From: an uncultured Planctomycetia bacterium
GTDB taxonomy: Bacteria > Omnitrophota > Gorgyraeia > 1-14-0-20-64-10
Direction of reading: 5' to 3'
Assembly (NCBI GenBank): GCA_964603095.1
Contig: CAZRTR010000001.1
Span: 8,723-72,722 of the forward strand
Length of the DNA: 64,000 bases
Shown here: piece by piece, positions 1 to 64,000 of the stretch
Layout of the letters: each line of letters starts with the position of its first letter
How positions within the stretch are numbered: position 1 is the first letter of the stretch
Notes under the pieces: generated by a model
Told to the model about the DNA's origin: nothing
The model's database searches: none
The model's input: the letters and a program-made list of their open reading frames with translations, nothing else
Program-made: the position numbers and the translations under genes

Positions 1-200
1 GCTTCGCCCGGCTCCTCCAGCCCGGTGGCAAGCAGGGATTGCTTCGTCGCCCCTGCAGGGCTCCTCGCAATGACGTGGGGCTCGCGCAGCGCCTCCTCGA
101 GGCCGGCGCGGGAGGCACCGTCGGCGCCTTGGGCCCGCATGGCCAGCGCGGGGTTGGGGACTGCTAAGGAAAAGGTGAGTAAGAGTGCTGAGACACGAAT

Positions 201-260
201 CGGTCGTTCGTCCTTCGACAAGCCTGCCCTGAGGAAACTCGAAGGGCTCAGGACGAACGG
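201..260. repeat. REP-like palindromic repeat, family 1 (copy A, inverted orientation)
   Basis: The sequence cgttcgtcct...(loop)...aggacgaacg forms inverted arms. The same core recurs near 1664, 5228, 24533, 30519 and 32941. Confidence 0.6.
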
Positions 261-388
261 AGATAGCGAAGCATTTTTCATCGGGTCTTGCCTCCTTTTT
301 ATCGGGGAGAAACGGTTTTGTTTAGCTTACGCAAAAGATACGCCTGCTTGGGGCCGGTGTCAAGCGAACAATGTGATCTAAGTTTAGA

Positions 389-1654
389 TTAACGGAGGAA
401 GGAGGGGATACGCTCGGGGCGGATCAGGTCCTGCAACGTCTCCCGGCGGCGGATCAGGAACCAGCGGCTGCCGTGGACCAGCGCCTCGGCCGGACGGGGC
501 CGGGAGTTGTAGTTGCTGGCCATCGTGAAGCCGTAGGCCCCTGCCCCCATGATCGCCAGGAGATCCCCCGGCTTCAAGGGGGGTAGGGCCCGATCCTTGG
601 CGAAGAAGTCGCCACTCTCGCAGACCGGGCCCACGAGATCGTACCGGACTTTTGAAGACGGGACATGGTTCGGTTGGTCGACCGGCAGGATCTCGTGATA
701 GGCGCCGTACAGGGAGGGGCGGATCAGGTCGTTCATCCCGGCATCCACCACGGCGAAGAGCTTCGCTCGATTCTCTTTAAGATACAGCAGACGGGTAAGG
801 AGAATCCCGGCGTTTCCGGCGATGAACCGGCCCGGCTCCAGGATGATCTTGAGTTTCCTTCTCTTCAAGAGGGGAAGAACCGCCCGGGCGTAATCGGCCG
901 CGGTCTGAGGGGTCTCCTTGTGGTAGACGATTCCGAGACCCCCGCCGATATTGAGCGTTCGGATCCGGATTCCATGTCGCTTGGCCCGCTCGATCATTCT
1001 GAGGGCCTTGGCGATCGCCTCCTTGAATGGGCCGGCCTTCAAGATCTGGGAGCCGATATGGATGTGGAGCCCCTCCAGCTTCAGGTGGGGGAACCGACCC
1101 TTTTGTTGGAAGATCGACTCCACCGTCTCCCAGTCGATCCCGAACTTGTTTTGCTTGTGCCCGGTGGTGATGAAGGCGTGGGTGTGGGGATCGACATCCG
1201 GGTTCAGGCGCAGCCCGACAAGCTGCTTTCGCCCCAGCCGGGCCGCGATCGCCTCGATCCGCTGAAGCTCCTGGATCGACTCGACGTTGAAGCAGAGAAT
1301 GCCCTTGCGAAGGGCCGCCTCGATCTCCGATTCGGTCTTGCCGACGGAGGCGAAGACGATCTTCTTCGGGTCGGCGCCGACCCGAACGGCTTTCTGAAGC
1401 TCTCCTCCGGAGACGACGTCGAAGCCGGCTCCCGCTTTTGTAAGGGCCCGGCAGATGGCCAGGGAGCTGTTGGCCTTCATCGAGAAGCAGATCAGGGGCG
1501 CAACCGGTCGGAAGGCGGTCTTCAGTTTCCGGAAATGGTCCAGCAACGTCCCCAAGCTGTAAAGGTAAAGGGGAGTTCCCAGCGCCCGGGCCACGTCGGA
1601 AACCGGCACCTGCTCGCAGAAAAGCTCACCGTTTCGGTACGCGAATCGATGCAC
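389..1654 (-). CDS. lysA: diaminopimelate decarboxylase
   Basis: 421-aa ORF with a fold-III PLP decarboxylase pattern (FSMKAN, GGGLGI, CESGD). It is the last gene of the arg cluster. Confidence 0.9.
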   Translation of the reverse strand: MHRFAYRNGELFCEQVPVSDVARALGTPLYLYSLGTLLDHFRKLKTAFRPVAPLICFSMKANSSLAICRALTKAGAGFDVVSGGELQKAVRVGADPKKIVFASVGKTESEIEAALRKGILCFNVESIQELQRIEAIAARLGRKQLVGLRLNPDVDPHTHAFITTGHKQNKFGIDWETVESIFQQKGRFPHLKLEGLHIHIGSQILKAGPFKEAIAKALRMIERAKRHGIRIRTLNIGGGLGIVYHKETPQTAADYARAVLPLLKRRKLKIILEPGRFIAGNAGILLTRLLYLKENRAKLFAVVDAGMNDLIRPSLYGAYHEILPVDQPNHVPSSKVRYDLVGPVCESGDFFAKDRALPPLKPGDLLAIMGAGAYGFTMASNYNSRPRPAEALVHGSRWFLIRRRETLQDLIRPERIPSFLR

Positions 1655-1660
1655 GTTGCG

Positions 1661-3109
1661 CTAGCCGTTCGTCCTGAGCTGGCCGTTCTGCTTCGACAAG
1701 CTCAGCATGAACGGCCGAGTCGAAGGACGAACACTTTTCAGATGGCCCTTCCAGCGGCGGATCGCCTGGGCGACCTGGGAAGGGTTGGTGCTGCCGGCCG
1801 ACCTCTTGCGGGCGACCGACTTGGCCGGGTCGAGAAGCCGGTAGACGTCGGAGCCGAAGCATGGCTCGAACCGGCGCAGGGTGGAAAGAGGCAGCCGCCG
1901 GATAGAGGTTCCCTGCCGGTCGGCGAAGCTGAGGAGTTGGCCGACCGCCCGATGGGCCTGAGTGAAAGGGACCCCTTTTGAAACCAGGTACTCGGCCAGA
2001 TCGGTGGCGTATATCGACTCATCGGAGAGCTGCTGTTCCATCCTCTTCCGGTTCCACCGGATTCCCTGGAATCCGGCGGTCATCACCGCCAGCATTCCCT
2101 CCGCCCGGTCGGCCGCTTCAAACAGGAGATCCTTGTCCCCCTGGAGGTCCCGCTGGTAGCCGGAGGAGAGTCCCTTCAAGAGGACCAGGATCCCGGTCAG
2201 GTTCCCGATGACTCGGGCGGTCCCGCCCCGGACCAGCTCCAGGAAATCCGGGTTCTGCTTCTGTGGCATCATGGAGGAGCCGGTGAGCAGCCGCTCGTCG
2301 AAGGAAAGGAATCCGAACTCGGAGGTGGACCAGAGGATCAGATCCTCCGCGATCCGGGAGAGGTTCACCGACAGGATCGCCAGCACGGAGAGGATCTCGG
2401 CGACGAAGTCACGAGCCGTCACCGCGTCAACAGAATTCTCTAGGACCCGGGCAAAGCCCAGCTCCCTGGCGACGGAAGCCCGATCGATCGGCAACCCGGT
2501 TCCGGTCAGGGCGCCGGATCCTAAGGGTAGCTCATCCAGCCGTTCCCGAGCCGAATGGAGGCGGCGCCGGTCCCGCTCCAGGGCCGGCAGGTAACTCAAC
2601 AGAAGGTGCGCTACCAGGACCGGCTGGGCATGCCGAAGGTGAGTGTAGCCGGGCATGATGAGCCGATGGCTCTTTCCTGCTTGAGTCAAGATTGCTTTCT
2701 GGAGCTGGGCGATTCCCTGCTCCAGTTGGGAAACCTTCTCTTTGGCCCAGAGCCGAAGAGCGGTCACCACCTGGTCGTTCCTCGAGCGGGCGGTGTGGAG
2801 CCGCCGGGCCGCGGTTCCCGCTTTCTTCTCGACCAGGAGCTGGATCGCCGTGTGGATATCCTCGGCCGACCTGTCCAGATTCAACCGACCCCGGTCCAGA
2901 TTCTTGAGAAGCCCTTGAAGGGTTCGGACCAGGATCCGGGAATCGGCCGCAGGAATAATCTTTCGTTTCCCCAGCATCCGGGCATGGGCGATCGATCCGA
3001 GCAGGTCCTGTCGGGCCAGCCGCCGATCGACCGACAAGGAGTGGGTGAACCGCTCCACCACCTTCGCGGTCGGCTGGGAGAATCTCCCGCCCCACAGCTT
3101 CCTCACTTT
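1661..3109 (-). CDS. argH: argininosuccinate lyase
   Basis: N-terminus LWGGRFSQP..., fumarate-lyase family. The start is assigned to a GTG preceded by an AAGGAG Shine-Dalgarno (SD) sequence in a low-GC junction that also holds the argG stop. The annotated ORF extends to 3157. Confidence 0.88.
   Translation of the reverse strand, partial: KVRKLWGGRFSQPTAKVVERFTHSLSVDRRLARQDLLGSIAHARMLGKRKIIPAADSRILVRTLQGLLKNLDRGRLNLDRSAEDIHTAIQLLVEKKAGTAARRLHTARSRNDQVVTALRLWAKEKVSQLEQGIAQLQKAILTQAGKSHRLIMPGYTHLRHAQPVLVAHLLLSYLPALERDRRRLHSARERLDELPLGSGALTGTGLPIDRASVARELGFARVLENSVDAVTARDFVAEILSVLAILSVNLSRIAEDLILWSTSEFGFLSFDERLLTGSSMMPQKQNPDFLELVRGGTARVIGNLTGILVLLKGLSSGYQRDLQGDKDLLFEAADRAEGMLAVMTAGFQGIRWNRKRMEQQLSDESIYATDLAEYLVSKGVPFTQAHRAVGQLLSFADRQGTSIRRLPLSTLRRFEPCFGSDVYRLLDPAKSVARKRSAGSTNPSQVAQAIRRWKGHLKSVRPSTRPFMLSLSKQNGQLRTNG
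1664..1733. repeat. REP-like palindromic repeat, family 1 (copy B)
   Basis: ccgttcgtcctgagc ... gtcgaaggacgaac lies at the lysA/argH junction. It is translated as the argH C-terminal tail (...MLSLSKQNGQLRTNG). Confidence 0.6.
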
Positions 3110-3123
3110 TACCTTTCTCCTTT

Positions 3124-4305
3124 TCACTTTTGCCTTTTCACGTACGGCAGTCCCCATAGGGTGATGAACCCGGCCGCCGCCTTCTGGTCGAAGCTATCCT
3201 GCCCCTCGTAGGTGGCCATCCGTTTCGAGTAGCGGGAGTGGGGGGAACGCCTCCCGACGCAGACGGCGGTCCCTTTGAACATCCTGACCCGCGCCGTGCC
3301 GGTGACCCGTTGAGTGGCCGACTCGACGAAGGAGTCGAATGCCTCCTTGAGGGGAGTGAACCAGAGCCCGTCGTAGATCAGGCGGGAGTAGCGCTGGGCC
3401 ACGATCTCCTTGAAGCCCAATGTTTCCCGGTCGCAGGTCAGCTGCTCCAGCTCCCTCGAGGCGGCATGCAGGATCGTGGCGGCCGGCGCCTCGTACACCT
3501 CTCTCGATTTGATCCCGACCAGCCGGTCCTCGATCAGGTCGGTCCGCCCGACCCCGTGAGCCGCCCCGATCCGGTTGAGCCGCCCGATCAGCTCGATGAG
3601 AGACAGCCGCTTGCCGTCTAAGCCGACCGGAGTCCCCTTCTCGTAGTCGATCTGAACGTAGGTGGGTCTGGCCGGCCCCCTGGCGGGATCTTTTGTCCAT
3701 CGATAGCATGCTTGTGGCGGCTCGACCCACGGATCCTCCAGAGGCCCCGATTCGATCGAGCATCCCCAGAGGTTCTGGTCGATCGAGAAGCGGGATTCTG
3801 TTTTTCGAGCGATCGGGAGCCGATGTCTCTGGGCGTACTTGATCTCTTCTCCTCGGGATTTGAGCGTCCATTCCCGGACCGGGGCCAGGATCTTTAAGTG
3901 GGGGGCCAGGATCCGCAGGGAAACCTCGATCCGGACCTGATCGTTCCCCTTCCCCGTGCAGCCGTGGGCCACCGCCTCCGCCCGCTCCGCTTTCGCCGCA
4001 TCGGCCAGCCCCTTGGCGATCAGAGGGCGGCTCAAGGCGGTGGCGAGCAGGTACTTCCCCTCGTACACCGCCCCGGCCTTCAGGGCCGGAAGGATGTAGT
4101 CCCGGGCGAAGGGGATTTTTAAGTCCCGGACGCTCACCTTCTCCGCTCCGCAGCGGATCGCCCGCTGCCGGATCGGCCGGAAATCCTCCCCCTGGCCCAG
4201 ATCGGCGCAGAAGGCGACCACCCGGTATCCCCGTTCGGTCAACCAGCGGATGCAGACGGAGGTGTCCAACCCCCCGGAATAGGCCAGAACCACTTTCGGT
4301 TTCAT
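3124..4305 (-). CDS. argG: argininosuccinate synthase
   Basis: MKPKVVLAYSGGLDTSV... is the PP-loop ATPase motif of ArgG. Confidence 0.92.
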   Translation of the reverse strand: MKPKVVLAYSGGLDTSVCIRWLTERGYRVVAFCADLGQGEDFRPIRQRAIRCGAEKVSVRDLKIPFARDYILPALKAGAVYEGKYLLATALSRPLIAKGLADAAKAERAEAVAHGCTGKGNDQVRIEVSLRILAPHLKILAPVREWTLKSRGEEIKYAQRHRLPIARKTESRFSIDQNLWGCSIESGPLEDPWVEPPQACYRWTKDPARGPARPTYVQIDYEKGTPVGLDGKRLSLIELIGRLNRIGAAHGVGRTDLIEDRLVGIKSREVYEAPAATILHAASRELEQLTCDRETLGFKEIVAQRYSRLIYDGLWFTPLKEAFDSFVESATQRVTGTARVRMFKGTAVCVGRRSPHSRYSKRMATYEGQDSFDQKAAAGFITLWGLPYVKRQK

Positions 4306-5216
4306 TTCAGCAGCCGGATCAGAATCGCCTTCTGAACGTGCAGGCGATTCTCCGCTTGATCATAGACGATGGAGCGGCGGGAGTCCATCACTGGGTCGGT
4401 CACTTCCTCTCCCCGATGGGCCGGCAGGCAATGCATGAAGACCCCCTTTCTGTCGGCCAGCCGAAGCAGGGTGTCGTTGACCTGGAACCCTCGGAAATCG
4501 GATCGGCGCTTTGCGCGTTCCCTCTCCTGCCCCATGCTGGTCCAGACGTCGGTGTAGACCACCTGCGCCCCTCGAACGGCTTTCTTGGGATCATCGGTCC
4601 ACTCGATCTTCGCGCCGGATTTCGACGCCTGGCTTCTTGCCCACCGAATCTGCTGCGGATCCGGCCGATACCTGGGTGGTGTGGCGATCGTCAAATGGAT
4701 CCCCATCAGGGCGCAGCCGGACATTAAGGAATGGCAGACATTGTTTCCATCTCCGACGTAGCCAACGCAAATCCCTTTGAGGCGCCCGAACCGCTCCTGA
4801 ATGGTGAACAGGTCGCTCAAGGCCTGGCAGGGGTGGCTGAAATCAGACAGCCCATTGATGACCGGCACGGTCGCCCACCGGGCCAGCCCTTCCACATCCG
4901 AGTGGGCGAAGGTTCGAGCCACGATTCCGTCCAGGTATCGGGAGAGGACCCTCGCCAGATCCTTGACCCCTTCCCGTTTTCCCTCCTGAAGCTCCACCGG
5001 CCCGATGTAGAGCGACTGCCCACCCAGTTGGGCCATGCCGACCTCGAAGGAGACCCGGGTCCGGACCGACGGCTTCTGGAACAGGAGCCCCAGGATCTTT
5101 CCGGTCAGGGGCCGCGGATGGCTTCGACTCTTCTTCATCTGGGCCGCTGTTCTGAACAAGTCCTGGATCTGAGAAGCGGTCAGGTCCCGAACGGTGAGCA
5201 AGTGTCGTGGGTTCAT
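4302..5216 (-). CDS. argF: ornithine carbamoyltransferase
   Basis: STRTR carbamoyl-phosphate motif and HCLP motif. There is a 4-nt ATGA overlap with argD. Confidence 0.9.
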   Translation of the reverse strand: MNPRHLLTVRDLTASQIQDLFRTAAQMKKSRSHPRPLTGKILGLLFQKPSVRTRVSFEVGMAQLGGQSLYIGPVELQEGKREGVKDLARVLSRYLDGIVARTFAHSDVEGLARWATVPVINGLSDFSHPCQALSDLFTIQERFGRLKGICVGYVGDGNNVCHSLMSGCALMGIHLTIATPPRYRPDPQQIRWARSQASKSGAKIEWTDDPKKAVRGAQVVYTDVWTSMGQERERAKRRSDFRGFQVNDTLLRLADRKGVFMHCLPAHRGEEVTDPVMDSRRSIVYDQAENRLHVQKAILIRLLK

Positions 5217-6460
5217 GGCTGATTCACCCTTCGACGCGCCGTTCGTCCTGAGCCTGTCGAAGGACGAACGGCTTGCTCAGGGTGAACGGTAGAAAGGGCT
5301 TCATCCAGCAATTTGATCCCTAAGTCGAGCTGGGATCGCTTGACGCTGAGGGCCGGATAGAGCCGCAGGACTCTCTCCTGGGTGCAGTTGATCAGCAGCC
5401 CCCGCTTTCGGGCCTCCACCACCACCTCCTTTCCGGGGCGGTCCAGCTCGATGCCGACCATGAATCCCCTGCCCCGGACTTCCCGGATACCCAAATGCTT
5501 CTGTTTCAGCTCCCCCAACCGCTTGAACAGGTAAGGGGAGAGCCGCTTGACGTTGGCGAGCAGCTTATCTTTCCGGATCGCCTCCAACGCCGCCAGACCG
5601 GCGGCGGTCACGAGCGGATTACCGCCGAAGGTGGTGGCGTGGGTCGCCTTCTCCCAGGTGTCGGCAATCTCCCGTTTGGCGATCAGCGTCCCCATCGGAA
5701 GCCCACCGGCGGCCGGCTTGGCCAGCAACAGGATGTCCGGCTTGACCCGGTACTGCTGGAAGCAGAACAGAGTTCCGGTCCGGCCCATCCCGGTCGAGAT
5801 CTCGTCGAAGATCAGAAGCAGTTGATGCTCGTCGCACAACCGCCTTAAACTTCGGACATACTCCGGCTTGGCGACATGGATCCCTCCCTCTCCTTGGATC
5901 AGCTCCAGCATGATCGCCACCGTCTTGGGGCCGACGGCCCTCTTCACCTCCTCGATCCGGTTGAACGGCACATGGACGAACCCGGGAAGAAGCGGCTCGA
6001 ATCCCCGCTGGTGCTTGGACTGGGCGGTGGCGGAGAGGGCCCCGTACGTCCGGCCGTGGAACGATCCCTCCATCGTGATGATTTCCCATCGACCCGGGTA
6101 TCCATGCCGCCGTGCCAGCTTGATCGCCGCCTCCACCGCTTCCGCCCCGCTGGAAACGAAGAAGGTCTTGCCGTCGATGCTGTTTCGGATCAGCATCTCG
6201 GAGAGCCGGGCCTGCGGCTCATGGTAAAAGGTGTTCGGCACATGGATCAACCGCTTGACCTGCCGCTGAACCGTCTTGACGACGTGGGGATGGCAGTGCC
6301 CCAAGGCGTTGACCCCCCACCCCGGGAACAGATCCAGGTAGCGCCGCCCTCCCTGGTCCCAGAGCCAGGAGCCGGAGCCGCGGGCGGCGGCGATCCCCAG
6401 CCGGTTGTAGACCGGGATCGAGAACTTCTCGTACAGTTTCTCAATCTGCTTTGTGGTCAT
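5213..6460 (-). CDS. argD: acetylornithine aminotransferase
   Basis: Class-III PLP aminotransferase (GNPL..., DEISTG, KP.AGG). The C-terminal roughly 25 aa are encoded by the repeat. Confidence 0.88.
   Translation of the reverse strand: MTTKQIEKLYEKFSIPVYNRLGIAAARGSGSWLWDQGGRRYLDLFPGWGVNALGHCHPHVVKTVQRQVKRLIHVPNTFYHEPQARLSEMLIRNSIDGKTFFVSSGAEAVEAAIKLARRHGYPGRWEIITMEGSFHGRTYGALSATAQSKHQRGFEPLLPGFVHVPFNRIEEVKRAVGPKTVAIMLELIQGEGGIHVAKPEYVRSLRRLCDEHQLLLIFDEISTGMGRTGTLFCFQQYRVKPDILLLAKPAAGGLPMGTLIAKREIADTWEKATHATTFGGNPLVTAAGLAALEAIRKDKLLANVKRLSPYLFKRLGELKQKHLGIREVRGRGFMVGIELDRPGKEVVVEARKRGLLINCTQERVLRLYPALSVKRSQLDLGIKLLDEALSTVHPEQAVRPSTGSGRTARRRVNQP
5228..5290. repeat. REP-like palindromic repeat, family 1 (copy C)
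   Basis: cgttcgtcctgagcctgtcgaaggacgaacggcttgctcagggtgaacgg lies in the argD 3' end/argF junction. It is translated as the argD tail ...AVRPSTGSGRTARRRVNQP. Confidence 0.6.
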
Positions 6461-7362
6461 TTGACGATCTCCGTTCCGATCCCCCGGTCGGTGAAGATCT
6501 CCAGCAGCAGCCCGTGAGGAATCCCCATGTCAATCATGTGGGTTTTTCGGACTCCCCCTTTGAGGGCCTCCATGCAGGCCCGGGTTTTCGGGATCATCCC
6601 TCCGGCGATGACGCCCGATCGGATCAGGCGGTTCGCGCCGGCCGCCGTCACGGTCGGGATGATGCTCTTCAGATCCTTGGAGCGGCGCAGGATCCCGGGC
6701 ACATCGGTCACCAGGACGAACTTCTCCGCCTTTAAAGCCGCCGCCAGGGCGGCGGCCGCCTCGTCGGCGTTGATGTTGTAGACTTGGCCGTTCCAACCGG
6801 CGCCGACCGGAACGACGACCGGGATCACCCCCAGCGCCAGCATCCGCTTGACCGGTCCGGTGTTGACGCCGGTCACCGTCCCGACGAATCCGAGATCCTC
6901 CCCCGGGATCGTCATCGGCTCGGCGTGGATCAAGCCCCCCTCCCAGCCCATCAGGCCCTGCGCCCTGGCCCCCAGCCGCTCCAGTTCCTTGACCAGCATC
7001 CGGTTGACCCCTGTCAGGGCTCTGACCACCGTCCGCAGCGTCGGGGCGTCGGTGACCCGAAGCCCCTGGACGAACCGGGCCGGTTTCCCGCCCCGGTTCA
7101 TCCGTTTGGTGATCTCCGGACCTCCTCCGTGCACCAGAACCGGCCGGATGCCGGCTGTGCTCAAAAAGACGATATCCTCCAGGATTGCCCGGCGCCTGAC
7201 CGAATCGGTGACGGCCGAACCGCCGTATTTGATGACGAATCTCTTCCCTCGAAAGGCCTGGAGATAGGGGAGGGCCTCCAGGAGATGGTCCGCCTTCTGG
7301 ATGATGGCGGCCGGGATCCGGTGGTTGAGGTCAGCTCGTGTATTTGGCATTGATCCGGACAT
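6457..7362 (-). CDS. argB: acetylglutamate kinase
   Basis: Amino-acid kinase family (GKRFVIKYGGSA...VHGGGP). Confidence 0.9.
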   Translation of the reverse strand: MSGSMPNTRADLNHRIPAAIIQKADHLLEALPYLQAFRGKRFVIKYGGSAVTDSVRRRAILEDIVFLSTAGIRPVLVHGGGPEITKRMNRGGKPARFVQGLRVTDAPTLRTVVRALTGVNRMLVKELERLGARAQGLMGWEGGLIHAEPMTIPGEDLGFVGTVTGVNTGPVKRMLALGVIPVVVPVGAGWNGQVYNINADEAAAALAAALKAEKFVLVTDVPGILRRSKDLKSIIPTVTAAGANRLIRSGVIAGGMIPKTRACMEALKGGVRKTHMIDMGIPHGLLLEIFTDRGIGTEIVK

Positions 7363-8530
7363 ACTCCTCGGTCAGGTCCGCGCTGAGAAGCCGGTGCTCC
7401 CCCCTTCCCAGTCCCAGGTCGACTCCGATGGCGATCTCCGAATGGTCCACCTGGTCCAGGAGGGTCGGACGGCTGAGCCGGGCCGGTTCCCCGTTTCGGA
7501 AGACGGTTACCTTCCCCAGCCGGATCGTCAGTCGCTTCGGATCGATCCGGCATCCGGAGCCGCCGACCGCGGCCGCCACCCTTCCCCAGTTGGGGTCCCG
7601 CCCCGCCACCATCGTCTTGACCAGCATCGAGTCGGCGATTGAAATGGCCACCTGCCGGGCCTCTCGCCCGTTGGCCGCGCCGACCACCTGCACCTTCATC
7701 ATCCGTGTCACCCCTTCCCCGTCCCGAACGATCTCATGGGCCAGGTATCGGCAGACGGACTTCAGCCCCTCCTCGAAGCTCCGGTACGGCCTGCTCCCCG
7801 GCCGGAGGCGAGCTGCGCCGGAGCGGCCGTTGGCCAGGATCAGCACCATGTCATTGGTGGAGGTTTCTCCGTCCACCGTGATCCGGTTAAACGACTCCTC
7901 CACCGTCCGGCGGAGCAGCCGCTGCAGCGTGGTTCGATCAACCCGGGCGTCGGTCGTCAGGAAGCAGAGCATCGTGGCCATGTTGGGAGCCACCATCCCG
8001 GATCCCTTGGCGATGCCGCCGATCGTGATCGGCCTTCCCTGGACCGAGAAGCGGACGGCCAACTCTTTCGGACGGGTGTCGGTGGTCAGGATCGCCTCCG
8101 CCGCCAGGTGGGAGCCGGTCTTGGATATCCTCTTGGCCGCCTGCTCGATTCCTTTTCGGATCCTTGGCGTCGGGAGAGGATGGCCGATCACCCCGGTGAA
8201 GGCGACCAGCGCCTCGGTGGGCCGGATCTTGAGCGCCTGGGCCGTCCACCGGGCCGTCGCCTCGGTGTCGGCCGCCCCTCGCCGCCCGGTGCAACAGTTG
8301 GCGTTGCCGCTCACCGCCACGATCGCTCGGGCCGATCCGTGCCGCAGCATCTTCGCCGCCCGATCGACGCAGGAGGCCCGGAGCGCATTGCGCGTCAAGG
8401 TTCCTGCCATGGAGGCCGGATGCTCGGAAAAGATCAGGGCCAAGTCCTTCCCCCGTTTCTTCACCCCGCAGGAGATCCCCGTGGCAAGAAACCCGGCCGG
8501 CGCGGTCACTCCCCCCGCGACCCGGTTCAT
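7331..8530 (-). CDS. argJ: bifunctional ornithine acetyltransferase / N-acetylglutamate synthase
   Basis: ArgJ family with the autoproteolytic ATML/T motif (PNMATMLCFLTTDA). Confidence 0.9.
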   Translation of the reverse strand: MNRVAGGVTAPAGFLATGISCGVKKRGKDLALIFSEHPASMAGTLTRNALRASCVDRAAKMLRHGSARAIVAVSGNANCCTGRRGAADTEATARWTAQALKIRPTEALVAFTGVIGHPLPTPRIRKGIEQAAKRISKTGSHLAAEAILTTDTRPKELAVRFSVQGRPITIGGIAKGSGMVAPNMATMLCFLTTDARVDRTTLQRLLRRTVEESFNRITVDGETSTNDMVLILANGRSGAARLRPGSRPYRSFEEGLKSVCRYLAHEIVRDGEGVTRMMKVQVVGAANGREARQVAISIADSMLVKTMVAGRDPNWGRVAAAVGGSGCRIDPKRLTIRLGKVTVFRNGEPARLSRPTLLDQVDHSEIAIGVDLGLGRGEHRLLSADLTEEYVRINAKYTS

Positions 8531-9586
8531 TTAGGAGAGCCCCTCCGTCTCTTCCAGCCCGCACATCAGGTTCATGTTCTGCACCGCCTGGCCCGCCGCC
8601 CCTTTGCCCAGATTGTCGATGGCAACCAGCAGGATGGCCAGCCGGTGTTTCCGATCCACCTTCAGCCCGATCTCGCACCGGTTGGACCCTTCCACCGATT
8701 TCACCTGCGGCCAGATCCCCTCCGGCAGGATCCCGATGAACGGCTCTCCTTTATAGGCGCTCCGATAGATCGAGCGGACCTCCGATTCGCTCAGGGCCTT
8801 GGTGAGCGGCGCGTAGATTGTGGCGTACAGCCCCCGGTTCATCGGGACCAGGTGCGGCACGAAGACCATCCTCATGGGCCGGCGGCTCAAGCGGCTCAGC
8901 TCCTGCTCCATCTCCGGCATATGCTGGTGGCTGTTCACCCGGTAGGCCCGCAGATCCTCGTTCACCTCGGAGAAGAGCAGCTCCTCCTTGAGGGAGCGCC
9001 CCGCCCCGGTCACTCCCGATTTCGCATCGACGATCAGCCCCTCCTTTTCCAGAAGCCCCTGCTCGGCCAGGGGGGCCAGGCCCAGCAACACGGCGGTCGG
9101 GTAGCAACCGGGGTTGGCCACCAGGCGGGCCGATCGGATCGAGTCCCTGGCCCACTCCGTGAGGCCATAGACCGACTCCTTCAACAAGGTGGGGCGCTTG
9201 TGCTTCATCTGATAGGCCTGAAGGAACTTCTCGGCCGACTTGAGCCGGAAATCTCCGCTTAAATCGACCAGTTTGGCCTTCGGCTTTCGGAAAATCTGCG
9301 GGACGATCTCCATCGCCACCCCATGCGGCAGGGCCAGGAACAGGAACTCCGCCGCATCGGTCGCCTCCTTCACCCGAAAAGGGTGGATCCGGAGTCCCGC
9401 GGCCCGTTCGGTCTGGAGGAGTCCCCGCAAAGGAGGCACCACCTCCTCCGCTGGGCGCGCCTTCTCCACCCGCCGGGCGGCCAGGTATTGAACAGAAACC
9501 TCCGGATGCTTGAGCAGGATCTTGAGCAGCTCCTGCCCCGCGTACCCGGTGACTCCTATGATTCCGACCGATATTCTCGCCATCAA
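8531..9586 (-). CDS. argC: N-acetyl-gamma-glutamyl-phosphate reductase
   Basis: GVTGYAGQEL NAD-binding region and an active-site Cys region. It is the first gene of the arg cluster. Confidence 0.9.
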   Translation of the reverse strand: MMARISVGIIGVTGYAGQELLKILLKHPEVSVQYLAARRVEKARPAEEVVPPLRGLLQTERAAGLRIHPFRVKEATDAAEFLFLALPHGVAMEIVPQIFRKPKAKLVDLSGDFRLKSAEKFLQAYQMKHKRPTLLKESVYGLTEWARDSIRSARLVANPGCYPTAVLLGLAPLAEQGLLEKEGLIVDAKSGVTGAGRSLKEELLFSEVNEDLRAYRVNSHQHMPEMEQELSRLSRRPMRMVFVPHLVPMNRGLYATIYAPLTKALSESEVRSIYRSAYKGEPFIGILPEGIWPQVKSVEGSNRCEIGLKVDRKHRLAILLVAIDNLGKGAAGQAVQNMNLMCGLEETEGLS

Positions 9587-9596
9587 AAAGAAATCG

Positions 9597-9667
9597 ACCT
9601 ATCCTCTGCTCCTTCGCCGGGTACCAGGTCCTGGTACCCCGATGAGAAAGGATAGGTCGTCAGGACC
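9597..9667 (-). terminator. rho-independent terminator downstream of rpsI
   Basis: A long nested hairpin is present on the minus strand (outer arms gacctatcc/ggataggtc, inner arms ggtaccagg/cctggtacc). It is followed by ATTTCTTTTT and sits immediately before the argC start. Confidence 0.6.
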
Positions 9668-10045
9668 TTAACGTTTAGTCCACTGGAACCGCTTGCGGGC
9701 TCCCTTTTGTCCGTACTTTTTCCGCTCCTTGACCCTGGAATCCCGAGTGAGAAACCCCCCCTTTCGAAGGGTTCCCCGCAGCCCCTCCTCCGCCTGGACC
9801 ACCGCCCGGGCCAGCCCCAACCGGAGGGCCCCGGCCTGGCCGCTCAAACCGCCGCCGGCGACATGGGCGGTAAAATCGAACCGGCCCACAGTCTGTGTGG
9901 CGACCAGCGGCTCCCGGATCAGCGACTGGAGTGACAGCCGGGGAAAATAGACCTCCATCTTCCGGCCATTGACCAGAATCTGGCCCGTCCCGGGCTTGAG
10001 ATGCACCCTGGCGACCGCCTCTTTTCTTCGACCGGTCATGGGCAT
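9668..10045 (-). CDS. rpsI: 30S ribosomal protein S9
   Basis: [16 protein letters not shown]...[16 protein letters not shown]. The true start is inside a longer ORF and overlaps the rplM stop as ATGA. Confidence 0.9.
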
Positions 10046-10479
10046 GGGCTTCCTGATCCCTTCAGTTGGGCGATATGCGGATGCTCCGCCCCGGCGTAGA
10101 TTCGAAGGTGCCTGGCCACCTGCCGGCCCAAAGGGCCGCGGGGCAGCATTCCGACGACCGCGTGGCGGATCACCTCCGTCGGCCGCCGATTCAAAAGCCG
10201 GGAGAGGGGTTCTTTCTTCAGGCCGCTCGGATACCCGGAGTAGCGGGTGTAGATCTTGGAATCCAGCTTGGTTCCGGTCACCCGGATCTTCTGGGCGTTG
10301 ATCACCACCACCCCATCCCCGCAGTCGACGTGGGGGGTGAAGGTGGGCTTGTGCTTGCCGCGCAGGAGAACAGCCACCCGCACGGCCAAACGCCCCAGCA
10401 CCTGGCCCTGCGCATCGACGAGATGCCATTTCCGGGTCACCTCGCTCGGTTTCAATTGGAATGTTTTCTGCTCAATCAT
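10036..10479 (-). CDS. rplM: 50S ribosomal protein L13
   Basis: [23 protein letters not shown]... matches the L13 family. The start is trimmed from a 174-aa ORF. Confidence 0.9.
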
Positions 10480-10495
10480 CGAAACCTCTATGCTA

Positions 10496-11623
10496 TCAGG
10501 AAGGGAGGAAAAATTCCATATCAATCCATTCCCTCGCCTTGAGCACTTCCACCTTGACATGGAGCGGCCCCTCCCGCGCCGAGAGGGGCATCTCCCCCAG
10601 CAGGGAAGCCCCGTCCTGGGAGGAGGTGAAGAAGCCGGTGATCGGCCTGGGCCCGTCCGGGTTCAACACCCAGCGGCCCTGCAAGGATCGGGTATCGACG
10701 GGGCGGTTGAGGTGGTCGTTCACGTACAGGATCAGGCGGCTCTCCTTCTCCCGGATCAGCTCGTAATGGAAGATGTCGTTGGCATCCCCAAAGTATCCCC
10801 CGTGCCGTGGGCCATGGGCGGCTGTCTTCTCCAGCGCGGCGGAGAGGGCGAAATCGGTTCCCATCGCGACGAAGAAGCCGATCAGCAGTCCGATCTCCAC
10901 AATTGCCTCCCCCTTGAGGATCCGGCCCAAGTGGAGCAGCTCCCCCACAATATAGAGGATCGTTCCGGCCGCCAGGGCCAGGCAGAAGACCTCGGTGGTT
11001 TTGCTGACCCAGGCCGATCCGGCCACCGCCCCCAGGAAGGTGGGGCCTCCGGCGATCACCCCCGTCAGCCCCAAGAATCCCCAGCTGGCCCGGTGCCCGG
11101 ATAAGGGGGCGGCGATCCCGAACCCTTCCGTGGCGTTGTGGAGGGCGAAGCCGATCGCCAGCAGCCAGGCCAATTCCCTTGCCCCGGCCGCGTGCCCCTG
11201 CCCGATTGCCAGCCCCTCGCTCAAGTTGTGCAGCCCCAGCCCCAGGGCGATCATCAGGGCCAGCTGCTTGGCCCGCCGGGCCGGCGGCACCTCATCCTTG
11301 GCCGAGCCGATGAACCGCTTCTCGAACCAGACCAGGCCGAGCAGCCCGATCGAGAAGCCCAGGACGAAGATCCCTCCGTACCGGAAGGCGCCGGAGAGGG
11401 AGCCGCCGCTCACCGCCGCCTGTTCCACCATCTCCTCGATCTCCTCGATCAGATGGCCGGCGATCTCCACCAGGAGGAAGATCAGAATCCCGGTGGAGAC
11501 GGCGTTCAAGAAGGCCTTGGCCTTCTTCGACACATGCGCCAGCCGGGCGATCGGCAAGCCAAGGAAGATGGTCCCTCCCGCGATCAGCCCCAGAAACCAG
11601 GGAGACGAGATGCTTATTCCCAT
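10496..11623 (-). CDS. ZIP-family (ZupT/GufA-like) metal permease with an extra C-terminal soluble domain
   Basis: Eight predicted TM helices with HNLSEG and HNATEG signatures. A roughly 105-aa hydrophilic, beta-rich C-terminal extension has no recognised match. Confidence 0.75.
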
Positions 11624-12147
11624 TCCTCTGCTTCAACAATCTGGAATCGGATCCGGATCCGGATCGATCCCGAGACCGGAATCCCGGCCCGGCGGGCCGG
11701 AATGAATATCCATTTTGCCACAGCCGATGCAGCCACTTCATCCAAAATCACCGATCCGGAAGAGCTCTCCATCACCACGAGAAAGGCCCTTCCCTGGGGA
11801 TTCACCTCCACCCAGAGGGAGGTAACCCCCTGGATTCCGCGACGAAAGGCCTCCGGCGGATAAGGAGGCGGTGGATTTCGGAATGACCGGGGTGCGGTGG
11901 CCTCTACCCCTTCCACCTCCGAAAGCGCCGTCACCGGCTCCGCAACCTTCTTCTGTGGGACCGGCTCGATGTTCAGGGAGGCCCGGGGTGGGGTCGGCTT
12001 TGAACGGAAGACTACCGCCACTTTCGCCTCTCCTGGAGTCGCTTCGAAGGAGGGAGGGGTTTGCCTCCAGCCGACTGTTCCGACTGCGGCTCCCGTATGG
12101 AGCAACAGTGAACATCCGAGCGCGATCATCCACCGGGGGTTCATCAA
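11614..12147 (-). CDS. tonB: energy transducer TonB
   Basis: N-terminal anchor, Pro-rich spacer, and a TonB C-terminal domain (PPPYPPEAFRRGIQGVTSLWVEVNPQG...). Confidence 0.8.
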   Translation of the reverse strand: MMNPRWMIALGCSLLLHTGAAVGTVGWRQTPPSFEATPGEAKVAVVFRSKPTPPRASLNIEPVPQKKVAEPVTALSEVEGVEATAPRSFRNPPPPYPPEAFRRGIQGVTSLWVEVNPQGRAFLVVMESSSGSVILDEVAASAVAKWIFIPARRAGIPVSGSIRIRIRFQIVEAEEWE

Positions 12148-12593
12148 TCGGCCTCCTCCTTCTTCGGCTCCACGGCCAGAACCACCTGCTTTGCACCGCT
12201 TTGCCGGGCCAGATCCAGGACATCGACGACTCTTTGGTGGAGAACCTCCTTATCCGCGTTGATCACCACGGGCCTTTGGGGGCTGGAACCGGACACCGCT
12301 GCGGAGCCGACCAGGGTGCGCAGGCGAGAGCTCAAGTCCCCCTCCGTCACGCGGGTTTCCCCGAGGAAAATCTCTCCGGAGTTTCGAATGAAGATCTGAA
12401 TGGACTTGAGCTCCCTGCGGAGGGTTTCTCCGGAGGAGGCGTGGGCTAGGTCGACGGGGATTCCACGTTGCAGAACCATGGCGGTGGCGATATAGATGAA
12501 GAAGGTCAACAGCAGGAACATGCAGTCGATCAAAGGGACCATCTCGATCCTCGCTCGGCGCCGCGAACGGGAGAATCGACGCGTCGAACGCAT
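12144..12593 (-). CDS. exbD: biopolymer transport protein ExbD/TolR
   Basis: MVPLIDCMFLLLTFFI membrane helix followed by a periplasmic domain, as in the ExbD family. Confidence 0.85.
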   Translation of the reverse strand: MRSTRRFSRSRRRARIEMVPLIDCMFLLLTFFIYIATAMVLQRGIPVDLAHASSGETLRRELKSIQIFIRNSGEIFLGETRVTEGDLSSRLRTLVGSAAVSGSSPQRPVVINADKEVLHQRVVDVLDLARQSGAKQVVLAVEPKKEEAD

Positions 12594-12595
12594 CT

Positions 12596-13237
12596 TTACC
12601 TTTCCGCCTCCAGAACTTCCAAGGAGCTGCTTGCCCTTTCCTTCGCCTGTGTATAAAGAATCTCGAACTCGTGGGCGTACCGCTCCAGGCGGAAGGCGAG
12701 CCGGTCGCTCAAAGTCAGGAACAGATTGTAGAAGACCAGGGCTGGCATCGCGATCCCCAGACCGAACTCGGTGGTGATTAATGCCTCGGCGATCCCGACG
12801 CTGACCGCCTGTGGGGTGGGCGAAGCATGACCCAGCAGGTCGAAGGCCTTGACGATCCCCATCACCGTCCCGAAGATTCCCAGGAGAGGAGAGAGGGTGA
12901 TCACCGTATCCAGTCCGGGAAGGGTTTCCCGGGTTTTTTCATCTGCCTCATCGACAACCAGTTCCAAGGCGTCGGCGAGAGGTCGGTCTCCGTGTTTCAA
13001 GGCGCTGACCAGCGCCTGGATTCCGGGGTGGCGGCTTTCCTTGCCCATTCGCAAAGCTTCCTTCAGGTGCCCATGCCGGATCTGCTCCAGCCATCGGTCC
13101 AGCTCCTCCGGGCTGGAGCGCTTCCGATGCTGTCCCCAGAAGAGAAGCCGCTCCACAATGAGGGCAACACCCAGGACGGAACAGGCCAACAGGGGCCACA
13201 TGACCGGCCCCCCTTTTAGGAACCACGACACCAGCAT
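12596..13237 (-). CDS. exbB: MotA/TolQ/ExbB proton channel
   Basis: Three TM helices and the typical ExbB C-terminal helices (LGLLGTVMGIVKAF). Confidence 0.85.
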   Translation of the reverse strand: MLVSWFLKGGPVMWPLLACSVLGVALIVERLLFWGQHRKRSSPEELDRWLEQIRHGHLKEALRMGKESRHPGIQALVSALKHGDRPLADALELVVDEADEKTRETLPGLDTVITLSPLLGIFGTVMGIVKAFDLLGHASPTPQAVSVGIAEALITTEFGLGIAMPALVFYNLFLTLSDRLAFRLERYAHEFEILYTQAKERASSSLEVLEAER

Positions 13238-13252
13238 GGAAAGATCTCCTTT

Positions 13253-15415
13253 CTAGAACTTCAGCTTGACTCCCGCATAATAGGTGCGTCCTGCGGCCGG
13301 CTCAATACCATCCGAGCGGACACGCGAGAAGTAACCTTCGTCCAGGAGATTGTTGATCCCCAGGAAGATGTTGAAAGTATCCTTCACCAGATTCGCCTCT
13401 GCCGTGAGATCCCACACCGCATAGGCGGGAATGGCGGTGAGCCCCGTGCCGCCTGCTGCATTGTCGTCCGCCCAGAAATGATCCTCCACGAACGTCCCCA
13501 GGAGTGCCACCTTGGCCCGATCGGCCCATCGGTAGATGAGGCCGGCTTTCGCCAGGTAGGCGGGGGCGAATGCCGGCTCCAGGCCGGCGCGGGGCCCCTC
13601 ATCAAATTCAGCATCCAGCAGGGAAACGTTGCCATAGAGGCTGAGTGTCCCGAAGCGGTCCAAGGGTGCCAGGTTTAAACCTGGCACCCTAGAAACCAGT
13701 TGAGTCAGGTTGACTTCGCCGGCCAGATCGGCTCCCTGATAGATTGCTTTCCCGACGTTTTGGCGCTGGGTGTTGGAGCCGACGGTGACGGTTCCGAAGA
13801 AATTATCGTACACCGTCCGGAAGATGCTCGTATCGAACTGGAGCCAGGGCAAGGGATTGCCCCTGGCTCCCAGCTCGTACGTCCAGGTCTTTCCCTCGTC
13901 CAACGAGGTCGCCGGAAGGGTGTTGTTCCCGGTGGGGGCCAGGTCATCGAACTGGGCCGGCTTGTACCCCTGCGAGATGTTGGCGTACAACTGGCTGTTT
14001 TTGGGAATGTCATATTGGATTCCTAACCCCACCAGCGGAACGACCGTGAACTCGTCGATGTTGTGGAGGGCAGAGGTCTTGCTGGTATTGAAGTTTTCCT
14101 TGACCCGCTGGTTCAGCAGATCCAAACGGAATCCCGGAACGATCGACAGGTTCCCGAAGAGGAACCGGTTTTCGCCGTAGAGGGCTCCGTAAACCGTCCG
14201 ATAGTCGAAATCGAAAATCGGATTCCCCAGCTCGGTGGGGTACCTTCCTGTCGCGCTGCGGTCCTGAGTGCGGGGACCGCTTGAGGTGTAGAAGGTTGCC
14301 CCGGCGGTCAGCGTCTGGGTGTCGCCGAAGGCCTGGTAATCGTGCCGCACCCGGCTTTCGATCCCCCCAGCGCTCGTCTCGCGGCGGTCCAGGTTGTTCT
14401 GCGTGGAGGTGTTGCTGGTGCGGCGGAGAGACCAGCGGTCGTAGTAACTCCCGTAGAAGATCCAGGAGATCTTTGTGTTGGCAGATACGTCGGTCTCGTT
14501 TTTTAAACTGGCGGCGTACCGGGAGATCTCCAGCCGGTCGCCAGGTCGGGGAGTCTGTTCCCGATTCAACTGATACTGGGCCAGTGTGAGCCGCCCCGGC
14601 TCCCGCGCTTCGCTCTCATGGGCGTCTACATTCAGCGTCCATTTGGATTCGGTGCCGTGGCTGCGGCTAGCGGAGGCCGCACCACTTGTAATCTCAGAGT
14701 CGCGGCGGTGGATCACCTTGGCGCTGCCGCCGCTCACGTCAAATCCCTCGTTGGCCCTGGGCCCATTGGAGTGGGAGTGATACTGGTAAGCCAGCGCTCC
14801 CCAAGGCCCTTGGACCATCGAGCCGCGGTTGAAGGTGCTGTAGGTCCCGAAGGAACCCATGGTATTGGAAGTGGAAGTATGCCACCCTTCCTGCGTGGGG
14901 GTATCGTAGGTGACGTAGTTCAATACCGGACCCGGCTGAGGACCGTAAAGCAGGGCTCCTCCACCTCGGATCAACTCGATTCGTTCTACCGACTCCAGGG
15001 GAGGGGTGTAATAGGTCGTGGAATACCCCAATCGATCCATCCCAATGGGGATCCCATCTTTGAGAGTGAGCAGGTCCTGTGATTCGTGGGGATCGCCGAT
15101 CCCCCGGTAGTTGATGTTCACGATGCTTCGGTTGTTCAGCTCCGAAACCAGCAGCCCCGGCATCTGGTAAAAAGCCTGGCGGTAGTTGTTGTTGTGGATC
15201 GGAGGCAGCCGGCGCAGTGAGGTTTGGGTCGCCTTCTTGCCGGAGTAAATGGTTGTGCCTTGAACGTCTGGAAGGAACGGACCCGCCTCTTTTCTCTTCA
15301 CCGCTTCAACCGTCACTTCCTCCTCCGGAACCGCTTCTTGAGCCATCGCCGCCGGTATTCCTGTGACTGTGAGAATCGCTAGGGCGATCCCGCCCATCCA
15401 AGGTTGAAATCGCAT
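13253..15415 (-). CDS. TonB-dependent outer-membrane receptor
   Basis: Signal peptide, a plug domain with a TonB box, a 22-strand barrel, and a C-terminal ...YAGVKLKF aromatic terminus. Confidence 0.85.
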   Translation of the reverse strand: MRFQPWMGGIALAILTVTGIPAAMAQEAVPEEEVTVEAVKRKEAGPFLPDVQGTTIYSGKKATQTSLRRLPPIHNNNYRQAFYQMPGLLVSELNNRSIVNINYRGIGDPHESQDLLTLKDGIPIGMDRLGYSTTYYTPPLESVERIELIRGGGALLYGPQPGPVLNYVTYDTPTQEGWHTSTSNTMGSFGTYSTFNRGSMVQGPWGALAYQYHSHSNGPRANEGFDVSGGSAKVIHRRDSEITSGAASASRSHGTESKWTLNVDAHESEAREPGRLTLAQYQLNREQTPRPGDRLEISRYAASLKNETDVSANTKISWIFYGSYYDRWSLRRTSNTSTQNNLDRRETSAGGIESRVRHDYQAFGDTQTLTAGATFYTSSGPRTQDRSATGRYPTELGNPIFDFDYRTVYGALYGENRFLFGNLSIVPGFRLDLLNQRVKENFNTSKTSALHNIDEFTVVPLVGLGIQYDIPKNSQLYANISQGYKPAQFDDLAPTGNNTLPATSLDEGKTWTYELGARGNPLPWLQFDTSIFRTVYDNFFGTVTVGSNTQRQNVGKAIYQGADLAGEVNLTQLVSRVPGLNLAPLDRFGTLSLYGNVSLLDAEFDEGPRAGLEPAFAPAYLAKAGLIYRWADRAKVALLGTFVEDHFWADDNAAGGTGLTAIPAYAVWDLTAEANLVKDTFNIFLGINNLLDEGYFSRVRSDGIEPAAGRTYYAGVKLKF

Positions 15416-15475
15416 TCGACAATCTCCTGGGGAAGGCCGTCTCCTCCAAAGGTTTGGTCGGATCGGGCGTGTGTC

Positions 15476-15646
15476 CTACTTTGGATGGCCTCCAGCGGTC
15501 TGGTCGGCTTGACAAACGCGGATCTTCTCGTTCTTCTCGATCTGAACGACCCGAGAATCCTGAATCACCACAGAGACGGTTCCGTAACGAATGGAGCGAA
15601 TCGCCTCCGCAATCCGTTCCAGGACGGTGTCCAACTCCTTCCTCAT
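15476..15646 (-). CDS. YezD/DUF2292-like small protein
   Basis: 56 aa, MRKELDTVLERIAEAIRSIRYGTVSVVIQDSRVVQIEKNEKIRV. It matches the YGSV.I.VQDG.VVQIE.TEK.R signature remembered for YezD-family proteins. It lies between the Fur-family gene and the receptor. Confidence 0.5.
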   Translation of the reverse strand: MRKELDTVLERIAEAIRSIRYGTVSVVIQDSRVVQIEKNEKIRVCQADQTAGGHPK

Positions 15647-16152
15647 GACGGGCGGCGCTTCAAGCAGTCGTGGCAGCGGCCGAAGATCTCGTGCCGGTGC
15701 CAGAGGGCCACGAACCCGTGCCGGCGGATCGCCCCGTCCTGGAACCGCTCCATCATCGGGCTCTGGAACTCGATGATCCGCCCGCATTCGATGCAGACCA
15801 TATGGTCGTGGTGCGGCCGGTCGGCCTTCAGCTCGTACTTCGCCCTCCCGTTGGCCGATCCCACCTCCGCCACCAGGCCGCACTCCTGTAAGAGCTTCAC
15901 CGTCCGGAAGATCGTGGCCCGCCCGATCGTCGGGTCCTGCTTCTTGAGTTGGTCGTACATCTCATCGATTCCCAGGTGCCGCTGGGCGTTCATCAGCGCC
16001 CGAAGGATCTCCTCCCTCTGCCGGGTGAGTTTCAGCCCGTGCCGGCCCAGGTGCTCCTGAAAGGTCTGCAGCACCGTCGCCAGCCAGGCCTTGAACTGGG
16101 CCGGGCGCCGGGCGTGCTTGGGGAACAGGATCACTTCCGCGGGTAGCTTCAC
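15643..16152 (-). CDS. Fur-family transcriptional regulator (possibly Zur)
   Basis: Winged-helix N-terminus, HHDH and two CxxC metal sites (CIECG...CHDC). Its genomic context is a metal-uptake locus. Confidence 0.85.
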   Translation of the reverse strand: MKLPAEVILFPKHARRPAQFKAWLATVLQTFQEHLGRHGLKLTRQREEILRALMNAQRHLGIDEMYDQLKKQDPTIGRATIFRTVKLLQECGLVAEVGSANGRAKYELKADRPHHDHMVCIECGRIIEFQSPMMERFQDGAIRRHGFVALWHRHEIFGRCHDCLKRRPS

Positions 16153-16220
16153 CCCGCCCCTCCCGTTCCCCGCCCCACCTTGTTGAGATTGAGACTTGAT
16201 TTCATCTCATTGAGATCGAG

Positions 16221-16236
16221 TCTCATTATCAGGAAC
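16221..16236. promoter_or_regulatory. Fur/Zur-box-like operator half-site in the divergent fur/NSS promoter region
   Basis: gagtctcATTATCagg lies within an AT-richer imperfect palindrome (gagac...gtctc, repeated TTGAGAT motifs) that resembles the ATCATTATC part of the Fur box. Confidence 0.3.
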
Positions 16237-16246
16237 GGGCGGCGGC

Positions 16247-16275
16247 TTGTCAAGGGAAAAATCAGGTCGTACAAT
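16247..16275 (+). promoter_or_regulatory. sigma70-type promoter for the NSS transporter
   Basis: TTGTCA, a 17-nt spacer, then TACAAT. AAGGAGG lies 6-8 nt upstream of the ATG at 16302. Confidence 0.55.
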
Positions 16276-16301
16276 GTTCCTTAAAACCCAAGGAGGTCCC
16301 C

Positions 16302-17813
16302 ATGACATCCAAACAGCCGCAGCCGGGGATGGAGCCGCACCGACCCCAGTGGAAGAGCCAGTGGGGTTTCCTGCTGGCCGCGGTCGGATCGGCGATCGGC
16401 CTGGGGTCGATCTGGCGATTTCCCTACGTGGCCTACGAGAACGGCGGCGGGGCCTACCTGATCCCTTACTTCATCGCCCTGGTGACGGCGGGGATCCCCC
16501 TCATGATCCTGGAGTATGGGATCGGCCACCAGATGCGGGGCTCGGCCCCGATGTCGTTCGCCAAGGTCCGTCCCCACTGGGAGTGGCTCGGATGGTGGAT
16601 GGTGATCTTTGTGATGTTCGGGATCGTCATGTATTACGCGGTGGTGATCGCCTGGTGCGTCTGCTACCTGGGCTATTCCTTCAACCTATGCTGGGGAGCC
16701 GATCCAAACACCTTTTTCTTTCAACAGTTCTTGGGGGTGACCGCCGGCCCCCAGGTGATCGGGGATGTGCGGACCCCGATCCTGCTGGGGCTGCTGGTCG
16801 TCTGGATCCTCAACTGGCTGATCGTCTTCTTCGGGGTCGAGCAGGGGATCGAGAAAGCGAACAAGATCTTCATGCCGACTCTGTTCGTTCTGATCCTGGT
16901 TCTTGTCGGCTGGATGGCCTTCCTCCCTGGGGCGAGGGAGGGGATCGGGCGATACTTGAAGCCCGATTTCAGCCGGCTGGGGGATCCAAAGGTCTGGATC
17001 GACGCCTATTCTCAGATCTTCTTCACCTTGTCGCTCGGCTTCGGCATCATGGTGGCCTACGCCTCTTACCTTCCCCGCAAGGCCGACATCAACTTCAACG
17101 CCGTCGCCTGCTCCCTGGTCGACACCATCGTCTCCCTGGTGGCCGGGCTGGCCGTCTTCGGGACCCTGGGCTACATGGCGGCGGCCACGGGCAAGCCGTT
17201 CGAGCAGGTGGTCCAGCACGGGATCGGGCTGGCCTTCGTCGCCTACCCCCAGGCGATCGGGCTTCTGCCCAGCTTCTCCCGACTGTTCGGGGTCCTCTTC
17301 TTCCTGACCCTGACGGTGGCCGGGATCGCTTCCTCTATATCGATCCTGGAGGCCTTCAGCGCCGCCGTGATCGACAAGTTCCATTACCCCCGCAGGATCG
17401 TGGTGACGGCCCTGTCGATCTTAGGGTTCTTAGGGGGGATCATCTTCGCTACCGGAGGGGGCCTGGCCTGGCTCGACATTGTGGACCATTTCTTGAGCCA
17501 CTATGGGCTGTTCGCCTCCTGCATCCTCCAGTGCATCCTGGTCGGCTGGATCTACGGGGCGAACCGCTTGCGGGAGCATGTCAACAGTGTCTCTCTCTTC
17601 CCGGTAGGGCGGCTGTTCGACTTCTCGATCAAGTTCTTCATCCCGGCGGTGTTGGCTCTCCTGTTCCTCAACGACTTCCTCAAGGACGTCCGCCAGCCGT
17701 ACGGGGGCTACTCCTGGATCGCCGTGATCCTGATCGGGCGGGACTGGCTCTTCGTCACCCTGATTGCGGCCCTGTTCGTCGCCCTTCGCCCCTGGCGCAA
17801 ATCGGCCGCTTAA
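16302..17813 (+). CDS. sodium-dependent transporter, neurotransmitter:sodium symporter (NSS/SNF) family
   Basis: WKSQWGFLLAAVGSAIGLGSIWRFPY... fits the NSS family, with 11-12 predicted TM helices. It is the only plus-strand gene in the window. Confidence 0.88.
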   Translation: MTSKQPQPGMEPHRPQWKSQWGFLLAAVGSAIGLGSIWRFPYVAYENGGGAYLIPYFIALVTAGIPLMILEYGIGHQMRGSAPMSFAKVRPHWEWLGWWMVIFVMFGIVMYYAVVIAWCVCYLGYSFNLCWGADPNTFFFQQFLGVTAGPQVIGDVRTPILLGLLVVWILNWLIVFFGVEQGIEKANKIFMPTLFVLILVLVGWMAFLPGAREGIGRYLKPDFSRLGDPKVWIDAYSQIFFTLSLGFGIMVAYASYLPRKADINFNAVACSLVDTIVSLVAGLAVFGTLGYMAAATGKPFEQVVQHGIGLAFVAYPQAIGLLPSFSRLFGVLFFLTLTVAGIASSISILEAFSAAVIDKFHYPRRIVVTALSILGFLGGIIFATGGGLAWLDIVDHFLSHYGLFASCILQCILVGWIYGANRLREHVNSVSLFPVGRLFDFSIKFFIPAVLALLFLNDFLKDVRQPYGGYSWIAVILIGRDWLFVTLIAALFVALRPWRKSAA

Positions 17814-17820
17814 CCGATTC

Positions 17821-18204
17821 TCAGTGCTGACCGGCGAGATATCGCTGGGTTTCTTGCAGAAATTCCCTTGCCTGGTCAATCATCGTGCGTACGTCTTCGG
17901 AAGCAAGGTTTGCCTCGATGTCGTAGTCGGCACTCACCCTCTTGTTGAATGCTTGAAGGAGCCAACGGTGATACTTCGGATCGAGCAACTGCGTCTTGGC
18001 AAACTGTTCGCCGAAAGCGGCATGAACACCCCCATGTTTCTTGAACCGCAGGCCCTGTTCTCCCAACAGAGCTTCCGCCACATAAAACATAGCGTAGTAA
18101 GCTCTACTCGCCGACCCCTCCGTGTCGCCATCTTCAAGCAGTCGTTCCGCCGCTCGGATGGCTCGGTAAGCTTTATTGACGAGTCGCTGGGTGGCTTCTT
18201 TCAT
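17821..18204 (-). CDS. HEPN-domain protein (toxin of a HEPN/MNT pair)
   Basis: 127-aa all-helical protein of the HEPN family, immediately downstream of a minimal nucleotidyltransferase. Confidence 0.7.
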   Translation of the reverse strand: MKEATQRLVNKAYRAIRAAERLLEDGDTEGSASRAYYAMFYVAEALLGEQGLRFKKHGGVHAAFGEQFAKTQLLDPKYHRWLLQAFNKRVSADYDIEANLASEDVRTMIDQAREFLQETQRYLAGQH

Positions 18205-18216
18205 CAGGCAAGCGGG

Positions 18217-18555
18217 TTATGCCGCCAGGGCTTCCTCACGAACATTGGCGAGAAACGGGGTGTCTCCGCGAAGCCAGTCTGTTTCGGGCATGAAAACTAC
18301 GGTTACGCTAACACCGTGCTTTAAAGACAGATCCGCCATCAGTTGTCCCGTCCGATCCACTTCTCCGGCGTAGTGCTCGATACGATCCAGCACCACCAGC
18401 ACGTCCAGGTCCGATTCGGGATCGGCTTCCCCGCGAGCGTAAGAGCCGTAGAGGTAGACTCCTTTAAGGCGGCCACCGTAAATCGTTTGAAGCCCTGCCC
18501 TGAGCTCCCCCATGAGGGACATTGCTGCCCTCCTGTCCATCGCTCTTTTTAGCAT
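18217..18555 (-). CDS. minimal nucleotidyltransferase (MNT antitoxin)
   Basis: LYGSYARGEADPESDLDVLVV matches the GS-x9-13-DxD motif of nucleotidyltransferases. A GGAG SD sequence precedes the ATG. Confidence 0.75.
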   Translation of the reverse strand: MLKRAMDRRAAMSLMGELRAGLQTIYGGRLKGVYLYGSYARGEADPESDLDVLVVLDRIEHYAGEVDRTGQLMADLSLKHGVSVTVVFMPETDWLRGDTPFLANVREEALAA

Positions 18556-19451
18556 ATCTTCATCACTCCATCACCTTCTACTATAGCACAAGTATACTGC
18601 GCATCGCTCCGTTCCCGAAGGTGACCTTGGCGATACCGGACCTGCATCAGGCACAGCCCCTTGGCCGGGGCGGTGGGTGGGACGAGCAGCTTGGAGGTGG
18701 GAGGTTTGAATCGGTGAAAGGGGGAATCGGTGAAGGGGTGAAGGAGATTTTTGGCGATGGAGGGAGGATATTTTCCTCTACCGATGTCGATCAGGAGCCC
18801 GGCGATCCGGCGGGCCATGTGGTAGAGGAAGCCGTCCGCCTCGGCGTCGATCAGGAGGAGATGTCCCTTCTTGGAAACGGTCAGGCGCCGCAAGGTGCGG
18901 ACCGTCGATCGGACCGAGCAGCTTAGGGGACTGTCCCCGCGGGGGACTGTCCCCGAATTTGGATTCTCCGAGGAGCAAAACCGCTTGAAATCATGACGGC
19001 CTCTTAAAGCGCGCGCCGCCTTTCGCATGGCGGCGACGTTCAAGGGGATCGGCAGATGCAGAACAAAATTCCGGTTGAACAGGGGCCGCTGGGGAGAGTT
19101 CCAGATCGCGTAACGGTACCACTTCCGCTTGGCGCCGAACCGGGCGTGGAATTTGGACGGCGCCGGTTGGACGGAGCGGATCAGGATATCCTCCGGGAGG
19201 GTGGCGTTGAGCGCTTTCCGGATCGTCTGAGGGGACAGTCGAGTGCGGACACTCACGTGGGCCACCTGCCCCTGGGCGTGGACCCCGCTGTCGGTCCGGC
19301 CGGCGCCGGTCACCTGGACTTTACGGCCGGCGATCTTGCGGAGGGCTTCCTCTAGAGTCTGCTGGACGGTCCGGGCGTTTTTCTGGCGCTGCCAACCGGC
19401 GAAGTGAGTACCATCGTAAGCGACCGTGAGTTTTAAAACGGTGCCAGGCAC
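18549..19451 (-). CDS. truA: tRNA pseudouridine(38-40) synthase
   Basis: GAGRTDSGVHA catalytic-Asp motif and a C-terminal AKGLCL motif. It contains an in-frame roughly 15-aa insertion encoded by a tandem palindrome. The true stop is probably near 18680, before the annotated 18549. Confidence 0.85.
   Translation of the reverse strand: MPGTVLKLTVAYDGTHFAGWQRQKNARTVQQTLEEALRKIAGRKVQVTGAGRTDSGVHAQGQVAHVSVRTRLSPQTIRKALNATLPEDILIRSVQPAPSKFHARFGAKRKWYRYAIWNSPQRPLFNRNFVLHLPIPLNVAAMRKAARALRGRHDFKRFCSSENPNSGTVPRGDSPLSCSVRSTVRTLRRLTVSKKGHLLLIDAEADGFLYHMARRIAGLLIDIGRGKYPPSIAKNLLHPFTDSPFHRFKPPTSKLLVPPTAPAKGLCLMQVRYRQGHLRERSDAQYTCAIVEGDGVMKIC
18934..18962. repeat. tandem palindromic 13-mer (ggggactgtcccc, two copies) inside truA
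   Basis: ggggactgtccccgcgggggactgtcccc. Each unit is itself an inverted repeat. It is translated in frame (…NPNSGTVPRGDSPLSC…). Confidence 0.7.
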
Positions 19452-19461
19452 CTTTCTTGGG

Positions 19462-20526
19462 TCACTTTTTAGGGAGGGTGCCAGGCACCAAGAGCTCGGC
19501 GATTTGGACGGCGTTTAAGGCGGCCCCTTTGCGAAGGTTGTCGGAAACGACCCAGCAGGTGAAGGCGTTTTTGATCGTCGGGTCCGGGCGAACGCGGCCG
19601 ACGAACACCTCGTCCTTGTGGGCCGCGTCGATCGGCATGGGGTAGCGTGGCTCCTCGACCAACGCCAACCCAGGGCTGTTGCGCCAGAGGTTTTTCAGCT
19701 CCTCCACCGTCGCGGGACGCTCCGTCTCGAAGTAGATCGACTCGGAATGGGCGTCCTTGACCGGGACCCGGACCGCGGTGGCGGTGATGGCGATGGAGGG
19801 ATCGTGGAGGATCTTCTGGGTCTCCTTGACCATCTTCCATTCCTCGGAGGTGTAGCCCAGATCCTCAAACGGGCCGATCTGGGGGAAGACATTGAAGCCG
19901 ATCGGCTGGGGGAGATGCTCCGGCTTCAGGATCGGCGCTTTGCGCAGATGAGCTTCGGTTTCGGCCAGCAGGGCTTCGGCCGCCTTGGCTCCGGCCCCGG
20001 AGGCGGCCTGGTAGGTGGAGACGATGACCCGCCGGACTTTGAACTTCCGGTGAGCGGGGTTCAAGGCCATCACCATCTGGATGGTGGAGCAGTTGGGGTT
20101 TGCGATCAGACCCTGGTGTTCTTTAAGATCCTCCGGATTGACCTCCGGAATGACGAGCGGAACGTTCGGATCCATCCGGAAGTCGGAGCCGTTGTCGATC
20201 ACGACCGCCCCCTGGGCGATCGCCTCCTTGGCGTAGGTGGCGGCGGCCCCCTTCTCCCCTTCGGTTCCGGCGAACAGGACGATCTCCTGCTCCTTGAACG
20301 CCTCGACTGAAACCGGCTGGACGGGATAGGAAACCCCGTCCACCTGGAGGGTCCGGGCGGAGCGGGCCAGGACGGTGAGCCGGGCGATCGGGAACCGACG
20401 CTGCCGCAGAACCCGAAGGAGCTCGATCCCGACGGCCCCCGCTCCGACAACGCAGACGTTATACGCCGACTTTTTGGGAAGCACCGGATGACTCCAGCGC
20501 CTGGACGACGAGGTCGCCGACTTCAC
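19462..20526 (-). CDS. asd: aspartate-semialdehyde dehydrogenase
   Basis: VGAGAVG Rossmann motif and the Cys-containing NPNCSTI active-site region. The start is uncertain: the annotated ORF overlaps leuB by 68 nt, and a GTG near 20484 is likelier. Confidence 0.85.
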   Translation of the reverse strand: MKSATSSSRRWSHPVLPKKSAYNVCVVGAGAVGIELLRVLRQRRFPIARLTVLARSARTLQVDGVSYPVQPVSVEAFKEQEIVLFAGTEGEKGAAATYAKEAIAQGAVVIDNGSDFRMDPNVPLVIPEVNPEDLKEHQGLIANPNCSTIQMVMALNPAHRKFKVRRVIVSTYQAASGAGAKAAEALLAETEAHLRKAPILKPEHLPQPIGFNVFPQIGPFEDLGYTSEEWKMVKETQKILHDPSIAITATAVRVPVKDAHSESIYFETERPATVEELKNLWRNSPGLALVEEPRYPMPIDAAHKDEVFVGRVRPDPTIKNAFTCWVVSDNLRKGAALNAVQIAELLVPGTLPKK

Positions 20527-21553
20527 TGGTGGAGTAGCCCATCTTGCCGGCGGCCAAGCCTTTGATCTTGGTGGCGGTGACGCTCTTGACCGCCTCCTCC
20601 ACTTGGGCTCCCGCCTCCCTTTCCCCCAGATGCTCGAGCATCATGGAGACCGCCACGATCGCCGCCAGCGGATTGATCACGTTCTTGCCGGTGTATTTGG
20701 GGGCGGAGCCGCCGATCGGCTCGAACATGGAGACCCCCTCCGGGTTCAGGTTCCCTCCGGCGGCGATCCCCAGCCCCCCCTGGATCATGGCCCCCAGATC
20801 GGTGATGATGTCCCCGAACATGTTGTTGGTCACGATCACATCGAAGATCTCCGGCGACTTGACCATCCACATCGTGACGGCGTCGACATGGGTGTAGTCG
20901 GTCGGGATGTCGGCGTAGACCTTCCCCACCTCGGCGAAGACCCGGGCCCAAAGGTCATGGGCGTAGGTCAGGACGTTGGTCTTGGCGCAGAGGGTCAGCT
21001 TCTTCTTGGGGGAATTGCGCCGGCGGGTCAGGTCGAAGGCGTACCGGACGCACCGCTCCACCCCTTTGCGGGTGTTGAAATCCAGCTGGATCGCCACCTC
21101 ATCGGGGGTCCCTTTCTTGAAGAAGCCGCCGATCCCGACGTAGAGGGACTCGGTGTTCTCCCGGACCACGACGAAATCGATCTCCTGCGGTGTCTTGTCC
21201 TTGAGCGGGGTCCAGACGCCGGGGTACAGCTTCACCGGGCGCAGGTTGATGTACTGGTCCAGCTCGAACCGGATCCGCAGAAGAATCCCCTGCTCCAAGA
21301 CGCCCGGTTTGACCTCCGGGTGCCCGATCGCCCCCAGGTAGATCGCATCGACCGATTTCAGCTCTTTCAAGACCGAGTCGGGCAGCGCCTCCCCGGTTCT
21401 GAGATACCGGCCTCCCCCCAGGTCGTACGGGATCGTCTCCGCCTGGAAACCGGCCTTTTGCGAGACGGCCTTGAGCACCTTGAGCCCCTCCTGGACCACC
21501 TCCGGGCCGGTTCCGTCCCCGGGGATCACGGCGATTCGATAGCTGGGGTTCAT
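20459..21553 (-). CDS. leuB: 3-isopropylmalate dehydrogenase
   Basis: [10 protein letters not shown] and NMFGDIITD motifs of beta-decarboxylating dehydrogenases. leuB-asd adjacency is common. Confidence 0.8.
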
Positions 21554-21562
21554 GGGATCAAG

Positions 21563-22420
21563 TCACCCCCTCACCCCCCGGCCCGCCTTCCGGCCTTCGC
21601 GCCGGGGCGGGCTGTCCCTCTCCCCCTCAGGGGGAGAGGGTAGACCAGTCTCAGGACTGGAGGGGGCGGCGTACGATTTCTTCGGAATCCGACCGGCCAG
21701 GAAAGCCAGCCGCCCCGCCTCCACGGCCAGCCGCATCGCCCCGGCCATCTGAACCGGATCTTGGGCGCCGGCCACCCCGGTGTTCATCAAGACCCCATCC
21801 ACCCCCAGCTCCATGGCGATCGCCGCGTCGGAGGCGGTTCCCACACCGGCATCGACGATGACCGGGATCCGGACCCCCTCCCGGATGAACCGGATGTTGA
21901 GGGGATTGAGGATCCCCTGCCCCGATCCGATCGGAGCGGCCAGCGGCATGACGCAGGCGGCCCCTGAATCTTCCAGCCGTTTGGCCGTGATCGGATCATC
22001 GTTGGTGTACGGCATGACGACAAAGCCCTCCTTGACCAGGATCTCGGTTGCCTCCAGGAGGGCCTTCGTGTCCGGAAGCAGCGTCTTCGGATCCCCGATC
22101 ACCTCCAGCTTGATCAGGTTGGAGAATCCGCAGGCGCGGGCCAGCCGGGCCACCCGGATCGCTTCCTCCGCGGTATAACAGCCGGCGGTGTTGGGCAGAA
22201 GGGTGTATCGGGCCGTGTCCAGATGACTCAAGACCGGATCGGCGGCCCGATTCTTCAAATCGACCCGGCGGACCGCCACCGTCACCATCTCGGTTCCGGA
22301 GCATTCCAGCGCCTGGCGCATGATCTCTGGAGAGGGGTACTTCCCCGTTCCCAGGATCAGCCGGGACCGAAGCGTGTAGGAACCGATCTTCAGCAGATCC
22401 TCTGTTTCTGTTTGGATCAT
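21563..22420 (-). CDS. thiG: thiazole synthase
   Basis: [28 protein letters not shown]... and C-terminal ...[14 protein letters not shown]. The start is trimmed from a 372-aa ORF and overlaps the glgC stop (ATGA). Confidence 0.88.
21567..21640. repeat. GC-rich nested palindromic element, family 2 (copy 1)
   Basis: tcaccccctcacccc ... ccctctcccc ctca ggggagaggg. It is related to 25513..25562 and is translated as the thiG tail ...[12 protein letters not shown].... Confidence 0.6.
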
Positions 22421-23658
22421 TTCAACTCCGTTCCTTTCGCCACGACCGTGATGCCCGATTCGGTCACGGAGAAGCGGCGGCGGTCCTCCGCCGGATCGTA
22501 CCCGATTACGGTGGAGGCGGGGATCTTCACATCCTTGTCGATGATCGCCCGGCGGATCCGGCAGTGGCGGCCCACATCCACCCCCTCCAGCAGGATCGAG
22601 TCGGTCATCTCGCTGTAGCTGTTGATTCGGACATTCGGGGAAAGGACTGAGCGGACCACCTTCCCTCCTGAGAGGATGCATCCTTCGGCCACCAGAGAGT
22701 CCAGCGCCATCCCGACCCGCTTCGGGTCCTCCCCACCGGCGAAGATGAACTTGGCCGGGGGATGCTGCTCCATGTAGGTTCTCACCGGCCAGTCCCGATC
22801 GTACAGGTTGAAGGTCGGGGTGACCTGCACCAGGTCCATGTTCGCCTCGTAGTAGGCGTCCACCGTCCCCACGTCCCGCCAGTAGGGGGGCTGTTCCGGC
22901 GTTCCTTCCATCAAAAAGCCGATGACCCGGCGGTTGGCCCGCAGGCAGTTGGGAAGGATGTTCCGGCCGAAGTCATGCTCTGTCGGCTGCTTGGCGTCAC
23001 TCAGCAGCTCTTCTTCCAGCACCTTCCGGTTGAACAGGTAGATCCCCATAGAGGCGTAGATCTGGCTTGGTGTTCCGGGAATCACCGGGGGATCGGCCGG
23101 CTTCTCCACGAACCGGACAATCCGGCGCCTGTCATCCAGCTCCGCCACCCCCAACAGGGGGGCCTTCTCCCTTGGCATCGGAACCACCCCCACGGTGACC
23201 TCGGCCTGGGCTTCCTCATGGAACTCCAGCATCTGGGCATAGTTCATCTTGTAGATGTGATCGCCCGCCAGGATGAGGACGTGGGTCGGCTTCTCCATCT
23301 CGATCGAGTAGATGTTCTGATAGACGCTGTCCGCCGTCCCCTGGTACCAGTGTTCATCCACCCGCTGCTGCGGATGGATGACGTCGATGTATTCCCCCAG
23401 CTCGGCGTCGAAGATGTTCCATCCCATCCAGAGGTGCCGAACGAGGGAGATCGACTTGTACTGGGTCAGGACGTGGATCTTCCTCACCCCCGAATTGATG
23501 CAGTTGGAGAGGGTGAAGTCGATGATCCGGTAGATCCCCCCGAAAGGCACCGCCGGCTTGGCCCGGTCCCGGGTGAGCGGCATCAGCCGTTCCCCTTTCC
23601 CCCCGGCCATCACGAAGGTTAAAACATCCTTCATCCTTGTCTGAATGACCCTTTGCAT
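22417..23658 (-). CDS. glgC: glucose-1-phosphate adenylyltransferase
   Basis: AGGKGERL...[21 protein letters not shown]. The start is chosen at an ATG preceded by AAGGA. The annotated ORF extends to a TTG at 23700 through a hairpin. Confidence 0.85.
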
Positions 23659-23675
23659 TTTCCTTGAAGTTTCTT

Positions 23676-23697
23676 GTGCACCGTTAGGTGCACAGTC
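23676..23697 (-). promoter_or_regulatory. perfect 8-bp hairpin in the glgC 5' region
   Basis: ttgtgcacc gtta ggtgcacag sits immediately upstream of the preferred glgC ATG. Confidence 0.3.
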
Positions 23698-23736
23698 CAA
23701 GAGAAATCCCGCCGCCAGGCGGGAGGGAAACCCCCA

Positions 23737-24528
23737 TTATATCCTCCTTTGGGCGAGCGTTACAAGGAGACGGGTGTACGGGTGCTCAGGGGCTTGGAAC
23801 AGACGGGGGTTGGACCCCTCCTCGATGATTTGGCCCTCGCGCATCACCAGGATCCGGTCGGTGATGGCGCCTACCGTCGCCAGGTTGTGAGAGATGAAGA
23901 AGAGGGTCAAGCGGCGCTTGGCCTGGAGCTGGGTCAGGAGCTGAAGGATTTGGGCCTGGACCGAAAGATCGAGGGAGGAGACCGGCTCGTCACAAATCAG
24001 CAGCCGGGGACTTAAAGCCAACGCCCGGGCGATCCCGACCCTCTGGCGCTGGCCCCCGCTTAAATGCTGCGGACGTCGGGCGGCCAACTCAGGGTCCAGC
24101 CCCACCTCTTTCAGCAGGTTCCGGACCTTCTCCTTCCGCTCCTGACGGGTCCCGATTCGATGGATCGCGATCGGCTCTTCGATGATCTGTCCCACCTGCA
24201 TCAGAGGGTCCAGCGAGGCCATCGGATCCTGGAAGATCATTTGAACCGATTGGCGGAACTCCCGGAGCCGTTCCCCGCGGAGGGAATCCAGCGGTTCTCC
24301 CCGGAATCGGATCGACCCGCTCGTGGGGTTGAGGAGCCGGCACAGGAGCCGGGCCAGAGTGCTTTTCCCGCACCCCGACTCCCCCACCAGCCCCACCGAC
24401 TCCCCCTCCCGCAAAGAGAAGGTGACTTCTTTCACCGCTTCCACCCAACCCTTGGTTGAACCGAGGGAGTGTGCTTGAAGCGGGAATCGCTTGGTTAAGT
24501 CCAGCGCTTCAAGCAGCGGTTCACTCAT
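23737..24528 (-). CDS. oppF: oligopeptide/dipeptide ABC transporter ATP-binding protein (OppF-like)
   Basis: Walker A GESGCGKST, signature LSGGQRQR, Walker B LLICDEP, and the C-terminal oligopeptide-ABC region. Confidence 0.85.
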   Translation of the reverse strand: MSEPLLEALDLTKRFPLQAHSLGSTKGWVEAVKEVTFSLREGESVGLVGESGCGKSTLARLLCRLLNPTSGSIRFRGEPLDSLRGERLREFRQSVQMIFQDPMASLDPLMQVGQIIEEPIAIHRIGTRQERKEKVRNLLKEVGLDPELAARRPQHLSGGQRQRVGIARALALSPRLLICDEPVSSLDLSVQAQILQLLTQLQAKRRLTLFFISHNLATVGAITDRILVMREGQIIEEGSNPRLFQAPEHPYTRLLVTLAQRRI

Positions 24529-24532
24529 GGGG

Positions 24533-24596
24533 CATCGATCGTCCTGAGCCTGTCGAAGGATGACCGGTCATGGTTCGGCAGGCTCACCATGACCGG
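24533..24596. repeat. REP-like palindromic repeat, family 1 (copy D)
   Basis: gatcgtcctgagcctgtcgaaggatgaccg followed by gtcatggttcggcaggctcaccatgaccg lies at the oppD/oppF junction. It is translated as the oppD tail. Confidence 0.6.
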
Positions 24597-25605
24597 CGAT
24601 GCCTTGTTCCCGTTTCCAGCAGCTTACCGTGTGGCCCTCCCGGACCGGCTTGAGCGCCGGTTCCTCGCTGCGGCAGCGGTCGATCACCTCGGGGCAACGG
24701 GGATGGAAGGGGCATCCGGCCGGGATCCTCCGCAGGTCCGGGACGGAGCCGGGGATCGCCTGGACCGTTTGTCTTCCCTGCCCGATTTTGGGAAGACAGT
24801 TCAGAAGTTGCTGGGCGTAAGGGTGGCTGGGGTTCCTGTAAAACTCCTGCGTCTTGGCCACCTCCACGATCCGGCCGGCGTACATGACGGCAATCCGGTC
24901 AGAGTGGGGGGCGACCGCCCCCAGATCATGGGTGATCAGCAGCACCCCCATTCCCCGATGCTCTTTGAGTTCCTTAAGCAGCGCCAGGATCTCATGCTGT
25001 GTCGTGACATCCAAGGCGGTGGTCGGCTCGTCGGCGATCAGGAGTTTTGGGTTCCCGGCCAGGGCGATGGCGATCATCACCCGCTGACGCATCCCCCCCG
25101 AGAGCTGGTGGGGGTACTGGCGGATCCGCTCCTGCGGCAAGGGAATCTGGACTTGGAAGAGAAGCTGGATCCCTTTGAGCCAGGCCTCTTTTCCATGGAG
25201 GTTCTGATGAAGCTCAATCGCCTCTCGGAGCTGTTCCCCGACACTCATGACCGGGTTCAGAGCGGTCATCGGGTCCTGGAAGATGTAGGCGATCTCGCCG
25301 CCTCGGATCGATCGAAGCTGCTCTTCCCCGAGGGAGGTCAGGTCGGTTCCCTGGAATCGGGCCCGGCCGCTGACGATCCGGGCCAGGGGAGGAAGGAGCC
25401 GGCCGATCGACAGGGCTAGCATCGTCTTCCCGCAGCCGGACTCCCCGACCAGGGCCAGGGTTTCCTTGGGGCGGATCTCCAGGTCGACCCCATCCACCGC
25501 TTTGACCGGGTGCCCCCTCACCCTTTCCCTCTCCCCTGAGGGGAGAGGGTGGGGTGAGGGGTAAATGTAGGTCCGCAGCCCTTGAATCGAAAGCAGCGGT
25601 GTCAC
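24568..25605 (-). CDS. oppD: oligopeptide/dipeptide ABC transporter ATP-binding protein (OppD-like)
   Basis: GESGCGKT, LSGGMRQR, LLIADEPTTALD. A GTG start overlaps the deacetylase TGA (GTGA). The N-terminal region carries a 16-aa in-frame insertion from palindrome family 2. Confidence 0.85.
   Translation of the reverse strand: MTPLLSIQGLRTYIYPSPHPLPSGERERVRGHPVKAVDGVDLEIRPKETLALVGESGCGKTMLALSIGRLLPPLARIVSGRARFQGTDLTSLGEEQLRSIRGGEIAYIFQDPMTALNPVMSVGEQLREAIELHQNLHGKEAWLKGIQLLFQVQIPLPQERIRQYPHQLSGGMRQRVMIAIALAGNPKLLIADEPTTALDVTTQHEILALLKELKEHRGMGVLLITHDLGAVAPHSDRIAVMYAGRIVEVAKTQEFYRNPSHPYAQQLLNCLPKIGQGRQTVQAIPGSVPDLRRIPAGCPFHPRCPEVIDRCRSEEPALKPVREGHTVSCWKREQGIAGHGEPAEP
25513..25562. repeat. GC-rich nested palindromic element, family 2 (copy 2)
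   Basis: cccctcaccc ttt ccctctcccc tga ggggagaggg t ggggtgagggg is a near-perfect 48-nt nested inverted repeat. It is translated inside oppD as SPHPLPSGERERVRGH. Confidence 0.7.
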
Positions 25606-26294
25606 GACGGAGACCTCAGACGCCGATTCAGCCCGTAGAAGCCGCTGCATCGAACCCAAATTGAAAATGGGGTGGTGACGCTTCCACGCATCGAGATCCG
25701 ACGCAGAGCCCAACGATCGATTGGAAAGCGTCTCATCCCACGGTTCGTGGTGCAGGCCCCCCGGTAGCCGGCCTGGATCACCGCTTCCCGGACCGCCGGC
25801 GTGAAGCCGCCCGCCGGGTAACTGAGAAGCTGCGCCGGAATCCCGAGCCGTTCCAAGTTCCGTTTCGACTCGACGATCTGCCGTGTCGCCTCTTCCTCAG
25901 AAAGGGAGGGGAGGTAGGCGTGGGAGAGGGTGTGGCTGCCGAAGGAGATCCCCTGCCCTTTCATCCGATCGATCTGATCCCGCTTGAGAGCGGCCGGATG
26001 GTCGATATGGTTTGAGATCAGAAAGACGGTGGCCGGGATCCGGTGCGATTGAAGAATGGGGAAGGCGTGGGTGAAGGTATCCTCGGTCCCATCGTCGAAG
26101 GTGACCACCACCGATCGTCGTGGAATGGGAGTTCCCTGTTCCAGGCGGCTCACCAACTCCAGCAGGGGAATCGGCTCCCACCGTTTCGCCAGAATCCGCA
26201 TCTGTCGCTCAAAGATTTCCGGGGACACGGTTGGAGTGTCCTGACGGTGGTCCGGATGAATCCGGTGATAGGCAAGAATGGGCGGGTACCCCAT
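25602..26294 (-). CDS. polysaccharide deacetylase (CE4/NodB-homology family)
   Basis: VTFDDG, HTLSH and the metal-binding His/Asp pattern of NodB domains. It is embedded in the opp operon. Confidence 0.8.
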   Translation of the reverse strand: MGYPPILAYHRIHPDHRQDTPTVSPEIFERQMRILAKRWEPIPLLELVSRLEQGTPIPRRSVVVTFDDGTEDTFTHAFPILQSHRIPATVFLISNHIDHPAALKRDQIDRMKGQGISFGSHTLSHAYLPSLSEEEATRQIVESKRNLERLGIPAQLLSYPAGGFTPAVREAVIQAGYRGACTTNRGMRRFPIDRWALRRISMRGSVTTPFSIWVRCSGFYGLNRRLRSPS

Positions 26295-27083
26295 TTATCG
26301 CTTCCGCCCTGAGACCAGCAGGTAGCGGCCGGTGTCGGGATGATTCCCTTGGGCCTCCAACTCCATCTTGAACAGAAGCTCTTGGGCCGCGGGGTCCATC
26401 TCCGCCGGGTTGGCCGTGAGCCAGGAGATGAAGCCGATCGGGGTGATGGCCAACACCTCGACCCCGAGGTCCTGATAAAGTTTCGTCAGCTCCTGGCGGC
26501 TCTGCCAGTTGAAGTAGGATCCTCGGAAGATCCCCTCGGAAGCGGTGGCGACCTGGCGGATCGCCTGCCAGTCCTGATGCTGGATCGCCTCTGCCGCGTA
26601 GTAGGCGGTCGGCCGATGGGAGATGAAACAGAGTCCCCCCGTTCGGAGGAGGCGGATCAGCCCGGTCAGGAGCGTCTTGTAGTTCGATCGAAGATAGAGG
26701 ACCTCGGCGCAGAGGACAACATCGAAGGAGCCCTGCTGTTGGGACGGAAGCCACCGGGAAAGATCGCCTCGAATGAGCCGGAGGGAGGTCTTCTCGGCGC
26801 AGGCGTGGCGCCGGGCCCGGCGAAGGGCCAGATCGGAGGTGTCGATGCCGGTGACCTGGTGGCCTGCTTTCGCCAGGGGGATCGCCAGGCGCCCCGCCTG
26901 GCAGCCGGCATCCAGAATCTTCAGGGGAGGATGAAACGGTTGAGATTGAAGGGTCCGGTCGATCTGGTGGAGGTAGAGCCGGGCGAAGAACCGTTCCCCC
27001 TTGTTCTCAAACATGTCGTAGTAGGTCGGCTCATCCCGAAGAATGGCGCGTCGAAGTTTCCGGAGAATTTTTAAGCCCGCCAT
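26295..27083 (-). CDS. class I SAM-dependent methyltransferase
   Basis: ILDAGCQAGRLA (motif I), DVVLCAEVL. The start is trimmed to MAGLKIL.... It is embedded in the opp operon. Confidence 0.8.
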   Translation of the reverse strand: MAGLKILRKLRRAILRDEPTYYDMFENKGERFFARLYLHQIDRTLQSQPFHPPLKILDAGCQAGRLAIPLAKAGHQVTGIDTSDLALRRARRHACAEKTSLRLIRGDLSRWLPSQQQGSFDVVLCAEVLYLRSNYKTLLTGLIRLLRTGGLCFISHRPTAYYAAEAIQHQDWQAIRQVATASEGIFRGSYFNWQSRQELTKLYQDLGVEVLAITPIGFISWLTANPAEMDPAAQELLFKMELEAQGNHPDTGRYLLVSGRKR

Positions 27084-27949
27084 CTTCGCCGGAGTCCCTC
27101 CCCCAACAGATTGCATCCGAGCACCGTCAGGAAGATCGCCGTGCCCGGCGCCACGCTCAACCACCAGGCGACTCCCAATGTGGCCTTTCCTTCATTCAGG
27201 ATGTTCCCCCAGCTGGGAATCGGCGGCTGGACTCCGATCCCCAGAAAGCTTAAGCCCGACTCGATCAGGATCGCAGAGCCGATCCCCAACGTGGCGCTGA
27301 CAACGATCGGCGCCAGGGTGTTGGGGATCAGGTGCCTGACGATGATCCGGACGGGCGAAGCCCCGATCACGCGAGCCGCATGGATGAACTCCTGCTCTTT
27401 GAGCGACAGGACCTGCGCCCGCACGAGCCGGGACACCCCCATCCAGCCGGTGAGCCCAATGATCACCATGAGGTTGAAGATGTTGGGACCTAAGAAGGCG
27501 ACCGCCGCCAGGATCAGGAAGATGACCGGGAAACAGAGGAAGATGTCGACGGTCCGCATCAGGGCGGCATCCAGCCATCCTCCCCGGACTCCGGCGATCG
27601 TCCCGACCCCCACCCCGATCAGGATCGACAGCCCCACCGCCACCCCTCCGACGGAGAGGGAAACTCGGGCGCCGTAAAGCATCCGGGATAGGAGATCCCT
27701 CCCCAGCTGATCGGTCCCCAGGAGGTGCCCATGGGAAGGAGGGAGCAGCACCTCTTCCAGCCGGATCTCCTTCGGATCTGCGGGGGAGATCCTGGGGGCG
27801 AATATCGCCATGCCAACGATCATGGAGAGTATGACAACGCCAAGCGTCATTGCGAGGAGTCCCGAAGGGCCGACGTGGCAATCTCGCCTTAAAAACGAGA
27901 TTGCTTCGCTCCCGTTGATCGCTCGCAATGACGAAGAGGTGGCACTCAT
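27071..27949 (-). CDS. oppC: ABC transporter permease (OppC/DppC-like)
   Basis: Six TM helices and a BPD_transp_1 EAA-like loop (ARVIGASPVRII). Confidence 0.85.
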   Translation of the reverse strand: MSATSSSLRAINGSEAISFLRRDCHVGPSGLLAMTLGVVILSMIVGMAIFAPRISPADPKEIRLEEVLLPPSHGHLLGTDQLGRDLLSRMLYGARVSLSVGGVAVGLSILIGVGVGTIAGVRGGWLDAALMRTVDIFLCFPVIFLILAAVAFLGPNIFNLMVIIGLTGWMGVSRLVRAQVLSLKEQEFIHAARVIGASPVRIIVRHLIPNTLAPIVVSATLGIGSAILIESGLSFLGIGVQPPIPSWGNILNEGKATLGVAWWLSVAPGTAIFLTVLGCNLLGEGLRRRWRA

Positions 27950-28926
27950 GCTTCTTTCCCGTACCGGATTCGCGGATCGGCGAAGGCGTAGCAAAGGTCG
28001 GCCAGGAGGTTTCCCAGCATTGTCAGGGCAGCCCCCAGGACCAGCATCCCCATCACGATCGGATAATCGCGGGCCATCACCGAGTCGAAGAAGAGCCGCC
28101 CCATCCCCGGAATGGCGAAGATCGACTCGAAGATCACCGACCCCCCCAGCAAGCCGGGGATCGACAGCCCGAGCAGGGTGATGACCGGAAGCAGGGCGTT
28201 GCGCAGGGCGTGTCGGTACAGGACCGCCTTCTCGGTGAGACCCTTGGCCCGGGCGGTCCGGATGTAATCTTGGCTAAGCGCTTCCAGCATCTGGGCCCGC
28301 ACGTACCGGGAGAGACCGGCCAGCTCCCCGAAGACGGCCACCCCGATTGGCAACATCAGGTGTTTGCCCAGATCGAGGAGCCGAGGGAGGAACGGAAGGT
28401 GGTCTGCTTCCAGGGAATGGAGCCCGGAGACCGGGAGCCACCCGAGCCGGACGCCGAAGAGGTCGAGAGCCAGCAGGGCAACCCAGAAGGTGGGCAGGGC
28501 GTATCCGATGAAGACAAAGAGGGTCACCCCCTGATCGAATCGGGTCCCTTCCCTGGCCGCGGTGGAGACCCCTAAGGGAATGGTGATCGCCAGGATCAAC
28601 AGAAGTGACAGCCCATTGATCGACAGGGTGATCGGGATCCGTTCCAGGATCTTCCGGGTGACCGGCCGCCCGTCCCTGAAGGAGCGACCGAAGTCGCCGC
28701 GCAGGACCCGCTGGACCCAGCGGAGATACTGTTCATGCAAGGGGCGATCCAGCCCGTACATCCTGACCAGCTGCTCCTTCGCCTGAAGGGAGATCTTGAT
28801 GTTCAAGTCGGTGATGACGTCGGTCGGCTTGCCCGGAGCCAGGTGCATCACGCCGAAACAGACGACCGTGATCCCGAGGAAGGTCGGCAGCAGCCCCAGC
28901 AACCGTTGAAGGAGAAAGCGAAGCAT
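27946..28926 (-). CDS. oppB: ABC transporter permease (OppB/DppB-like)
   Basis: MLRFLLQRLLGLLPTFLGITVVCF... with a conserved EAA loop (ARAKGLTEKAVLYRHALRNAL). Confidence 0.85.
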   Translation of the reverse strand: MLRFLLQRLLGLLPTFLGITVVCFGVMHLAPGKPTDVITDLNIKISLQAKEQLVRMYGLDRPLHEQYLRWVQRVLRGDFGRSFRDGRPVTRKILERIPITLSINGLSLLLILAITIPLGVSTAAREGTRFDQGVTLFVFIGYALPTFWVALLALDLFGVRLGWLPVSGLHSLEADHLPFLPRLLDLGKHLMLPIGVAVFGELAGLSRYVRAQMLEALSQDYIRTARAKGLTEKAVLYRHALRNALLPVITLLGLSIPGLLGGSVIFESIFAIPGMGRLFFDSVMARDYPIVMGMLVLGAALTMLGNLLADLCYAFADPRIRYGKEA

Positions 28927-28931
28927 CCCTT

Positions 28932-30530
28932 TTAGTCCAGCCGGTAGCGCTGTTTCGAGCCCGGGACGTACCAGTGGAGCATCTCCCCCAGGCCCCAAGG
29001 GGTGATCTCCACCTGCTCGAACCGGCGGTGAAGGGCCGGAAGGGCGTCTGGCACGAACAGGAAGCAGACCGGCTGTTCCTCGTACAGGATCCGGTGCAGC
29101 TCATGGTAGACCCTCGCCCGGATCTTCGGGTCGAAGTTCCGGCGGCCCTCGATCAAAAGCTCGTCCACCTTCGGATTGGAAAACCGGATGAAGTTGAACT
29201 CCCCCTCCCCGGTTTTGGAGGAGTGCCAGATGTCGTAAGGATCCGGCTCCCGGGAAAGGCCCCACCCCAGGAGGATCGCGTCGAACCTGCGCTGGTCGAT
29301 GAACTGGTGTAGGAGGGCCGACCATTCCAGGATCCAGATCTTGACCCGGATCCCCACCTCCTGGAGCCGGCGCTGGATGATCTGAGCGGTCAGCTCCCGG
29401 GTCAGATTCCCTTGGTTGGTCAGCAGGGTGAACTCGAAACGAGTTCCTCCCTTCTCGATCACCCCGTCCCCGTCGGTGTCCCGCCAACCGGCGGATTGGA
29501 GAAGGGCCCGTGCCTGTTCCGGGGAGAAGGGGGCCGGCTTGACCTCCGGGTTGAAGGCCCACGATTCCGGCGGGAAGGGGCCGGTCGCCTCCACCCCCAA
29601 TCCCATCAGGACCCCTCGGATGATCTCGGGCTTGTCGATCGCCAGGTTGATCGCCCGGCGGACCCGGATGTCCTGGAACTTCGGGTCTTTCAGGTTGAAG
29701 CCGAGGTAGGTGTAGCCGAGCGAGGGATAGCGGAATTTCCGGAAGGCGTTTCGAAAACGGGGGGTTTCGGTCATCCGCTGGAATTGGAGCGGGGTCAAGC
29801 CGGTCTCATCCACCCCCTGGGCCTGGAGCTCCAGGAAGATCGTCGCCTGGTCCGGGATGATCCGGGTGATCACCCGGTTCAGATACGGCCTGCCTTCAAA
29901 GTAGTCGGGGTTGGCCTTCATCTCCACCCGATCAGACCGGATCCACCGGTGAAAGCGAAACGGCCCGGTTCCGATCGGCCGTTCACGAAACGGTGTCGTC
30001 GTCAGATCCTGATCTTGAAGGAGATGCTTGGGAAGGATCTTCATTCCCCAGGATGCTAAACCCGGGGCGAACGGCTCCTTGTACCGGACCCGGACCGTGT
30101 GGGGATCCAACACCTCCAGCGAGGCGATCCGTTCAAAGTCGCCCCGATACGGGGTGGGGACGAGGGGATCGATCAAACGCTGGTAGGTGAATTCCACGTC
30201 CTCGGCGGTGAATGGGGCCCCGTCATGCCAGAGGACCCCCTTCTTGAGGAAGAAGAGGATCGTCAGGCCCTCATCCCGGATCTCCCATCGGTCGGCCAGA
30301 TCCCCGATCAGCTGGAGGTCCCGGTCATACTTGACTAGCCCGTTGAAGATCAGATCGCAGATGCCGGCGGAGGCGCTGTCGGAGGCCAGGATCGGAACGA
30401 GGGTGCTGACGTCTCCGATCGAGGCGCTGACGAGGATGTCCCCGATGACCGGGACTTGGATTTCTTCTTCAGCGTGCGCGCAGGTTAAAGATCCAACGAG
30501 GAGGAGAAACACCCATCCGCCGTTCGCCCT
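28932..30530 (-). CDS. oppA: ABC transporter substrate-binding protein, family 5 (OppA/DppA/NikA-like)
   Basis: SBP_bac_5 architecture with a signal peptide WVFLLLVGSLTCAHA. The true start is uncertain because the annotated N-terminus is encoded by a repeat copy. Confidence 0.8.
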   Translation of the reverse strand, partial: RANGGWVFLLLVGSLTCAHAEEEIQVPVIGDILVSASIGDVSTLVPILASDSASAGICDLIFNGLVKYDRDLQLIGDLADRWEIRDEGLTILFFLKKGVLWHDGAPFTAEDVEFTYQRLIDPLVPTPYRGDFERIASLEVLDPHTVRVRYKEPFAPGLASWGMKILPKHLLQDQDLTTTPFRERPIGTGPFRFHRWIRSDRVEMKANPDYFEGRPYLNRVITRIIPDQATIFLELQAQGVDETGLTPLQFQRMTETPRFRNAFRKFRYPSLGYTYLGFNLKDPKFQDIRVRRAINLAIDKPEIIRGVLMGLGVEATGPFPPESWAFNPEVKPAPFSPEQARALLQSAGWRDTDGDGVIEKGGTRFEFTLLTNQGNLTRELTAQIIQRRLQEVGIRVKIWILEWSALLHQFIDQRRFDAILLGWGLSREPDPYDIWHSSKTGEGEFNFIRFSNPKVDELLIEGRRNFDPKIRARVYHELHRILYEEQPVCFLFVPDALPALHRRFEQVEITPWGLGEMLHWYVPGSKQRYRLD

Positions 30531-30585
30531 GAGCTTGTCGAAGGGCGAAACCGTTCGTGGTTCGACAGGCTCACCACGAACGGCC
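30519..30585. repeat. REP-like palindromic repeat, family 1 (copy E)
   Basis: ccgttcgccctgagcttgtcgaagggcgaaaccg followed by ggttcgacaggctcaccacgaacc lies at the secG/oppA junction. Confidence 0.6.
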
Positions 30586-30598
30586 TGAAAGAGCGACA

Positions 30599-30955
30599 TT
30601 ACGGCTGTTCGCTGGTAGACGTTCCTTCCATGGACGGCAGATCGGCCGGCTCGACGACCGGGGCCTCTGGGGTCGGAGCGGTCGATTCGGCGGGGGCCGG
30701 AATCTTCTCAACCAGAGAGCGGCCCCGTTGAACCGAAAGGACGGCCAGCCCCACGGAGGTCAGCATGAAGATCGCGGCGCAGGCGGTGGTGGCCCGGGTC
30801 AAGTAGACGGTTCCCCGGGTTCCCAGGATCGACTGGGCCGCCCCGCCCCCGAAGCTGTCGGCCAGTCCCCCGCCCCGCCCGGCCTGGAGCAGGATGACGG
30901 CGATCAGCATGAAGCAGACGAACAGATGGATGACCAGCGCTACCCCGTACAGCAT
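30599..30955 (-). CDS. secG: preprotein translocase subunit SecG
   Basis: MLYGVALVIHLFVCFMLIAVILLQAGRGGGLADSFGG matches the SecG family. The start is trimmed from a 183-aa ORF. Confidence 0.8.
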   Translation of the reverse strand: MLYGVALVIHLFVCFMLIAVILLQAGRGGGLADSFGGGAAQSILGTRGTVYLTRATTACAAIFMLTSVGLAVLSVQRGRSLVEKIPAPAESTAPTPEAPVVEPADLPSMEGTSTSEQP

Positions 30956-31731
30956 CGATCTCCCTTTGTCTGTCGGGCCGATTCGATGATCGAGAGAAAA
31001 TCTTTCGCCTTCAAGCTGGCCCCTCCCACCAGGAAGCCGTCGATATCCGGTTGGGTGGAAAGCTCCGCGGCGTTCTCCGGCTTGACCGATCCGCCGTACT
31101 GGATTCGGATCGATTCGGCGCCGCTTCGGCCGATCTGGCCCGCGAGCCAAGATCGGATCTGGGCATGGATCTCCTCGGCTTGGAGAGGGGTGGCGTTTAA
31201 GCCGGTTCCGATCGCCCAGACCGGTTCGTAGGCGATCACCAGCTGGGTCGCCATCCGGACCGGCTCCAGCCCCTGCAGGGCGGTCTGAAGTTGGCCTTCA
31301 ACGACGGCCCAGGGTCGACCCGCCTGGCGCTGTTCCAGTGTCTCACCGACGCAGAGGATCATCGTCAACCCATGGTCGATTCCGGCCCGGAGCTTCCTCT
31401 GCACCTCCGAGTCGGTCTCCTTCAGGAGTTGCCGGCGTTCCGAGTGCCCCACGATGCAGAAGCTGCAGCCGACATCCTTCAATTGTACCGGAGAAACCTC
31501 CCCGGTGTAAGCCCCTTTGGGCTGCCAGTAAAGATCCTGCGCCCCCAAGGAGACCTTGGTTCCTTTGAGAGCATCCCCCACCTTGGCGAGAGCGGTGAAG
31601 GGTGGGCAAAGGACAATATCTAAATCGGAGGTCTGTGCGGCAGCTCGAAGAATCTCTTGGGTCAATGCTGTGGCTTCCCGCAACGTACCGTTCATCTTCC
31701 AATTCCCAGCGATGATCAGACGTCTAGTCAT
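30940..31731 (-). CDS. tpiA: triosephosphate isomerase
   Basis: IAGNWKMNGT, AYEPVWAIGTG, GGSV. The start is trimmed to MTRRLIIAGNWK. Confidence 0.9.
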   Translation of the reverse strand: MTRRLIIAGNWKMNGTLREATALTQEILRAAAQTSDLDIVLCPPFTALAKVGDALKGTKVSLGAQDLYWQPKGAYTGEVSPVQLKDVGCSFCIVGHSERRQLLKETDSEVQRKLRAGIDHGLTMILCVGETLEQRQAGRPWAVVEGQLQTALQGLEPVRMATQLVIAYEPVWAIGTGLNATPLQAEEIHAQIRSWLAGQIGRSGAESIRIQYGGSVKPENAAELSTQPDIDGFLVGGASLKAKDFLSIIESARQTKGDRCCTG

Positions 31732-31732
31732 C

Positions 31733-32917
31733 TCAAGCAGACGATGGACGAACCAGCGCCGCCACACCGGGAAGGGCTCTTCCTTCCAGATACTCGAGAC
31801 TGGCCCCTCCCCCTGTCGACACATGGGTCATCCGGCTCGCCAGCCCGAACTGGGTTAGAGCTGCGGAGGTGTCTCCTCCTCCCACCACGGTGACGGCTCC
31901 GGAGCCGGCCACCGCCTCGGCGATCGCCCTCGTTCCGGCGGAGAAGCGCTCGATCTCGAAGACCCCCAGCGGCCCGTTCCAGAGGATCGTCTTGGCTTTC
32001 TGGAGATGCTGTTTGAAGGCGGCCACCGTCTTAGGGCCGATGTCGACCCCTTCCCATCCCTCCGGCACTCCCGGCTTCTCGGTGGCTCGGAACGAGGCGT
32101 CCGGCGCCACCTTCGTGGCGATCACATGATCCAAGGGGAGGTGAAGCGTGACGCCCCGTTGTTTCGCCTTGGTCAGGATCCCCTTGGCCGTCTCCAGGTG
32201 CCCCCTCTCCACCGGCGAGTTCCCCACCCCGATTCCTTGGGAGAGGAAGAAGGTGTACTGCATCCCTCCGCCGATCAGGATTCCGTCCACCTTGTCGATC
32301 AGGTTGTCGATCAGTTTGATCTTGTCGGAGACCTTGGCCCCTCCCAGGATCAGCCAATAAGGGTGAGCCGGCTGGCGCATGACCCGGTCCAGGGACTCCA
32401 GCTCCTTCTCCATCAGGAACCCGGCCCCGGCGGGGAGGAGTTGGGCCACCCCGACGGTCGATGCGTGGGCCCGGTGGGCGGTCCCGAAGGCGTCGTTGAT
32501 GTACAGGTCGCCCATCCTGGCCAACGCCTTGGAGAATCCAGGGTCGTTTTTCTCCTCCTCCGGATGGAACCGGAGATTCTCCAGCAGGAGGATATCCCCC
32601 GGCTTCATCCGTGACACCTGCCGCTCCACCTCCGGTCCGATGCAGTCGGGGGCGGATGCCACGGGCCTGCCGATCAGGATGCTTAAGGCCTCGGCGACCG
32701 GCTGCATCCGGAGCTCCGGCGCAACTTTCCCGTCCGGCCGGCCTAGATGGCTCATCAGGATCACCTTGGCGTTGTGCTCCAGGGCGTACCGGATCGTCGG
32801 AAGGGCCGCTTCGATCCGGGTTAGATCGGTCACCTTCCCTCCGTTGATCGGCACGTTGAAATCGACCCGGATCAGGACCCGGCGCTTGTCCAGATCCAGA
32901 TCCCTGATCGTGGGCAA
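31733..32917 (-). CDS. pgk: phosphoglycerate kinase
   Basis: ...PTIRDLDLDKRRVLIRVDFNVP..., GGGASLE. A probable TTG start just downstream of a repeat copy. Confidence 0.88.
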   Translation of the reverse strand: MPTIRDLDLDKRRVLIRVDFNVPINGGKVTDLTRIEAALPTIRYALEHNAKVILMSHLGRPDGKVAPELRMQPVAEALSILIGRPVASAPDCIGPEVERQVSRMKPGDILLLENLRFHPEEEKNDPGFSKALARMGDLYINDAFGTAHRAHASTVGVAQLLPAGAGFLMEKELESLDRVMRQPAHPYWLILGGAKVSDKIKLIDNLIDKVDGILIGGGMQYTFFLSQGIGVGNSPVERGHLETAKGILTKAKQRGVTLHLPLDHVIATKVAPDASFRATEKPGVPEGWEGVDIGPKTVAAFKQHLQKAKTILWNGPLGVFEIERFSAGTRAIAEAVAGSGAVTVVGGGDTSAALTQFGLASRMTHVSTGGGASLEYLEGRALPGVAALVRPSSA

Positions 32918-32940
32918 GCTACCCCGTTCGCCCTGGGCAT

Positions 32941-35020
<2,080 letters not shown>

Positions 35021-35028
<8 letters not shown>

Positions 35029-36082
35029 CTTCCACCCCTTTGCCCACCTCCACCGGAACCTCCGCCTCCCGGAGGAACTTGGCCGCCTCTTCCGGCGAGG
35101 TGGGATTGATGTAGAACCCGGATCCCCACTCGAACCCGGCCACGCGGGTCAGGCGGGGCATGATCTCGATGTGCCAATGGAAATCCTGATCGATGGTGCG
35201 CCAGTAGCCGGCCCTCGGCCGCCGGAACGGGGCGGTGTGCAGGATCGTGTTGTAGGGAGGATCGTCCAGGACCCGGCACAGCTTGGAGAGGGAGGTCTTC
35301 AGTATCCTGGCCAGATCGGCCCGGTGGGGAGGGGCCAAGTGGGCGAAGTCGGCCGAATGTTCCTTCGGCAAGAGCCACAGCTCGAACGGGAACCGGGAGG
35401 CGAAGGGAGCCAGCGCCACAAAATGGGTCGTCTCCACCGCGATCCGCTGTTGGGACTCCATCTCCTGGTGGAGGATGTCGCAGAAGATGCACCGCTCCTT
35501 CAGGTCGAAGTAGCTCCGGGCCCCATAGAGCTCATCCTTGACCCGGATCGGGTTGACCGGCAGCGCAATCAGCTGCGATCGGCTGTGCCGGGAGATCCCT
35601 CCTCCAGCCGCCTCCCCCTGGTTCTTGAAAAGGAGCACGTACTTAAACCGAGGATCCTTCTCCAGATCGGTGATCCTCATCTGATACATCTCCAGGACCC
35701 GGGAGATCTGCTCCTCACTCAACTGCCAAAGGGAAGCCAGATGCTGGGGGGTTTCGATGATCCGCTCGTGGGCCCCCGTTCCGGTCGCCACGTCGTAGAT
35801 CCCCCGGGCCCGGTGCTCCAACTTCCCTTCGATCCGCAAGATCGGAGAGATCGAGGGAATCGTCCGGACCAGCCACCCCGGCCCGTTGGGGGGGGAACCG
35901 GGCGGGCGGATCGCCATGATCTCCGGAGGGGTCTTCCCCTCATGCCCCTCGCAGAAGGGGCAGTCCGGCTGGGGATCGTTAGAGGAGCGGCTTAAAGGCA
36001 GGAACTCATCCGGCCGCTTGGCCCGTTCCGTGGAGATGATGACCCACCGCCCTACAATCGGGTCTTTTCGTAGCTCAGGCAT
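35021..36082 (-). CDS. GalT-like HIT-family protein (paralog 2, degenerate active site)
   Basis: Collinear with paralog 1 (CPFCEGHE zinc site), but the HxHxQ motif is replaced by RHSRSQ. Confidence 0.7.
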
Positions 36083-36090
36083 AAAGGGGT

Positions 36091-36118
36091 ATTATACCGG
36101 GGCTTCTCCTCGATGACA
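36091..36118 (-). promoter_or_regulatory. sigma70-type promoter giving a near-leaderless transcript of GalT-like paralog 2
   Basis: On the minus strand: TTGTCA, a 17-nt spacer, TATAAT, then acccctttATG. Confidence 0.45.
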
Positions 36119-36301
36119 ACGGTTCACCCCGCCCCTCCGGTTCCTGCGCCGTCGCTTGACGCAGCATGAAGAGAGAACCCGACGGCGCCTTTGCCGAGCG
36201 TCCGCTCGGCAAAGGGACCCCACACCTTTGCTCCGTTATCGTGGGTGGGGCCGTGCGAACATCGGTGATTACCGGAGTATGGCAAAACCAAAGGTGTGGG
36301 G

Positions 36302-37291
36302 TCATGGAACCGGAGGGGCGGGGCCCATCCGAGCACCGGGGAGAATCGGGTGGCCGCGGAGGAAGTCGGCGCTGGCCATCTCCTTGCCCCCCTCCAGTTG
36401 GAGGCGGTCGATTCGAAGCTGGCCCCCTCCGGTCTGGACCCAGAGCCCCTGCTTGGGGTCCGCCAGGACCACCGTTCCAGGGGGCGCCTTCGAGTCGTGG
36501 CGGTTCGGATCAGGATGGGAGGCCATGATCTTGAGGAGTCGTCCTTCCCAGCGGATCATCGCCCCTGGCCAGGGCTGGACTCCCCGGATCCGGTTGTGAA
36601 TCTCCTGACATCCTCGGCTCCAGTCGATCCACCCGTCCTCTTTGGTCAGGCGCGGAGCGTAGTCGGCGAGCGCATCTTCCTGGGGCTGAGAATGGGTCTG
36701 CCCCCCTTCGATCTGGTCAACCGCCTTCAGGAGCGCCTGTGCCCCGAGCCGGCTTAACGCCCCCTCGAGGGTCTGGGCGGTCTCCTCCGGACCGATCGGA
36801 TGACGTTGCTGAAGGAGGATCGGGCCATGGTCCAACCGCTCATCGATATGGAAGATGGTGACCCCGGTCTCGGTCTCTCCCCGGATCAAGGCCCATTGGA
36901 TGGGTGCCGCGCCCCTCAGCTTCGGGAGAAGGGAGGCGTGAAGGTTGATCGCTCCCCGAGGAAACAGCTGGAGCAACGAGGGAGGGAGAAGCCGGCCATA
37001 GGAGACGACGACGGCCAGTTCCGGTTTCAGCGATCGGACCTTCTCCAGGAAGTCATACTCCGCAAGGTCGGTCGGCTGAAGGATCGGACTCTTTAAATCC
37101 CGCGCGGCCTCTTTGACGGTGAGGGCCGTCCCCCCGCCGGGCGGCGAAACCTCCTCCCGCAACCGCAGGCCGCGGCCCATCGGACGGTCCGGCTGGGTCA
37201 CAATGCCGACCACCGAATGGGGACTCCGGAGCAACGCTTGCAGAATGGCAACGGCGAAGGCCGGGGTTCCAAAGAAGAGGATTCGCATCAC
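36302..37291 (-). CDS. fmt: methionyl-tRNA formyltransferase
   Basis: MMRILFFGTPAFAV... with the formyltransferase N domain (HASLLPKLRGAAPIQ) and C domain. Confidence 0.9.
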   Translation of the reverse strand: MMRILFFGTPAFAVAILQALLRSPHSVVGIVTQPDRPMGRGLRLREEVSPPGGGTALTVKEAARDLKSPILQPTDLAEYDFLEKVRSLKPELAVVVSYGRLLPPSLLQLFPRGAINLHASLLPKLRGAAPIQWALIRGETETGVTIFHIDERLDHGPILLQQRHPIGPEETAQTLEGALSRLGAQALLKAVDQIEGGQTHSQPQEDALADYAPRLTKEDGWIDWSRGCQEIHNRIRGVQPWPGAMIRWEGRLLKIMASHPDPNRHDSKAPPGTVVLADPKQGLWVQTGGGQLRIDRLQLEGGKEMASADFLRGHPILPGARMGPAPPVP

Positions 37292-37803
37292 TAGACTTGG
37301 ACCTGCTGAAGCGTTCGGGCGAGGCCCCGGTATTTCCGCAAGAGCCGACGGCGCTGAAGGAACCGGAGCCGCTCCAGGAAGAGGCGCCCTCTCAGGTGGT
37401 CGATCTCATGCTGAAAGATCTTGGCCAACAGCCCCTCCGCCTCCAGGGTGACCGGCTGGAACTGGCGGTTCAAGCCCCTGACGGTGACACGGGCCGCCCG
37501 GACAACATCGGCGGAGACTCCCGGCACCGAGAGGCATCCTTCCGGCGATCGGGATCTGCCCTTCCGTTTCACCAGAGTCGCATTGATCAGGATCAGCTCT
37601 TTCCCCCGCTTTCCGTCGGGGCTGGCCACCAGGATCGCCCAGGGGGATCCGACCTGGTTGGCCGCCAGCCCCACCCCTTCGGCCGCGTGCATCGTCTCGA
37701 TCATCGAATCGATCAGAGCTTGGATTTGCGTCGTGTCCTGGGGCGCAGAGACGGCCTTTCGGTGCAAGAGCGGATTCGGCTCTTTTACAATGGGAATGAT
37801 CAT
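37291..37803 (-). CDS. def: peptide deformylase
   Basis: GVGLAANQVG, EGCLSVPG and HEIDHL motifs. Confidence 0.9.
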   Translation of the reverse strand: MIIPIVKEPNPLLHRKAVSAPQDTTQIQALIDSMIETMHAAEGVGLAANQVGSPWAILVASPDGKRGKELILINATLVKRKGRSRSPEGCLSVPGVSADVVRAARVTVRGLNRQFQPVTLEAEGLLAKIFQHEIDHLRGRLFLERLRFLQRRRLLRKYRGLARTLQQVQV

Positions 37804-39803
37804 AACGGATCCACGTCGATCGCCATGGCGCATCCTTTGGGAAGCCGGGACTTCTTCAAGAGTCGGGTCGCCAGATTCTCCGGGATCTGATCCAGCGTCG
37901 GGGATTTCAGCAGGATCTGCCAGCGAACGCTGCGCCGCAGCCGGTAGGGATTGGCCGGCGCCGGTCCCAGGATCTCGATCGAGGGGGGGAGCTGCTGGCG
38001 GCAGGCCCGGGCGATCCGATCGGCCGCCTCGAACGAGGATCCCTCCCGAAGGGAGCGGACCGTCAAGCGCACCAACCGGGAGAAGGGGGGCAGCCCCAGC
38101 TCCTTCCGGATCGCCGTCTCCTGGGCGTAGAAGCCGATGTAATCGTGCCGGCTGGCCGCCTGGATCGCGTAATGATGGGGGGCGTAGGTCTGGATGATCA
38201 CTCGCCCGGGAAGCGCCCCCCGCCCCGCCCTTCCCGCCACCTGAGTTAAGAGCTGGAACGTCCGCTCCGCCGAGCGGAAGTCGGGCAGGTTCAAGGCGGT
38301 GTCGGCCGAGATCACCCCGACCAAGGTGACTCGGGGAAAGTCCAGCCCCTTGGCGACCATCTGCGTCCCGATGAGAAAGTCGATCTTATGCTCCTGGAAG
38401 TCGCCCAGGATTCTGGCGTGGGAGCCCCGGACTGAAGTCGCGTCGGTGTCCATCCGGGCGATGGAGGCCTGGGGGAAGATGCGGGCCAGCTCGCTCTCGA
38501 CCCGCTCCGTTCCCAGGCCCTGGAATCGGACATAGTCCGACCGGCACTGGGGGCAGATCTCCGGCGGTTCGGTCTTGGCGTGGCAAGTGTGGCAGATCAT
38601 CTGGCGGCTGGCGATGTGATAGGTGAGGGAGACCCGGCAGGATTTGCACCGGAGCAAGAAGCCGCATTTCCGGCACTGGACGATGGTGGAGAATCCGCGC
38701 CGGTTCAGGAACAGGATCGCCTGCTGGCGCTGGCTTAAGGTTTCCGCGAGGGCCTCCTCCAGGGTGCGGGAAAAGATCCGCCCCCGCCTGCCGCGGCCCA
38801 GCTCCTGCCGCATGTCGATCACCTCCACCTGGGGAAGAGGGACCTGATCGATCCGCTCGCTTAAGGTAAGCAGCCGGTAGGCGCCGGTCTTCGCCCGGGT
38901 GAAGCTCTCCAACGAAGGGGTGGCGCTTCCCAGGATCACCGGGGCGCGGGCCAGCTCACCCCGGTGGATCGCCACCTCCCGGGCGTGGTAGCGGGGCGAA
39001 TCCTCCTGTTTGTACGACGTCTCCTGCTCCTCATCCACCACGATCAGCCCCAACTCCCGCAACGGGGCGAAGATGGCGGAGCGGGCCCCCACCACCACCT
39101 GAACCTCGCCGGATCGGATCCGGCGCCATTCCTTCAAGCGTTGACTCTCCAGCAGGGCGCTGTGGAGGATCGCCACCCTTTTTTGTCCGAAACGGCCCTT
39201 GAACCGTTCCACCGTCTGCGGGGTGAGGGAGATCTCAGGGACCAGCACGATGCTCCCCCTGCCTTGGTCGACCACCCCCTGGATCGCCTGCAGGTAAACC
39301 TCCGTCTTTCCGCTGCCGGTGATGCCGTGGAGGAGGAAGACCTGATGCCGGTGGGTCTCGACGGCTTGGAGGATGGCGCCCACGGCCCGCCGCTGCTCCT
39401 CCGTCAAGGAGAGAGCAACGGTCGGGGGGAACTCCTGCGGCGGCTCTTCGACCCGGGGCTCCATGGCGGTTTTCCCCCGCCGCAACGGCCCCGGCAGGGC
39501 CGTCTGGATTGCCTCGCCCCAGGAGCATTGGGTGGTCTTGGCCATCCATCGGGTGAGTGTCAGAATCTCCGGTTCCAGGATCGGCTGCTCATCCACCACC
39601 TGTTCGATCGCCCGGACCCGCGGGACATCCGATTTGTCCACGAGCCCGACGACAAACCCCAGGAGCTGCCGATTCCGAAAAGGGACCCAGATCCTTTTTC
39701 CCACCGCGGTCTTGCCTTTAAGCCGGCTCGGGATCCGGTAATGGAAAGTGGTGGGCACCGGCAGCCCGACCGCCACCTCGGCGTAGCCGGGGGACGGGAT
39801 CAC
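37800..39803 (-). CDS. priA: primosomal protein N' (replication restart helicase)
   Basis: DEAD-like helicase motifs (GSGKTEVY, DEEQE), the Cys-rich zinc-binding region (CRKCGFLLRCKSCRVSL...CHTC) and a C-terminal domain. Confidence 0.88.
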   Translation of the reverse strand: MIPSPGYAEVAVGLPVPTTFHYRIPSRLKGKTAVGKRIWVPFRNRQLLGFVVGLVDKSDVPRVRAIEQVVDEQPILEPEILTLTRWMAKTTQCSWGEAIQTALPGPLRRGKTAMEPRVEEPPQEFPPTVALSLTEEQRRAVGAILQAVETHRHQVFLLHGITGSGKTEVYLQAIQGVVDQGRGSIVLVPEISLTPQTVERFKGRFGQKRVAILHSALLESQRLKEWRRIRSGEVQVVVGARSAIFAPLRELGLIVVDEEQETSYKQEDSPRYHAREVAIHRGELARAPVILGSATPSLESFTRAKTGAYRLLTLSERIDQVPLPQVEVIDMRQELGRGRRGRIFSRTLEEALAETLSQRQQAILFLNRRGFSTIVQCRKCGFLLRCKSCRVSLTYHIASRQMICHTCHAKTEPPEICPQCRSDYVRFQGLGTERVESELARIFPQASIARMDTDATSVRGSHARILGDFQEHKIDFLIGTQMVAKGLDFPRVTLVGVISADTALNLPDFRSAERTFQLLTQVAGRAGRGALPGRVIIQTYAPHHYAIQAASRHDYIGFYAQETAIRKELGLPPFSRLVRLTVRSLREGSSFEAADRIARACRQQLPPSIEILGPAPANPYRLRRSVRWQILLKSPTLDQIPENLATRLLKKSRLPKGCAMAIDVDPL

Positions 39804-40543
39804 CGGAGAAGCTCCAGAACCCGCTGCATGTCGGCCCAGACGAGGGATTTGGCCGACGGATTGCGCAGCAGATAGGCCGGATGGAACGTCACGATCACCG
39901 GGATCTCTTTCCAGAGGAAGGTTTTCCCCCGCAGCCGGGCCATCGGTTGCTCCGTCTCCAGCAGGGTCGCGGCGGCCGTCCTCCCCAGAGCGCAGATCAC
40001 CTTGGGGCGGATCGTCTCGAGCTGGTTCTCAAGATAGCCGGAGCAGGCGGCCACCTCATCCGGCTCCGGAGGGCGGTTCATCGGAGGGCGGCATTTCACC
40101 ACATTGGTGATGTAGACCGATTCCCGGGTCAGTTTCATCGCCTGGATGATCTTCGTCAGGAGCGCCCCGGCCGCCCCCACAAAGGGACGTCCTTGTTCGT
40201 CTTCGTCCCTGCCCGGCCCTTCCCCCACGAAGACAAGAGCGGCATCCAATGCTCCCTCTCCGAAGACGACCCGGTGGCGGGTCTTATGCAGCCGGCATGC
40301 TCGGCATTGGAGAGCGCGCCGACGGATCGGTTCGAGCCGAACGGCCTTGGAGGGTGGGGGGTCCCGCTTCCGCTCGGAGGCGACGGAGGGAAGGTCCGAA
40401 ACCCCCTCCAGCGCCAGGGATTCGACCAGCCGACGGGTTTTCCGGACGAGAGAAGAGAGCTCCCTCCTCGAAGCTTCTCGGCCGCGAAGCGGCCCATCAA
40501 GGAATGTCCTGAGCGGAGCGAAGGGCCTTCGCTCAGATTCCAT
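39800..40543 (-). CDS. uracil-DNA glycosylase, family 4
   Basis: GEGPG...RPFVGAAG and a four-Cys Fe-S cluster pattern. It probably has a short N-terminal over-extension. Confidence 0.8.
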   Translation of the reverse strand: MESERRPFAPLRTFLDGPLRGREASRRELSSLVRKTRRLVESLALEGVSDLPSVASERKRDPPPSKAVRLEPIRRRALQCRACRLHKTRHRVVFGEGALDAALVFVGEGPGRDEDEQGRPFVGAAGALLTKIIQAMKLTRESVYITNVVKCRPPMNRPPEPDEVAACSGYLENQLETIRPKVICALGRTAAATLLETEQPMARLRGKTFLWKEIPVIVTFHPAYLLRNPSAKSLVWADMQRVLELLR

Positions 40544-41650
40544 CGAGGATCCGTTGGGCGATCTGGGAGGCGGCGGCGGGTCGGCGGATCTCCTGGGACC
40601 TTCGGCTCAGATGTTCCAGCTCCTCGGGATGGTCCAGGAGGTGTTGGACGACCCCGGGAACCTGGGGGACCGATTTCGCCCACAGGGCGGCTCCCAGTTG
40701 AACCAGCACCTGGGCGTTGCGGGACTCCTGTCCGGGAATGGGAGAGACGAGCAAGAGAGGCAGCCCCTTGGCCAGGGCCTCGGCGCAGGTCAAGCCCCCC
40801 GCCTTGGTGACGATCAGATCGGAGACCGACATCAGCTCATCCATGTTGGAGATGAACCGGTAGACCTGCATCGGATGAGGGAATCGGTTTTTGAGGGCCT
40901 CGCACCGTTGGTACAGAAGGTCGTTGGTTCCCGCCACCACCAGCAGCTGGATTCGACCGGTCACCTTGCCCAACACATCCACCAGGGCCGGAATCGGCCC
41001 GGTCCCGGATCCTCCCGACCCGATCAGGAGGATGAACCGATCCGGCTCCAGCCCCAGCCGCCGCGCCAGCGCCGAGCGGTCATGGGAAAGGGAAAACTTC
41101 GGATCCACCGGGATTCCAAGCAGTTCAATCTTCCCGGAAGGGATTCCCCGGCGCAGCAGATCCTCCTTCGCCTGCGAGGAGCCGACCACGTAGGTGTCGA
41201 TGCCCGGCACCACCCAGAGGGCGTGGGGCAGATAATCGGTGATCACCGTCACGAGCCGGGCCGAAATCCGCCGGCTCTCCTTCAAATGGGCCGCCACCTC
41301 CATCGGGAGGAAATGGGTTCCGACGATCACCTCGGGCCGGGCGTTGAGGAGGATCGCCTCCAGCCCCCGCGCGTGCCGGCTGTTGCTGGTCCGGTGGAGC
41401 CACCGCACACCCCTTCGCAGGGTCGACAGGTCGGTCAAGTGATAAAGGATCCCCCAGATCTGTGGGGCCTGCTGGATGAGCCAAAGGTATCCTCGGGTAA
41501 AGCACCAGCGGTACCAGGGGTTTACCCCTTCCAAGGCGTTCAAAAGAACCACCTCGGCAGATCCCGAAGACCCCTTCAGGGATTGGGCGACCACCTCCGC
41601 GGCCCGTTGGTGTCCCGCCCCGGCCGGCACATGCGTGACAAGAATCTTCA
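40533..41650 (-). CDS. MGDG-synthase / UgtP-like diacylglycerol glycosyltransferase (GT28)
   Basis: VKILVTHVPAGAGH N-terminal domain plus a Glyco_tran_28_C-like C-terminal domain. A GTG start is assumed; the annotated ORF is over-extended to 41924. Confidence 0.65.
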
Positions 41651-42247
41651 CCCGGTCTCGCCCTTGGAGTTCCTTTGCTGACGCAGGATCCACCGAACCG
41701 CCTGGGGCAGGCCCTGGGCGATTCGGTCCGGAGAGACGGACAGCCGCCGAGCGGTGGACCTGGAGTGACGACCGGACAGGACCAGGACCGTGCGGCAGCC
41801 GCCGGATCGCCCCATCCGGATATCGACCTCGCTGTCCCCCACCAGGAAGGACCGCTTCAGATCGACGGCGAACCGCCGGGCCGCCTTCCGGAGCATCCCG
41901 GAGCGGGGTTTTCGGCAGGGGCATCCGTTTTCCGGGCGGTGGGTGCAGTAATAGACGGCCTGGATCCGGCCTCCCGCCTTTCGGATGGAGCGGAGCATTT
42001 CCCGGGTGATGGAGGTCAACCGTTGCCGGGGAAAGATCCCTCGACCCACACCGGACTGATTGGACAGGACAATCACCTTTTTCCCCCGCTCCTTCAGCAA
42101 CCGCAGGGCCTCCAGCGCGCCGGGGAGGAAGCGGAACTGCTTCCAGTCAGTGATGTACCGCTCTTGCGGGCAGGCGTTGATCACCCCGTCCCGGTCGAGG
42201 AAAATCGCCCCGTGGCTCTTCCCGTCACGCGCGGGGGCTCGACTCAT
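41648..42247 (-). CDS. gmhB: D-glycero-D-manno-heptose 1,7-bisphosphate phosphatase
   Basis: HAD-IIIA motifs (FLDRDGVIN, VLSNQSG) and a zinc-binding CxH...CxC (CTHRPENGCPCRKP). Confidence 0.8.
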   Translation of the reverse strand: MSRAPARDGKSHGAIFLDRDGVINACPQERYITDWKQFRFLPGALEALRLLKERGKKVIVLSNQSGVGRGIFPRQRLTSITREMLRSIRKAGGRIQAVYYCTHRPENGCPCRKPRSGMLRKAARRFAVDLKRSFLVGDSEVDIRMGRSGGCRTVLVLSGRHSRSTARRLSVSPDRIAQGLPQAVRWILRQQRNSKGETG

Positions 42248-43217
42248 GCGCAGTGGAGTGGGGTTTCACCTTGACTCGCCAATAGTCGAGGAGATCCTGC
42301 ATCGTCTTTTCGAAGGGGATCTCCGTCTTCCACCCCGTCAGCTGATGAAACTTGGTCCGGTCCCCCTTCAGGATCAGCACATCGCTGGGGCGAAGGCGCT
42401 GCGGATCCACCGCAACGGTGATCTTATGGGAGGTCAACCGGAGCAGAGTCTCCAGAACGTCACGGATGGAGCGGTCGACTCCCGAGCAGAGGTTATAAAC
42501 CTCTCCGGGTTTCCCGTGTTCCAGCGCCAGCCAATATCCGCGGACGATGTCCCGCACATCGCTGAAATCACGTCGGGCATCCAGATTTCCCACTTGGATG
42601 ACCGGCTCCTGGAGTCCGGCCTCGATCAGGGCGATCTGTTTTGCGAAGTTGGAGGTGGCGAAGACCTCTCCTCGACGGGGCCCCGTGTGGTTGAAGGCCC
42701 GGGTGCGGACGATGTGCATCTTGAAGCTTTGGGCATACTGGTAGCCCAGGAGGTCCTGGGTGACTTTGGAAACGGCGTAGGGGCTTAAGGGGCGCAGAGG
42801 GTTCGTCTCTTTGATGGGCAGCTCCTCCTCGTAGACCAGCCCGTACTCTTCCGAGCTTCCGGCCACCTGAATCCGTGTGGGCAGTCCGCATTCCCGGACG
42901 GCCTCCATGAGGTTGAGCTGTCCCAACGTGTTGGTCAACAGGGTCTCGGAGGGGGCGCTCCAGGACATCGGGACGAACGATTGAGCGGCCAGATGAAACA
43001 CCCGATCCGGTTTGACCGCCACGATCACGTTCCGAACGGAGGAGGCGTCCCGCACGTCGCACTCGTGCATCTGGATCCGATGCCGGAGATGCTCGATGTG
43101 GTCGGTCTTGCTGCGCCAGCGCTGAGTCCCAAAGATCTCGACCCCCTTCTGCTGGAGAAGAAACTCCGTCAAATGGCTTCCGACGAAGCCGGTGATTCCG
43201 GTAATCAAGACGCGCAT
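42225..43217 (-). CDS. NAD-dependent NDP-sugar epimerase/dehydratase (GDP-mannose-dehydratase/Rmd-like)
   Basis: MRVLITGITGFVGSHL, the YAVSK catalytic motif and C-terminal SDR-extended features. Only the last roughly 330 aa of the 738-aa annotated ORF look real. Confidence 0.75.
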   Translation of the reverse strand: MRVLITGITGFVGSHLTEFLLQQKGVEIFGTQRWRSKTDHIEHLRHRIQMHECDVRDASSVRNVIVAVKPDRVFHLAAQSFVPMSWSAPSETLLTNTLGQLNLMEAVRECGLPTRIQVAGSSEEYGLVYEEELPIKETNPLRPLSPYAVSKVTQDLLGYQYAQSFKMHIVRTRAFNHTGPRRGEVFATSNFAKQIALIEAGLQEPVIQVGNLDARRDFSDVRDIVRGYWLALEHGKPGEVYNLCSGVDRSIRDVLETLLRLTSHKITVAVDPQRLRPSDVLILKGDRTKFHQLTGWKTEIPFEKTMQDLLDYWRVKVKPHSTAHESSPRA

Positions 43218-44821
43218 GTGGACTCCTGTTGTTCCCAGACCTTCGCCCAGATCATGAAATGGACAAAACTGTACAGCCCGCAGAAGATCAGGCCTACCTT
43301 CCCTTCCCGGAAACCCTGTTTCTTGACGTACAGCTTCCAGAAAAGCTTCAAGGGCCGGATCCTCATCTGGGCACGCAGCTCCGACTCCGGAACCCTCTGT
43401 CGCTTTTCCAGGATCTCTTGGGCCTCCAGAGAGGTGTATCGGTTTTGCCGGCTTAAGAACTGTTCCAGCGACTGGAAGGGGAGATGCTCCACGGGGGCCT
43501 CCAGGACTCCGATGGAACCGTCCACGATCAGATCGTGGTGGACCCGCCCCCGGTAGAAGGCCTTCCCCCTCCGAAACAGGTGAAGCGAATAATGATACCA
43601 CCCTCCGTGCCGCATCCAGCGCCCCAGAAAACGGTTCTTCCTCCGGAACCGGAAGGCGGCATACGGTGTGGAGTCGCTGAGCATCTCCTCCGCCGCCCGA
43701 CGGAATTCGGGCGTCACCCGGTCGTCCGCGTCCAGCTGGAGGATCCAGTCCTTCGTGGCCTGCGCGTTGCCGATGTTCCGTTCCTGCCCGAAATCCCCCT
43801 CGAAACGGTGGGTGATCACCTTCGCTCCATAGGAGCGACAGATCTCCGGGGTTCCGTCCGAGCTTTCCCCGTCCACCACGATGATCTCGTCCGCCCAGCG
43901 GACCCGTTCCAGGCACTGGGCGATCTGCGCCGCTTCGTTCTTCGTCAGAATCACGACGGACAGCGTGGCCCGGGAGGTGGCTGAGCTCTTCGTTCTCTCT
44001 GGACCCTCCCTCCCCTGTTCCCCGTCCCCTCTCCCCTGCTCCACCGCCCCCTGTTTCAGATGCCAGACCTTGGCGTAGCTTAGGAACTGGTACATCCCCG
44101 CCAGGACCGCGACGACGAATCCTAAGATGCCGTCTTTGTACCCCTCCTTGCCGCGATAGCTGCGCAGGAAGCGGTCCAGCGACCGCCAAAGGGCCTTGGG
44201 CGCCGTCATCCGCCTGCCGTCCAGGATCCATTTCTGGGCCTCCAGGGTGGTCTGCCGATTCAGCTTCTCGACAAAATCGGCCAGATCCCGGTAGGAATAG
44301 TGGAGGATGTCCCCTTTCAGGGTTCCCCAGGGCCGGTCCGTCAGCGCCCGGGGGTGAACGGTCGTCTCTTCCCAACGGAACAGGGATCGCCGGAACAGCT
44401 TCACCTGGGCGCTGGGGTACCAGCCCCCGTATCGGATCCATCGGTTTCCGATGTAGTTGCGTCGGGGGATCGAGTAGACGTCCTGTTCCGGTCCCCGATC
44501 AAAGAGGGCCCGGATCTCTCCGGCCAGCTCCGGGCTGACCCGCTCGTCGGCGTCCAGACTGAGGATCCAGTCGTGCTTGGCTTGGGCGTAGGCCCAGTTC
44601 CGATGGCGTCCTTCGATGTCCATCCGACGCTGGAAGATCCGATCGGTGTAACGCCGCGCCACCTCCAGGGTGCGATCGGTCGATTCGTCATCCACCACAA
44701 CGATCTCGGTTGCCCAGGAGACCGAGTCCAGGCACTCGGCCAGGCGCCCGGCTTCGTTTTTGGTCAGGACGACGACCGAGAGCGGCAATGAAATTACCGC
44801 AGGAAGTGGTCGCGTCTCCAT
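43205..44821 (-). CDS. tandem-duplicated GT2 glycosyltransferase (two WaaE/KdtX-like domains fused)
   Basis: Two collinear GT2 modules (LSVVVLTKNEA...ILSLDADERV and LSVVILTKNEA...ILQLDADDRV) are joined by a Gly/Glu/Arg-rich linker. The start is trimmed to METRPL/MSDTV. Confidence 0.7.
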   Translation of the reverse strand: METRPLPAVISLPLSVVVLTKNEAGRLAECLDSVSWATEIVVVDDESTDRTLEVARRYTDRIFQRRMDIEGRHRNWAYAQAKHDWILSLDADERVSPELAGEIRALFDRGPEQDVYSIPRRNYIGNRWIRYGGWYPSAQVKLFRRSLFRWEETTVHPRALTDRPWGTLKGDILHYSYRDLADFVEKLNRQTTLEAQKWILDGRRMTAPKALWRSLDRFLRSYRGKEGYKDGILGFVVAVLAGMYQFLSYAKVWHLKQGAVEQGRGDGEQGREGPERTKSSATSRATLSVVILTKNEAAQIAQCLERVRWADEIIVVDGESSDGTPEICRSYGAKVITHRFEGDFGQERNIGNAQATKDWILQLDADDRVTPEFRRAAEEMLSDSTPYAAFRFRRKNRFLGRWMRHGGWYHYSLHLFRRGKAFYRGRVHHDLIVDGSIGVLEAPVEHLPFQSLEQFLSRQNRYTSLEAQEILEKRQRVPESELRAQMRIRPLKLFWKLYVKKQGFREGKVGLIFCGLYSFVHFMIWAKVWEQQESTCAS

Positions 44822-45927
44822 TAACGCGGACCCGACGCAGAGCGGGACAGTGTCCGACATTGGCTCAGAACCTCTTGCGCCGTCGGCTGTTCGAGGAGCC
44901 GGGCGCGGTGGAGCCCCTTCAAGCGGGTGACCCATCCGGACCAGGCCGGGTCTTGACTGATGACCAGGTCGTACGGCTTCTTCCTTTTCCAGAGGAGTCG
45001 AAGCAGCGCCCGGCGGCGCCAGTTGAGCGGTGTGGCGTCCAAGCGGCTGACCTGGGCGTGCGAGGCGATTTCCCGAGGGAGGGCCTCCGGCGGCCCCACA
45101 AAGCAGAACCAGTGTCCCTGTTCCAGCAGCTGAAGCACCTGAGGGACGGGGATCGGAGCCGGCGAGGAGGGGGCCGGCAGGGGGGCCCAGAGGATCCTCA
45201 GGCGGCGGCCCCACCGCTGCTCGAAACGCCTGCGGTTGGCCTCAAAGTCCCGCTTCCACCCTGGGAGAAGACGGAAACTGGCCTTCTCGTCATGATGCAC
45301 GTAGGCGGCACAGGCCCGTGCGCAGGTCAGCCCCTCATCCCGGGCCCGCCGCGACAGGTCGTCGTCGTCAAAGTTCCCCATCCCGAACGATTCATCCAGA
45401 AACCCGATCCGCTCAAACAGGGAGCGCCTCGCCAGCAGGCAGAATCCCAGGGCCGTGGAGAGCTCCGTCCAGCGGCCCGACTCGGCCTTGAGACCGGCGG
45501 CGTAATCCGCCAACGGGGTCTTCCCCGGATGGAATCCTAGAGAGTTGCTCGTGGGGTTCACCAGACCGATCTTCGGGTCGCTCCGAGCGACCTTCAGCAT
45601 CTCGGTCAGCCACCCGGGCGTGACGATCGTATCGTTGTTGAGCAGGCAAACCCATGGGCCTCGCGAGCATCGGAGCCCCTGGTTGCTTGCCCGGATGAAC
45701 CCCAGGTTGGAGTCGTTTCGGATGATCTGCGTCGGAAGACGGCTCTCGGCTTGGAATTGATCGAGCGCCCGGCGGGTGGGAGGTTGGCTTCCATTGTCCA
45801 CCAGGATCAGCCGGATCGGCTCCTCGGTGGAGGCCAGGACGCTCTCCAGGCATCGCTTCGTCAGCTCGAGCTGATTCCAGATGGGGATGATGATGTCACA
45901 GGTCGCGGCGTCAGAGGCGGCCGTCAT
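44821..45927 (-). CDS. GT2 glycosyltransferase with a roughly 130-aa C-terminal extension
   Basis: CDIIIPIWNQ...ILVDNGS...LLNNDT are GT-A fold motifs. Confidence 0.75.
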   Translation of the reverse strand: MTAASDAATCDIIIPIWNQLELTKRCLESVLASTEEPIRLILVDNGSQPPTRRALDQFQAESRLPTQIIRNDSNLGFIRASNQGLRCSRGPWVCLLNNDTIVTPGWLTEMLKVARSDPKIGLVNPTSNSLGFHPGKTPLADYAAGLKAESGRWTELSTALGFCLLARRSLFERIGFLDESFGMGNFDDDDLSRRARDEGLTCARACAAYVHHDEKASFRLLPGWKRDFEANRRRFEQRWGRRLRILWAPLPAPSSPAPIPVPQVLQLLEQGHWFCFVGPPEALPREIASHAQVSRLDATPLNWRRRALLRLLWKRKKPYDLVISQDPAWSGWVTRLKGLHRARLLEQPTAQEVLSQCRTLSRSASGPR

Positions 45928-46765
45928 CTCGGATCACCTCCAACGGGTAATAGGGATGCCGCCGCATGACTTCCGGAAGGTCTTGCAAATCATGCTCGAC
46001 GGCCCGGGGAAACTTGGGGGGATCCGTCGGGTGGATGTTCTCCATCCGGCGTTTGTCCGGCCAGGCGAGCCACACCCTCTCGTACCAGCCCTCCAGGATT
46101 TCCTTCGCGTGCGGGAAGGTCAGCAGCTTCTCACGCATCCGGCCCGGCGAACGGGCGTAGGAGAAATGGTAGAACGCCGCCTTCTCCGGAGAAAACTCAT
46201 AGACCTTTCCCCGGCTGTTCAGGTCATTGATCCCGACGAAGCGAAGCCGATGAGGGAATGGAAGTCCAAGGATCCGCCGGTGGCGGGTCAATTTGAAGAT
46301 CCGCCGAGGTCGCCAGGAGAGCGTCTCCGGCGGAATCCGGTATCGGAAAGAGCGCCAGAAGGTGTGGCATTTGATGATGAAGGTTCCGACCTCCGGATGT
46401 TCGGCGATCGTCCGGAGGATGTGCTCCAACTGGTCGAGCCGGTAGACCTCATCCCCATCCACCAGGAAGTAGTAATCCATCCCCAACTCCAGGCAGAGGC
46501 CCAGACCGGCGTCCCGGTGTTCCAGTTGGGAAGGCCACCTTCCCTTGATGACCCGGATCTTTCCCGGGAACTCCCTCGCCAGTGAGTCTGCGATCTGCTC
46601 CGTTCCATCCGGTGGGAAGACATTGGCGGCCTTCGATCCATACGCCGTGTAGGGAGCCAGCCCCAGCAAAAGGATCACCTGATCCGCCACCGGCAACACC
46701 GAACGGACCGAGTAGGCCAGATACTCCGCTTCGTTGTGCACGCAGTAAACCGCTGCGATCTTCAC
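45911..46765 (-). CDS. GT-A-fold glycosyltransferase-like protein (DxD motif)
   Basis: VYCVHNEAEYL and LVDGDEVY fit the nucleotide-diphospho-sugar transferase family. The exact family is unclear. Confidence 0.55.
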   Translation of the reverse strand: MKIAAVYCVHNEAEYLAYSVRSVLPVADQVILLLGLAPYTAYGSKAANVFPPDGTEQIADSLAREFPGKIRVIKGRWPSQLEHRDAGLGLCLELGMDYYFLVDGDEVYRLDQLEHILRTIAEHPEVGTFIIKCHTFWRSFRYRIPPETLSWRPRRIFKLTRHRRILGLPFPHRLRFVGINDLNSRGKVYEFSPEKAAFYHFSYARSPGRMREKLLTFPHAKEILEGWYERVWLAWPDKRRMENIHPTDPPKFPRAVEHDLQDLPEVMRRHPYYPLEVIRDDGRL

Positions 46766-47730
46766 GAGGGCTCCCGCTCGATCCTTTCCCCGCGGACGAA
46801 TTCATCCCGGACCCAATAGAGGGGCCGGGCCTTGATCTCATCGAAGATGACGGCCAGGTATTCGGAGATGATGGCCAGCACGACCGACTGCACGAATCCC
46901 ATCATCCCCAGCAGGGTGGTGTAGGTGGCCCATCCGGGGATGGCCAGATGGGTGAAGAGCCGAACCCCGATAGCGCTTAGGCCTAGCAGAAAAAGGAGCA
47001 GCCCGAAGGAGAGGGATGCGAAACTGGCGTATCGCAAGGGGACTTTGGAGAAGGAGATCAGGGCGGTCAGGGCCAATTGAAGCAGGCCGCCGATTCCCAC
47101 CCTGCTCCTCCCATGTTTCCTCTCGGGACGATCGTAGGCAAGCGAGACGGACTCCCCTCCGATCCAGGCGCGAAGCCCTGAGAAATAGCGGTTCCGTTCC
47201 GGCAAGCGGTTGAAGACATCCACGATCCGCCGGTCCATCAGGCAGAAGGTGCCGGCCTGCTGCGGAATCTGGGCCTCTGTGATCTTTGCCAGGATCCGGT
47301 AGAACAAGGAGGTCATCCCTCGAATGAGAAAATTCTCCCGGCGCCGGGTCCGCAGCCCATACACGGTCTGGCAGCCGGCGCGCCATCGCTCCATCAATTT
47401 CGGGATCAGCTCGGGGGGATCTTGAAGGTCCCCATCCATGACGACCACCGCCTGCCCTCGAGCCAGGGCGATCCCCGCGCTCAGGGCCGGCATGTGTCCG
47501 AAGTTGCGCAGCAGATTGACCACCCTTAACTCCGGGACGCGGCGGCTTAGGGCGACGAGGCGGGGCTCGGTTTCATCCCGGCTGCCGTCGTTCACCACCA
47601 GAAACTCGAAATCGACCCCCATCGGACGGCAGCTGTCCACCACGCGGTCGACCAGCTCCTCCACCGTCTCCTCTTCATTGAAGACGGGAGCCACCACGGA
47701 TAAGACGGGAGGGCCCGATTTAGAGGTCAT
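46762..47730 (-). CDS. polyprenol-phosphate glycosyltransferase (ArnC/DPM1-like GT2)
   Basis: LSVVAPVFNEEE, VVMDGDLQDPPE, and two C-terminal TM helices typical of Und-P sugar transferases. Confidence 0.8.
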   Translation of the reverse strand: MTSKSGPPVLSVVAPVFNEEETVEELVDRVVDSCRPMGVDFEFLVVNDGSRDETEPRLVALSRRVPELRVVNLLRNFGHMPALSAGIALARGQAVVVMDGDLQDPPELIPKLMERWRAGCQTVYGLRTRRRENFLIRGMTSLFYRILAKITEAQIPQQAGTFCLMDRRIVDVFNRLPERNRYFSGLRAWIGGESVSLAYDRPERKHGRSRVGIGGLLQLALTALISFSKVPLRYASFASLSFGLLLFLLGLSAIGVRLFTHLAIPGWATYTTLLGMMGFVQSVVLAIISEYLAVIFDEIKARPLYWVRDEFVRGERIEREPS

Positions 47731-48529
47731 GCCCCACCGGTCGGTGTCGGGGTTGAAGGGGACCCGCTTCCCTGCGCAAGAGAGCGATCAAGCTCACGCC
47801 GAAGGGGTATCCTTGTCTGCGCTTCCCGGACAGCAGGTCGACGAGGGCCTTGGCCTCCCCCGCGAAGATCTTCTCCAGCACCCGGTTGATCGGCGCCGGC
47901 GGCAGCCGGAAGTCGGTTCCTTCCAGCCCGTCCGTCTTTCTTCGAATCCGGTTCAAGAACCGTATCCCTCGCACGATCGGATAGAGGCGGCTGTTGTAAT
48001 GGGAGACCAGCAGGGGCGTGAGCGGCAGCCCTTCCCACAGGCGCTCCAGGCGTTTCCGGTCGTATCGCCGATAGTGGCCGAAGCTGACGTCGTGGGGGCT
48101 CCATAAGGACATATCGGCCGGGACCGTCAGCAGAAGAACGGCTCCCGGCTTGGCCATCGACATCAGCTCCGATAGAAACAAGAAATCGTCGGGCAGATGC
48201 TCCAGCACGTCCATCAAGAGGAGCAGATCCCCCTGGTTTAAGATCTTGGAGAGGTCCCCCAGGTGACCGGCGGTGAAGAAACGGGCCTTGGGGTTCCGGT
48301 CGCGGGCCCTTCGGATCGCCTCGGCGGAGGCGTCGATCCCGATACACGGGTACTCCTCCGACCATGCCGTCAGGTTCCCGCCGGTTCCGCAGCCGACGTC
48401 CACAATGACTCCCTGAGAGCGAGGGGGCAGCAGATGACCGACCAGAGCGCCGGCGATCCGTCTGCGCCCGAGGAACCACCAGTGCCTCTCCTCCATCCGA
48501 GAATGGAGGGAAAACAACTCCGCTTTCAC
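47720..48529 (-). CDS. class I SAM-dependent methyltransferase
   Basis: VIVDVGCGTGGN motif I. Confidence 0.75.
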   Translation of the reverse strand: MKAELFSLHSRMEERHWWFLGRRRIAGALVGHLLPPRSQGVIVDVGCGTGGNLTAWSEEYPCIGIDASAEAIRRARDRNPKARFFTAGHLGDLSKILNQGDLLLLMDVLEHLPDDFLFLSELMSMAKPGAVLLLTVPADMSLWSPHDVSFGHYRRYDRKRLERLWEGLPLTPLLVSHYNSRLYPIVRGIRFLNRIRRKTDGLEGTDFRLPPAPINRVLEKIFAGEAKALVDLLSGKRRQGYPFGVSLIALLRREAGPLQPRHRPVGHDL

Positions 48530-50085
48530 TGGGGGGCTCTCCGCTTCTGAAATAGGATGACGGGAGGGGCTTCGCGATCGGTCTGAAAACGGTGGTACCC
48601 TGGGTCGGGTCGATTTTGCCAGGGGATGTCGGGAGCGTCAAGGAGAACTTTGCGGTAGCGGGATTGGATTTTCTCGTAGTAGGGGCTGTCGAAGAATCCG
48701 GAGGGAAGCCAATCCCGTCTCAGGATGATCCAGTCCGGGAATGTCTCTTGCCCGAAATCGGCCGGGGATCGGCTCGGTTCCACCTGCAGATCCGTGTAAA
48801 AGAGGATCGGGTGCTCCTCGTAGGGGACCTTGACGGTTTCCCCGGGATGGGCCCGCTCTCCGAGCCATTCGATGATTCCATCCACCGGGCCCCGATAGGG
48901 ATGGCTCAGCTCCCCGAGGAATTCCAGGATCAGAGAACGAGGCCGGACGTCGGGAGAAGACAGATGCGAGCGGATCACCGGCACCTGAGCGGCCAGGACC
49001 GACGGTCCCGAGTAATGAACCAGGTCGGACAGGATCAGCAGCGCCGTGAGAGTGATCCCCAGCCATCGCCGGGCCCGAAACAATCGGATCAACAGAACCG
49101 CCTGGACCAGGTAGAACCAGGGAACCAGATGGATCAGATAACGGAAGTGCCTCTGCTCCGGAATGAGAATGAGGAAGCCGAGCCCGACGCCGATCAGGCA
49201 GCCCACCAGTCGCCATGCCGGTCGTTCAGGGGACGCGGGAGCGCCCCCCATGTTTTCCCCCCGCGGACGGAGCGGGAGCCACGCCAAACCCCAGAACACC
49301 ACCGGAACAAGGAATCGGTTGATCTGACGGAAGTAAAACTGGAGATGATGTCGGATCTGGTCCCAGGAGAAGGGCTGGTGATGCTGTTCCGCTTGGAGGA
49401 AGACCATCCAGGGAAGAGTCAGGGCCGCGACACTCCCTACCACGAGGATTCCGTGGAAGCGGTCTCTCCTCTCGGGTTGAGTCCAAGCAAAGTGGAGCGC
49501 CAAAGAGGCCACGACCGGCAGGAAAGCCCCGTGGTTGGCGTGGAAGAGCAGGACGGAACTCAAAACCAATTCGGGTCCGGACCATCGGCGATGGTGCAAG
49601 AAGCGCCAATAGGCCGATACCACCCAGAGGGAGAAGAAAACGGCCGGCGCGTAATACCGACACTGGCGCATGTGGAGCAGAAGCGGGACCGAGGTGACGA
49701 GGAACAGGAGTGTCAGTCGCGCCACGCCGGGATCTCGGACAAGGCGCTTCATCAACGAGAAGGCCAATCCGATGCTGGCCAACCCGAGAAGGGCGAAAGG
49801 CAGCCGGGCCGCGAGGGTGCTGGGTCCTAGAAGCCAGAACGAGCCGGCGGCCATATACATCGGAAGCCAGGAATGGTACGTCCAGGCGTATCCCCTTCCC
49901 GTCGGAAGGGCCGGATTCAGATGGTTGACGCCGTCGAAGGCGCGGGGGTATCCGTAGCGGAGGGTGTTTCGCCCCAGCACCGCCGTTTCCGCCTCGTCCT
50001 GCCAGAGCCGGCCGTTGCCGAGTTGACTCAACAGGAGCGCCGCTGCCAAGGCCAACAGGGCGGCACCCGTCGGATCCGGCTTCAC
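48526..50085 (-). CDS. ArnT/PMT-like membrane glycosyltransferase (GT39/GT83 family)
   Basis: First-loop DE motif (RLWQDEAETAVLGRN), many TM helices and a C-terminal soluble domain. A GTG start overlaps the upstream TGA (GTGA). Confidence 0.7.
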   Translation of the reverse strand: MKPDPTGAALLALAAALLLSQLGNGRLWQDEAETAVLGRNTLRYGYPRAFDGVNHLNPALPTGRGYAWTYHSWLPMYMAAGSFWLLGPSTLAARLPFALLGLASIGLAFSLMKRLVRDPGVARLTLLFLVTSVPLLLHMRQCRYYAPAVFFSLWVVSAYWRFLHHRRWSGPELVLSSVLLFHANHGAFLPVVASLALHFAWTQPERRDRFHGILVVGSVAALTLPWMVFLQAEQHHQPFSWDQIRHHLQFYFRQINRFLVPVVFWGLAWLPLRPRGENMGGAPASPERPAWRLVGCLIGVGLGFLILIPEQRHFRYLIHLVPWFYLVQAVLLIRLFRARRWLGITLTALLILSDLVHYSGPSVLAAQVPVIRSHLSSPDVRPRSLILEFLGELSHPYRGPVDGIIEWLGERAHPGETVKVPYEEHPILFYTDLQVEPSRSPADFGQETFPDWIILRRDWLPSGFFDSPYYEKIQSRYRKVLLDAPDIPWQNRPDPGYHRFQTDREAPPVILFQKRRAPQ

Positions 50086-51074
50086 CCCGCCCTTCTCGCC
50101 AGGGCCACCAGGTTGGGCGCCAGATGCCCTATGGATCCCCCCCGAAGAAGTTGCTCCAGCCGGGAGAGACGGTGGAAGAGGGAACGCCCCAGATGCCGTT
50201 TCCAATCCAGAATCCAGGGACTGGGATACTGGTAGTAATGGCCGACGTACAGGTGCCACACAGGGGTCTGGACCGGACTGGCGATGGACATCTGGAACAC
50301 CTTCAGCCCCGCCTGCCCCAGCATCCGGTTCAAGGTTTGATCCGTGTAGTGGACCACGTGCTCATAGGAGTCCCAGATTCCCTGCTGGGGGCGGCGTCCC
50401 ATCCGCAGGAGCATCTCCTGCTTGAACCGACTCCAGCGCCCGTTGGGGACCTTGATGTAGACGATCCCGTCTTTGGCCAGGAAGCGGACGACGTCACCCA
50501 GAAACTCCTTTGGGTTCGGAACGTGTTCGAGGACGTCGCTTAGGGCGATGACGTCGAAGGAGCCCTCTTCGTTCTTCGGAAGCTCGCGGAGAAAACAGTT
50601 GTACACCTGGAAACCCCAATGCTGGGCGGCTAGCTGTGACACGGAGGGGGAGGGCTCCACTCCCACCGCCGTCCAGCCCATCCGCTGGGCCCATCGCAGC
50701 AGCATCCCCAGGTTGCAGCCGACATCCAGAAACCTTCCCTCGGGCTTGTGCCGTCGGATCAAGTGCAGCTCCTCCCGATAGTTGGGGTCCCGGTGATGAG
50801 GGGCCTTCCCCTCGAAGATCAGCCGCGCCTCATCGAAATAGGCGTCCCGGTCTCCCCAGTAGATCTTCTCGGGAGCCCGGATTCGTGGGCAGGTATAGAC
50901 GAGGGAACAGGAGAGGCACTGGGAGATGCCGATCGATCCGTGCTCGGTGTAGATCCGCTGGCGCCGGTTGCTGCCGCACAGGGGGCACGGAACCGTGACG
51001 ACCTCCTCTGGAGAGTATTCGTCCTTCTGGGTTCCTCCTCGGATGTAGGACTGGGATTCTTCAATGAGAGCCAT
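50082..51074 (-). CDS. class I SAM-dependent methyltransferase with an N-terminal zinc ribbon
   Basis: CPLCGS...CLSC zinc ribbon, then LDVGCNLGML motif I, DVIALSDVLEH. Confidence 0.75.
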   Translation of the reverse strand: MALIEESQSYIRGGTQKDEYSPEEVVTVPCPLCGSNRRQRIYTEHGSIGISQCLSCSLVYTCPRIRAPEKIYWGDRDAYFDEARLIFEGKAPHHRDPNYREELHLIRRHKPEGRFLDVGCNLGMLLRWAQRMGWTAVGVEPSPSVSQLAAQHWGFQVYNCFLRELPKNEEGSFDVIALSDVLEHVPNPKEFLGDVVRFLAKDGIVYIKVPNGRWSRFKQEMLLRMGRRPQQGIWDSYEHVVHYTDQTLNRMLGQAGLKVFQMSIASPVQTPVWHLYVGHYYQYPSPWILDWKRHLGRSLFHRLSRLEQLLRGGSIGHLAPNLVALARRAG

Positions 51075-52167
51075 TTTTCCCCCCCTGCGTTTCCATCAGA
51101 TCAACGACGGCTTCCCACACCTCCTCCACGGACAACTCCCGGAGACATCCATTCTCCCATGGACAGGGGGGAAACCGGAAGCCCCGATAACAGGGCCGAC
51201 AGGCGAGGCCCTTCGAGACGACCCGATGGGAGCCGTAAGATTCCCTAGCCGGGAAGGGTCCGTACACCGATCCGTCCACCGGGCCGAACAGTGAAACCGT
51301 CTTTGTCCCCATCGATGCGGCCAGGTGCATCGGGCCGCTGTCGTTGCCAAGGACCATCTCGGATCGTTTCAGGAGGGCCGCGAGGAGAAGCAGGGACGGG
51401 ACCCCGGTGGCCAGAAGGGCTTTGCGCCTCATCCCGGAGGCGACGTTCCGACAAAGGGCTGCCTCGGAGGCGTCGCCGATCAGAACGATTTTTGCCTCAT
51501 ACCGCTGACCGATTCGGTCGGCGATCCGGGAGAAATGGGGGGGCGGCCATTGTTTGAAGGACGCCTGGCGCCCCCAGCTGGCTCCTCCCCCCGGGACCAC
51601 CCCGACCCACCGATCGCCTCCGGAGGATCCGATCGATTCCAGATATCGATCCGCCTCCGATTCGATCGATTTCGGCAGCGGAAAGGAGCGCTGGATTCGC
51701 CGGGGAAGAAGAAATCCGAGCAGGGGCAACAGGTCCAGGAAATACTCTGCGACCGGCCGGTCCTGAAACCCTTGGATGACGAGCCGTCGCGTCAGAAACC
51801 TGCCCCGCTGCCGGAAATCAAATCCGACCCTTTCGGGTATGCCCGCCAGGAGCCCTCCCAGTCCAACATGCCAGCCGAGGGACAAATCGATCAAGGCGTC
51901 AAAACGTCGGCTTTGGATATCACGCAGAAGTCGGCTTAACAGACCAAGCCCCCGCCGTTTGGATCGGCCCCATTGAGCCCGAAATTCGTCCTTTTCGAAA
52001 ACGGTTGTCCAATCCAGGAGAGGCCAGGACTCCACCATCTCCTGAGTCCTGCGATTGCACAGATATCCCAGGAATCCGTTGGGTTCCTGTTCTCTCAAGG
52101 CGTGGAGCAGAGGGAGGGAAAATAAGACATCTCCTATTCCAAAGGGATTGGCGATCAGGATCCGCAT
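51061..52167 (-). CDS. ADP-heptose:LPS heptosyltransferase (GT9)
   Basis: MRILIANPFGIGDVLFSLPLL..., GT9 fold, C-terminal GNDSGPMHLAA. Confidence 0.8.
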   Translation of the reverse strand: MRILIANPFGIGDVLFSLPLLHALREQEPNGFLGYLCNRRTQEMVESWPLLDWTTVFEKDEFRAQWGRSKRRGLGLLSRLLRDIQSRRFDALIDLSLGWHVGLGGLLAGIPERVGFDFRQRGRFLTRRLVIQGFQDRPVAEYFLDLLPLLGFLLPRRIQRSFPLPKSIESEADRYLESIGSSGGDRWVGVVPGGGASWGRQASFKQWPPPHFSRIADRIGQRYEAKIVLIGDASEAALCRNVASGMRRKALLATGVPSLLLLAALLKRSEMVLGNDSGPMHLAASMGTKTVSLFGPVDGSVYGPFPARESYGSHRVVSKGLACRPCYRGFRFPPCPWENGCLRELSVEEVWEAVVDLMETQGGKNGSH

Positions 52168-52180
52168 CAGGGGCTACGCC

Positions 52181-53161
52181 TTAAGGGCCATGGGGAGCGG
52201 AAAGGCGCACGGAAGCGACCACCTCCTCCACCGTGGGGGAGAGGAGCAGACGATGCCCTTCTCCGAGGGGACGCCAGCGTTGAAGGAGATCTCCATGTTC
52301 CTTAGGAGCGACCACCACGGTGGGGATTCCCACGGCGGAGGCCACATGGACGGGGCCGCTGTCGTTTGAAACGAGCAACGCGCACCGGCTCAGAAGAGCC
52401 GGCAGGTGTTGCAGGGGAACCTGGCCGACCAGACTGGTGACGCCCGGAGGCAAGCCGTGGTTCCACTCGTCCTGTGCGGGAGAGCCACCCGGCTCCCCGA
52501 TCACCACCAGTCGATATCCTTCGCCTGACAAGCGACGGGCCAACTCCTGGAAGTTTTGATGCGGCCATCCCTTAGCTCGGTTGCTGGTCCAAGGATGAAG
52601 GGCGATGGGCCGAATCTTGGTCGGATGGATGCCACCCGCGCTGAGGAGTCGGTCGGCCTCCTGCTCCGAGGCGGGACGCCGAGGAAGCCGCAAGACCGGG
52701 GTTGACGGTGGAATGCCCAGCAGGCCGCCCAATTCCAGGTTGTACTCGGCCTCGTGCCCTGTGCGGGCCGACTTGGTGTCCGGAAGGGTGGTCGTCAGCA
52801 GCCAAGGGAGTTTCCTTCGATAACCGATTCGGACCGGAATTCCCGCCAGGAAGGTGGCGGCGTGAAAAAGCTTCGTTGGGTTGAACACGACCGCGACATC
52901 GAAGCCTTCTTTCCGAAGCCGCCATCCCCAGCGGCTTATGGCGATCCAGCCGGTTCCGTCTCTCGGATTCCAGGGAAGGGTTCGATCGACATCGGGGTGG
53001 CCTTGAATCAAGGGCTCCAGCTCCTGGCGAAGCATGAGGGTCACCTCCGACGCCGGGAAGTTTTGCCGGATGGCCCGAACCGCCGGGAGGGTGAGCAGAA
53101 GGTCGCCCATCCGGTCGGTCCGAATAAGGAGCATCTTTTTGAAAGCGGCTCTTTTCTCCAT
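52181..53161 (-). CDS. ADP-heptose:LPS heptosyltransferase (GT9), second copy
   Basis: LLIRTDRMGDLLLTLPAV..., SNDSGPVHVASAVG. Confidence 0.8.
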   Translation of the reverse strand: MEKRAAFKKMLLIRTDRMGDLLLTLPAVRAIRQNFPASEVTLMLRQELEPLIQGHPDVDRTLPWNPRDGTGWIAISRWGWRLRKEGFDVAVVFNPTKLFHAATFLAGIPVRIGYRRKLPWLLTTTLPDTKSARTGHEAEYNLELGGLLGIPPSTPVLRLPRRPASEQEADRLLSAGGIHPTKIRPIALHPWTSNRAKGWPHQNFQELARRLSGEGYRLVVIGEPGGSPAQDEWNHGLPPGVTSLVGQVPLQHLPALLSRCALLVSNDSGPVHVASAVGIPTVVVAPKEHGDLLQRWRPLGEGHRLLLSPTVEEVVASVRLSAPHGP

Positions 53162-53175
53162 GAAAGAGGAATTCG

Positions 53176-54480
53176 TTAGGCCCTTGGGGAAAGGACCTGT
53201 TGGTTAAGAGCCGGGTTCACGGGAATCACGGGAACCGATGGCTCTGGAACGGCCTCGCGGCGGATCAGGAGCTGGGAGCTCAGCCCCGTCGCCAGACCGG
53301 CGAGAGACCAAAACAGGGTGGCCTGGCGCAGGGCGTAAAGATTGGTGTCAAACAGGGATTGCACCAGGAAGGCCAGCAGGCCGGCCGCCAAGCCCAGCAG
53401 AACCACCCGCAATCCGGCCGGATCCTCCTCTGGGGAGGTGTCCGGTTTCCGGAGGGCCATTCTCCAGGTGGCGAAGAGTGCCCCAAGAAACAGGAGGAAG
53501 GTAACCAGCCCCGGGATTCCCGTCTCGGCGGCGATCTGGAGGAAGCAGTTGTGGGCGTAGGCCGGCCCGTTGTTGGGGCCGATGGCGTAGTCAATAAAAT
53601 TGGCCATGAAGGTATTGAGCCCCTGCCCCAGGAACGGCCTGGCCTCAATCATCTTCCAGGCGGTTCCCCACATGACGGTTCTGTCCCTTAAGCCCACGTC
53701 CGAAAAGGTCAACATGTCAAACAGTTGGTTCCGTCGGAAGAAGAGGAACGCCAACCCGGTCCCCAGCAGAAGACCCGCTCCCATCCGAATCTTCTTTCGC
53801 CCGGAGAAAAATAAGAGAAACAGCAGGCCGGTCCACAAACCGATGAGGGCTCCGCGAGACAGCGTCCAGGCGATGCAGCCCAGCAGCAGGAGCGTCGAGG
53901 TCCAGAGCCGGAGGCGATCTTGCGCCGGCCGGTTCAAGACCTGAGCGATGACCACCAGCACCACCACCATCAGAAAGGTGGCCAGGTCGTTGGGGTTCTC
54001 ATAAGGCCCCACCATCCGGGAATACTCCAGCCGTCTCCCGCGAATCCAATCGGTTCCTGTCCACTGCTGGAGGATGGCGTACAATCCCACCAGCCAACCG
54101 GCCAGCATCAGGGCGCGAAAGCCCTGGCGTCCGGCCAGAGGATGATCCGAGGCATCCACGAAAATGACAAACAGGAGGGCGTACTCCGACGTCTTGCGGA
54201 TGAGGCCCTGCAGACTTAAGGAGGGATGAGTGCTTGAGAAAATCGATGTTGCGCAAATTCCATAGTAGGCCAGGAGGGCATAGAAAGCGAACTGGAGCAG
54301 ACGCGGCGTCTTGCTCGGGGTGGGGCCCCGGCTGGGAGAATGCCACCCCCTCCACCAGGTGAGGAGCATGAGGGGGAAAAGGATCTCAATAGCCGCCTTG
54401 GAAAATGGGATGGCGAATAGCAACCCGGTGGCCAGCATTCGAGTCAACCGGCGCGCGCCCTGCGTGCGCGGATCCGTCAT
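53176..54480 (-). CDS. O-antigen ligase (WaaL/Wzy_C) family membrane protein
   Basis: About 12 TM helices with a large periplasmic loop; the Wzy_C-like region is near HNCFLQIAAETGIPG. Confidence 0.7.
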   Translation of the reverse strand: MTDPRTQGARRLTRMLATGLLFAIPFSKAAIEILFPLMLLTWWRGWHSPSRGPTPSKTPRLLQFAFYALLAYYGICATSIFSSTHPSLSLQGLIRKTSEYALLFVIFVDASDHPLAGRQGFRALMLAGWLVGLYAILQQWTGTDWIRGRRLEYSRMVGPYENPNDLATFLMVVVLVVIAQVLNRPAQDRLRLWTSTLLLLGCIAWTLSRGALIGLWTGLLFLLFFSGRKKIRMGAGLLLGTGLAFLFFRRNQLFDMLTFSDVGLRDRTVMWGTAWKMIEARPFLGQGLNTFMANFIDYAIGPNNGPAYAHNCFLQIAAETGIPGLVTFLLFLGALFATWRMALRKPDTSPEEDPAGLRVVLLGLAAGLLAFLVQSLFDTNLYALRQATLFWSLAGLATGLSSQLLIRREAVPEPSVPVIPVNPALNQQVLSPRA

Positions 54481-56288
54481 CGTTCCGCGGCTGCGGTCGA
54501 TTCGTCGACACCGGCGGAGGTGACCACCCTCCAGTTCAGCCCGTTCTCCTCGCAATAGCTGCGGATCTGCTGGACAAGATCCGGGGGGGGGCGGCGCATG
54601 GCGACCAGGATTTCCCCCACCGCCAGCTCCTTCACCACCTTTCCCAGATTGTGTCGGGACCCCAGGATCGGGATTCCATGGATGCGGGCTCCGTGCTTGG
54701 TCGCGTCATCATCGAGAAAGCCGATGATCCGGCGCGTCCCAAGACTCTCCATGCTTAGCTGTTGCAGCAACAACTCTCCCGTATCCCCTGCCCCGAAGAT
54801 GAGAACGCGGGTGGCCCCTCTCAGGGAGACGGAGGATCGGATCCATTCGTTCAGCAACGGCTCGATGAGTCGAGCCCCACTGACCGACACGAACAGCAGC
54901 AATCCATCGATGACAAAAACGGCGCGGGAGTAGCCCTCAAATCGCCACAGATAAAGGACGACCAGCGAAGAAAGGACGGATCCAGTGATCACAGCACGAA
55001 GGATGTTCACCAGGTCCGGAAGGCTGATGTACCGCCAGACTCCCCGGTACAGCCCGCAGGAAAAGAAGCAGGCGATCTTCACCAGGATGATCCAGGGCAG
55101 CGACTGCAGGATCAATCCTTCGAGATCGGAGCTCAGATTCCCCTCGAACCGAAGGGCATGGGCGATGATATAGGAGGCCCAGATCAGGGCAAAATCCACA
55201 CAGACTTCGACCAGCCGACGTTTATGCAGCAGCATCGTTTCAATGAGGGTGACGCGCGACCCCATGGTTGAGGCCTCCACCCGGGTGTAAACACGGACCT
55301 TCGCCAGATAGGCCCCCACACCCAGAAGCAAGCCGATGACCAGCAGGGAGATTCCGGCGACCGCCATGATGTTCTGCCTGGAGACGAGCACGCTCACGAC
55401 TCCGAAGGCGGCGCTTAAGCCGTACAGGGTGAAGACGACCTGCCGAGGGGTCAGCCCCAGGATGACCAGGCGATGGGACAGATGGTCCGTGCCCCCTTGG
55501 AAGGGGTGCCGGCCATGGGAGAGCCGCTGGATGGTGACGAAAAAGGTATCGAAGATCGGAACTGCCAGCAATAGAGTCGGCAGAGCGACGATGCCCAAGA
55601 GGCGGGTCGGCTGATGCCACGTTCCCAGCAGGGCCAATGCCCCCAGCCCCAGTCCGAGCACCTGGCTTCCGGTGTCTCCCAGGAAGATCTTGGCCGGCGG
55701 GAGGTTGTAGTGGAGGAATCCCAATGTGGCCCCGCACAAGCTGGCGGAGATCAGGGCGACGGGCCACTGGCCGGTCTGAAGGGCGTGCCAGGCGCAGAAG
55801 GCGGCGGCAATCGCTCCGATTCCGCCGGAAAGGCCGTCCATATTGTCCATCAGATTGTAGGCGTTGATCACGAGGACGAGCCACCCAATCGTCAGCGGGA
55901 TGGTGATCCAGGGAATAGCCGCCATGTCCACCCGGATACCGGAGAGGACCACGAGGCACCCCGACAGGATCTGGGCGATCAGCTTGGAGTAGGGATGGGT
56001 CCCCCTCAGATCGTCGATCAGCCCGACGAGGGCCATGAGAATCCCGGCCAGAATCAGGCCTGCCATCCGGGGGTCATGGCGGACCACCCAGCCGGCGCTC
56101 GCCAGGAAGCTCAAGACGATGGGAAGGCCTCCCAACCGAGCGACCACCCGCCTTCCCCACCGGTCTTGAGAAGGACGCGACACGCAACCGACCGAGATGG
56201 CGAAGGAGCGAACCAAAGGGGTCAGAAGAAGGACGCACAGGTAAGAGCCGACACCGAATATCGCCGCGTTGAAAAGGGGTGGGCTCAT
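54477..56288 (-). CDS. WecA/MraY-like polyprenyl-phosphate HexNAc-1-phosphate transferase fused to a PglF/WbaP-type 4TM + Rossmann-like domain
   Basis: The N-terminal roughly 330 aa fit the Glycos_transf_4 family (DDLRG, NAYNLMDNMDGL, VFLGDTGS). The C-terminal roughly 270 aa have 4 TM helices plus RVLIFGAGDTGELL...IIGFLDDD...GIPILG, resembling the N-terminal modules of WbaP/PglF/CapD. Confidence 0.7.
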   Translation of the reverse strand: MSPPLFNAAIFGVGSYLCVLLLTPLVRSFAISVGCVSRPSQDRWGRRVVARLGGLPIVLSFLASAGWVVRHDPRMAGLILAGILMALVGLIDDLRGTHPYSKLIAQILSGCLVVLSGIRVDMAAIPWITIPLTIGWLVLVINAYNLMDNMDGLSGGIGAIAAAFCAWHALQTGQWPVALISASLCGATLGFLHYNLPPAKIFLGDTGSQVLGLGLGALALLGTWHQPTRLLGIVALPTLLLAVPIFDTFFVTIQRLSHGRHPFQGGTDHLSHRLVILGLTPRQVVFTLYGLSAAFGVVSVLVSRQNIMAVAGISLLVIGLLLGVGAYLAKVRVYTRVEASTMGSRVTLIETMLLHKRRLVEVCVDFALIWASYIIAHALRFEGNLSSDLEGLILQSLPWIILVKIACFFSCGLYRGVWRYISLPDLVNILRAVITGSVLSSLVVLYLWRFEGYSRAVFVIDGLLLFVSVSGARLIEPLLNEWIRSSVSLRGATRVLIFGAGDTGELLLQQLSMESLGTRRIIGFLDDDATKHGARIHGIPILGSRHNLGKVVKELAVGEILVAMRRPPPDLVQQIRSYCEENGLNWRVVTSAGVDESTAAAER

Positions 56289-58105
56289 CCCCGGTCGTTC
56301 TGAAGCAAGAGTGTCATCCCCCGGATGGAGGAGTAGAAAAACAGCCCGAGGCCCAGCATCCCCACGATCCGGAAAGGAGCTACCGTTACCCTTCCGAAGC
56401 GCCAGAGGCCTTCCCTTTCTTCAAAGGAGAAGTAGGCGACCAGATCTTTGGCCAACGTCCCTCGGGGGTCGACGCTAAAAGACCGTTTCACCTCATGGAA
56501 CCGGTTCCCCAACCCCTGTCGATACAAATCGGTCCTCTCTTCAGGAGTCAGCGCCTTCTTCCAGATGCCCACCTCGTCCAGCCGCCCGGTCAGCCGAGTG
56601 CCGTCGATCTCCGTCGTTTCGGAGAAAGATCCAAGGGTGAACTCTGAAGTCCCATCCGCGGGAGATTTTCCTCCCGGCAGAGGGGCCGTATCGATGGGGC
56701 CGTCATTGACCTGTATGGAGAGGGTGTTGAGCCCCGCTGCGTTGGTCTGGTGCCAGGCGGCGACCCAGTACCAGTTCCGGCCGCTGACCGCCCCAAAGCG
56801 GGTGGAATAAACGCTCCAGGAATCGGAGCCGTCTCCTACGCGGAACTCAAATGTCTTCCGATTGGAATTGTAACGCAACAGATATTCGATGGCGTTGGGA
56901 AAACGGGGATCGGCCTTGGCTAACAGGGTCGATTCCCTCTCCTTCTCCAGGTAGACCCAAGCGGCCACGGTGAAATCGACGTCCCCCATGCTCAGGTCCG
57001 GGCGATCCTTGGATTTCAGAAGATGCCCCTTGTCGGCCACAAAGCGGGCGGCCGAACCGACCTTCCCGGCGGCGGTCGGCGCTCCGTGAGGATTGGACAG
57101 AGACCATCCCCAGGGTCCCGTCCGTGCCATGTTGGAAAGGTCTGGGATCTTCAAGGCGGACAGGCGCCAGGGTCCTTCGCTGAATAGCCAGCCCTTCCAA
57201 CCCCGTATGGGAGAAGGGGCCACCCAGATGACTGGAGGGAGCAGGGCCCGCCGCTCGGGCAGATCCCATCGATTGTGCCCGGAGGAGGCGACGACGGTGA
57301 TCTGCCGATCGGTAATCTCCCGGATGATGTCCGATAGAGAACGGGAAGCCCACCATCCTCCGAACGAGAGGACAACGACACCGGCTTCCTGTTCCATCGC
57401 GTAGTCCAGCGCCTCGCAGACCAAGGAGGTGGATAGCCAGGGGCCTGGGCCGACCCGCAGCGGAAGGAGAGACGGCTCCGGGTTCTCTGAGGCGCGAAGA
57501 CAGGCCAGGGCGACCTCCGTTCCGTGGGATTTGAACCATCCCTCTCCGCGGACGTCCGGGTTTCCGTCGTAAAAGTCAAAACCCCGGTGGTCGTCGATGT
57601 AACGGTTCCCGTCGTTATCCAAGCGGTCCCCAGGGACTTCGGCCATGTTCCGGATCCAGCCGTGCTCCGTCTCCGGGTGAGTCTGGTCGAATCCGGTGTC
57701 CAGGAGAGCCACCTTCTTGTTCAGACCCGCCCGGTGCCCAGCCACTGCGCCTGTCCCGGTCGTGTCCACCGTATAAGACAGGGCCTCCAGCCTGTAGTTC
57801 GGCTCCGCGTACAGAACAGAGGAGAAGGCGCCCAACCGGTCAAGAACCTTCAGCACCGGGAGCGCTTCCGGAAAGGAAAGAAGGTAGAGGCCGGGAGGGA
57901 ACAGCTCCCGCTCGAGGTGCCCGCCGACCGCCTCGGCAATCTGTTTCAATTCATACAGGGGGGCATTGGGCTGGAACTGGACCAGGACCTGTCCAGGGGG
58001 GAAATCCATCCAGCTCAACTCCTGGTCTGCGCCCGCAGTTCCGGCAGATGCAAGAAGGAGACACAGGAGTGCGCTGAATAAACCCGCGCCTTTACTCCCG
58101 TTCAT
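56285..58105 (-). CDS. subtilisin-like (S8) serine peptidase with a C-terminal LamG/ConA-like lectin domain and a TM anchor
   Basis: Signal peptide, a propeptide-like region (YAEPNY), then DTG (VALLDTGFD), HGT (KSHGTEVA), GHN and GWSLSNPHGAP (GTSxAxPH-like). A LamG domain follows (DFTVAAWVYL...GRLDEVGIWKKALTPEE), then a C-terminal hydrophobic helix. Confidence 0.7.
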   Translation of the reverse strand: MNGSKGAGLFSALLCLLLASAGTAGADQELSWMDFPPGQVLVQFQPNAPLYELKQIAEAVGGHLERELFPPGLYLLSFPEALPVLKVLDRLGAFSSVLYAEPNYRLEALSYTVDTTGTGAVAGHRAGLNKKVALLDTGFDQTHPETEHGWIRNMAEVPGDRLDNDGNRYIDDHRGFDFYDGNPDVRGEGWFKSHGTEVALACLRASENPEPSLLPLRVGPGPWLSTSLVCEALDYAMEQEAGVVVLSFGGWWASRSLSDIIREITDRQITVVASSGHNRWDLPERRALLPPVIWVAPSPIRGWKGWLFSEGPWRLSALKIPDLSNMARTGPWGWSLSNPHGAPTAAGKVGSAARFVADKGHLLKSKDRPDLSMGDVDFTVAAWVYLEKERESTLLAKADPRFPNAIEYLLRYNSNRKTFEFRVGDGSDSWSVYSTRFGAVSGRNWYWVAAWHQTNAAGLNTLSIQVNDGPIDTAPLPGGKSPADGTSEFTLGSFSETTEIDGTRLTGRLDEVGIWKKALTPEERTDLYRQGLGNRFHEVKRSFSVDPRGTLAKDLVAYFSFEEREGLWRFGRVTVAPFRIVGMLGLGLFFYSSIRGMTLLLQNDRG

Positions 58106-59144
58106 GGAGCGGCTTCGGAGAACCCAAGCGGATGGGGTCCATCTCCTTCTTGTAGTAGGCGATGACGCTTTCCAAGATGTCGCTCAGATTCATGGTCGGA
58201 GTGAAGCCGACGAAGCGCTTCGCCTTGGAGATATCCGGAACCCGCCGGGCCATATCTTCAAAACCTTCCTCATAGGCCTGATCGTAGGGAATGGTGACGA
58301 TGGATGAGCGGCTTTCCGTCCGTTGGATGACCAGTTGGGCGAGACGTTCGATGGTGACCTCCTCCTGGCTTCCGAGGTTAAACGCCTCGCCGGCTGTGCT
58401 GGGCAGTTCCATCAGTCGAACGATGGCCTCGACGGCGTCCTGGACATGAAGAAAACAACGGCTCTGTCTTCCGTCTCCGTAGACGGTCAACGGTTCCCCC
58501 CGCAGGGCTTGTTGAACGAATCGGGGGATAACCATCCCGTAGGCCCCTGTCTGACGGGGCCCGACGGTATTGAACAGCCGGACGATGACCGTCGGGATCC
58601 CTTTCTCTTTCCAGTAGGTATAGGCCAAGATTTCGTCCACCGCCTTGGAAGTCGAGTAGGCCCACCGGCTCTTTAAGGGGGATCCGAGAATTCGGTCCTC
58701 ATCCTCTCTCAGAGGGCCGTTGGCGTTCTTTCCGTAGATCTCGGAGGTGGAGGTGATCAACACCTTCTTCCGATAGCGGTACGCCATCTCCAGGACCGTC
58801 TCCGAGCCCCGAATGTTGGTCGTGAGGGACTCCAGGGGGTGCTTGACGATCAGCTCCACCCCCACGGCCGCCGCCAGGTGGAACACCCCGTCCACCCGTT
58901 CCACGAGCTTGTCCACCAAGGTTTCGTTGAGGATGGATCCGGTCACCAGATGGAAGGAGGGGTTTTCTTGCAGGTGGGCGACGTTCTCCAGGCGGCCCGT
59001 GGAAAAATTGTCCAGCGCCGTCACGTCGTCTCCTTGACGAAGGAGAGCTTCCGCCAGATGAGAACCGATAAAACCGGCTCCTCCCGTAACCAAGATCTTG
59101 CGGGGTGTCATCGTCACTGTTTTCTCGCGATGATTATAACTCAA
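58092..59144 (-). CDS. UDP-glucuronate decarboxylase / UDP-xylose-synthase-like SDR (ArnA C-terminal-domain-like)
   Basis: ILVTGGAGFIGSHL, ALDNFSTG, YSTSK catalytic triad region. It closely resembles the UXS/ArnA decarboxylase subfamily. The start may be an internal M at about 59111. Confidence 0.75.
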   Translation of the reverse strand: MSYNHREKTVTMTPRKILVTGGAGFIGSHLAEALLRQGDDVTALDNFSTGRLENVAHLQENPSFHLVTGSILNETLVDKLVERVDGVFHLAAAVGVELIVKHPLESLTTNIRGSETVLEMAYRYRKKVLITSTSEIYGKNANGPLREDEDRILGSPLKSRWAYSTSKAVDEILAYTYWKEKGIPTVIVRLFNTVGPRQTGAYGMVIPRFVQQALRGEPLTVYGDGRQSRCFLHVQDAVEAIVRLMELPSTAGEAFNLGSQEEVTIERLAQLVIQRTESRSSIVTIPYDQAYEEGFEDMARRVPDISKAKRFVGFTPTMNLSDILESVIAYYKKEMDPIRLGSPKPLHERE

Positions 59145-60364
59145 ACCTTCCCTTTCTCCTGCTGCAATTGTTCATAGAGTAGAGAGATATCCTTCAGGAG
59201 CCGTTGAGATGGGAACCTCTGAAGGGCATACGCTCTGGCCGATTCCCCAAGCGATTTTCGAAGCTCCGGCTGCCGGCCCAACGTCTGAAGGGCCGAGGCC
59301 AGGCCTTCCGCGTCTCCCGGGCGGACCATGACCCCGCGAGAGGTCAGCCGGAATGTCCCTGGAGAGATTTCCCGGTTTCGCTCCGAGGGTTCTTCCAGCA
59401 GATCCGGGACTCCTCCGACCTGCGTAGCAACCACCGACCTGCCTGCGGCCATCGCCTCGATCAGCGAGAGAGGGGTCCCTTCGTTCCACGAGGTGAGACA
59501 GACCAGATCCAGTTTCCCATAGATGGGGAGAAGGTCATGCTGCCAGCCGGTGAACCGAATGGAGGAGGCCAGGCCCCGCCGCATCGTCTCCCTTTCCATC
59601 TCTTGCCGAAGAGGCCCATCCCCCACCACCGTTGCCTGAAAGGAGATGGTTGGATCTCTCTGACGAAGCAGGGAGGCGGCCTCCAGGAAAAGAAGGGGAT
59701 TCTTGATCGGCGCCAGGCGCCCCACGAGCCCGCACCGTAAGCCGACAGTTCGAGGTGTTCCATTCAGCGGAAGTCGGGCGTAGCGGTCCAGGCCGAGCCC
59801 CAGAGGGATCACGCGCCACTGGTGGGGGCGTCCGATCCCCTTCCGGAGCAGGTCATCCCGAATTGCGGGACTGACGGCGATCAGACAGTCCGTGTGACGG
59901 GCCAGCCATCGTTCGATGGAAAGGAAGGTCTGTGAAGTGCAGCTGGAGAAGTAACCCTCCAGGACGTGGCCGTGGAAGGTATGGATCAGCGTTGCCCCGG
60001 CCCCTCTTCTGCGGCCGGGGCCGAAACGGTTGTACGCCAGGCCGGCCAGGCGGCCCAGAGAACCGGCCTTGGCCATGTGGGTATGAAGGATCTGGGGCCG
60101 TTCCTTCCACAGGAGTCGAAGAAGTCGAGCCAAGGAAAGGAGATCGGACACGGGCCGGAGCGATCGGCGCAACGTTTTCATCCGGACGATCCGAGGGATG
60201 GAATCCGGCAGGAGGGGACTGTAATCCCCTTCCCTTTCCTCCGGCTGGCCAAAGACCAGGCAGGTGGTGAACCGTTGAGGGTCAAGGGACGAGGAGAGAA
60301 TGGATGCATGGATCGCCGGCCCTCCGATGTTCAAACGGGTCAGGATCCGAACAATTCGTATCAC
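59141..60364 (-). CDS. GT4 glycosyltransferase
   Basis: GT-B fold with the C-terminal EX7E region (LTSWNEGTPLSLIEAMAAG). Confidence 0.8.
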   Translation of the reverse strand: MIRIVRILTRLNIGGPAIHASILSSSLDPQRFTTCLVFGQPEEREGDYSPLLPDSIPRIVRMKTLRRSLRPVSDLLSLARLLRLLWKERPQILHTHMAKAGSLGRLAGLAYNRFGPGRRRGAGATLIHTFHGHVLEGYFSSCTSQTFLSIERWLARHTDCLIAVSPAIRDDLLRKGIGRPHQWRVIPLGLGLDRYARLPLNGTPRTVGLRCGLVGRLAPIKNPLLFLEAASLLRQRDPTISFQATVVGDGPLRQEMERETMRRGLASSIRFTGWQHDLLPIYGKLDLVCLTSWNEGTPLSLIEAMAAGRSVVATQVGGVPDLLEEPSERNREISPGTFRLTSRGVMVRPGDAEGLASALQTLGRQPELRKSLGESARAYALQRFPSQRLLKDISLLYEQLQQEKGKV

Positions 60365-60386
60365 GGGCGGGAACCGGCTCAGGGGC

Positions 60387-62144
60387 TCATCCGAAATCCC
60401 AGAGAGATTTTTCCTCTTCGAAGGGATAGATGACGACCAGGCCGTCCGCCAAGGCGCCTTGGGTGTCCACGGAGAAGGCCCTTCGAGCGGGGAGGTAGGG
60501 GTTCCCCTGGCCTCTGTTAAACAGGTCTGTCCGTTCTTGTGGGCTTAAGACCCGTTTCCAGACGGCGACCTCATCGATCCGGCCGTTCATGAATCCTTGA
60601 TTGGAATCGAAGTTGGAGTAATAGCCGATCCTCAGGTCGTAGGTGCTGTCATAGCTGGAGACGCCTGGGGGAAGCTCCAGCCCCTTCGGATCGATCGGCT
60701 GGTCGTTGACCTGGATGTGGATCGTGTTTCGATTCGGTCCCCGGGTATCGTGCCAGGCCACGATGAAGTACCAGGACCCGGTGGCCACCGGGCCGATTCC
60801 TTCCATCGGTATGGTTCGGCCATCGAAGCCGTTTCCCACAGCGAATTGAAAGTGGTCCTCCCCGGGGAGATATCGAAGGAGATACTCATTGGTGGAATTC
60901 CGGCTGGAATCCCCCTTGCTTAAGAAAATCATCTCATCTTTGCTGTCCAGATAAACCCAGGCGGCAATGGTGAAATCGATATCCCCCATGCTCAGATCGG
61001 GGCTGTCGGGCAACCAGAGATACTGGGCGCGTTCCCTTTGAAACTGGGCGGCCAGACCGATCTTCCCTGGAGCGCAGGTGACGGTGTGATGGTCCCTCAG
61101 GCGGTTCCGGTGGCGCCGGGGAGGGGCCACGCTGGAGCGATCGGGAAGACGCAGGTGCTTCAGGCGCTTTGAGGCGGAGGAGAAGAAACCGGCCCTCCAA
61201 TTCTTTTCCTCCACCGCGGCGACCCAAACCACCTGGGGGAAGTTGGACATGGCCTTGAGCCATTGGGAGCTTTCCTGGCCCGCCGAGGCGATCAGGATGA
61301 CCTGCTGTTGCGCGGCGTAGCCCACCGTGTCGATCAAGCTCTGGGATTTCCACCACCCCCCGAGGTTCAGGTTGACGATGTTCGCCCCCTGGCCGACGGC
61401 GTAGACGATCGCTTCGCACAGGGTGGCGGTGGAGAGCCAGGGGCCGTTTCCCACCCGCAGCGGCAGGAGGGAGATCTCCGCCTCCCGGCTTCCGGAGATG
61501 ACTCTCCCCACGGCCTCCATCCCCCGCGCCTTGAATTCCCCCTCTCCTAGAGGGTCCGGGTCCCGCTCATAGAAATCGTAGCCCTGAAAGTCGTCGACGT
61601 AACCGTTGCCGTCGTTGTCGAAGCCGTCTCCCGGAATCTCCCCCTGATTGACATGGAGCCGCTTCCAGAAATAGGGATGTTTCAGATCAAAGCCGATGTC
61701 CAGAACGGCGACGGTCGTCCCGGAAGCCGCCGCTTGTCCGCTTACCGCCGCCGCTCCACGGGAGGAGACAGACTGGTCGAAGGCAGGGAGCTGGTAGTTC
61801 GGCTCCGCATAGAGGATGGAAGGGTGCGCTTGAAGCTGCTGGACCACCGTCCCCACCTGCCGGGAGGCGGGGAAGGTCAACAGATACAGGCCCCACGGGG
61901 CCAGCTCCTTGTTGACCGTGACGTTGCACTCCCGGGCGATCTCCTTCATCTGGGCCAGGGAGGTTTCGAGTGAAAACCGGGCGAGGACCTGACCTGAAAC
62001 CGGTGAAGGAGGGTTATCGGGTAGGGCCAGGGGAAGCGGAGTCGTTCGGCCCGAGACTTCCCCCACCCATCCCCAGACCCAGGAGAGTCCTCCCAGCAAC
62101 AGGAGCAGCCCGAAGATGCGCAGGAATCGTTTTTGAGTAAGCAT
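60387..62144 (-). CDS. subtilase-LamG paralog with a degenerate catalytic triad (probable pseudo-peptidase)
   Basis: Collinear with 56285..58105, including NDGNGYVDD, but His is replaced (KARGMEA), Asn becomes Gln (SAGQES) and the Ser motif is not recognisable. The LamG domain is intact (DFTIAAWVYL...GRIDEVAVWKRVLSPQE). It has a signal peptide and no C-terminal TM helix. Confidence 0.65.
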   Translation of the reverse strand: MLTQKRFLRIFGLLLLLGGLSWVWGWVGEVSGRTTPLPLALPDNPPSPVSGQVLARFSLETSLAQMKEIARECNVTVNKELAPWGLYLLTFPASRQVGTVVQQLQAHPSILYAEPNYQLPAFDQSVSSRGAAAVSGQAAASGTTVAVLDIGFDLKHPYFWKRLHVNQGEIPGDGFDNDGNGYVDDFQGYDFYERDPDPLGEGEFKARGMEAVGRVISGSREAEISLLPLRVGNGPWLSTATLCEAIVYAVGQGANIVNLNLGGWWKSQSLIDTVGYAAQQQVILIASAGQESSQWLKAMSNFPQVVWVAAVEEKNWRAGFFSSASKRLKHLRLPDRSSVAPPRRHRNRLRDHHTVTCAPGKIGLAAQFQRERAQYLWLPDSPDLSMGDIDFTIAAWVYLDSKDEMIFLSKGDSSRNSTNEYLLRYLPGEDHFQFAVGNGFDGRTIPMEGIGPVATGSWYFIVAWHDTRGPNRNTIHIQVNDQPIDPKGLELPPGVSSYDSTYDLRIGYYSNFDSNQGFMNGRIDEVAVWKRVLSPQERTDLFNRGQGNPYLPARRAFSVDTQGALADGLVVIYPFEEEKSLWDFG

Positions 62145-63069
62145 CGGTTTGAGATTGCGCTGGATGGCCCCTATTATAGCATTTTAAAGACTCCAAGTAA
62201 TCTCGGACGGTCAAGAATCGGATGTCGGGGAATGCGGCCATCGTTCGGAAAAGGGCCACCTGATCTTCCTGCACGCGCCGCCAGTCGTGCTCGAAGAGGA
62301 GGTATCGAAATTCGAACCCGTAGGTTTGTGAAGGCCTCAGGTACTTCCAGGACCATTGGGCCTTGCGCTGTCTGCCCCGCTGTGCGTTGAGATCCTCCGC
62401 GTGGAAGACGAAGACGATCGGCTTGCCCGTGAGCCGGCTCTCCCCATGGAGGACCCGGAAGAACCACCGCATGAACCCTAAGCCCAGCAACCGTTCCGAG
62501 TTGGAGACGAACGGAAGGATCCAGGCCGACACGGGAATCTCCCAGAGCCGGCCGTTTCCCTTTCGGTACGGGTTGGACCACGAGGGATGATAAGGAAGGC
62601 GGGGGGCCCACAGGGGAGCCAGATTCGTGATGTCGGATCCGAGAGCCCCGAGTCGCTGGGAATTGACCGAAAGATCGGCCCGATAACCCAGCCCCTCCAG
62701 GATCCTCATCGTTTGCCCCGAAACCTTGAAGGCGGGGGCTCGAAAACTGATCGGCGGCTCTTCCAACAGACGACTCAACCGCTCGGTGGCCTGTTGAAGG
62801 AACCGTTCCTGCCGTGAAACCGGAAGCCGGCTGTAGATCTCGGAGGGATCATGGGTCAACCCGTGACATCCGATCTCGTGGCCTTCCCTCCGCAGCCCAT
62901 CCACCTGCCCCCGGAGCATCTCCGCCGATTCGGCCGGGAAGAAGAAGGTGCAGGGCAGCCGCGTCTCGCGGAGGATTTGACGGGCCGACTGGAGGTCCCG
63001 ATCGACCTGCTCCGCCCCAGCGGTGTGGGTGTGGATATCGCAGGTCAACAGAACCGGCACCTCCGTCAT
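62014..63069 (-). CDS. polysaccharide deacetylase (CE4 family; ArnD-like candidate)
   Basis: LLTCDIHTHT..., GHEIGCHGLTHD is a NodB-domain His/Asp pattern. The start is trimmed to MTEVPVL. The 3' end overlaps the next gene by about 130 nt. Confidence 0.7.
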   Translation of the reverse strand: MTEVPVLLTCDIHTHTAGAEQVDRDLQSARQILRETRLPCTFFFPAESAEMLRGQVDGLRREGHEIGCHGLTHDPSEIYSRLPVSRQERFLQQATERLSRLLEEPPISFRAPAFKVSGQTMRILEGLGYRADLSVNSQRLGALGSDITNLAPLWAPRLPYHPSWSNPYRKGNGRLWEIPVSAWILPFVSNSERLLGLGFMRWFFRVLHGESRLTGKPIVFVFHAEDLNAQRGRQRKAQWSWKYLRPSQTYGFEFRYLLFEHDWRRVQEDQVALFRTMAAFPDIRFLTVRDYLESLKCYNRGHPAQSQTDAYSKTIPAHLRAAPVAGRTLLGLGMGGGSLGPNDSASPGPTR

Positions 63070-63830
63070 GGTTTCTCCGCGGAGACGATCCAGATGCCGG
63101 CCATCCTCCGGATCCCCGGGATCGGCTCTGCGATCCGGTCGATTCCCTTGAACAGCCAGAGCCACGAGGCCGGCGCCACGGTGGGGGTGAAGAGGAAACT
63201 GCGCGCCCGGCTGTTTTGGAAGCCGGACTGGGCGAGGAGGGACAGAAGTTGCGGTTCGGTGAACCAGTGGTCGTGGGGATGCGGTTCACTGCCGAGCACC
63301 TGTTTGAGATAAAACCAGGGGCACCACCGGTTGGGGAAATCGGCCACCAACCGGCCTCCCGGCTTTAAGACCCGACGGGCGCTCCGCAACGCCCGATCCA
63401 CTCTTGGAAGATAACGGAAAGTGGAGAAGGAGACCGCCCCATCAAATGCGTTGGATGGAAACAGATCCAGGGATTCGGCATCATCGATGAAGAAAGAGGC
63501 CCGATCCAACCCTTCCTGCCGCGCCCGTCGCTTGGCCACCTCCACGGAATGGGGGGACAGATCGATCCCCGTCATCCGGTATCCCCGGCGAGCGAGGGGA
63601 AGGGAGAATTGACCCACCGAGCAGCCGATCTCCAGAAGATGGCTTCCCGGTGGGAATGCCCCCAGTTCCAGAGCCGCTTGAAGCTTCCGGGATCGGAAGT
63701 AGGCCTTCGCGGGGCTTACCTCTTCATACGTTCCCTGGCCCCGGAACTCCCGCTCCGAGAAACGGTCGTACCGCCGCTGAATCTCCGCCTTGATCCGGGC
63801 GTCCACGGAGGTCGGCGGATTTAGATCCAT
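63066..63830 (-). CDS. class I SAM-dependent methyltransferase
   Basis: LLEIGCSVGQF motif I, VLKPGGRLV. Confidence 0.78.
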   Translation of the reverse strand: MDLNPPTSVDARIKAEIQRRYDRFSEREFRGQGTYEEVSPAKAYFRSRKLQAALELGAFPPGSHLLEIGCSVGQFSLPLARRGYRMTGIDLSPHSVEVAKRRARQEGLDRASFFIDDAESLDLFPSNAFDGAVSFSTFRYLPRVDRALRSARRVLKPGGRLVADFPNRWCPWFYLKQVLGSEPHPHDHWFTEPQLLSLLAQSGFQNSRARSFLFTPTVAPASWLWLFKGIDRIAEPIPGIRRMAGIWIVSAEKP

Positions 63831-64000
63831 CCCTTGACCCAGTAATACGCGAGAGCGGCCACTTCATGGAAGATTCCTCGGATCTGTCGCGGATTGACCC
63901 ATCGGCCGCGGGCGTAATAGATGCTCTCCCTCACAGGGGTGTGGACAATGGTCAGCTCGGGAACGTTTCGGGAGAAGGTCAGGTCGGCCCTCCGGGCGTG
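63827..64000 (-). CDS. 3' end of an unidentified CDS (partial, continues beyond the window)
   Basis: An open minus-strand frame ...NPRQIRGIFHEVAALAYYWVKGWI* ends at the methyltransferase start (4-nt overlap). Confidence 0.35.

Follow-up and report, generated by a model that had tools for sequence, protein, structure and literature searches.

A Fur-headed TonB-ZIP operon, probably for iron uptake, in which the ZIP permease carries a conserved periplasmic beta-sandwich domain

The analysed stretch of DNA (the window; 64,000 nucleotides) stems from an uncultured bacterium of the Omnitrophota lineage. By means of ORF calls and a Pfam search, all seven genes of the original prediction were found, tightly packed on the minus strand and in the predicted order from fur to the ZIP permease gene, followed by rplM and rpsI (Table 1). 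The stop codon of fur and the start codon of the DUF2292 gene overlap in an ATGA, and the reading frames of tonB and of the ZIP permease overlap by 10 nt. The genes exbD and tonB overlap by 4 nt if the TTG start of TonB is used, and abut if the next ATG is used. Only 16 nt lie between the ZIP gene and rplM. The GTG start codon of fur is backed by aligned relatives.

Table 1. Positions of genes, protein domains and regulatory elements in the window.
Feature	Position	Strand	Remarks
operon promoter, -35 hexamer TTGACA	16248..16253	-	17-nt spacer; TTGAC invariant in five aligned loci
operon promoter, -10 hexamer GATAAT	16225..16230	-	reads ATTATC on the other strand
operator box 1 (candidate), TGAGACTCGATCTCA	16211..16225	-	7-1-7 inverted repeat, 2 mismatches to TGAGACTnAGTCTCA; abuts -10
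operator box 2 (candidate), TGAAATCAAGTCTCA	16190..16204	-	3 mismatches; 21 bp downstream of box 1
fur	15643..16152	-	Fur-family regulator, 169 aa, GTG start; PF01475, E 7e-33
DUF2292/YezD-family gene	15476..15646	-	56 aa; PF10055, E 1.3e-17
TonB-dependent receptor gene (TBDR)	13253..15415	-	720 aa, signal peptide, Plug and 22-strand barrel domain
exbB	12596..13237	-	MotA/TolQ/ExbB proton channel; Pfam, NCBIfam
exbD	12144..12593	-	ExbD; Pfam, NCBIfam
tonB	11614..12147	-	C-terminal TonB domain; Pfam, NCBIfam
ZIP permease gene, whole	10496..11623	-	PF02535, 43 bits (cutoff 35.1)
ZIP permease core	10829..11623	-	residues 1-265, eight TM helices; Pfam, model
ZIP C-terminal periplasmic beta-sandwich domain	10496..10828	-	residues 266-375 and stop codon
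probable extended -10 of a separate rplM-rpsI promoter, TGATAGCAT	10490..10498	-	overlaps ZIP stop codon; positional match
rplM	10036-10479		downstream of ZIP gene
rpsI	9668-10063		after rplM

The order fur-DUF2292-TBDR-exbBD-tonB-ZIP was seen again in several Omnitrophota MAGs, and fur-TBDR-ZIP is present in one Zixibacteria MAG. The pairing of a TBDR/TonB system with a ZIP importer, which had been regarded as uncommon, is therefore a recurrent one. The 56-residue product of the second gene, previously called YezD/DUF2292-like, indeed scores above the threshold of PF10055 (63.5 bits, cutoff 22), with 36 of the 37 profile positions covered. It is a small cytoplasmic protein whose translation is coupled to that of Fur, and a DUF2292 gene also follows fur in the related loci L003, L004, L007, L008, L014, L018, L019, and L088. 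Orthology to the sulfur starvation response protein OscA (NF033785) was rejected (36.8 bits versus 85); the two proteins are related only.

The operon promoter consists of sigma-70-type hexamers with an 11/12 match. The ATTATC palindrome that had been proposed as a Fur box is its -10 hexamer; the conserved 7-1-7 repeat is a different element. Nine related loci keep a TGAGACTnAGTCTCA-like 7-1-7 motif upstream of fur. It occurs with 0-1 mismatch in L003, L004, L007, L008, L019, and L033, these copies being confined to the region just upstream of fur or to the fur-TBDR gap; for at most one mismatch, the calculated chance expectation is ~0.03 across the roughly 200 kb searched. In the window, L001, and L014, the syntenic position harbours a copy with 2-3 mismatches. 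The position of box 1 is also filled in L001, L007, L014, and L086. The two boxes of the window are the most degenerate of the motif set (2 and 3 mismatches). Judged from these sequence patterns, they are likely to constitute the operator of the fur operon and are listed as candidates.

As had been predicted for control of the locus, the operon is headed by the gene of a Fur-family regulator (PF01475, 113.8 bits, cutoff 23.1). The protein is extended at its N-terminus by a conserved stretch (AEVILFP) and contains one HHDH and two CxxC motifs. It aligns to C. jejuni Fur across 140 residues, including PHHDHMxCxxCG and CxDC. The best NCBIfam models were those of Fur (98.6, 89.3, and 80.5 bits, yet below their cut-offs of 146–220), whereas the Zur model yielded 46 bits (cut-off 167). 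Compared with PDB sequences, C. jejuni Fur scored 116 bits and E. coli Zur 36 bits. A Zur identity was rejected because the model score is far under the Zur cut-off and no znuABC lies within the operon. In sequence the regulator thus resembles Fur more than Zur, metal specificity being a property that cannot be reliably read from the sequence of Fur-family proteins. The second-best solved relatives are 5fd5/5fd6 (96 bits), presumably the Rhizobium manganese regulator Mur. This relationship would fit a Mur/Nur-like regulator governing the import of a divalent metal other than iron or zinc (Mn2+, Co2+ or Ni2+), as would the broad substrate range of ZupT, which includes Mn and Co (PMC4771312). 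We consider such a function very improbable, because the FTR1, ferritin, and NifU genes that accompany the cassette in relatives (see below) point to iron and no Mn- or Ni-specific genes are close by.

The receptor contains a Plug domain (PF07715, 42.6 bits) and a barrel domain (PF00593, 107.7 bits), and orthologues are encoded at the corresponding place in the operons of L008, L014, L018, L019, and L033. It had been described as ZnuD-like. However, none of the PDB chains, including those of ZnuD, whose structures have been described (PMC4557270), matched its sequence at E <= 1e-3, and its best NCBIfam similarities are siderophore and FecA receptors, all sub-threshold. MotA_ExbB, ExbD, and TonB_C domains (Pfam) are encoded alongside the receptor. 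In NCBIfam, the TolQ/TolR models give somewhat higher scores for ExbB and ExbD; tolB and pal are absent beside exbB/exbD. In L008, L009, L018, and L019, too, the receptor comes with the exbB-exbD-tonB trio. Relatives swap the outer-membrane receptor for a small barrel of 250 aa, and where they do so (L001, L086–L088) the trio is missing, as it is from L014, which retains the receptor.

The ZIP permease has an eight-helix core in the AF2 model. It is related to BbZIP by sequence (E 1e-5), and the top eight structural matches in Foldseek are all BbZIP (TMt 0.59–0.73). In TM4, the motif H132-N133-L-S-E136-G (HNLSEG) aligns to HNLPEG of BbZIP; in TM5, H162-N163-A-T-E166-G (HNATEG) aligns to QDVPEG. 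Both HNxxEG motifs are invariant across 51 homologues. Orthology to ZupT (NF003243) was rejected at 43.7 bits versus a cut-off of 252, although membership of the ZIP family holds. The eight-helix fold and the HNxxEG motifs are common to ZupT, BbZIP and the permease of the window, but the latter is encoded inside a Fur/TonB operon and possesses an additional periplasmic beta-sandwich of ~110 residues. To our knowledge, characterised bacterial ZIPs terminate after TM8. The periplasmic domain is the novel element of the locus.

This C-terminal domain comprises ZIP residues 266 to 375, approximately. The extension is conserved in >100 homologues; among the best 120 listed, nearly all span 94–100% of the ZIP query with 58–91% identity, the six exceptions being truncated (P0059, 86%; P0060, 91%; P0116 and P0118–P0120, 70–73%). 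It is modelled at pLDDT >= 90 and holds invariant residues; the domain itself was modelled as a beta-sandwich with a pLDDT of 94.3. Conservation in so many homologues and the confident fold rule out a frameshift artefact as its origin and bear out the idea of a soluble, plausibly metal-binding domain. The domain is periplasmic, as follows from the even number of TM helices, the K/R-rich TM3-TM4 loop, and the signal peptides on stand-alone homologues. Its motif reads H270-xPR-H274-GG-x-FGD280-A..D..H286-Y-E288 ... Y300-VN-D303, and the wider family keeps H270, H274, H286, E288, and D303. We propose this cluster as the metal ligands. At position 280, Met is common among distant members and Asp is found in the clade of the window, so that D280 would be a clade-specific addition.

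No Pfam family matched the domain even at E <= 10, including P19 (Iron_transport), CopC, and cupredoxin, and its family profile had no match among PDB sequences. Membership of the P19/FetP/Tp34 family (PF10634) was rejected on these grounds and because P19 is outside the top 50 folds. Among solved folds, Foldseek placed CrdA, a CopC-family copper protein of the periplasm, closest, albeit as a weak match (TM 0.59, E 4e-4, 13% identity). Like CopC, PcoC, and CrdA, the domain is a small periplasmic Greek-key/Ig-like beta-sandwich, and its distant relatives occur with copper-type modules. It differs in the missing profile match, the 13% identity, the ligand set (HxxxHGG...HxE...D), and the Fur/iron gene context.

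The gene neighbourhoods of relatives link the domain to metal permeases. The domain also occurs as a stand-alone protein that bears a signal peptide and is encoded beside an EfeU/FTR1 iron permease. In L003 and L004, EfeU/FTR1 and a stand-alone domain fill the slot held elsewhere by the ZIP fusion; the FTR1 of L003 contains the motifs RETLE and REGAE (both REXXE) and scores 215 bits to EfeU. These two loci are syntenic with L087 and L088, which have the order ferritin/NifU-fur-small barrel-ZIP~C-terminal domain-NAD synthase-GlnR... and contain the ZIP fusion. The exchange is a non-orthologous displacement. In L014, the domain is encoded separately from a core-only ZIP (fur-DUF2292-domain-TBDR-ZIP), whereas in the window and in L019 it is fused to ZIP, which is Rosetta-stone evidence coupling the domain to ZIP. 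The domain is genetically coupled to either ZIP or EfeU/FTR1 permeases. It is not obligatory, because the operons of L008 and L018 contain ZIP with no copy of the domain detected within 10 kb. Furthermore, the cassette loci of relatives adjoin ferritin and NifU genes.

Zinc is the best-known substrate of ZIP proteins, and the original prediction pointed to Zur and zinc. In a zinc model, a ZnuD-like receptor would take up Zn2+ under Zur control and the C-terminal domain would serve ZIP as a ZinT/ZnuA-like zinc chaperone. Its appeal lies in the permease, a ZIP family member whose best NCBIfam similarity is ZupT and whose best structural match is the Zn/Cd transporter BbZIP, and in the His-rich conserved site of the domain, which is compatible with Zn2+; moreover, TonB-dependent receptors, exbB/D, and zupT belong to the Zur regulon in certain species (PMC6103462). 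We nevertheless regard it as unlikely. The Zur model gives the regulator 46 bits, as opposed to 80–99 bits from Fur models (36 versus 116 bits for E. coli Zur and C. jejuni Fur), no solved receptor, not even ZnuD, is recognisable by sequence as a relative of the TBDR, and counterpart cassettes rely on EfeU/FTR1, its REXXE motifs intact, and lie beside ferritin and NifU genes. Iron is more likely than zinc, since the relatives' cassette uses EfeU/FTR1 and adjoins ferritin/NifU and since the regulator is Fur-like. ZIP/ZupT proteins are able to carry Fe2+ (PMC4771312). The operon probably accomplishes Fur-family-autoregulated import of a free metal cation across both membranes, with iron as the most probable cargo, and the locus is probably a modular Fur-autoregulated cassette that is typical of Omnitrophota-like genomes and has a probable specificity for iron.

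Iron import of this kind would proceed as follows. Under metal-replete conditions, the metallated regulator would bind to the two 7-1-7 boxes, which abut the -10 hexamer and cover the start-site region, and would shut off fur-DUF2292-TBDR-exbB-exbD-tonB-ZIP. When metal, presumably iron, is scarce, the TonB-energised receptor would carry it into the periplasm. There, the beta-sandwich domain on the periplasmic C-terminus of ZIP may capture the metal by means of the proposed ligands and pass it to the ZIP pore, through which it would reach the cytoplasm.

The operon shares features with several known systems. In ZnuD/Zur systems, too, a Fur-family repressor is combined with a TBDR for a metal passed to an inner-membrane importer, but the regulator in the window is Fur-like, its receptor is not detectably ZnuD-like, ZnuABC is lacking, and the neighbouring genes in relatives are iron genes. 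A precedent for a Fur-controlled TBDR with a ferrous permease is FiuA-TonB2 plus FeoB of Sphingobium (PMC7376174), where an outer-membrane TBDR likewise works with a free-ion inner-membrane permease under Fur. In contrast, all parts in the window, including the regulator, belong to one operon, and FeoB is replaced by a ZIP to which a periplasmic domain is tethered. Every characterised FTR1/EfeU system has a periplasmic metal-binding partner (PMC9174327). P19-cFtr1, FetMP, EfeUOB, FtrABCD, and the window have in common a Fur-linked inner-membrane permease and a small, beta-rich, secreted partner that binds metal, or in the window is presumed to; here, however, a ZIP stands in for FTR1 and is joined covalently, at its C-terminus, to the partner. 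The likeness of the domain to P19 is one of gene position and presumed role; no sequence kinship with P19, EfeO, or cupredoxins was detected.

HMBD, cupredoxin, and CusF modules occur in fusion with distant family members, and for this reason the domain might bind copper. Within an iron operon, it could then, instead of chaperoning passively, act as a copper-dependent redox or relay module like P19/FetP or an EfeO cupredoxin: a His-ligated Cu site together with an acidic iron site would reduce receptor-delivered Fe(III) for ZIP, and would oxidise Fe(II) in the FTR1 versions. A Cu site and an acidic Fe site occur together in characterised FTR1-type partners (PMC9174327), the domain holds the P19/EfeO gene position beside FTR1 in L003 and L004, and its family conserves three His plus Glu/Asp; the copper-type fusions and the CopC-family fold point in the same direction. 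We still judge this role to be unlikely, given that P19, CopC, and cupredoxin models (E <= 10) and PDB sequences gave no match, that P19 is absent among the top 50 fold matches, and that the Met frequent at position 280 among distant members gives way to Asp in the clade of the window, which argues against a Cu(I) site. Tentatively, and with more weight than we give to the copper role, the domain may be the founding case of a hitherto undescribed family of metal-binding beta-sandwiches in the periplasm (HxxxHGG...HxE...YxxD) that serves as a built-in capture or hand-off module for inner-membrane metal permeases. If so, the ZIP of the window would be the first one in bacteria known to carry a periplasmic metallochaperone as a tethered part, and the preference for hard (Fe/Zn) or soft (Cu/Ag) metals may be set by the exchange of Asp and Met at position 280.

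A link of the operon to ribosomal genes and Zur, which had been suggested from the adjacency of rplM-rpsI, is not indicated, because these genes have their own conserved promoter position. In L001, L005, L006, L007, L014, and L086, rplM is preceded by conserved TTGCA-N17-TAAAAT/TATAAT ... GTTTCC-ATG promoters; the probable rplM promoter of the window has a weak -35. Moreover, the Zur-regulated paralogues do not include rplM/rpsI (L13/S9; PMC6103462), and both observations also count against zinc uptake. The two genes form a separate housekeeping unit.

The locus is a conserved, modular, Fur-autoregulated uptake cassette, which probably imports iron. Most of its parts belong to known kinds; noteworthy is an undescribed periplasmic domain that is either fused to the ZIP permease or partnered with FTR1. 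ORF calling and Pfam analysis yielded seven closely packed minus-strand genes at positions 10496-16152. All members of the original prediction were thus recovered, and the DUF2292 profile matches the small ORF. The genes of fur and DUF2292 overlap within ATGA, those of tonB and ZIP by 10 nt, and the sole sizeable intergenic gap (60 nt) is located ahead of the gene of the TonB-dependent receptor (TBDR). The genes rplM and rpsI follow 16 nt past ZIP, and then argC and argJ. Divergent from fur is a gene for a symporter of the sodium:neurotransmitter family; the gene pair just past it is predicted to be a typical HEPN-MNT toxin-antitoxin module. A search of positions 9000-17000 with Rfam gave no riboswitch or leader, and a terminator scan gave no signal over background and none that was convincing between ZIP and rplM. 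Compared to the NCBIfam equivalogs, ExbB scores higher as TolQ (82.7 bits) than as ExbB (53.6 bits), and ExbD higher as TolR (66.8 bits) than as ExbD (43.3 bits). The trio of exbB, exbD and tonB was read as Ton and a Tol-Pal identity was rejected, because a receptor gene and a TonB_C protein adjoin and tolB and pal are absent; the receptor gene is found alongside in the window and in several relatives.

Features of the cassette, its surroundings and related loci (locus names precede positions outside the window)
Feature	Position	Strand	Details
Fur-family regulator	15643-16152	minus	PF01475, E 7e-33
DUF2292/YezD protein, 56 aa	15476-15646	minus	PF10055, E 1.3e-17
TonB-dependent receptor	13253-15415	minus	Plug and barrel domains
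ExbB	12596-13237	minus	PF01618
ExbD	12144-12593	minus	PF02472
TonB	11614-12147	minus	PF03544
ZIP protein, 375 aa	10496-11623	minus	PF02535, 43 bits (cut-off 35.1)
rplM	10036-10479
Symporter gene	16302-17813		divergent from fur
HEPN and nucleotidyltransferase pair	17821-18555	minus	PF05168, E 1e-16; PF01909, E 1e-10
fur promoter	16253-16225	minus	TTGACA-17-GATAAT
Box 1	16211-16225	minus	TGAGACTCGATCTCA, variant of 7-1-7 palindrome TGAGACTnAGTCTCA
Box 2	16190-16204	minus	TGAAATCAAGTCTCA, variant of 7-1-7 palindrome TGAGACTnAGTCTCA
Symporter promoter-like site	16247-16275	plus	10/12
Window rplM upstream region	10480-10498
Window rplM -10 counterpart	10495-10490		TAGCAT
Predicted lipoprotein	L001:8779-9033
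Predicted lipoprotein	L004:5969-6169
Predicted lipoprotein	L087:8058-8255
Predicted lipoprotein	L088:7778-7987
ZIP	L008:10001-10768
ZIP	L018:10001-10759
ZIP, then rplM-rpsI	L083:4465-6536		HNATEGF motif

The N-terminal 265 residues of the ZIP protein align to BbZIP, including the metal-centre motifs HNLSEG of TM4 and HNATEG of TM5. The AlphaFold model contains eight helices, and its eight best PDB matches are BbZIP without exception. Judged by alignment and model, this part is a bona fide ZIP core; an orthologue of ZupT was ruled out by a score of 43.7 bits compared to the NCBIfam cut-off of 252. The even helix count and the K/R-rich TM3-TM4 loop place the C-terminus of the protein in the periplasm, where that of other ZIPs is located as well. 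Stand-alone proteins of 135-180 aa that consist of the same C-terminal domain also exist, and their typical signal peptides independently support this location.

The original prediction had considered that the C-terminal region might be a frameshift artefact. This origin was rejected on the basis of conservation and a confident fold. Among the best 120 ZIP homologues listed, many of which are from Candidatus Omnitrophota MAGs, nearly all align over 94-100% of the query, and six truncated entries over 70-91%. Invariant positions of the domain include H270, H274, G275, G276, F278, G279, D280, A281, H286, Y287, E288, D303, and N306. A model of the isolated domain, based on 42 sequences, shows an eight-strand beta-sandwich with a pLDDT of 94.3. 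The best solved fold is H. pylori CrdA (TM 0.59, E 4e-4), a CopC-family periplasmic copper protein (PMC9182242); beyond CrdA, just generic Ig folds were found. A Pfam search with the domain gave no match even at E <= 10, and a PDB sequence search with its profile no relative. From these searches, the domain appears to represent an undescribed, structurally uncharacterised family, which adds to the repertoire of periplasmic metal trafficking.

Only 121 clusters emerged at E <= 1e-3 when 1.84 billion representatives were searched with the profile. Close members are ZIP fusions or stand-alone proteins, and distant ones are fused to HMBD (PF19335), cupredoxin, CusF plus a beta-propeller, an ABC-type solute-binding protein, or PrcB_C. 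In an hmmalign alignment of 112 domain instances, 83 of them distant members, the residues H270, H274, G275, G276, H286, E288, Y300, D303, and P308 are retained in 62-82 of the 83 distant members (75-99%). The Fur-linked clade has Asp at position 280, where 54 of these 83 have Met, and the choice correlates with iron-type versus copper-type company. The His3/Glu/Asp constellation and the Asp/Met switch are what would be expected of a metal site. The solute-binding protein fused to the domain in the homologue P0152 has similarities of the PhnS/thiamine class in NCBIfam; it was dropped as a sign of iron because it has no clear match to an iron-binding one.

The related loci differ in permease and outer-membrane component. 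In the window and in L019, the domain is fused to ZIP. In L014 the order is fur, DUF2292, stand-alone domain, TBDR, a core-only ZIP that stops after TM8, rplM, and rpsI. L087 and L088 contain NifU or ferritin, fur, a small protein (in L088 beside an additional DUF2292 protein), a 249-aa barrel, the ZIP fusion, NAD synthase, and a GlnR-like regulator, among others. L003 and L004 have the same neighbourhood with EfeU/FTR1 and a stand-alone domain where the fusion would be; the FTR1 of L003 contains both REXXE motifs (RETLE, REGAE) and scores 215 bits with the EfeU model. Since the domain is retained while the permease is swapped, its function is tied to the inner-membrane step. Every FTR1/EfeU system that has been characterised works with a metal-binding partner in the periplasm, namely P19, FetP or EfeO/M (PMC9174327). 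The domain fills the same slot beside FTR1, but is unrelated to these partners in sequence. L001, L086, L087, and L088 contain a DUF5777-like barrel of about 250 aa in place of TBDR and the ExbBD-TonB set, which would point to small ions, and not bulky siderophores, as the substrate. The system illustrates modular evolution, in which the outer-membrane component alternates between TonB-energised receptor and small barrel, and the inner-membrane one between ZIP and FTR1 permease.

Bacterial ZIP permeases are commonly regarded as stand-alone secondary importers, and we know of no described route of metal to ZIP in the diderm periplasm. The domain, fused to ZIP or encoded beside EfeU/FTR1 in otherwise syntenic operons, is a testable candidate for this missing delivery step. 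L008 and L018 have the complete order fur-DUF2292-TBDR-exbBD-tonB-ZIP, and neither a fused nor a free domain was detected within 10 kb; it is therefore dispensable or encoded elsewhere. In several related cassettes, a predicted lipoprotein of 65-84 aa is further encoded between fur and either the barrel gene or that of DUF2292. It combines a lipobox-Cys signal peptide with a Cys-rich, HMBD-reminiscent pattern (C-x-H-C-x-C-x-M-P ... C-P-x-C-x-C), gave no match in Pfam, and has no copy in the window.

ZIP/ZupT proteins are able to transport Fe2+ besides Zn2+, Mn2+, and Co2+ (PMC4771312). The regulator scores 98.6, 89.3, and 80.5 bits with the Fur models of NCBIfam, 69.7 with PerR and 46 with Zur, every score being under the equivalog cut-off. 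In the PDB it matches C. jejuni Fur with 116 bits and E. coli Zur with 36 bits, and the PHHDHMxCxxCG motif is conserved. By these comparisons, it is closer to Fur than to Zur. The receptor, which the original prediction had named ZnuD-like, has its top, sub-threshold NCBIfam similarities to siderophore and FecA receptors. The name is unsupported, because a PDB sequence search found no solved receptor detectably related to it. In relatives, ferritin and NifU-type genes flank the cassette and use of EfeU/FTR1 is possible; the exchange of ZIP and FTR1 next to a constant domain argues that ZIP serves as an iron permease in the window. A Fur-controlled TBDR that supplies a ferrous-ion permease has precedent (PMC7376174). 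Taken together, iron is the probable substrate; zinc, which a ZIP could also transport, is improbable given a regulator closer to Fur, and other metals make up the remainder.

The promoter of fur is of the sigma-70 type and matches in 11 of 12 positions. The ATTATC sequence that had been taken for a Fur-box-like palindrome is its -10 box, GATAAT, on the other strand. Two inverted repeats, 21 bp apart, abut this -10 box. Fur, PerR, and Zur boxes have the same 7-1-7 geometry, but their classical half-sites differ from the one here. Zur boxes of the 7-1-7 type are mentioned in PMC6103462. Copies of the palindrome TGAGACTnAGTCTCA with 0-1 mismatch lie immediately upstream of fur in L003, L004, L007, L008, and L019; in L033 (a Zixibacteria MAG), such a copy separates fur from the receptor gene. 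The copies in L001 and L014 have 2 mismatches. No further sites at <=1 mismatch were found elsewhere in the loci compared (chance expectation about 0.03, own calculation), and no additional sites of the operator motif elsewhere in the 64-kb window. The layout of promoter and operator can be aligned across five loci. This footprint is a phylogenetically conserved, putative autoregulatory operator, at which, by analogy with the family's mode of action, the metallated regulator would act as repressor. Such a Fur-family operator from uncultured Omnitrophota-like bacteria would open the way to regulon prediction from MAGs. The leader of fur in the window (16153-16189) is G-rich, measures about 35 nt, and carries a GGGAGG Shine-Dalgarno sequence ahead of GTG as start codon; in L001, L007, and L014, the ATG of fur is located within about 10 nt past box 2. 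The promoter-like site of the symporter and the fur promoter are back-to-back and share the -35 region, and the operator boxes lie upstream of the symporter site.

In the majority of cassette variants, the DUF2292 gene comes after fur (window, L003, L004, L007, L008, L014, L018, L019, and L088). Its translational coupling to Fur suggests, speculatively, that the protein assists regulation or the handling of metal in the cytoplasm. The sulfur-starvation protein OscA is only distantly related (36.8 bits versus 85). A PDB sequence search gave only noise and no solved relative, a word-indexed search for homologues of the 56-aa protein just four matches, and a literature search on DUF2292, YezD, and OscA no informative account.

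The ribosomal genes had been regarded as transcriptionally linked to the cassette. The synteny ZIP-rplM-rpsI-argC is conserved in the clade (L001, L006, L012, L014, and L086), with about 1.8 kb inserted in L005 and L007. A comparison of L001, L005, L006, L007, L014, and L086 identified a shared promoter upstream of rplM (TTGCA-N17-TAAAAT/TATAAT), often with an extended-10 TG and followed by GTTTCC and the start codon. The start codon is reached within about 10 nt, such that the leader should be very short or absent. The -10 counterpart in the window overlaps the ZIP stop codon, which contributes the preceding TG; the -35 element is weak, because it is within coding sequence. Given the conserved promoter, rplM-rpsI most probably forms a housekeeping unit of its own, with possible read-through, and Fur/Zur-dependent co-transcription was judged unlikely. 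L13 and S9 are moreover outside the Zur-regulated ribosomal paralogues (PMC6103462); the link is one of synteny and not of regulation. The Actinomycetota MAG L083 likewise has rplM-rpsI after a ZIP of this subfamily; the adjacency may therefore predate the Omnitrophota-like clade, or be recurrent.

Follow-up and report, generated by a model that had tools for sequence, protein, structure and literature searches.

Two G/C-rich palindromes lie inside the reading frames of the housekeeping genes thiG and oppD in the 64-kb stretch of DNA analysed here (the window), and the question is whether these segments are native parts of the two proteins or copies of a repeat that has entered both genes, and if so which repeat. 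An earlier note had proposed that a palindromic repeat entered the 3' end of thiG and the 5' end of oppD and is tolerated there in frame, and orthologues and relatives that lack the segments bear this out. We consider it probable that both elements, termed A (in thiG) and B (in oppD), are copies of the BoxC/PIT/TMECO repeat, selfish or neutral, which survive by offering an open frame at permissive sites. Judged by its sequence, the repeat combines a CCCTCTCCCC/GGGGAGAGGG hairpin with a mirror-repeat GGGTGAGGGG arm and is short, G/C-rich and dispersed; its DNA, when single-stranded, can fold on itself to give a predicted intrastrand purine-motif triplex. The kind of element is already known and no new mechanism is revealed, but the pair is a clear-cut case of selfish DNA being tolerated.

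Architecture of the two elements

Element B is a palindromic (two-sided) BoxC/TMECO copy of 48 nt (25514–25561) within oppD, which encodes a peptide ABC transporter ATPase of 345 aa with a GTG start (24568–25605, minus strand; P0001, 100% identity). The element corresponds to 16 oppD codons, residues 16–31 (PSPHPLPSGERERVRG), and reads on the plus strand as the reverse complement of GGGTGAGGGG, TTT, CCCTCTCCCC, TGA, GGGGAGAGGG, TG and GGGTGAGGGG, so that the 48-nt nested inverted repeat described previously is confirmed in both sequence and fold. Its inner hairpin, CCCTCTCCCC-TGA-GGGGAGAGGG (pyrimidine strand, loop, purine strand; 25527–25549), is followed on each strand by a candidate third (reverse-Hoogsteen) arm, GGGTGAGGGG, which begins 3 nt (AAA) past the purine strand in the minus-strand reading (25514–25523) and 2 nt (TG) past it in the plus-strand reading (25552–25561). 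An in-silico pairing check allowed 10 of 10 triads per strand on both strands (G·G:C, A·A:T, T·A:T), and the hairpin and mirror-repeat third arm give element B the predicted layout of an intrastrand purine-motif triplex on either strand. Under Watson–Crick folding only, the element forms a nested hairpin of −46.3/−44.4 kcal/mol as RNA (z ~ −5) and reaches −24.2 kcal/mol as DNA (z ~ −6), with none of 200 shuffles folding as well.

Element A (75 nt; 21566–21640, minus strand) has a more complex organisation, with a hairpin, then a 39-nt loop in which another hairpin is nested, and finally a third arm. Translated in the frame of thiG (thiazole synthase, 285 aa; 21563–22420, minus strand; P0121, 100% identity), it forms exactly the final 25 codons, matching the roughly 25 codons beyond the conserved C-terminus that had been claimed; the TGA stop (21563–21565) follows immediately and the leuB ATG (21553–21551) lies 9 nt downstream of it. 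The inner hairpin, CCCTCTCCCCC-TCA-GGGGGAGAGGG, has an 11-bp stem (21616–21640), and the single outer arm, GGGTGAGGGGG (21566–21576, minus strand), can form 11 of 11 allowed triads with the purine strand in silico, giving a putative triplex-type layout of hairpin plus mirror-repeat arm on one strand only. The hairpin nested in the loop (33 nt; 21580–21612) is unrelated and unique within the window. Both elements had been described as a hairpin core with two flanking arms, which is true of B and not of A, where there is one outer arm; the outer arms, previously regarded as palindrome arms, are present as such and in addition constitute mirror-repeat third strands.

Orthologues and syntenic relatives lack the segments

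The segments might be native and functional, for example as a lineage-specific interaction loop in OppD or tail in ThiG. In favour of this, the reading frames are intact and the OppD segment is probably also present in P0002, the closest relative of that protein. We nevertheless regard this explanation as highly improbable, since the segments are absent from orthologues and solved structures. In the OppD comparison, set beforehand as the test of insertion, 7 of 7 orthologues (67–72% identity) lack the segment, with 5–8 residues where 18 are present here (13 extra), and solved OppD/DppD structures, which align from residue ~28 on, have just 14–15 residues ahead of that point. Alignment of ThiG gave the same picture: five solved structures put the end of the conserved domain near residue 261 (of 285), the tail past the SSP motif measures 29 aa here vs a median of 7 aa in the 120 closest homologues, and P0122, a homologue with 89% identity, has no tail. 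Moreover, the extra peptides are direct translations of a DNA palindrome that is elsewhere mostly non-coding.

The remainder of OppD is well preserved, with its N-terminal 15 residues conserved and in the same frame as the rest, its Walker A, signature, Walker B and H-loop motifs all intact and its catalytic motifs invariant in the orthologue alignment. The AlphaFold model places residues 15–33 between beta1 (5–14) and beta2 (34–44), with pLDDT <50 at residues 19–21 and 24–30 and no secondary structure in the insert loop; this low-confidence loop, which also speaks against a native functional segment, would correspond to the surface beta1–beta2 loop of the ATPase domain. The identical protein has been recorded on two contigs, and the locus is thus not an assembly artefact.

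At the DNA level, four syntenic relatives (L267, L273, L274 and L275; ~76 kb) contain no BoxC hairpin anywhere, both sites included, while keeping the same operon structure at a similar G+C content, so that both elements vary in presence among close relatives. Alignment to these relatives indicates that element B stands in place of ~3 codons of a variable loop, with no target-site duplication or clean empty site definable. No direct duplication flanks either element in the window sequence or in the alignments to relatives, and no transposase was found; a MITE was considered and rejected for want of a target-site duplication around either element. The upstream gene ends 95 nt from the PVKAV codons in P0002 and 92 nt from them in the present sequence, as against 57 nt in L125, where the element is absent, and this spacing suggests that P0002 (sample ERZ27297570) probably shares element B. 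The closest ThiG relative, the tail-less P0122, derives from the same sample. Since the closest relative seems to have B without A, element B is probably the older of the two.

Membership of the BoxC/PIT/TMECO family

Although the repeats had been presented as a new, second family, this did not hold: they belong to BoxC, also named PIT (potential intrastrand triplex) or TMECO, which is known from E. coli and many other bacteria (Holder et al. 2015, PMC4666352, citing earlier work by Bachellier and by Hoyne/Maher). Cyanobacteria are also among the reported hosts. Element B fits the published pattern, 5'-CCCTCNCCC N3-6 GGGNGAGGG N3 GGGNGAGGG-3' (PMC4666352), exactly at 25515–25549 on the minus strand, and fits a relaxed form (loop 2 of 2 nt) at 25527–25560 on the plus strand. 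Element A does not fit the strict pattern, with a loop 1 of 7 nt given 9-nt stems and a loop 2 of 39 nt; only with both loop lengths allowed do all three BoxC blocks match with 0 mismatches. Element A also aligns with element B and the E. coli copy, and we assign element A from its sequence to the family as a relaxed, split member. Split forms of this kind, with a hairpin in loop 2, also occur in phage contigs. In both elements the third arm is the antiparallel mirror of the purine strand (class II purine motif), and among 148 hairpins in unrelated viral contigs, 84 have a single GGGTGAGG arm, mostly 3 nt off.

Copies closely resembling element B are widespread. A 60-nt query around it matched 5363 of 5426 E. 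coli genomes at a median of 23 places per genome (80–90% identity), and free-standing copies of its variant, including the CA and AAA spacers, are present in metagenome contigs of 43–50% G+C. As a comparison case, an E. coli locus shows a deletion series. A background sample of 1.27 Mb of contigs among the ThiG matches listed, with no Omnitrophota among them, contained one BoxC.

The 64-kb window contains just two BoxC copies, a point against the assignment, since many dispersed copies per genome define the family. The exact 10-mers GGGGAGAGGG and GGGTGAGGGG are almost confined to the two sites, the three-block motif occurs at 2 loci (A and B) vs 0 in 20 shuffles, and the published TMECO pattern has 1 match vs 0.00 expected. 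A fixed-spacing pattern with an N4 loop had 0 matches in the window, because the actual loops are 3 and 5 nt.

These counts bear on whether the elements formed in place, through slippage, gene conversion or compositional drift, and resemble BoxC by convergence, without being copies of a dispersed or mobile repeat. Such an origin would be in keeping with the G+C content of the window (62.6%) and with the failure to find a transposase, target-site duplication or clean empty site, and triplex geometry alone pushes sequences towards GGGNGAGGG mirror repeats. However, over 53 nt element B shares 87% identity with the E. coli yjdP-phnP BoxC, arm order and spacing included, the same spacer variant recurs at lower G+C, the shuffles yield no match, and 76 kb from relatives of similar G+C contains no copy. 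We consider local origin very unlikely.

Further intragenic copies were sought. A metagenome scan with the OppD N-terminal peptide retrieved no second OppD with the insert, a further scan of metagenomes for the PVKAVDG codons joined to a BoxC arm had 0 matches, and a protein-database search with concatenated BoxC-derived peptides returned 4 candidates, 0 of them scored. BoxC hairpins in viral contigs are spanned by 72 ORFs, none of the 9 longest with a Pfam family; these ORFs are probably spurious, and thus lend no support to intragenic copies being common.

Possible function, persistence and spread

The hairpins might instead be kept for a cis-regulatory role in mRNA or DNA, with coding read-through being incidental. 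The hairpins could serve between cistrons as a stabiliser or processing site, attenuate translation early in oppD, provide leuB with a Shine-Dalgarno-like element, or act as a signal in replication or recombination. The stability of the RNA hairpins (−44 to −46 kcal/mol) would suit such a role, as would the purine-rich third arm of element A, which stops 12 nt ahead of the leuB ATG, and many BoxC hairpins in phage contigs are followed by T-runs. In addition, repeats recur at the thiG–leuB junction: in other lineages it holds a complete palindromic BoxC (L124) or a degenerate copy (L123), and in L275 a different palindromic repeat; the BoxC-like recurrence could reflect function rather than mere permissiveness. 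Against this, both elements are missing from the four syntenic relatives with operon structure unchanged, and neither is followed by a T-run or coincides with a terminator-like or promoter-like call. Rfam likewise gave no match in the window at the gathering score, and a permissive threshold returned sub-threshold, hairpin-like matches only. The E. coli PIT/TMECO repeats themselves showed no promoter or terminator activity and no gene-distance bias (PMC4666352). On balance, we view a retained cis-regulatory role as unlikely. An intrinsic terminator was rejected as an identity for either element on the lack of a T-run or terminator-like call, and a promoter on the lack of a promoter-like call.

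With BoxC copies as the preferred explanation, both elements would have arrived by insertion in this lineage and would persist through harmlessness, element B amounting to 16 whole codons with 4 of 6 frames open. Element A appears to have taken over the last few thiG codons and the stop, with translation now continuing through the element to the TGA. Gene ends and permissive loops may be nearly the only places where such repeats survive in this clade, because its genes, as seen in the relatives, abut or overlap and leave hardly any intergenic space. The resulting P-x-P-x-GER... peptides would then be by-products of a DNA repeat and no functional modules. For annotation, odd P/G/E/R-rich loops and C-terminal tails in compact G/C-rich genomes may accordingly be repeat-derived rather than functional.

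A bolder proposal, which we advance tentatively, is that BoxC/TMECO is mobile and spreads actively across phyla, driven by machinery yet to be found. It would draw on the near-identical copies in E. coli, phage contigs, 43–50% G+C metagenome contigs and this 63% G+C genome, interpreted as horizontal spread over convergence. If true, A and B would be datable insertions with known empty sites that could show target and mechanism, one of them inside an intact essential-type gene, and the split element A would point to a modular construction, able to tolerate or take up a nested hairpin. The availability of syntenic relatives with empty sites in any case makes the two elements usable natural experiments on BoxC/PIT origin and spread and on any local instability that the repeats may promote.

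Comparison with known repeat systems

Several families of small bacterial repeats share features with elements A and B. REP/BIME repeats and REPINs, which are mobilised by RAYT transposases, are likewise short (20–40 nt), G/C-rich, palindromic, dispersed and often located at gene ends, but BoxC does not have the conserved GTAG-type 5' tetranucleotide and REPs do not have the mirror-repeat third arm. We know of no RAYT partner for BoxC. The GTAG motif is absent from the ends of both elements, and a REP or REPIN assignment was considered and provisionally rejected on this basis.

ERIC/RU-1, RUP and NEMIS are normally intergenic small repeats with occasional in-frame gene fusions (Delihas 2007, PMC2759123), but are longer (~100–170 bp), have a MITE-like or other architecture and belong to other sequence families. 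The Rickettsia palindromic elements (RPE; Ogata et al. 2000, as summarised in PMC10969869), of ~100–150 bp and restricted to Rickettsia, are similarly palindromic, lie in frame in unrelated housekeeping genes and add a peptide at fold-compatible positions. Their sequence is unrelated and lacks a triplex-type third arm, whereas elements A and B have 75 and 48 nt and reside in a non-rickettsial genome, and intragenic insertion is frequent in RPE vs two cases here. Membership of RPE was rejected on size and host, the likeness being in in-frame tolerance only.

The closest counterpart is the BoxC of E. coli, which has the same three blocks in the same order (CCCTCNCCC-loop-GGGNGAGGG-~3-nt loop-GGGNGAGGG), palindromic two-sided forms, presence/absence variation among close relatives and no associated transposase known. 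The present copies differ in their host phylum (probably Omnitrophota) and in the 39-nt loop 2 with a second hairpin of element A. They also lie within reading frames, while BoxC in E. coli K-12 has been described as always intergenic (PMC4666352), indicating that BoxC-type repeats can sit within intact genes. The family, best characterised in enterobacteria, is thereby extended to a candidate phylum.

In-frame palindromic insertions in oppD and thiG

Element B is a 48-nt nested palindrome at 25514–25561 (cccctcaccc-ttt-ccctctcccc-tga-ggggagaggg-tg-gggtgagggg), lying within oppD (minus strand, GTG start at 25605 to 24568), whose product is identical to the protein record P0001 (345 aa). The in-frame position described in the earlier note was recovered precisely: codons 16–31 correspond to element B and translate as PSPHPLPSGERERVRG, the length of the element is a multiple of three and four of its six frames are open. 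Folding energies were −46.3 and −44.4 kcal/mol for the RNA of the two strands (z about −5) and −24.2 kcal/mol for the DNA (z about −6), values reached by none of 200 shuffles. In the window OppD, 18 residues separate the conserved segments ...TYI and PVKAVDGV, against 5–8 in seven orthologues (67–72% identity), a net gain of 13 residues relative to most of them, and in the solved OppD and DppD chains only 14–15 residues precede the start of the alignment at about query residue 28. Conservation, in the same frame, of the 15 residues preceding the insert makes translation through element B the simplest reading. No variation is seen in the Walker A, signature, Walker B or H-loop motif. In an AlphaFold model based on a nine-sequence alignment (mean pLDDT 74), residues 15–33 have no secondary structure and lie between beta1 (5–14) and beta2 (34–44), with pLDDT <50 at residues 19–21 and 24–30. 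Element B may be tolerated by virtue of this loop position, with the catalytic motifs intact and the frame kept open.

A separate palindromic family, distinct from BoxC (a G/C-rich hairpin with a mirror-repeat third arm, known from E. coli), occupies the oppD/oppF junction at 24536–24597, with units like CGTTCGTCCTGAGCCTGTCGAAGGACGAACGG and ACCGTTCGTGGTTCGACAGGCTCACCACGAACGGC, from which the final nine codons and stop of oppD (AGHGEPAEP) are read; further copies are found at 1681–1715, 5240–5271, 30521–30584 and 32951–32986. The oppD and oppF genes of L267, a syntenic relative, overlap, and this type of element is absent there. The OppD of L267 (7162–7995) has only 277 aa, ends in ...KVGQGKQNLPWNRF and is missing the C-terminal oligo_HPY region present in the window OppD, which may reflect a frameshift or truncation.

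Element A, a 75-nt split repeat at 21566–21640, consists of a hairpin with an 11-bp stem (21616–21640) and an outer arm (21566–21576), separated by an unrelated 33-nt hairpin (21580–21612). Both copies had been described as flanked by arms on each side; this holds for element B, whereas element A has the single outer arm. The thiG gene (minus strand, 22420 to 21563) encodes P0121 (285 aa), which is 81–85% identical to proteins named Candidatus Omnitrophica; on this basis the source organism probably belongs to Omnitrophota. Its repeat-derived end, previously estimated at roughly 25 codons, comprises exactly the final 25, with the TGA stop directly after and the leuB ATG 9 nt beyond that stop. 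Measured against five solved structures, the conserved ThiG domain ends at about residue 261, and the tail past the SSP motif is 29 aa long, where the 120 closest homologues have a median of 7 aa. Element A would have taken the place of the last thiG codons and stop. The possibility that these segments are native protein sequence is refuted by the OppD and ThiG orthologue comparisons.

Empty sites in relatives and probable relative ages of the insertions

All four syntenic relatives (L267, L273, L274 and L275), which are probably also Omnitrophota, share the arrangement oppABC, methyltransferase, deacetylase, oppD, oppF, NTP-transferase, thiG, leuB. No BoxC-type hairpin was found in about 76 kb of these relatives with up to two mismatches allowed, both insertion sites included. 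Together with the orthologue comparisons, this bears out the earlier claim of tolerated, in-frame palindromic insertion. Genes overlap or abut in the relatives, leaving scarce intergenic space for a BoxC-type element. An assembly artefact is unlikely, since two contigs on record encode the identical protein. A possible role as regulatory hairpins is disfavoured by the absence of the elements from the syntenic relatives. Nor does either element have a T-run, a terminator call, a promoter call or a matching Rfam family, and published E. coli data, in which BoxC has neither promoter nor terminator activity (PMC4666352), also speak against it.

The ThiG of one relative (P0122, 89% identical) ends in ...SGKVGN and its stop is overlapped by the next gene, so that element A is absent there. 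The related OppD P0002 (78% identical) is called from MRGQPVKAVDG onward. There, 95 nt separate the upstream gene end from the PVKAV codons, against 92 nt in the window and 57 nt in L125, which lacks element B; by this spacing, element B is probably shared with P0002. If P0002 and P0122, both encoded in ERZ27297570, belong to one organism of that sample, element B therefore looks older than element A.

The thiG-leuB junction is a recurrent landing place for palindromic repeats. The JGI metagenome relative L124 carries a full two-sided BoxC there (1767–1816), from which the ThiG tail SPLTPTLSPDRGEGKG is read, and another thiG relative, L123, carries a degenerate BoxC-like hairpin (about 2290–2340). 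In L275 the thiG 3' end (about 10790–10835) holds a half-unit of the non-BoxC palindromic family seen at the oppD/oppF junction of the window, ccacccttcgacaagctcagggtgaacgg, which encodes the ThiG tail ...STLRQAQGERE (P0127).

Distribution and family identity

The three-block motif (two hairpin strands and third arm) occurs in the 64-kb window at elements A and B only, and in none of 20 shuffles. It corresponds to the E. coli BoxC repeat, later renamed PIT and then TMECO, with the pattern CCCTCNCCC-N3-6-GGGNGAGGG-N3-GGGNGAGGG, 3610 occurrences in 262 proteobacterial genomes, associated local sequence variability and a stable intrastrand purine-motif triplex in vitro (Holder et al. 2015, PMC4666352). 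The minus strand of element B fits this pattern exactly, as does the plus strand if the second loop is 2 nt, and in-silico pairing gave Hoogsteen triads all of allowed kinds for both strands of element B and for element A. A 60-nt query around element B matched 5363 of 5426 E. coli genomes, each at 23 places in the median, and the two-sided E. coli yjdP-phnP copy is 87% identical to element B over 53 nt. The elements do not form a palindrome family of their own, as had been proposed.

Element A can be aligned to element B and the E. coli copy except for its second-loop insertion. Phage contigs repeat this split layout many times, with a hairpin, a second hairpin of 23–41 nt and a third arm, which indicates that the distant arm belongs to the element rather than being coincidental; one of the two window copies is of the split type. 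Among the viral-contig matches listed, 148 hairpins had sufficient flank, with the GGGTGAGG arm on the downstream side only in 43, the complementary arm on the upstream side only in 41 and arms on both sides in none; the usual arm distance was 3 nt.

The window, which derives from a MAG (GCA_947085735.1), has a G+C content of 62.6%. Local convergence is disfavoured as an origin of the elements by their near identity with E. coli copies and with copies in metagenome contigs of 43–50% G+C (L207–L260), which contain the element B variant including identical CA and AAA spacers, as G/C-rich islands in far less G/C-rich, mainly non-coding surroundings. BoxC is sparse beyond particular lineages: among the matches listed, thiG neighbourhoods of 80 non-Omnitrophota genomes (1.27 Mb) yielded one copy, which belongs to an Archangium MAG (L160, 6784–6818) and lies downstream of thiG by about 290 nt, and the four syntenic relatives yielded none. 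We found no support for intragenic BoxC being common, with no Pfam family in the nine longest ORFs spanning viral-contig hairpins among the matches listed and no further OppD with the insert in the JGI metagenomes searched.

Phage contigs L021, L034, L037, L039 and L094 each contain many split units (hairpin, second hairpin of 23–30 nt, third arm), some of them, roughly one per kb, followed by GTTTT runs and resembling intergenic terminators. The E. coli yjdP-phnP intergenic locus (L269, L122, L270, L271, L272) presents a deletion series across strains, from a pair of inverted units 40 nt apart in MG1655, through a nested palindrome resembling element B in 14EC033 and a simple hairpin in strain 134, to one arm each in 980-2 and Nissle, suggesting that two-sided forms may arise by collapse of inverted pairs.

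The main value of these loci lies in paired insertion events whose empty sites are known. Both elements belong to the known BoxC/PIT/TMECO family, and what is new is the probable phylum and the unusual position, the window copies being intragenic whereas those of E. coli K-12 are intergenic without exception (PMC4666352).

What the first reader, a model, noticed from the sequence alone, without database searches (positions are those of the whole stretch)
40533..63830. 23-kb envelope glycan/LPS locus with an Arn-like module (ArnC-like, ArnT-like, UXS/ArnA-decarboxylase-like, two CE4 enzymes) and four SAM methyltransferases
Besides classic LPS-core genes (gmhB, two GT9 heptosyltransferases, a WaaL-like ligase, a WecA-like initiator), the cluster contains several enzymes resembling the lipid A aminoarabinose (Arn) pathway.

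- A polyprenol-phosphate GT2 (ArnC/DPM1-like, 46762..47730).
- An ArnT/PMT-type membrane glycosyltransferase with the DE loop motif (48526..50085).
- A UDP-glucuronate decarboxylase (UXS/ArnA C-terminal-domain-like, 58092..59144).
- A CE4 enzyme (ArnD belongs to this family, 62014..63069).

There is no ArnB aminotransferase and no formyltransferase domain. Instead there are four class-I SAM methyltransferases, one with a zinc ribbon.

This predicts lipid-linked transfer of a neutral, possibly methylated pentose (xylose or arabinose) to lipid A, core, or a protein acceptor, rather than canonical L-Ara4N. The pathway would not be one of the textbook ones.
Basis: inference. Interest (0 to 1): 0.7.

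Follow-up and report, generated by a model that had tools for sequence, protein, structure and literature searches.

The report
Omnitrophota LPS operon with methyltransferase-linked glycosylation module
This is a real, long cell-envelope sugar (LPS-type) gene cluster from an uncultured Omnitrophota bacterium; it is not an aminoarabinose-like pathway, but it carries a three-gene unit (membrane glycosyltransferase, methyltransferase, lipid-sugar synthase) that recurs in many phyla and has, as far as I could find, not been described.

Summary
The locus is real: 20 co-directional, mostly overlapping minus-strand genes (40533-63830). In the source contig it continues at least 10 kb beyond the window.

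The annotation is mostly right. The UXS, two GT9s, GmhB, the WecA-like and WaaL-like genes, a GT-C with a DE loop and a zinc-ribbon methyltransferase are all confirmed. Inside the stated coordinates, however, there are three methyltransferases and one CE4, not four and two.

The Arn analogy holds only at the level of general mechanism.
- The GT2 is much closer to GtrB (233 bits) than to ArnC (120 bits).
- The CE4 is not ArnD-like and lies 12 kb from the GT-C.
- There is no ArnB.
- The only formyltransferase is housekeeping Fmt.

Across 79 related genome loci, UXS travels with WecA: 13 of 14 close loci have both, usually 12-99 bp apart, and one lacks both. It does not travel with the GT-C/GT2 pair. 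A lipid-linked pentose is therefore unsupported, though not excluded.

The most interesting part is the GT-C/methyltransferase/polyprenyl-phosphate GT2 triad. The methyltransferase family is 53-60% identical across phyla. It sits beside such GT2s and polytopic GT-C proteins in 17 of 25 well-flanked metagenome loci.

Verdict: an LPS core/O-unit operon with a methyltransferase-coupled periplasmic glycosylation module. Moderate interest.

The parts
63066..63830 (-). Class-I SAM methyltransferase, 254 aa. It overlaps the CE4 start by 4 bp.
   Evidence: Methyltransf_11 83.7 bits. Only generic NCBIfam hits.
62014..63069 (-). CE4 polysaccharide-deacetylase-like protein, 351 aa.
   Evidence: Polysacc_deac_1 48.4 bits, weak DUF3473. 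Best NCBIfam hit is the XrtA-system polysaccharide deacetylase, far below its cut-off; no ArnD hit at E <= 1e-5.
60387..61949 (-). Secreted subtilase-like (S8) plus LamG/concanavalin-like protein, 520 aa. Probably catalytically dead.
   Evidence: Peptidase_S8 (partial), Laminin_G_3 and the Fervidolysin prodomain. The HGT motif reads RGM, and the Pfam match stops before the Ser region.
59141..60364 (-). GT4 (GT-B) glycosyltransferase, 407 aa.
   Evidence: Glyco_trans_1_4 99.9 bits, Glyco_trans_4_4 82 bits. Sits next to UXS or WaaL in sister loci.
58092..59111 (-). UDP-glucuronate decarboxylase (UXS), 339 aa from the ATG at 59111.
   Evidence: Human UXS1 215 bits against 128 for ArnA and 135-139 for the chains named as epimerases. 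The residue alignment shows STSEIYG, YSTSK and RLFNTVGPRQ. Orthologues are 74-80% identical.
56285..58009 (-). Second subtilase-like plus LamG protein, 574 aa. Paralogue of 60387-61949.
   Evidence: Pfam. 43% identity to the first copy.
54477..56288 (-). WecA/MraY-family polyprenyl-phosphate HexNAc-1-P transferase, fused to a C-terminal membrane plus CoA_binding_3 region like the N-terminus of WbaP-type transferases. 603 aa.
   Evidence: Glycos_transf_4 116.6 bits, CoA_binding_3 38.3 bits. TIGR02380 matches residues 21-319 and TIGR03025 matches residues 364-591.
53176..54480 (-). Wzy_C family protein (WaaL-like ligase, or a polymerase), 434 aa.
   Evidence: Wzy_C 77.7 bits against a cut-off of 31.7. 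Fused to a GT4 in L003.
52181..53161 (-). GT9 glycosyltransferase (heptosyltransferase family).
   Evidence: Glyco_transf_9 77.7 bits. Heptosyltransferase II/III models score 92 bits, below their cut-offs.
51061..52167 (-). GT9 glycosyltransferase (heptosyltransferase family).
   Evidence: Glyco_transf_9 81.8 bits.
50082..51074 (-). SAM methyltransferase with an N-terminal CxxC...CxxC zinc ribbon, 330 aa.
   Evidence: Methyltransf_23 97.7 bits. Sequence CPLCGS...CLSCS. Among the genome loci with a GT-C relative, a close copy (72%) occurs only in L012; other hits are weak.
48526..50085 (-). GT-C fold membrane glycosyltransferase, 519 aa, with a periplasmic C-terminal alpha/beta domain.
   Evidence: PMT_2 scores only 20 bits, below its cut-off. 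No PDB sequence hit. AF2 pLDDT 87.9. Best Foldseek hit is ArnT 5F15, E 1.3e-7, TM 0.55. Invariant motifs LWQDEAETA, MRQCRYY and RY.
47720..48529 (-). SAM methyltransferase of the 'HWWFxxRR' family, 269 aa. It overlaps both neighbours.
   Evidence: Methyltransf_23 48.6 bits. More than 2300 relatives, 53-60% identical across phyla. Linked by synteny to polyprenyl-phosphate GT2s and GT-C proteins.
46762..47730 (-). Polyprenyl-phosphate glycosyltransferase (GtrB/ArnC/DPMS class GT2) with two C-terminal TM helices, 322 aa.
   Evidence: Synechocystis GtrB 233 bits, ArnC 120 bits. PgfS 185 bits against ArnC 130 bits. Catalytic residues are conserved except D157->T and W207->V. TM helices at 234-292.
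45911..46765 (-). Divergent GT2-like protein, 284 aa. The best conserved glycosyltransferase of the block.
   Evidence: Glycos_transf_2 29.7 bits. 57-75% identical in sister loci.
44821..45927 (-). GT2 glycosyltransferase, 368 aa.
   Evidence: Glycos_transf_2 94.8 bits.
43205..44860 (-). Tandem double-GT2 protein, about 537-551 aa.
   Evidence: The translation shows two 'VVILTKNEA...DDxSxD' GT2 units. NCBIfam finds two stretches.
42225..43217 (-). GDP-6-deoxy-4-keto-hexose reductase (Rmd)-like SDR, 330 aa.
   Evidence: PDB 2PK3 299 bits, GDP-heptose 4,6-dehydratase 214 bits, GMD 189 bits.
41648..42247 (-). GmhB heptose-1,7-bisphosphate phosphatase.
   Evidence: NF006506 173 bits against a cut-off of 178. 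HAD-IIIA domain models are above their cut-offs.
40533..41693 (-). GT28 glycolipid (MGDG/diglucosyl-DAG) synthase-like protein, 386 aa. Positionally conserved, and perhaps not part of the LPS pathway.
   Evidence: MGDG_synth 89 bits, Glyco_tran_28_C 54 bits. NF010135 198 bits, below its cut-off.

Best explanation
The region is one long, translationally coupled operon for LPS core or lipooligosaccharide-type envelope glycan synthesis in an Omnitrophota bacterium. It is built from three sub-modules.

(A) An undecaprenyl-diphosphate-linked unit. UXS, the WecA-like initiator, the WaaL-like Wzy_C protein and a GT4 belong here. UDP-xylose made by UXS is most likely used by a cytoplasmic Leloir glycosyltransferase (inferred).

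(B) Core assembly. GmhB, two GT9 enzymes, several GT2 enzymes and an Rmd-like reductase for a 6-deoxy sugar belong here.

(C) A periplasmic decoration module of three overlapping genes.
- The GtrB-class GT2 loads a sugar from a nucleotide sugar onto polyprenyl phosphate at the cytoplasmic face.
- The adjacent soluble SAM methyltransferase probably acts on that same cytoplasmic intermediate. SAM is not available in the periplasm, so this is the only place where a sugar added in the periplasm could be methylated (inferred).
- After flipping, the GT-C transfers the sugar to lipid A-core or to another envelope acceptor. No flippase is encoded in the locus.

Shown: the gene identities, the fold of the GT-C, conservation of the GT2 catalytic residues, and the synteny patterns. 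Inferred: the acceptor, the identity of the sugar, and the substrate of the methyltransferase.
For: Operon structure: 4-14 bp overlaps at GT9b/MT, MT/GT-C, GT-C/MT and MT/GT2 (coordinates).

Source and extent: the window matches an Omnitrophota MAG, GCA_947085735.1 (100% identical GT-C on its contig). The cluster continues 10 kb upstream with more glycosyltransferases and a second GT-C.

Synteny in 17 sister loci with a GT-C at least 50% identical:
- The order is [GT4]-UXS-WecA-WaaL-[GT4]-GT9-GT9-GT-C-[MT-GtrB or short GT2]-GT2-GT2-diGT2-GmhB.
- UXS and WecA are both present in 13 of the 14 loci with enough upstream flank. They are 12-99 bp apart in 11 of those 13.
- Both are absent in L022, where the GT-C block remains.

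The GT-C partner:
- The GT-C is followed either by MT plus a GtrB-type GT2 or by a ~241-aa GT2. Two of these (L009, L022) were scanned, and their best NCBIfam hits are PpgS, PgfS and ArnC, i.e. polyprenyl-phosphate sugar synthases.
- The GT-C fold prediction has pLDDT 87.9, and ArnT is the top structural hit.
- The GT2 keeps GtrB residues D94, D96, Q98, D99, R122, R125 and R197 (residue roles from PMC12698845 and PMC12690121).

The methyltransferase family:
- In three unrelated genomes it lies next to a GT2 and a PMT_2- or YfhO-type protein.
- Of 25 metagenome loci with at least 2.5 kb on both sides, 18 have a polyprenyl-phosphate-type GT2 within 1.5 kb, 22 have a protein with at least 8 TM helices within 4 kb, and 17 have both.
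- 7 of 10 sampled polytopic neighbours hit GT-C Pfam families.
Against: - No experiment exists for any of these proteins, and Omnitrophota LPS has not been analysed chemically (one search found nothing).
- The acceptor is unknown. Relatives of the GT-C at 32-35% identity occur as tandem paralogues in Chloroflexota/Anaerolineae. These are generally held to lack LPS (my own knowledge), so the family is not tied to LPS.
- The methyltransferase link rests on synteny only. Its predicted fold matches generic class-I methyltransferases. 7 of the 25 well-flanked loci show no adjacent GT2 by my detection.
- No flippase gene and no UDP-glucose dehydrogenase were found in the window or in the 10 kb upstream.
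- The GT9 and WaaL assignments are at family level only. The equivalog models score below their cut-offs.
Confidence: 0.55

Rival explanations
1. UXS makes UDP-xylose (or UDP-arabinose after epimerisation). The GT2 loads this neutral pentose onto undecaprenyl phosphate, the methyltransferases methylate it, and the GT-C transfers it to lipid A, core or a protein. This would be an Arn-like pathway without the amino group.
For: - The UXS is genuine, lies in the same operon, and is conserved throughout the close clade.
- There is no ArnB or ArnA-NTD.
- A polyprenyl-phosphate GT2 plus a GT-C is present.
- A cytoplasmic methyltransferase is tightly coupled to the GT2.
- There is a precedent for a xylose-derived sugar on a lipid carrier made by a GT2: M. 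tuberculosis mtxS/Rv0539 (PMC12088412).
Against: - UXS lies 8-10 kb from the GT-C/GT2 pair. In sister genomes it abuts WecA and is missing together with WecA in L022.
- UXS persists where the GtrB-type GT2 and the methyltransferase are absent (L009, L017, L021).
- None of 62 loci with more distant GT-C relatives has a UXS (33 of them have enough upstream flank to judge), and none of 83 methyltransferase-family loci does either.
- The GT2 is closest to a UDP-glucose enzyme, GtrB.
- No UDP-xylose 4-epimerase was identified.
- No paper mentions an undecaprenyl-phosphate-xylose donor.
- The operon holds many Leloir glycosyltransferases that could use UDP-xylose directly.
Confidence: 0.12
2. An amino-sugar lipid A modification of the Bordetella LgmABC or Francisella Flm type (comparison from my own knowledge). 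The GT2 makes undecaprenyl-phosphate-HexNAc, the CE4 deacetylates it, and the GT-C adds GlcN or GalN to lipid A phosphate.
For: - A polyprenyl-phosphate GT2, a GT-C and a CE4 share one operon.
- This route needs neither an aminotransferase nor a formyltransferase, which matches their absence.
- The short GT2 that takes the place of the GtrB type in sister genomes scores best to PpgS, a polyprenyl-phospho-GalNAc synthase.
Against: - The CE4 is 12 kb away, separated by nine genes.
- Its best NCBIfam match is the XrtA-type polysaccharide deacetylase, with a weak DUF3473 hit.
- No CE4 lies within 10 kb of the GT-C in any sister locus.
- The gene between the GT-C and the GT2 is a methyltransferase, not a deacetylase.
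Confidence: 0.08
3. The GT-C does not act on LPS at all. Instead it glycosylates a secreted or membrane protein (PMT- or TMTC-like) or another envelope polymer. It sits in the operon only for co-regulation.
For: - The only Pfam hit is PMT_2.
- Family members occur in Chloroflexota and in contexts without GT9, WaaL or WecA relatives nearby.
- The methyltransferase/GT2 pair is joined to TPR-bearing PMT-type GT-C proteins in large genomes that may be planctomycetes.
- Two secreted S8/LamG proteins are encoded in the same operon.
Against: - In Omnitrophota the GT-C directly follows a GT9 gene in all 17 close loci, and a GT9-like gene sits just upstream of it in several more distant ones (L025, L032, L033, L040, L041, L043).
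- The S8/LamG genes are present only in the window and in L012.
- ArnT is the best structural match.
Confidence: 0.15

Closest known systems
Gtr-type three-component periplasmic glucosylation (GtrA flippase, GtrB Und-P-glucose synthase, GtrC-type GT-C) of Shigella/Salmonella O antigens, and its Gram-positive counterparts (CsbB/GtcA/YfhO)
   Same: - A GtrB-class GT2 with two C-terminal TM helices. It scores 233 bits to Synechocystis GtrB, and the DxD, Q and Arg catalytic residues are conserved.
- It is next to a GT-C fold transferase.
- The context is an LPS locus.
   Different: - No GtrA-like flippase gene.
- A SAM methyltransferase sits between the two enzymes.
- GtrB D157 and W207 are replaced by T and V.
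- The GT-C belongs to a separate family with LWQDEAETA and MRQCRYY signatures and has no sequence hit in the PDB.
Arn pathway (ArnA, ArnB, ArnC, ArnD, ArnT, ArnE/F): L-Ara4N modification of lipid A
   Same: - The general logic is shared: decarboxylase-family SDR, polyprenyl-phosphate GT2, GT-C.
- ArnT is the best structural match to the GT-C (E 1.3e-7, TM 0.55).
   Different: - No ArnB.
- No ArnA formyltransferase domain. The only formyltransferase is Fmt next to def.
- The SDR is of UXS type, 215 against 128 bits.
- The GT2 scores 130 bits against the ArnC cut-off of 529.
- The CE4 is not ArnD-like.
- No ArnE/F.
- The genes are scattered over 17 kb.
Pentofuranose three-component systems of O antigens: PRPP-dependent polyprenyl phosphoribose synthase, MATE flippase and a GT136 GT-C (Kelly et al. 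2024, PMC11127046)
   Different: - That donor comes from PRPP through a dedicated polyprenyl phosphoribose synthase, not from a UDP-sugar through a GT2 (PMC11127046).
- No Pfam family suggesting such a synthase, and no MATE transporter, appeared in the locus.
- UXS makes a UDP-pentopyranose (established knowledge of the family).
Mycobacterial PpgS/Rv3779 (GalN on arabinogalactan) and MtxS/Rv0539-Rv0541c (methylthioxylofuranose caps on LAM)
   Same: - A small polyprenyl-phosphate GT2 is paired with a GT-C for an unusual sugar.
- The ~241-aa GT2 that takes the place of the GtrB-type enzyme in sister Omnitrophota scores best to PpgS.
- mtxS makes the lipid donor of a xylose-derived sugar (PMC12088412).
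   Different: - The scores are far below the family cut-off (85.6 against 370 bits).
- The envelope type is different.
- The role of Rv0541c as the GT-C is from my own knowledge and was not checked here.
Rhizobium RgtA-E system (GalA added to LPS core and lipid A from dodecaprenyl-phosphate-GalA); named from my own knowledge
   Same: ArnT-like GT-C enzymes, an ArnC-like GT2 and an SDR acting on UDP-GlcA work within LPS core biosynthesis.
   Different: - That SDR is a 4-epimerase. The one here groups with decarboxylases.
- No sequence comparison with Rgt proteins was possible with these tools.

Membership tests
Arn (L-Ara4N) pathway | ArnB: PLP-dependent DegT-type aminotransferase acting on the UDP-4-keto-pentose | tested here: not met
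   No DegT_DnrJ_EryC1 hit in any scanned gene of the window or of the 10 kb upstream. The only aminotransferase is the class-III ArgD-type enzyme in the arginine operon.
Arn (L-Ara4N) pathway | ArnA N-terminal formyltransferase domain | tested here: not met
   The only formyltransferase (36302-37291) passes the Fmt equivalog TIGR00460 (278.7 bits against 201.5). It scores 160 bits against the ArnA cut-off of 777. It adjoins def.
Arn (L-Ara4N) pathway | ArnC orthologue | tested here: not met
   NF007986 scores 130 bits against a cut-off of 529. GtrB scores 233 bits against 120 for ArnC in the PDB.
Arn (L-Ara4N) pathway | ArnD deformylase | tested here: not met
   The CE4 gives no ArnD hit at E <= 1e-5. 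Its best hit is the XrtA-type deacetylase at 38 bits.
Arn (L-Ara4N) pathway | ArnT (GT83) transferase | tested here: inconclusive
   Fold-level similarity only: Foldseek E 1.3e-7, TM 0.55, 15% identity. No NCBIfam hit. PMT_2 scores 20 bits against a cut-off of 26.1.
UDP-glucuronate decarboxylase (UXS) | Closest to characterised UXS rather than to ArnA-CTD, AXS, 4-epimerases or 4,6-dehydratases | tested here: met
   Human UXS1 scores 215 bits. An unnamed SDR (8VR2) is next at 157.7; the chains named as epimerases score 135-139; ArnA 127-130; UDP-apiose/xylose synthase 128; dTDP-glucose dehydratases at most 126.
UDP-glucuronate decarboxylase (UXS) | Catalytic T/S-x-E, YxxxK and the conserved FNTxGPR Arg | tested here: met
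   STSEIYG, YSTSK and RLFNTVGPRQ align with human UXS1 STSEVYG, YDEGK and RIFNTFGPRM.
UDP-glucuronate decarboxylase (UXS) | Enzymatic conversion of UDP-GlcA to UDP-xylose; supply of UDP-GlcA by Ugd | not testable with these tools
   No Ugd in the window or in the 10 kb upstream.
Polyprenyl-phosphate glycosyltransferases (GtrB/ArnC/DPMS class) | GT-A domain with the DxDLQ(D/N) motif, Arg residues that bind the acceptor phosphate, and two C-terminal TM helices | tested here: met
   The motif reads DGDLQD. R127, R130, R137 and R201 match GtrB R122, R125, K132 and R197 (PMC12698845). TM helices at 234-264 and 270-292.
Polyprenyl-phosphate glycosyltransferases (GtrB/ArnC/DPMS class) | UDP-glucose specificity (strict GtrB orthology) | tested here: inconclusive
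   233 bits to GtrB, but D157->T and W207->V. The papers read here gave no residues that determine sugar choice.
Gtr-type three-component system | GtrA-family small flippase encoded with the pair | tested here: not met
   There are no unassigned gaps or small membrane ORFs in the tightly packed operon.
GT-C fold glycosyltransferases | Polytopic membrane domain with an acidic (D/E) motif in the first extracytoplasmic loop; GT-C fold | tested here: met
   D30 and E31 are invariant in 26 sequences. The model has pLDDT 87.9 and pTM 0.90. The top 40 Foldseek hits are all GT-C enzymes: ArnT, ALG12, ALG9, STT3/PglB/AglB, AftD, AftB, Emb, DPY19 and Pmt4.
Pentofuranose three-component systems (GT136) | PRPP-dependent polyprenyl phosphoribose synthase and a MATE flippase | tested here: not met
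   Neither kind of family appeared among the Pfam hits for the 20 genes of the locus.
LPS core heptosyltransferases (GT9) | Glyco_transf_9 domain; equivalence to WaaC, WaaF or WaaQ | tested here: inconclusive
   The Pfam domain is above its gathering score (77.7 and 81.8 bits against 22). The heptosyltransferase II equivalog scores about 91 bits against a cut-off of 134.6.
O-antigen ligase WaaL | Wzy_C domain; ligase rather than polymerase activity | tested here: inconclusive
   Wzy_C scores 77.7 bits against 31.7. RfaL scores 28 bits against 277. Ligase and polymerase cannot be told apart by sequence here.

The most novel reading that the evidence does not exclude
The GT-C/methyltransferase/polyprenyl-phosphate GT2 triad (48526-50085, 47720-48529, 46762-47730) is one local copy of a widespread, undescribed pathway.

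- A highly conserved soluble SAM methyltransferase would O-methylate a polyprenyl-phosphate-linked sugar on the cytoplasmic face.
- A lineage-specific GT-C would then deliver the pre-methylated sugar to an envelope acceptor outside the cytoplasm.
- That acceptor would be LPS core in Omnitrophota and other glycans or proteins in Planctomycetota and Chloroflexota.

Probability: 0.25. Interest if true: 0.6.

Novelty: new variant of a known kind. Interest (0 to 1): 0.38.

Why it matters
Periplasmic decoration of envelope glycans from polyprenyl-phosphate sugars (Arn, Gtr, Lgm, Rgt, the mycobacterial systems) governs antibiotic resistance, serotype and host recognition. As far as I know, none of the characterised systems includes a dedicated methyltransferase.

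If the conserved methyltransferase acts on the lipid-linked sugar, that would explain how methylated sugars can end up at positions that are added outside the cytoplasm. It would also give a simple three-gene marker for finding such modifications in many uncultured phyla.

For Omnitrophota, whose envelope chemistry is unknown, the locus predicts:
- a heptose-containing core;
- a short WecA-primed unit, probably containing xylose and a 6-deoxy sugar;
- one periplasmically added decoration.

The specific 'Arn without nitrogen' idea should not be carried forward without biochemical evidence.

Tried and rejected
- An exact-sequence look-up of the GT2 found nothing. The GT-C look-up succeeded instead.
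- A PDB sequence search with the GT-C gave no hit even at E = 10, so I predicted the structure and ran a fold search.
- I tried to read the sugar specificity of the GT2 from GtrB and ArnC structural papers. Only catalytic and lipid-phosphate residues are defined there. The D157 and W207 differences say it is not a strict GtrB orthologue, but not which sugar it uses.
- The fold search with the methyltransferase model returned only generic class-I methyltransferases: CFA synthase, TleD and the sugar O-methyltransferase RebM. No substrate could be assigned.
- Literature searches for Omnitrophota LPS, for an undecaprenyl-phosphate-xylose donor and for a methyltransferase/GtrB/GT-C module found nothing relevant.
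- I considered and rejected the formyltransferase at 36302-37291 as a missing ArnA-NTD. It is Fmt.
- I considered and rejected the CE4 plus methyltransferase pair at 25602-27164 as part of the locus. It lies in an Opp transporter operon 14 kb away.
- I considered the 42225-43217 SDR as a GDP-mannose dehydratase. It is closer to the Rmd reductase.

Full report
**1. What is there**

The window has about 62% G+C. From 40533 to its right end, every real gene lies on the minus strand. Pfam and NCBIfam scans of the 20 consecutive ORFs give the following order, from the operon's 5' end:

| Coordinates | Product |
|---|---|
| 63066-63830 | methyltransferase |
| 62014-63069 | CE4 |
| 60387-61949 | S8-like/LamG |
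| 59141-60364 | GT4 |
| 58092-59111 | UXS |
| 56285-58009 | S8-like/LamG |
| 54477-56288 | WecA-like fusion |
| 53176-54480 | Wzy_C/WaaL-like |
| 52181-53161 | GT9 |
| 51061-52167 | GT9 |
| 50082-51074 | zinc-ribbon methyltransferase |
| 48526-50085 | GT-C |
| 47720-48529 | methyltransferase |
| 46762-47730 | polyprenyl-phosphate GT2 |
| 45911-46765 | divergent GT2 |
| 44821-45927 | GT2 |
| 43205-44860 | tandem double GT2 |
| 42225-43217 | Rmd-like SDR |
| 41648-42247 | GmhB |
| 40533-41693 | GT28 glycolipid synthase |

Downstream come UDG and PriA. Many junctions overlap by 4-14 bp, which fits a single translationally coupled operon.

Inside the stated coordinates, though, there are three methyltransferases and one CE4. 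The extra CE4 and methyltransferase pair sits at 25602-27164, inside an oligopeptide-transporter operon.

**2. Source and extent**

The GT-C is 100% identical to a protein on a 73.9-kb contig of an Omnitrophota MAG, GCA_947085735.1. Its relatives that carry a name are called Candidatus Omnitrophica/Omnitrophota proteins.

Looking up the first gene of the window's operon shows what lies beyond position 64000:
- a GT1-DUF218 fusion;
- a second PMT_2-type GT-C;
- a radical SAM/SPASM protein;
- a GT4 and a further glycosyltransferase (Glyco_trans_1_2 family);
- an RmlD-like SDR;
- a TIGR04326-like protein;
- a B12-radical SAM protein.

The glycan locus is therefore at least 33 kb long. Those 10 kb contain no DegT-type aminotransferase and no formyltransferase.

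The rest of the window (1-37 kb) is housekeeping: arginine biosynthesis, ribosomal protein S9, a TonB-dependent receptor, glycolysis and an Opp transporter. One formyltransferase exists at 36302-37291. It passes the Fmt equivalog model (278.7 bits against a cut-off of 201.5) and adjoins def.

**3. The individual 'Arn-like' parts**

*The SDR (UXS).* It scores 215 bits to human UXS1. An unnamed SDR (8VR2) follows at 157.7 bits, then the chains named as epimerases (135-139), ArnA (127-130), UDP-apiose/xylose synthase (128) and dTDP-glucose dehydratases (at most 126). The residue alignment shows the STSEIYG, YSTSK and RLFNTVGPRQ motifs. UXS is accepted. The public gene call of 310 aa cuts off the GxxGxxG motif, so the ATG at 59111 is the likely start.

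*The GT2.* It scores 233 bits to Synechocystis GtrB, an Und-P-glucose synthase, and 120 bits to ArnC. It scores 185 bits to the PgfS model against 130 bits for the ArnC model, whose cut-off is 529. It has two C-terminal TM helices. It keeps GtrB residues D94, D96, Q98, D99, R122, R125 and R197. K132 is replaced by R, D157 by T and W207 by V (residue roles from PMC12698845 and PMC12690121). It is a functional-looking member of the polyprenyl-phosphate glycosyltransferase class, but its sugar cannot be read from the sequence.

*The GT-C.* It has only a sub-threshold PMT_2 hit and no sequence match in the PDB. A confident AlphaFold model (pLDDT 87.9, pTM 0.90) matches ArnT best (E 1.3e-7, TM 0.55), then ALG12, ALG9, STT3/PglB, AftD and Emb. 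D30, E31 and E33 (LWQDEAETA), R140-Y145 (MRQCRYY) and R315/Y316 are invariant in 26 homologues. 'ArnT-like' is correct as a description of the fold, not as a family assignment.

*The CE4.* It resembles XrtA-type polysaccharide deacetylases, and ArnD was not among its hits. It lies 12 kb from the GT-C.

**4. Comparative genomics**

A pattern scan with the GT-C alignment returned 79 genome loci. I compared all the window proteins with these loci by tblastn and phmmer.

In the 17 loci from other genomes whose GT-C is at least 50% identical (all Omnitrophota-type MAGs), the order is conserved:

[GT4]-UXS-WecA-WaaL-[GT4]-GT9-GT9-GT-C-[MT-GtrB-type GT2, or a ~241-aa GT2]-GT2_284-[SDR]-GT2_368-diGT2-[Rmd]-GmhB-GT28-UDG-PriA

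- UXS (74-80% identical) and WecA are both present in 13 of the 14 loci with enough upstream flank. They are separated by 12-99 bp in 11 of those 13. Both are missing in L022, where the GT9/GT-C/GT2 block is intact.
- The GtrB-type GT2 is present in only 9 of the 14 loci with enough downstream flank, and the middle methyltransferase in 7. That methyltransferase is always accompanied by the GtrB-type GT2.
- Where the GtrB-type GT2 is absent, the gene after the GT-C is a soluble ~241-aa GT2 in most loci. The two that I scanned (L009, L022) score best to PpgS, PgfS and ArnC, which are polyprenyl-phosphate sugar synthases. UXS is still present in such genomes (L009, L017, L021).
- None of the 62 loci with more distant GT-C relatives (26-46% identity) has a UXS orthologue. 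These include Chloroflexota with tandem GT-C paralogues, deltaproteobacterial/Desulfobacteraceae MAGs, Planctomycetota and Elusimicrobia.

The GT-C thus always keeps some polyprenyl-phosphate sugar synthase as a partner. That supports a lipid-linked periplasmic transfer. UXS belongs to a different sub-module, the one centred on WecA.

**5. The methyltransferase triad**

The methyltransferase between the GT-C and the GT2 has an N-terminal E-x-HWWF-x-x-RR motif. It belongs to a very large family, with more than 2300 clusters at E < 1e-8. Members from Pirellulales and Dehalococcoidia are 53-60% identical to it, and mean column identity is 65% in a 16-sequence alignment.

Its neighbours in three unrelated genomes are:
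- PMT_2 - MT - GT2 - PMT_2 - ... - PMT_2/TPR
- MT - GT2 - PMT/TPR (921 aa)
- MT - GT2 - YfhO-like

A metagenome scan gave 80 more loci. Of the 25 loci in the combined set that have at least 2.5 kb on both sides:
- 18 have a polyprenyl-phosphate-type GT2 within 1.5 kb;
- 22 have a protein with at least 8 TM helices within 4 kb;
- 17 have both.

Seven of ten sampled polytopic neighbours hit PMT_2 or GT87. No UXS orthologue is present in any of these 83 loci.

The methyltransferase has no signal peptide and no TM helix, so it works in the cytoplasm. Because SAM is cytoplasmic, the simplest reading is that it modifies the sugar before flipping, on the polyprenyl phosphate or on the nucleotide. The GT-C would then deliver a pre-methylated sugar. 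This is inference from synteny. The predicted structure (pLDDT 82) matches only generic class-I methyltransferases.

**6. How it most likely works**

(A) UXS, the WecA-like initiator, GT4 and the Wzy_C/WaaL-like protein build and ligate a short Und-PP-linked unit. UDP-xylose and a GDP-6-deoxy sugar are likely donors; the Rmd-like enzyme scores 299 bits to 2PK3.

(B) GmhB, the two GT9 enzymes and the GT2 set build the core.

(C) The triad adds one, possibly methylated, sugar in the periplasm.

I put 0.55 on this overall picture. I give:
- 0.08 to an Lgm/Flm-like amino-sugar route using the CE4;
- 0.15 to a non-LPS acceptor.

**7. Comparison with known systems**

The module works like the Gtr, Arn, Lgm and Rgt systems and like the mycobacterial PpgS/Rv3779 system. 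It fails the membership tests for Arn:
- no ArnB, no ArnA-NTD, no ArnD, no ArnE/F;
- the ArnC model scores far below its cut-off.

It also lacks the GtrA flippase of Gtr systems.

Documented lipid-linked neutral-pentose additions to O antigens use a PRPP-dependent synthase, a MATE flippase and a GT136 GT-C (PMC11127046). None of these is present here. M. tuberculosis mtxS makes the lipid donor of a xylose-derived sugar (PMC12088412), so a GT2-made lipid-linked pentose is not without precedent. I found no paper on Omnitrophota LPS, on an Und-P-xylose donor, or on a methyltransferase-containing triad.

**8. Verdict**

The locus is an LPS core/O-unit operon, which is a known kind. It carries a new GT-C family and a methyltransferase-coupled variant of the polyprenyl-phosphate-sugar/GT-C decoration system. 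That variant is the part worth following up. Interest is 0.38, and I class it as a new variant of a known kind.

Noticed in passing
window 60387-61949 and 56285-58009 (minus strand): Two paralogous secreted proteins (43% identical) sit inside the glycan operon. Each has a fervidolysin-type prodomain, a partial subtilase domain and a LamG/concanavalin-like domain. The S8 match stops before the catalytic Ser region, and the first copy has RGM where the second has HGT, so they look like pseudo-proteases or lectins. Among sister loci only L012 has one.
   Followed up: partly
window 54477-56288 (minus strand): The WecA/MraY-family initiator is fused to a C-terminal region (residues about 364-591) that matches the N-terminal TM plus CoA_binding_3 part of WbaP/WcaJ-type phosphoglycosyltransferases, but it lacks their catalytic domain. 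The ~600-aa architecture is conserved in sister loci.
   Followed up: no
window 25602-26294 and 26295-27164 (minus strand): A CE4 polysaccharide deacetylase (97 bits) and a class-I methyltransferase are inserted between the ATPase and permease genes of an oligopeptide ABC transporter.
   Followed up: partly
window 34036-35028 and 35021-36082 (minus strand): Two tandem GalT-like genes (galactose-1-phosphate uridylyltransferase family). Both score just above the TIGR00209 cut-off. They lie between gap/pgk/tpi and fmt.
   Followed up: no
L005 1-10000 (same contig, beyond window position 64000): The locus continues with a GT1-DUF218 fusion (618 aa), a second GT-C (PMT_2, 406 aa), a radical SAM/SPASM protein, a GT4 and a Glyco_trans_1_2-family glycosyltransferase, an RmlD-like SDR, a 600-aa TIGR04326-like surface-carbohydrate protein and a B12-binding radical SAM protein.
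   Followed up: partly
L003 5505-7940: In a sister genome the Wzy_C/WaaL-like protein is fused to the GT4 (811 aa). This suggests that the two act together on the same lipid-linked unit.
   Followed up: no
L007 13416-14537 (also L009, L011, L012, L019, L035, L037): Sister loci carry an extra SDR of about 370 aa between GT2_284 and GT2_368. In the one sequence I inspected (L007) it has a CxxC...CxxC zinc-ribbon-like insertion (CSVCGP...CPRCSKP). This SDR is absent from the window.
   Followed up: no
L053-L055, L058, L062, L064 (Chloroflexota/Anaerolineae MAGs): GT-C relatives (32-35% identical) occur as two or three tandem paralogues. About 2-3.5 kb upstream lies a small GT2 (in L054 it scores best to AglJ and dolichyl-phosphate hexose transferase models) plus a ~370-aa SDR (in L054 closest to dTDP-glucose 4,6-dehydratase). 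This is a context without any GT9, WaaL or WecA relative nearby.
   Followed up: partly
window 58092-59144 and 59141-60364; public record CAMTXL010000003.1: The gene calls on record for this contig start UXS 40 codons inside the ORF (310 aa), which removes the GxxGxxG NAD motif. They also shorten the GT4 to 346 aa, although the Pfam GT4 N-domain begins at residue 13 of the 407-aa ORF.
   Followed up: yes
window 42225-43217 (minus strand): The Rmd-like reductase (299 bits to 2PK3) has no GDP-mannose 4,6-dehydratase partner in the window. Its second-best hit is a GDP-heptose 4,6-dehydratase, and it overlaps gmhB, so a 6-deoxy-heptose product is conceivable.
   Followed up: partly
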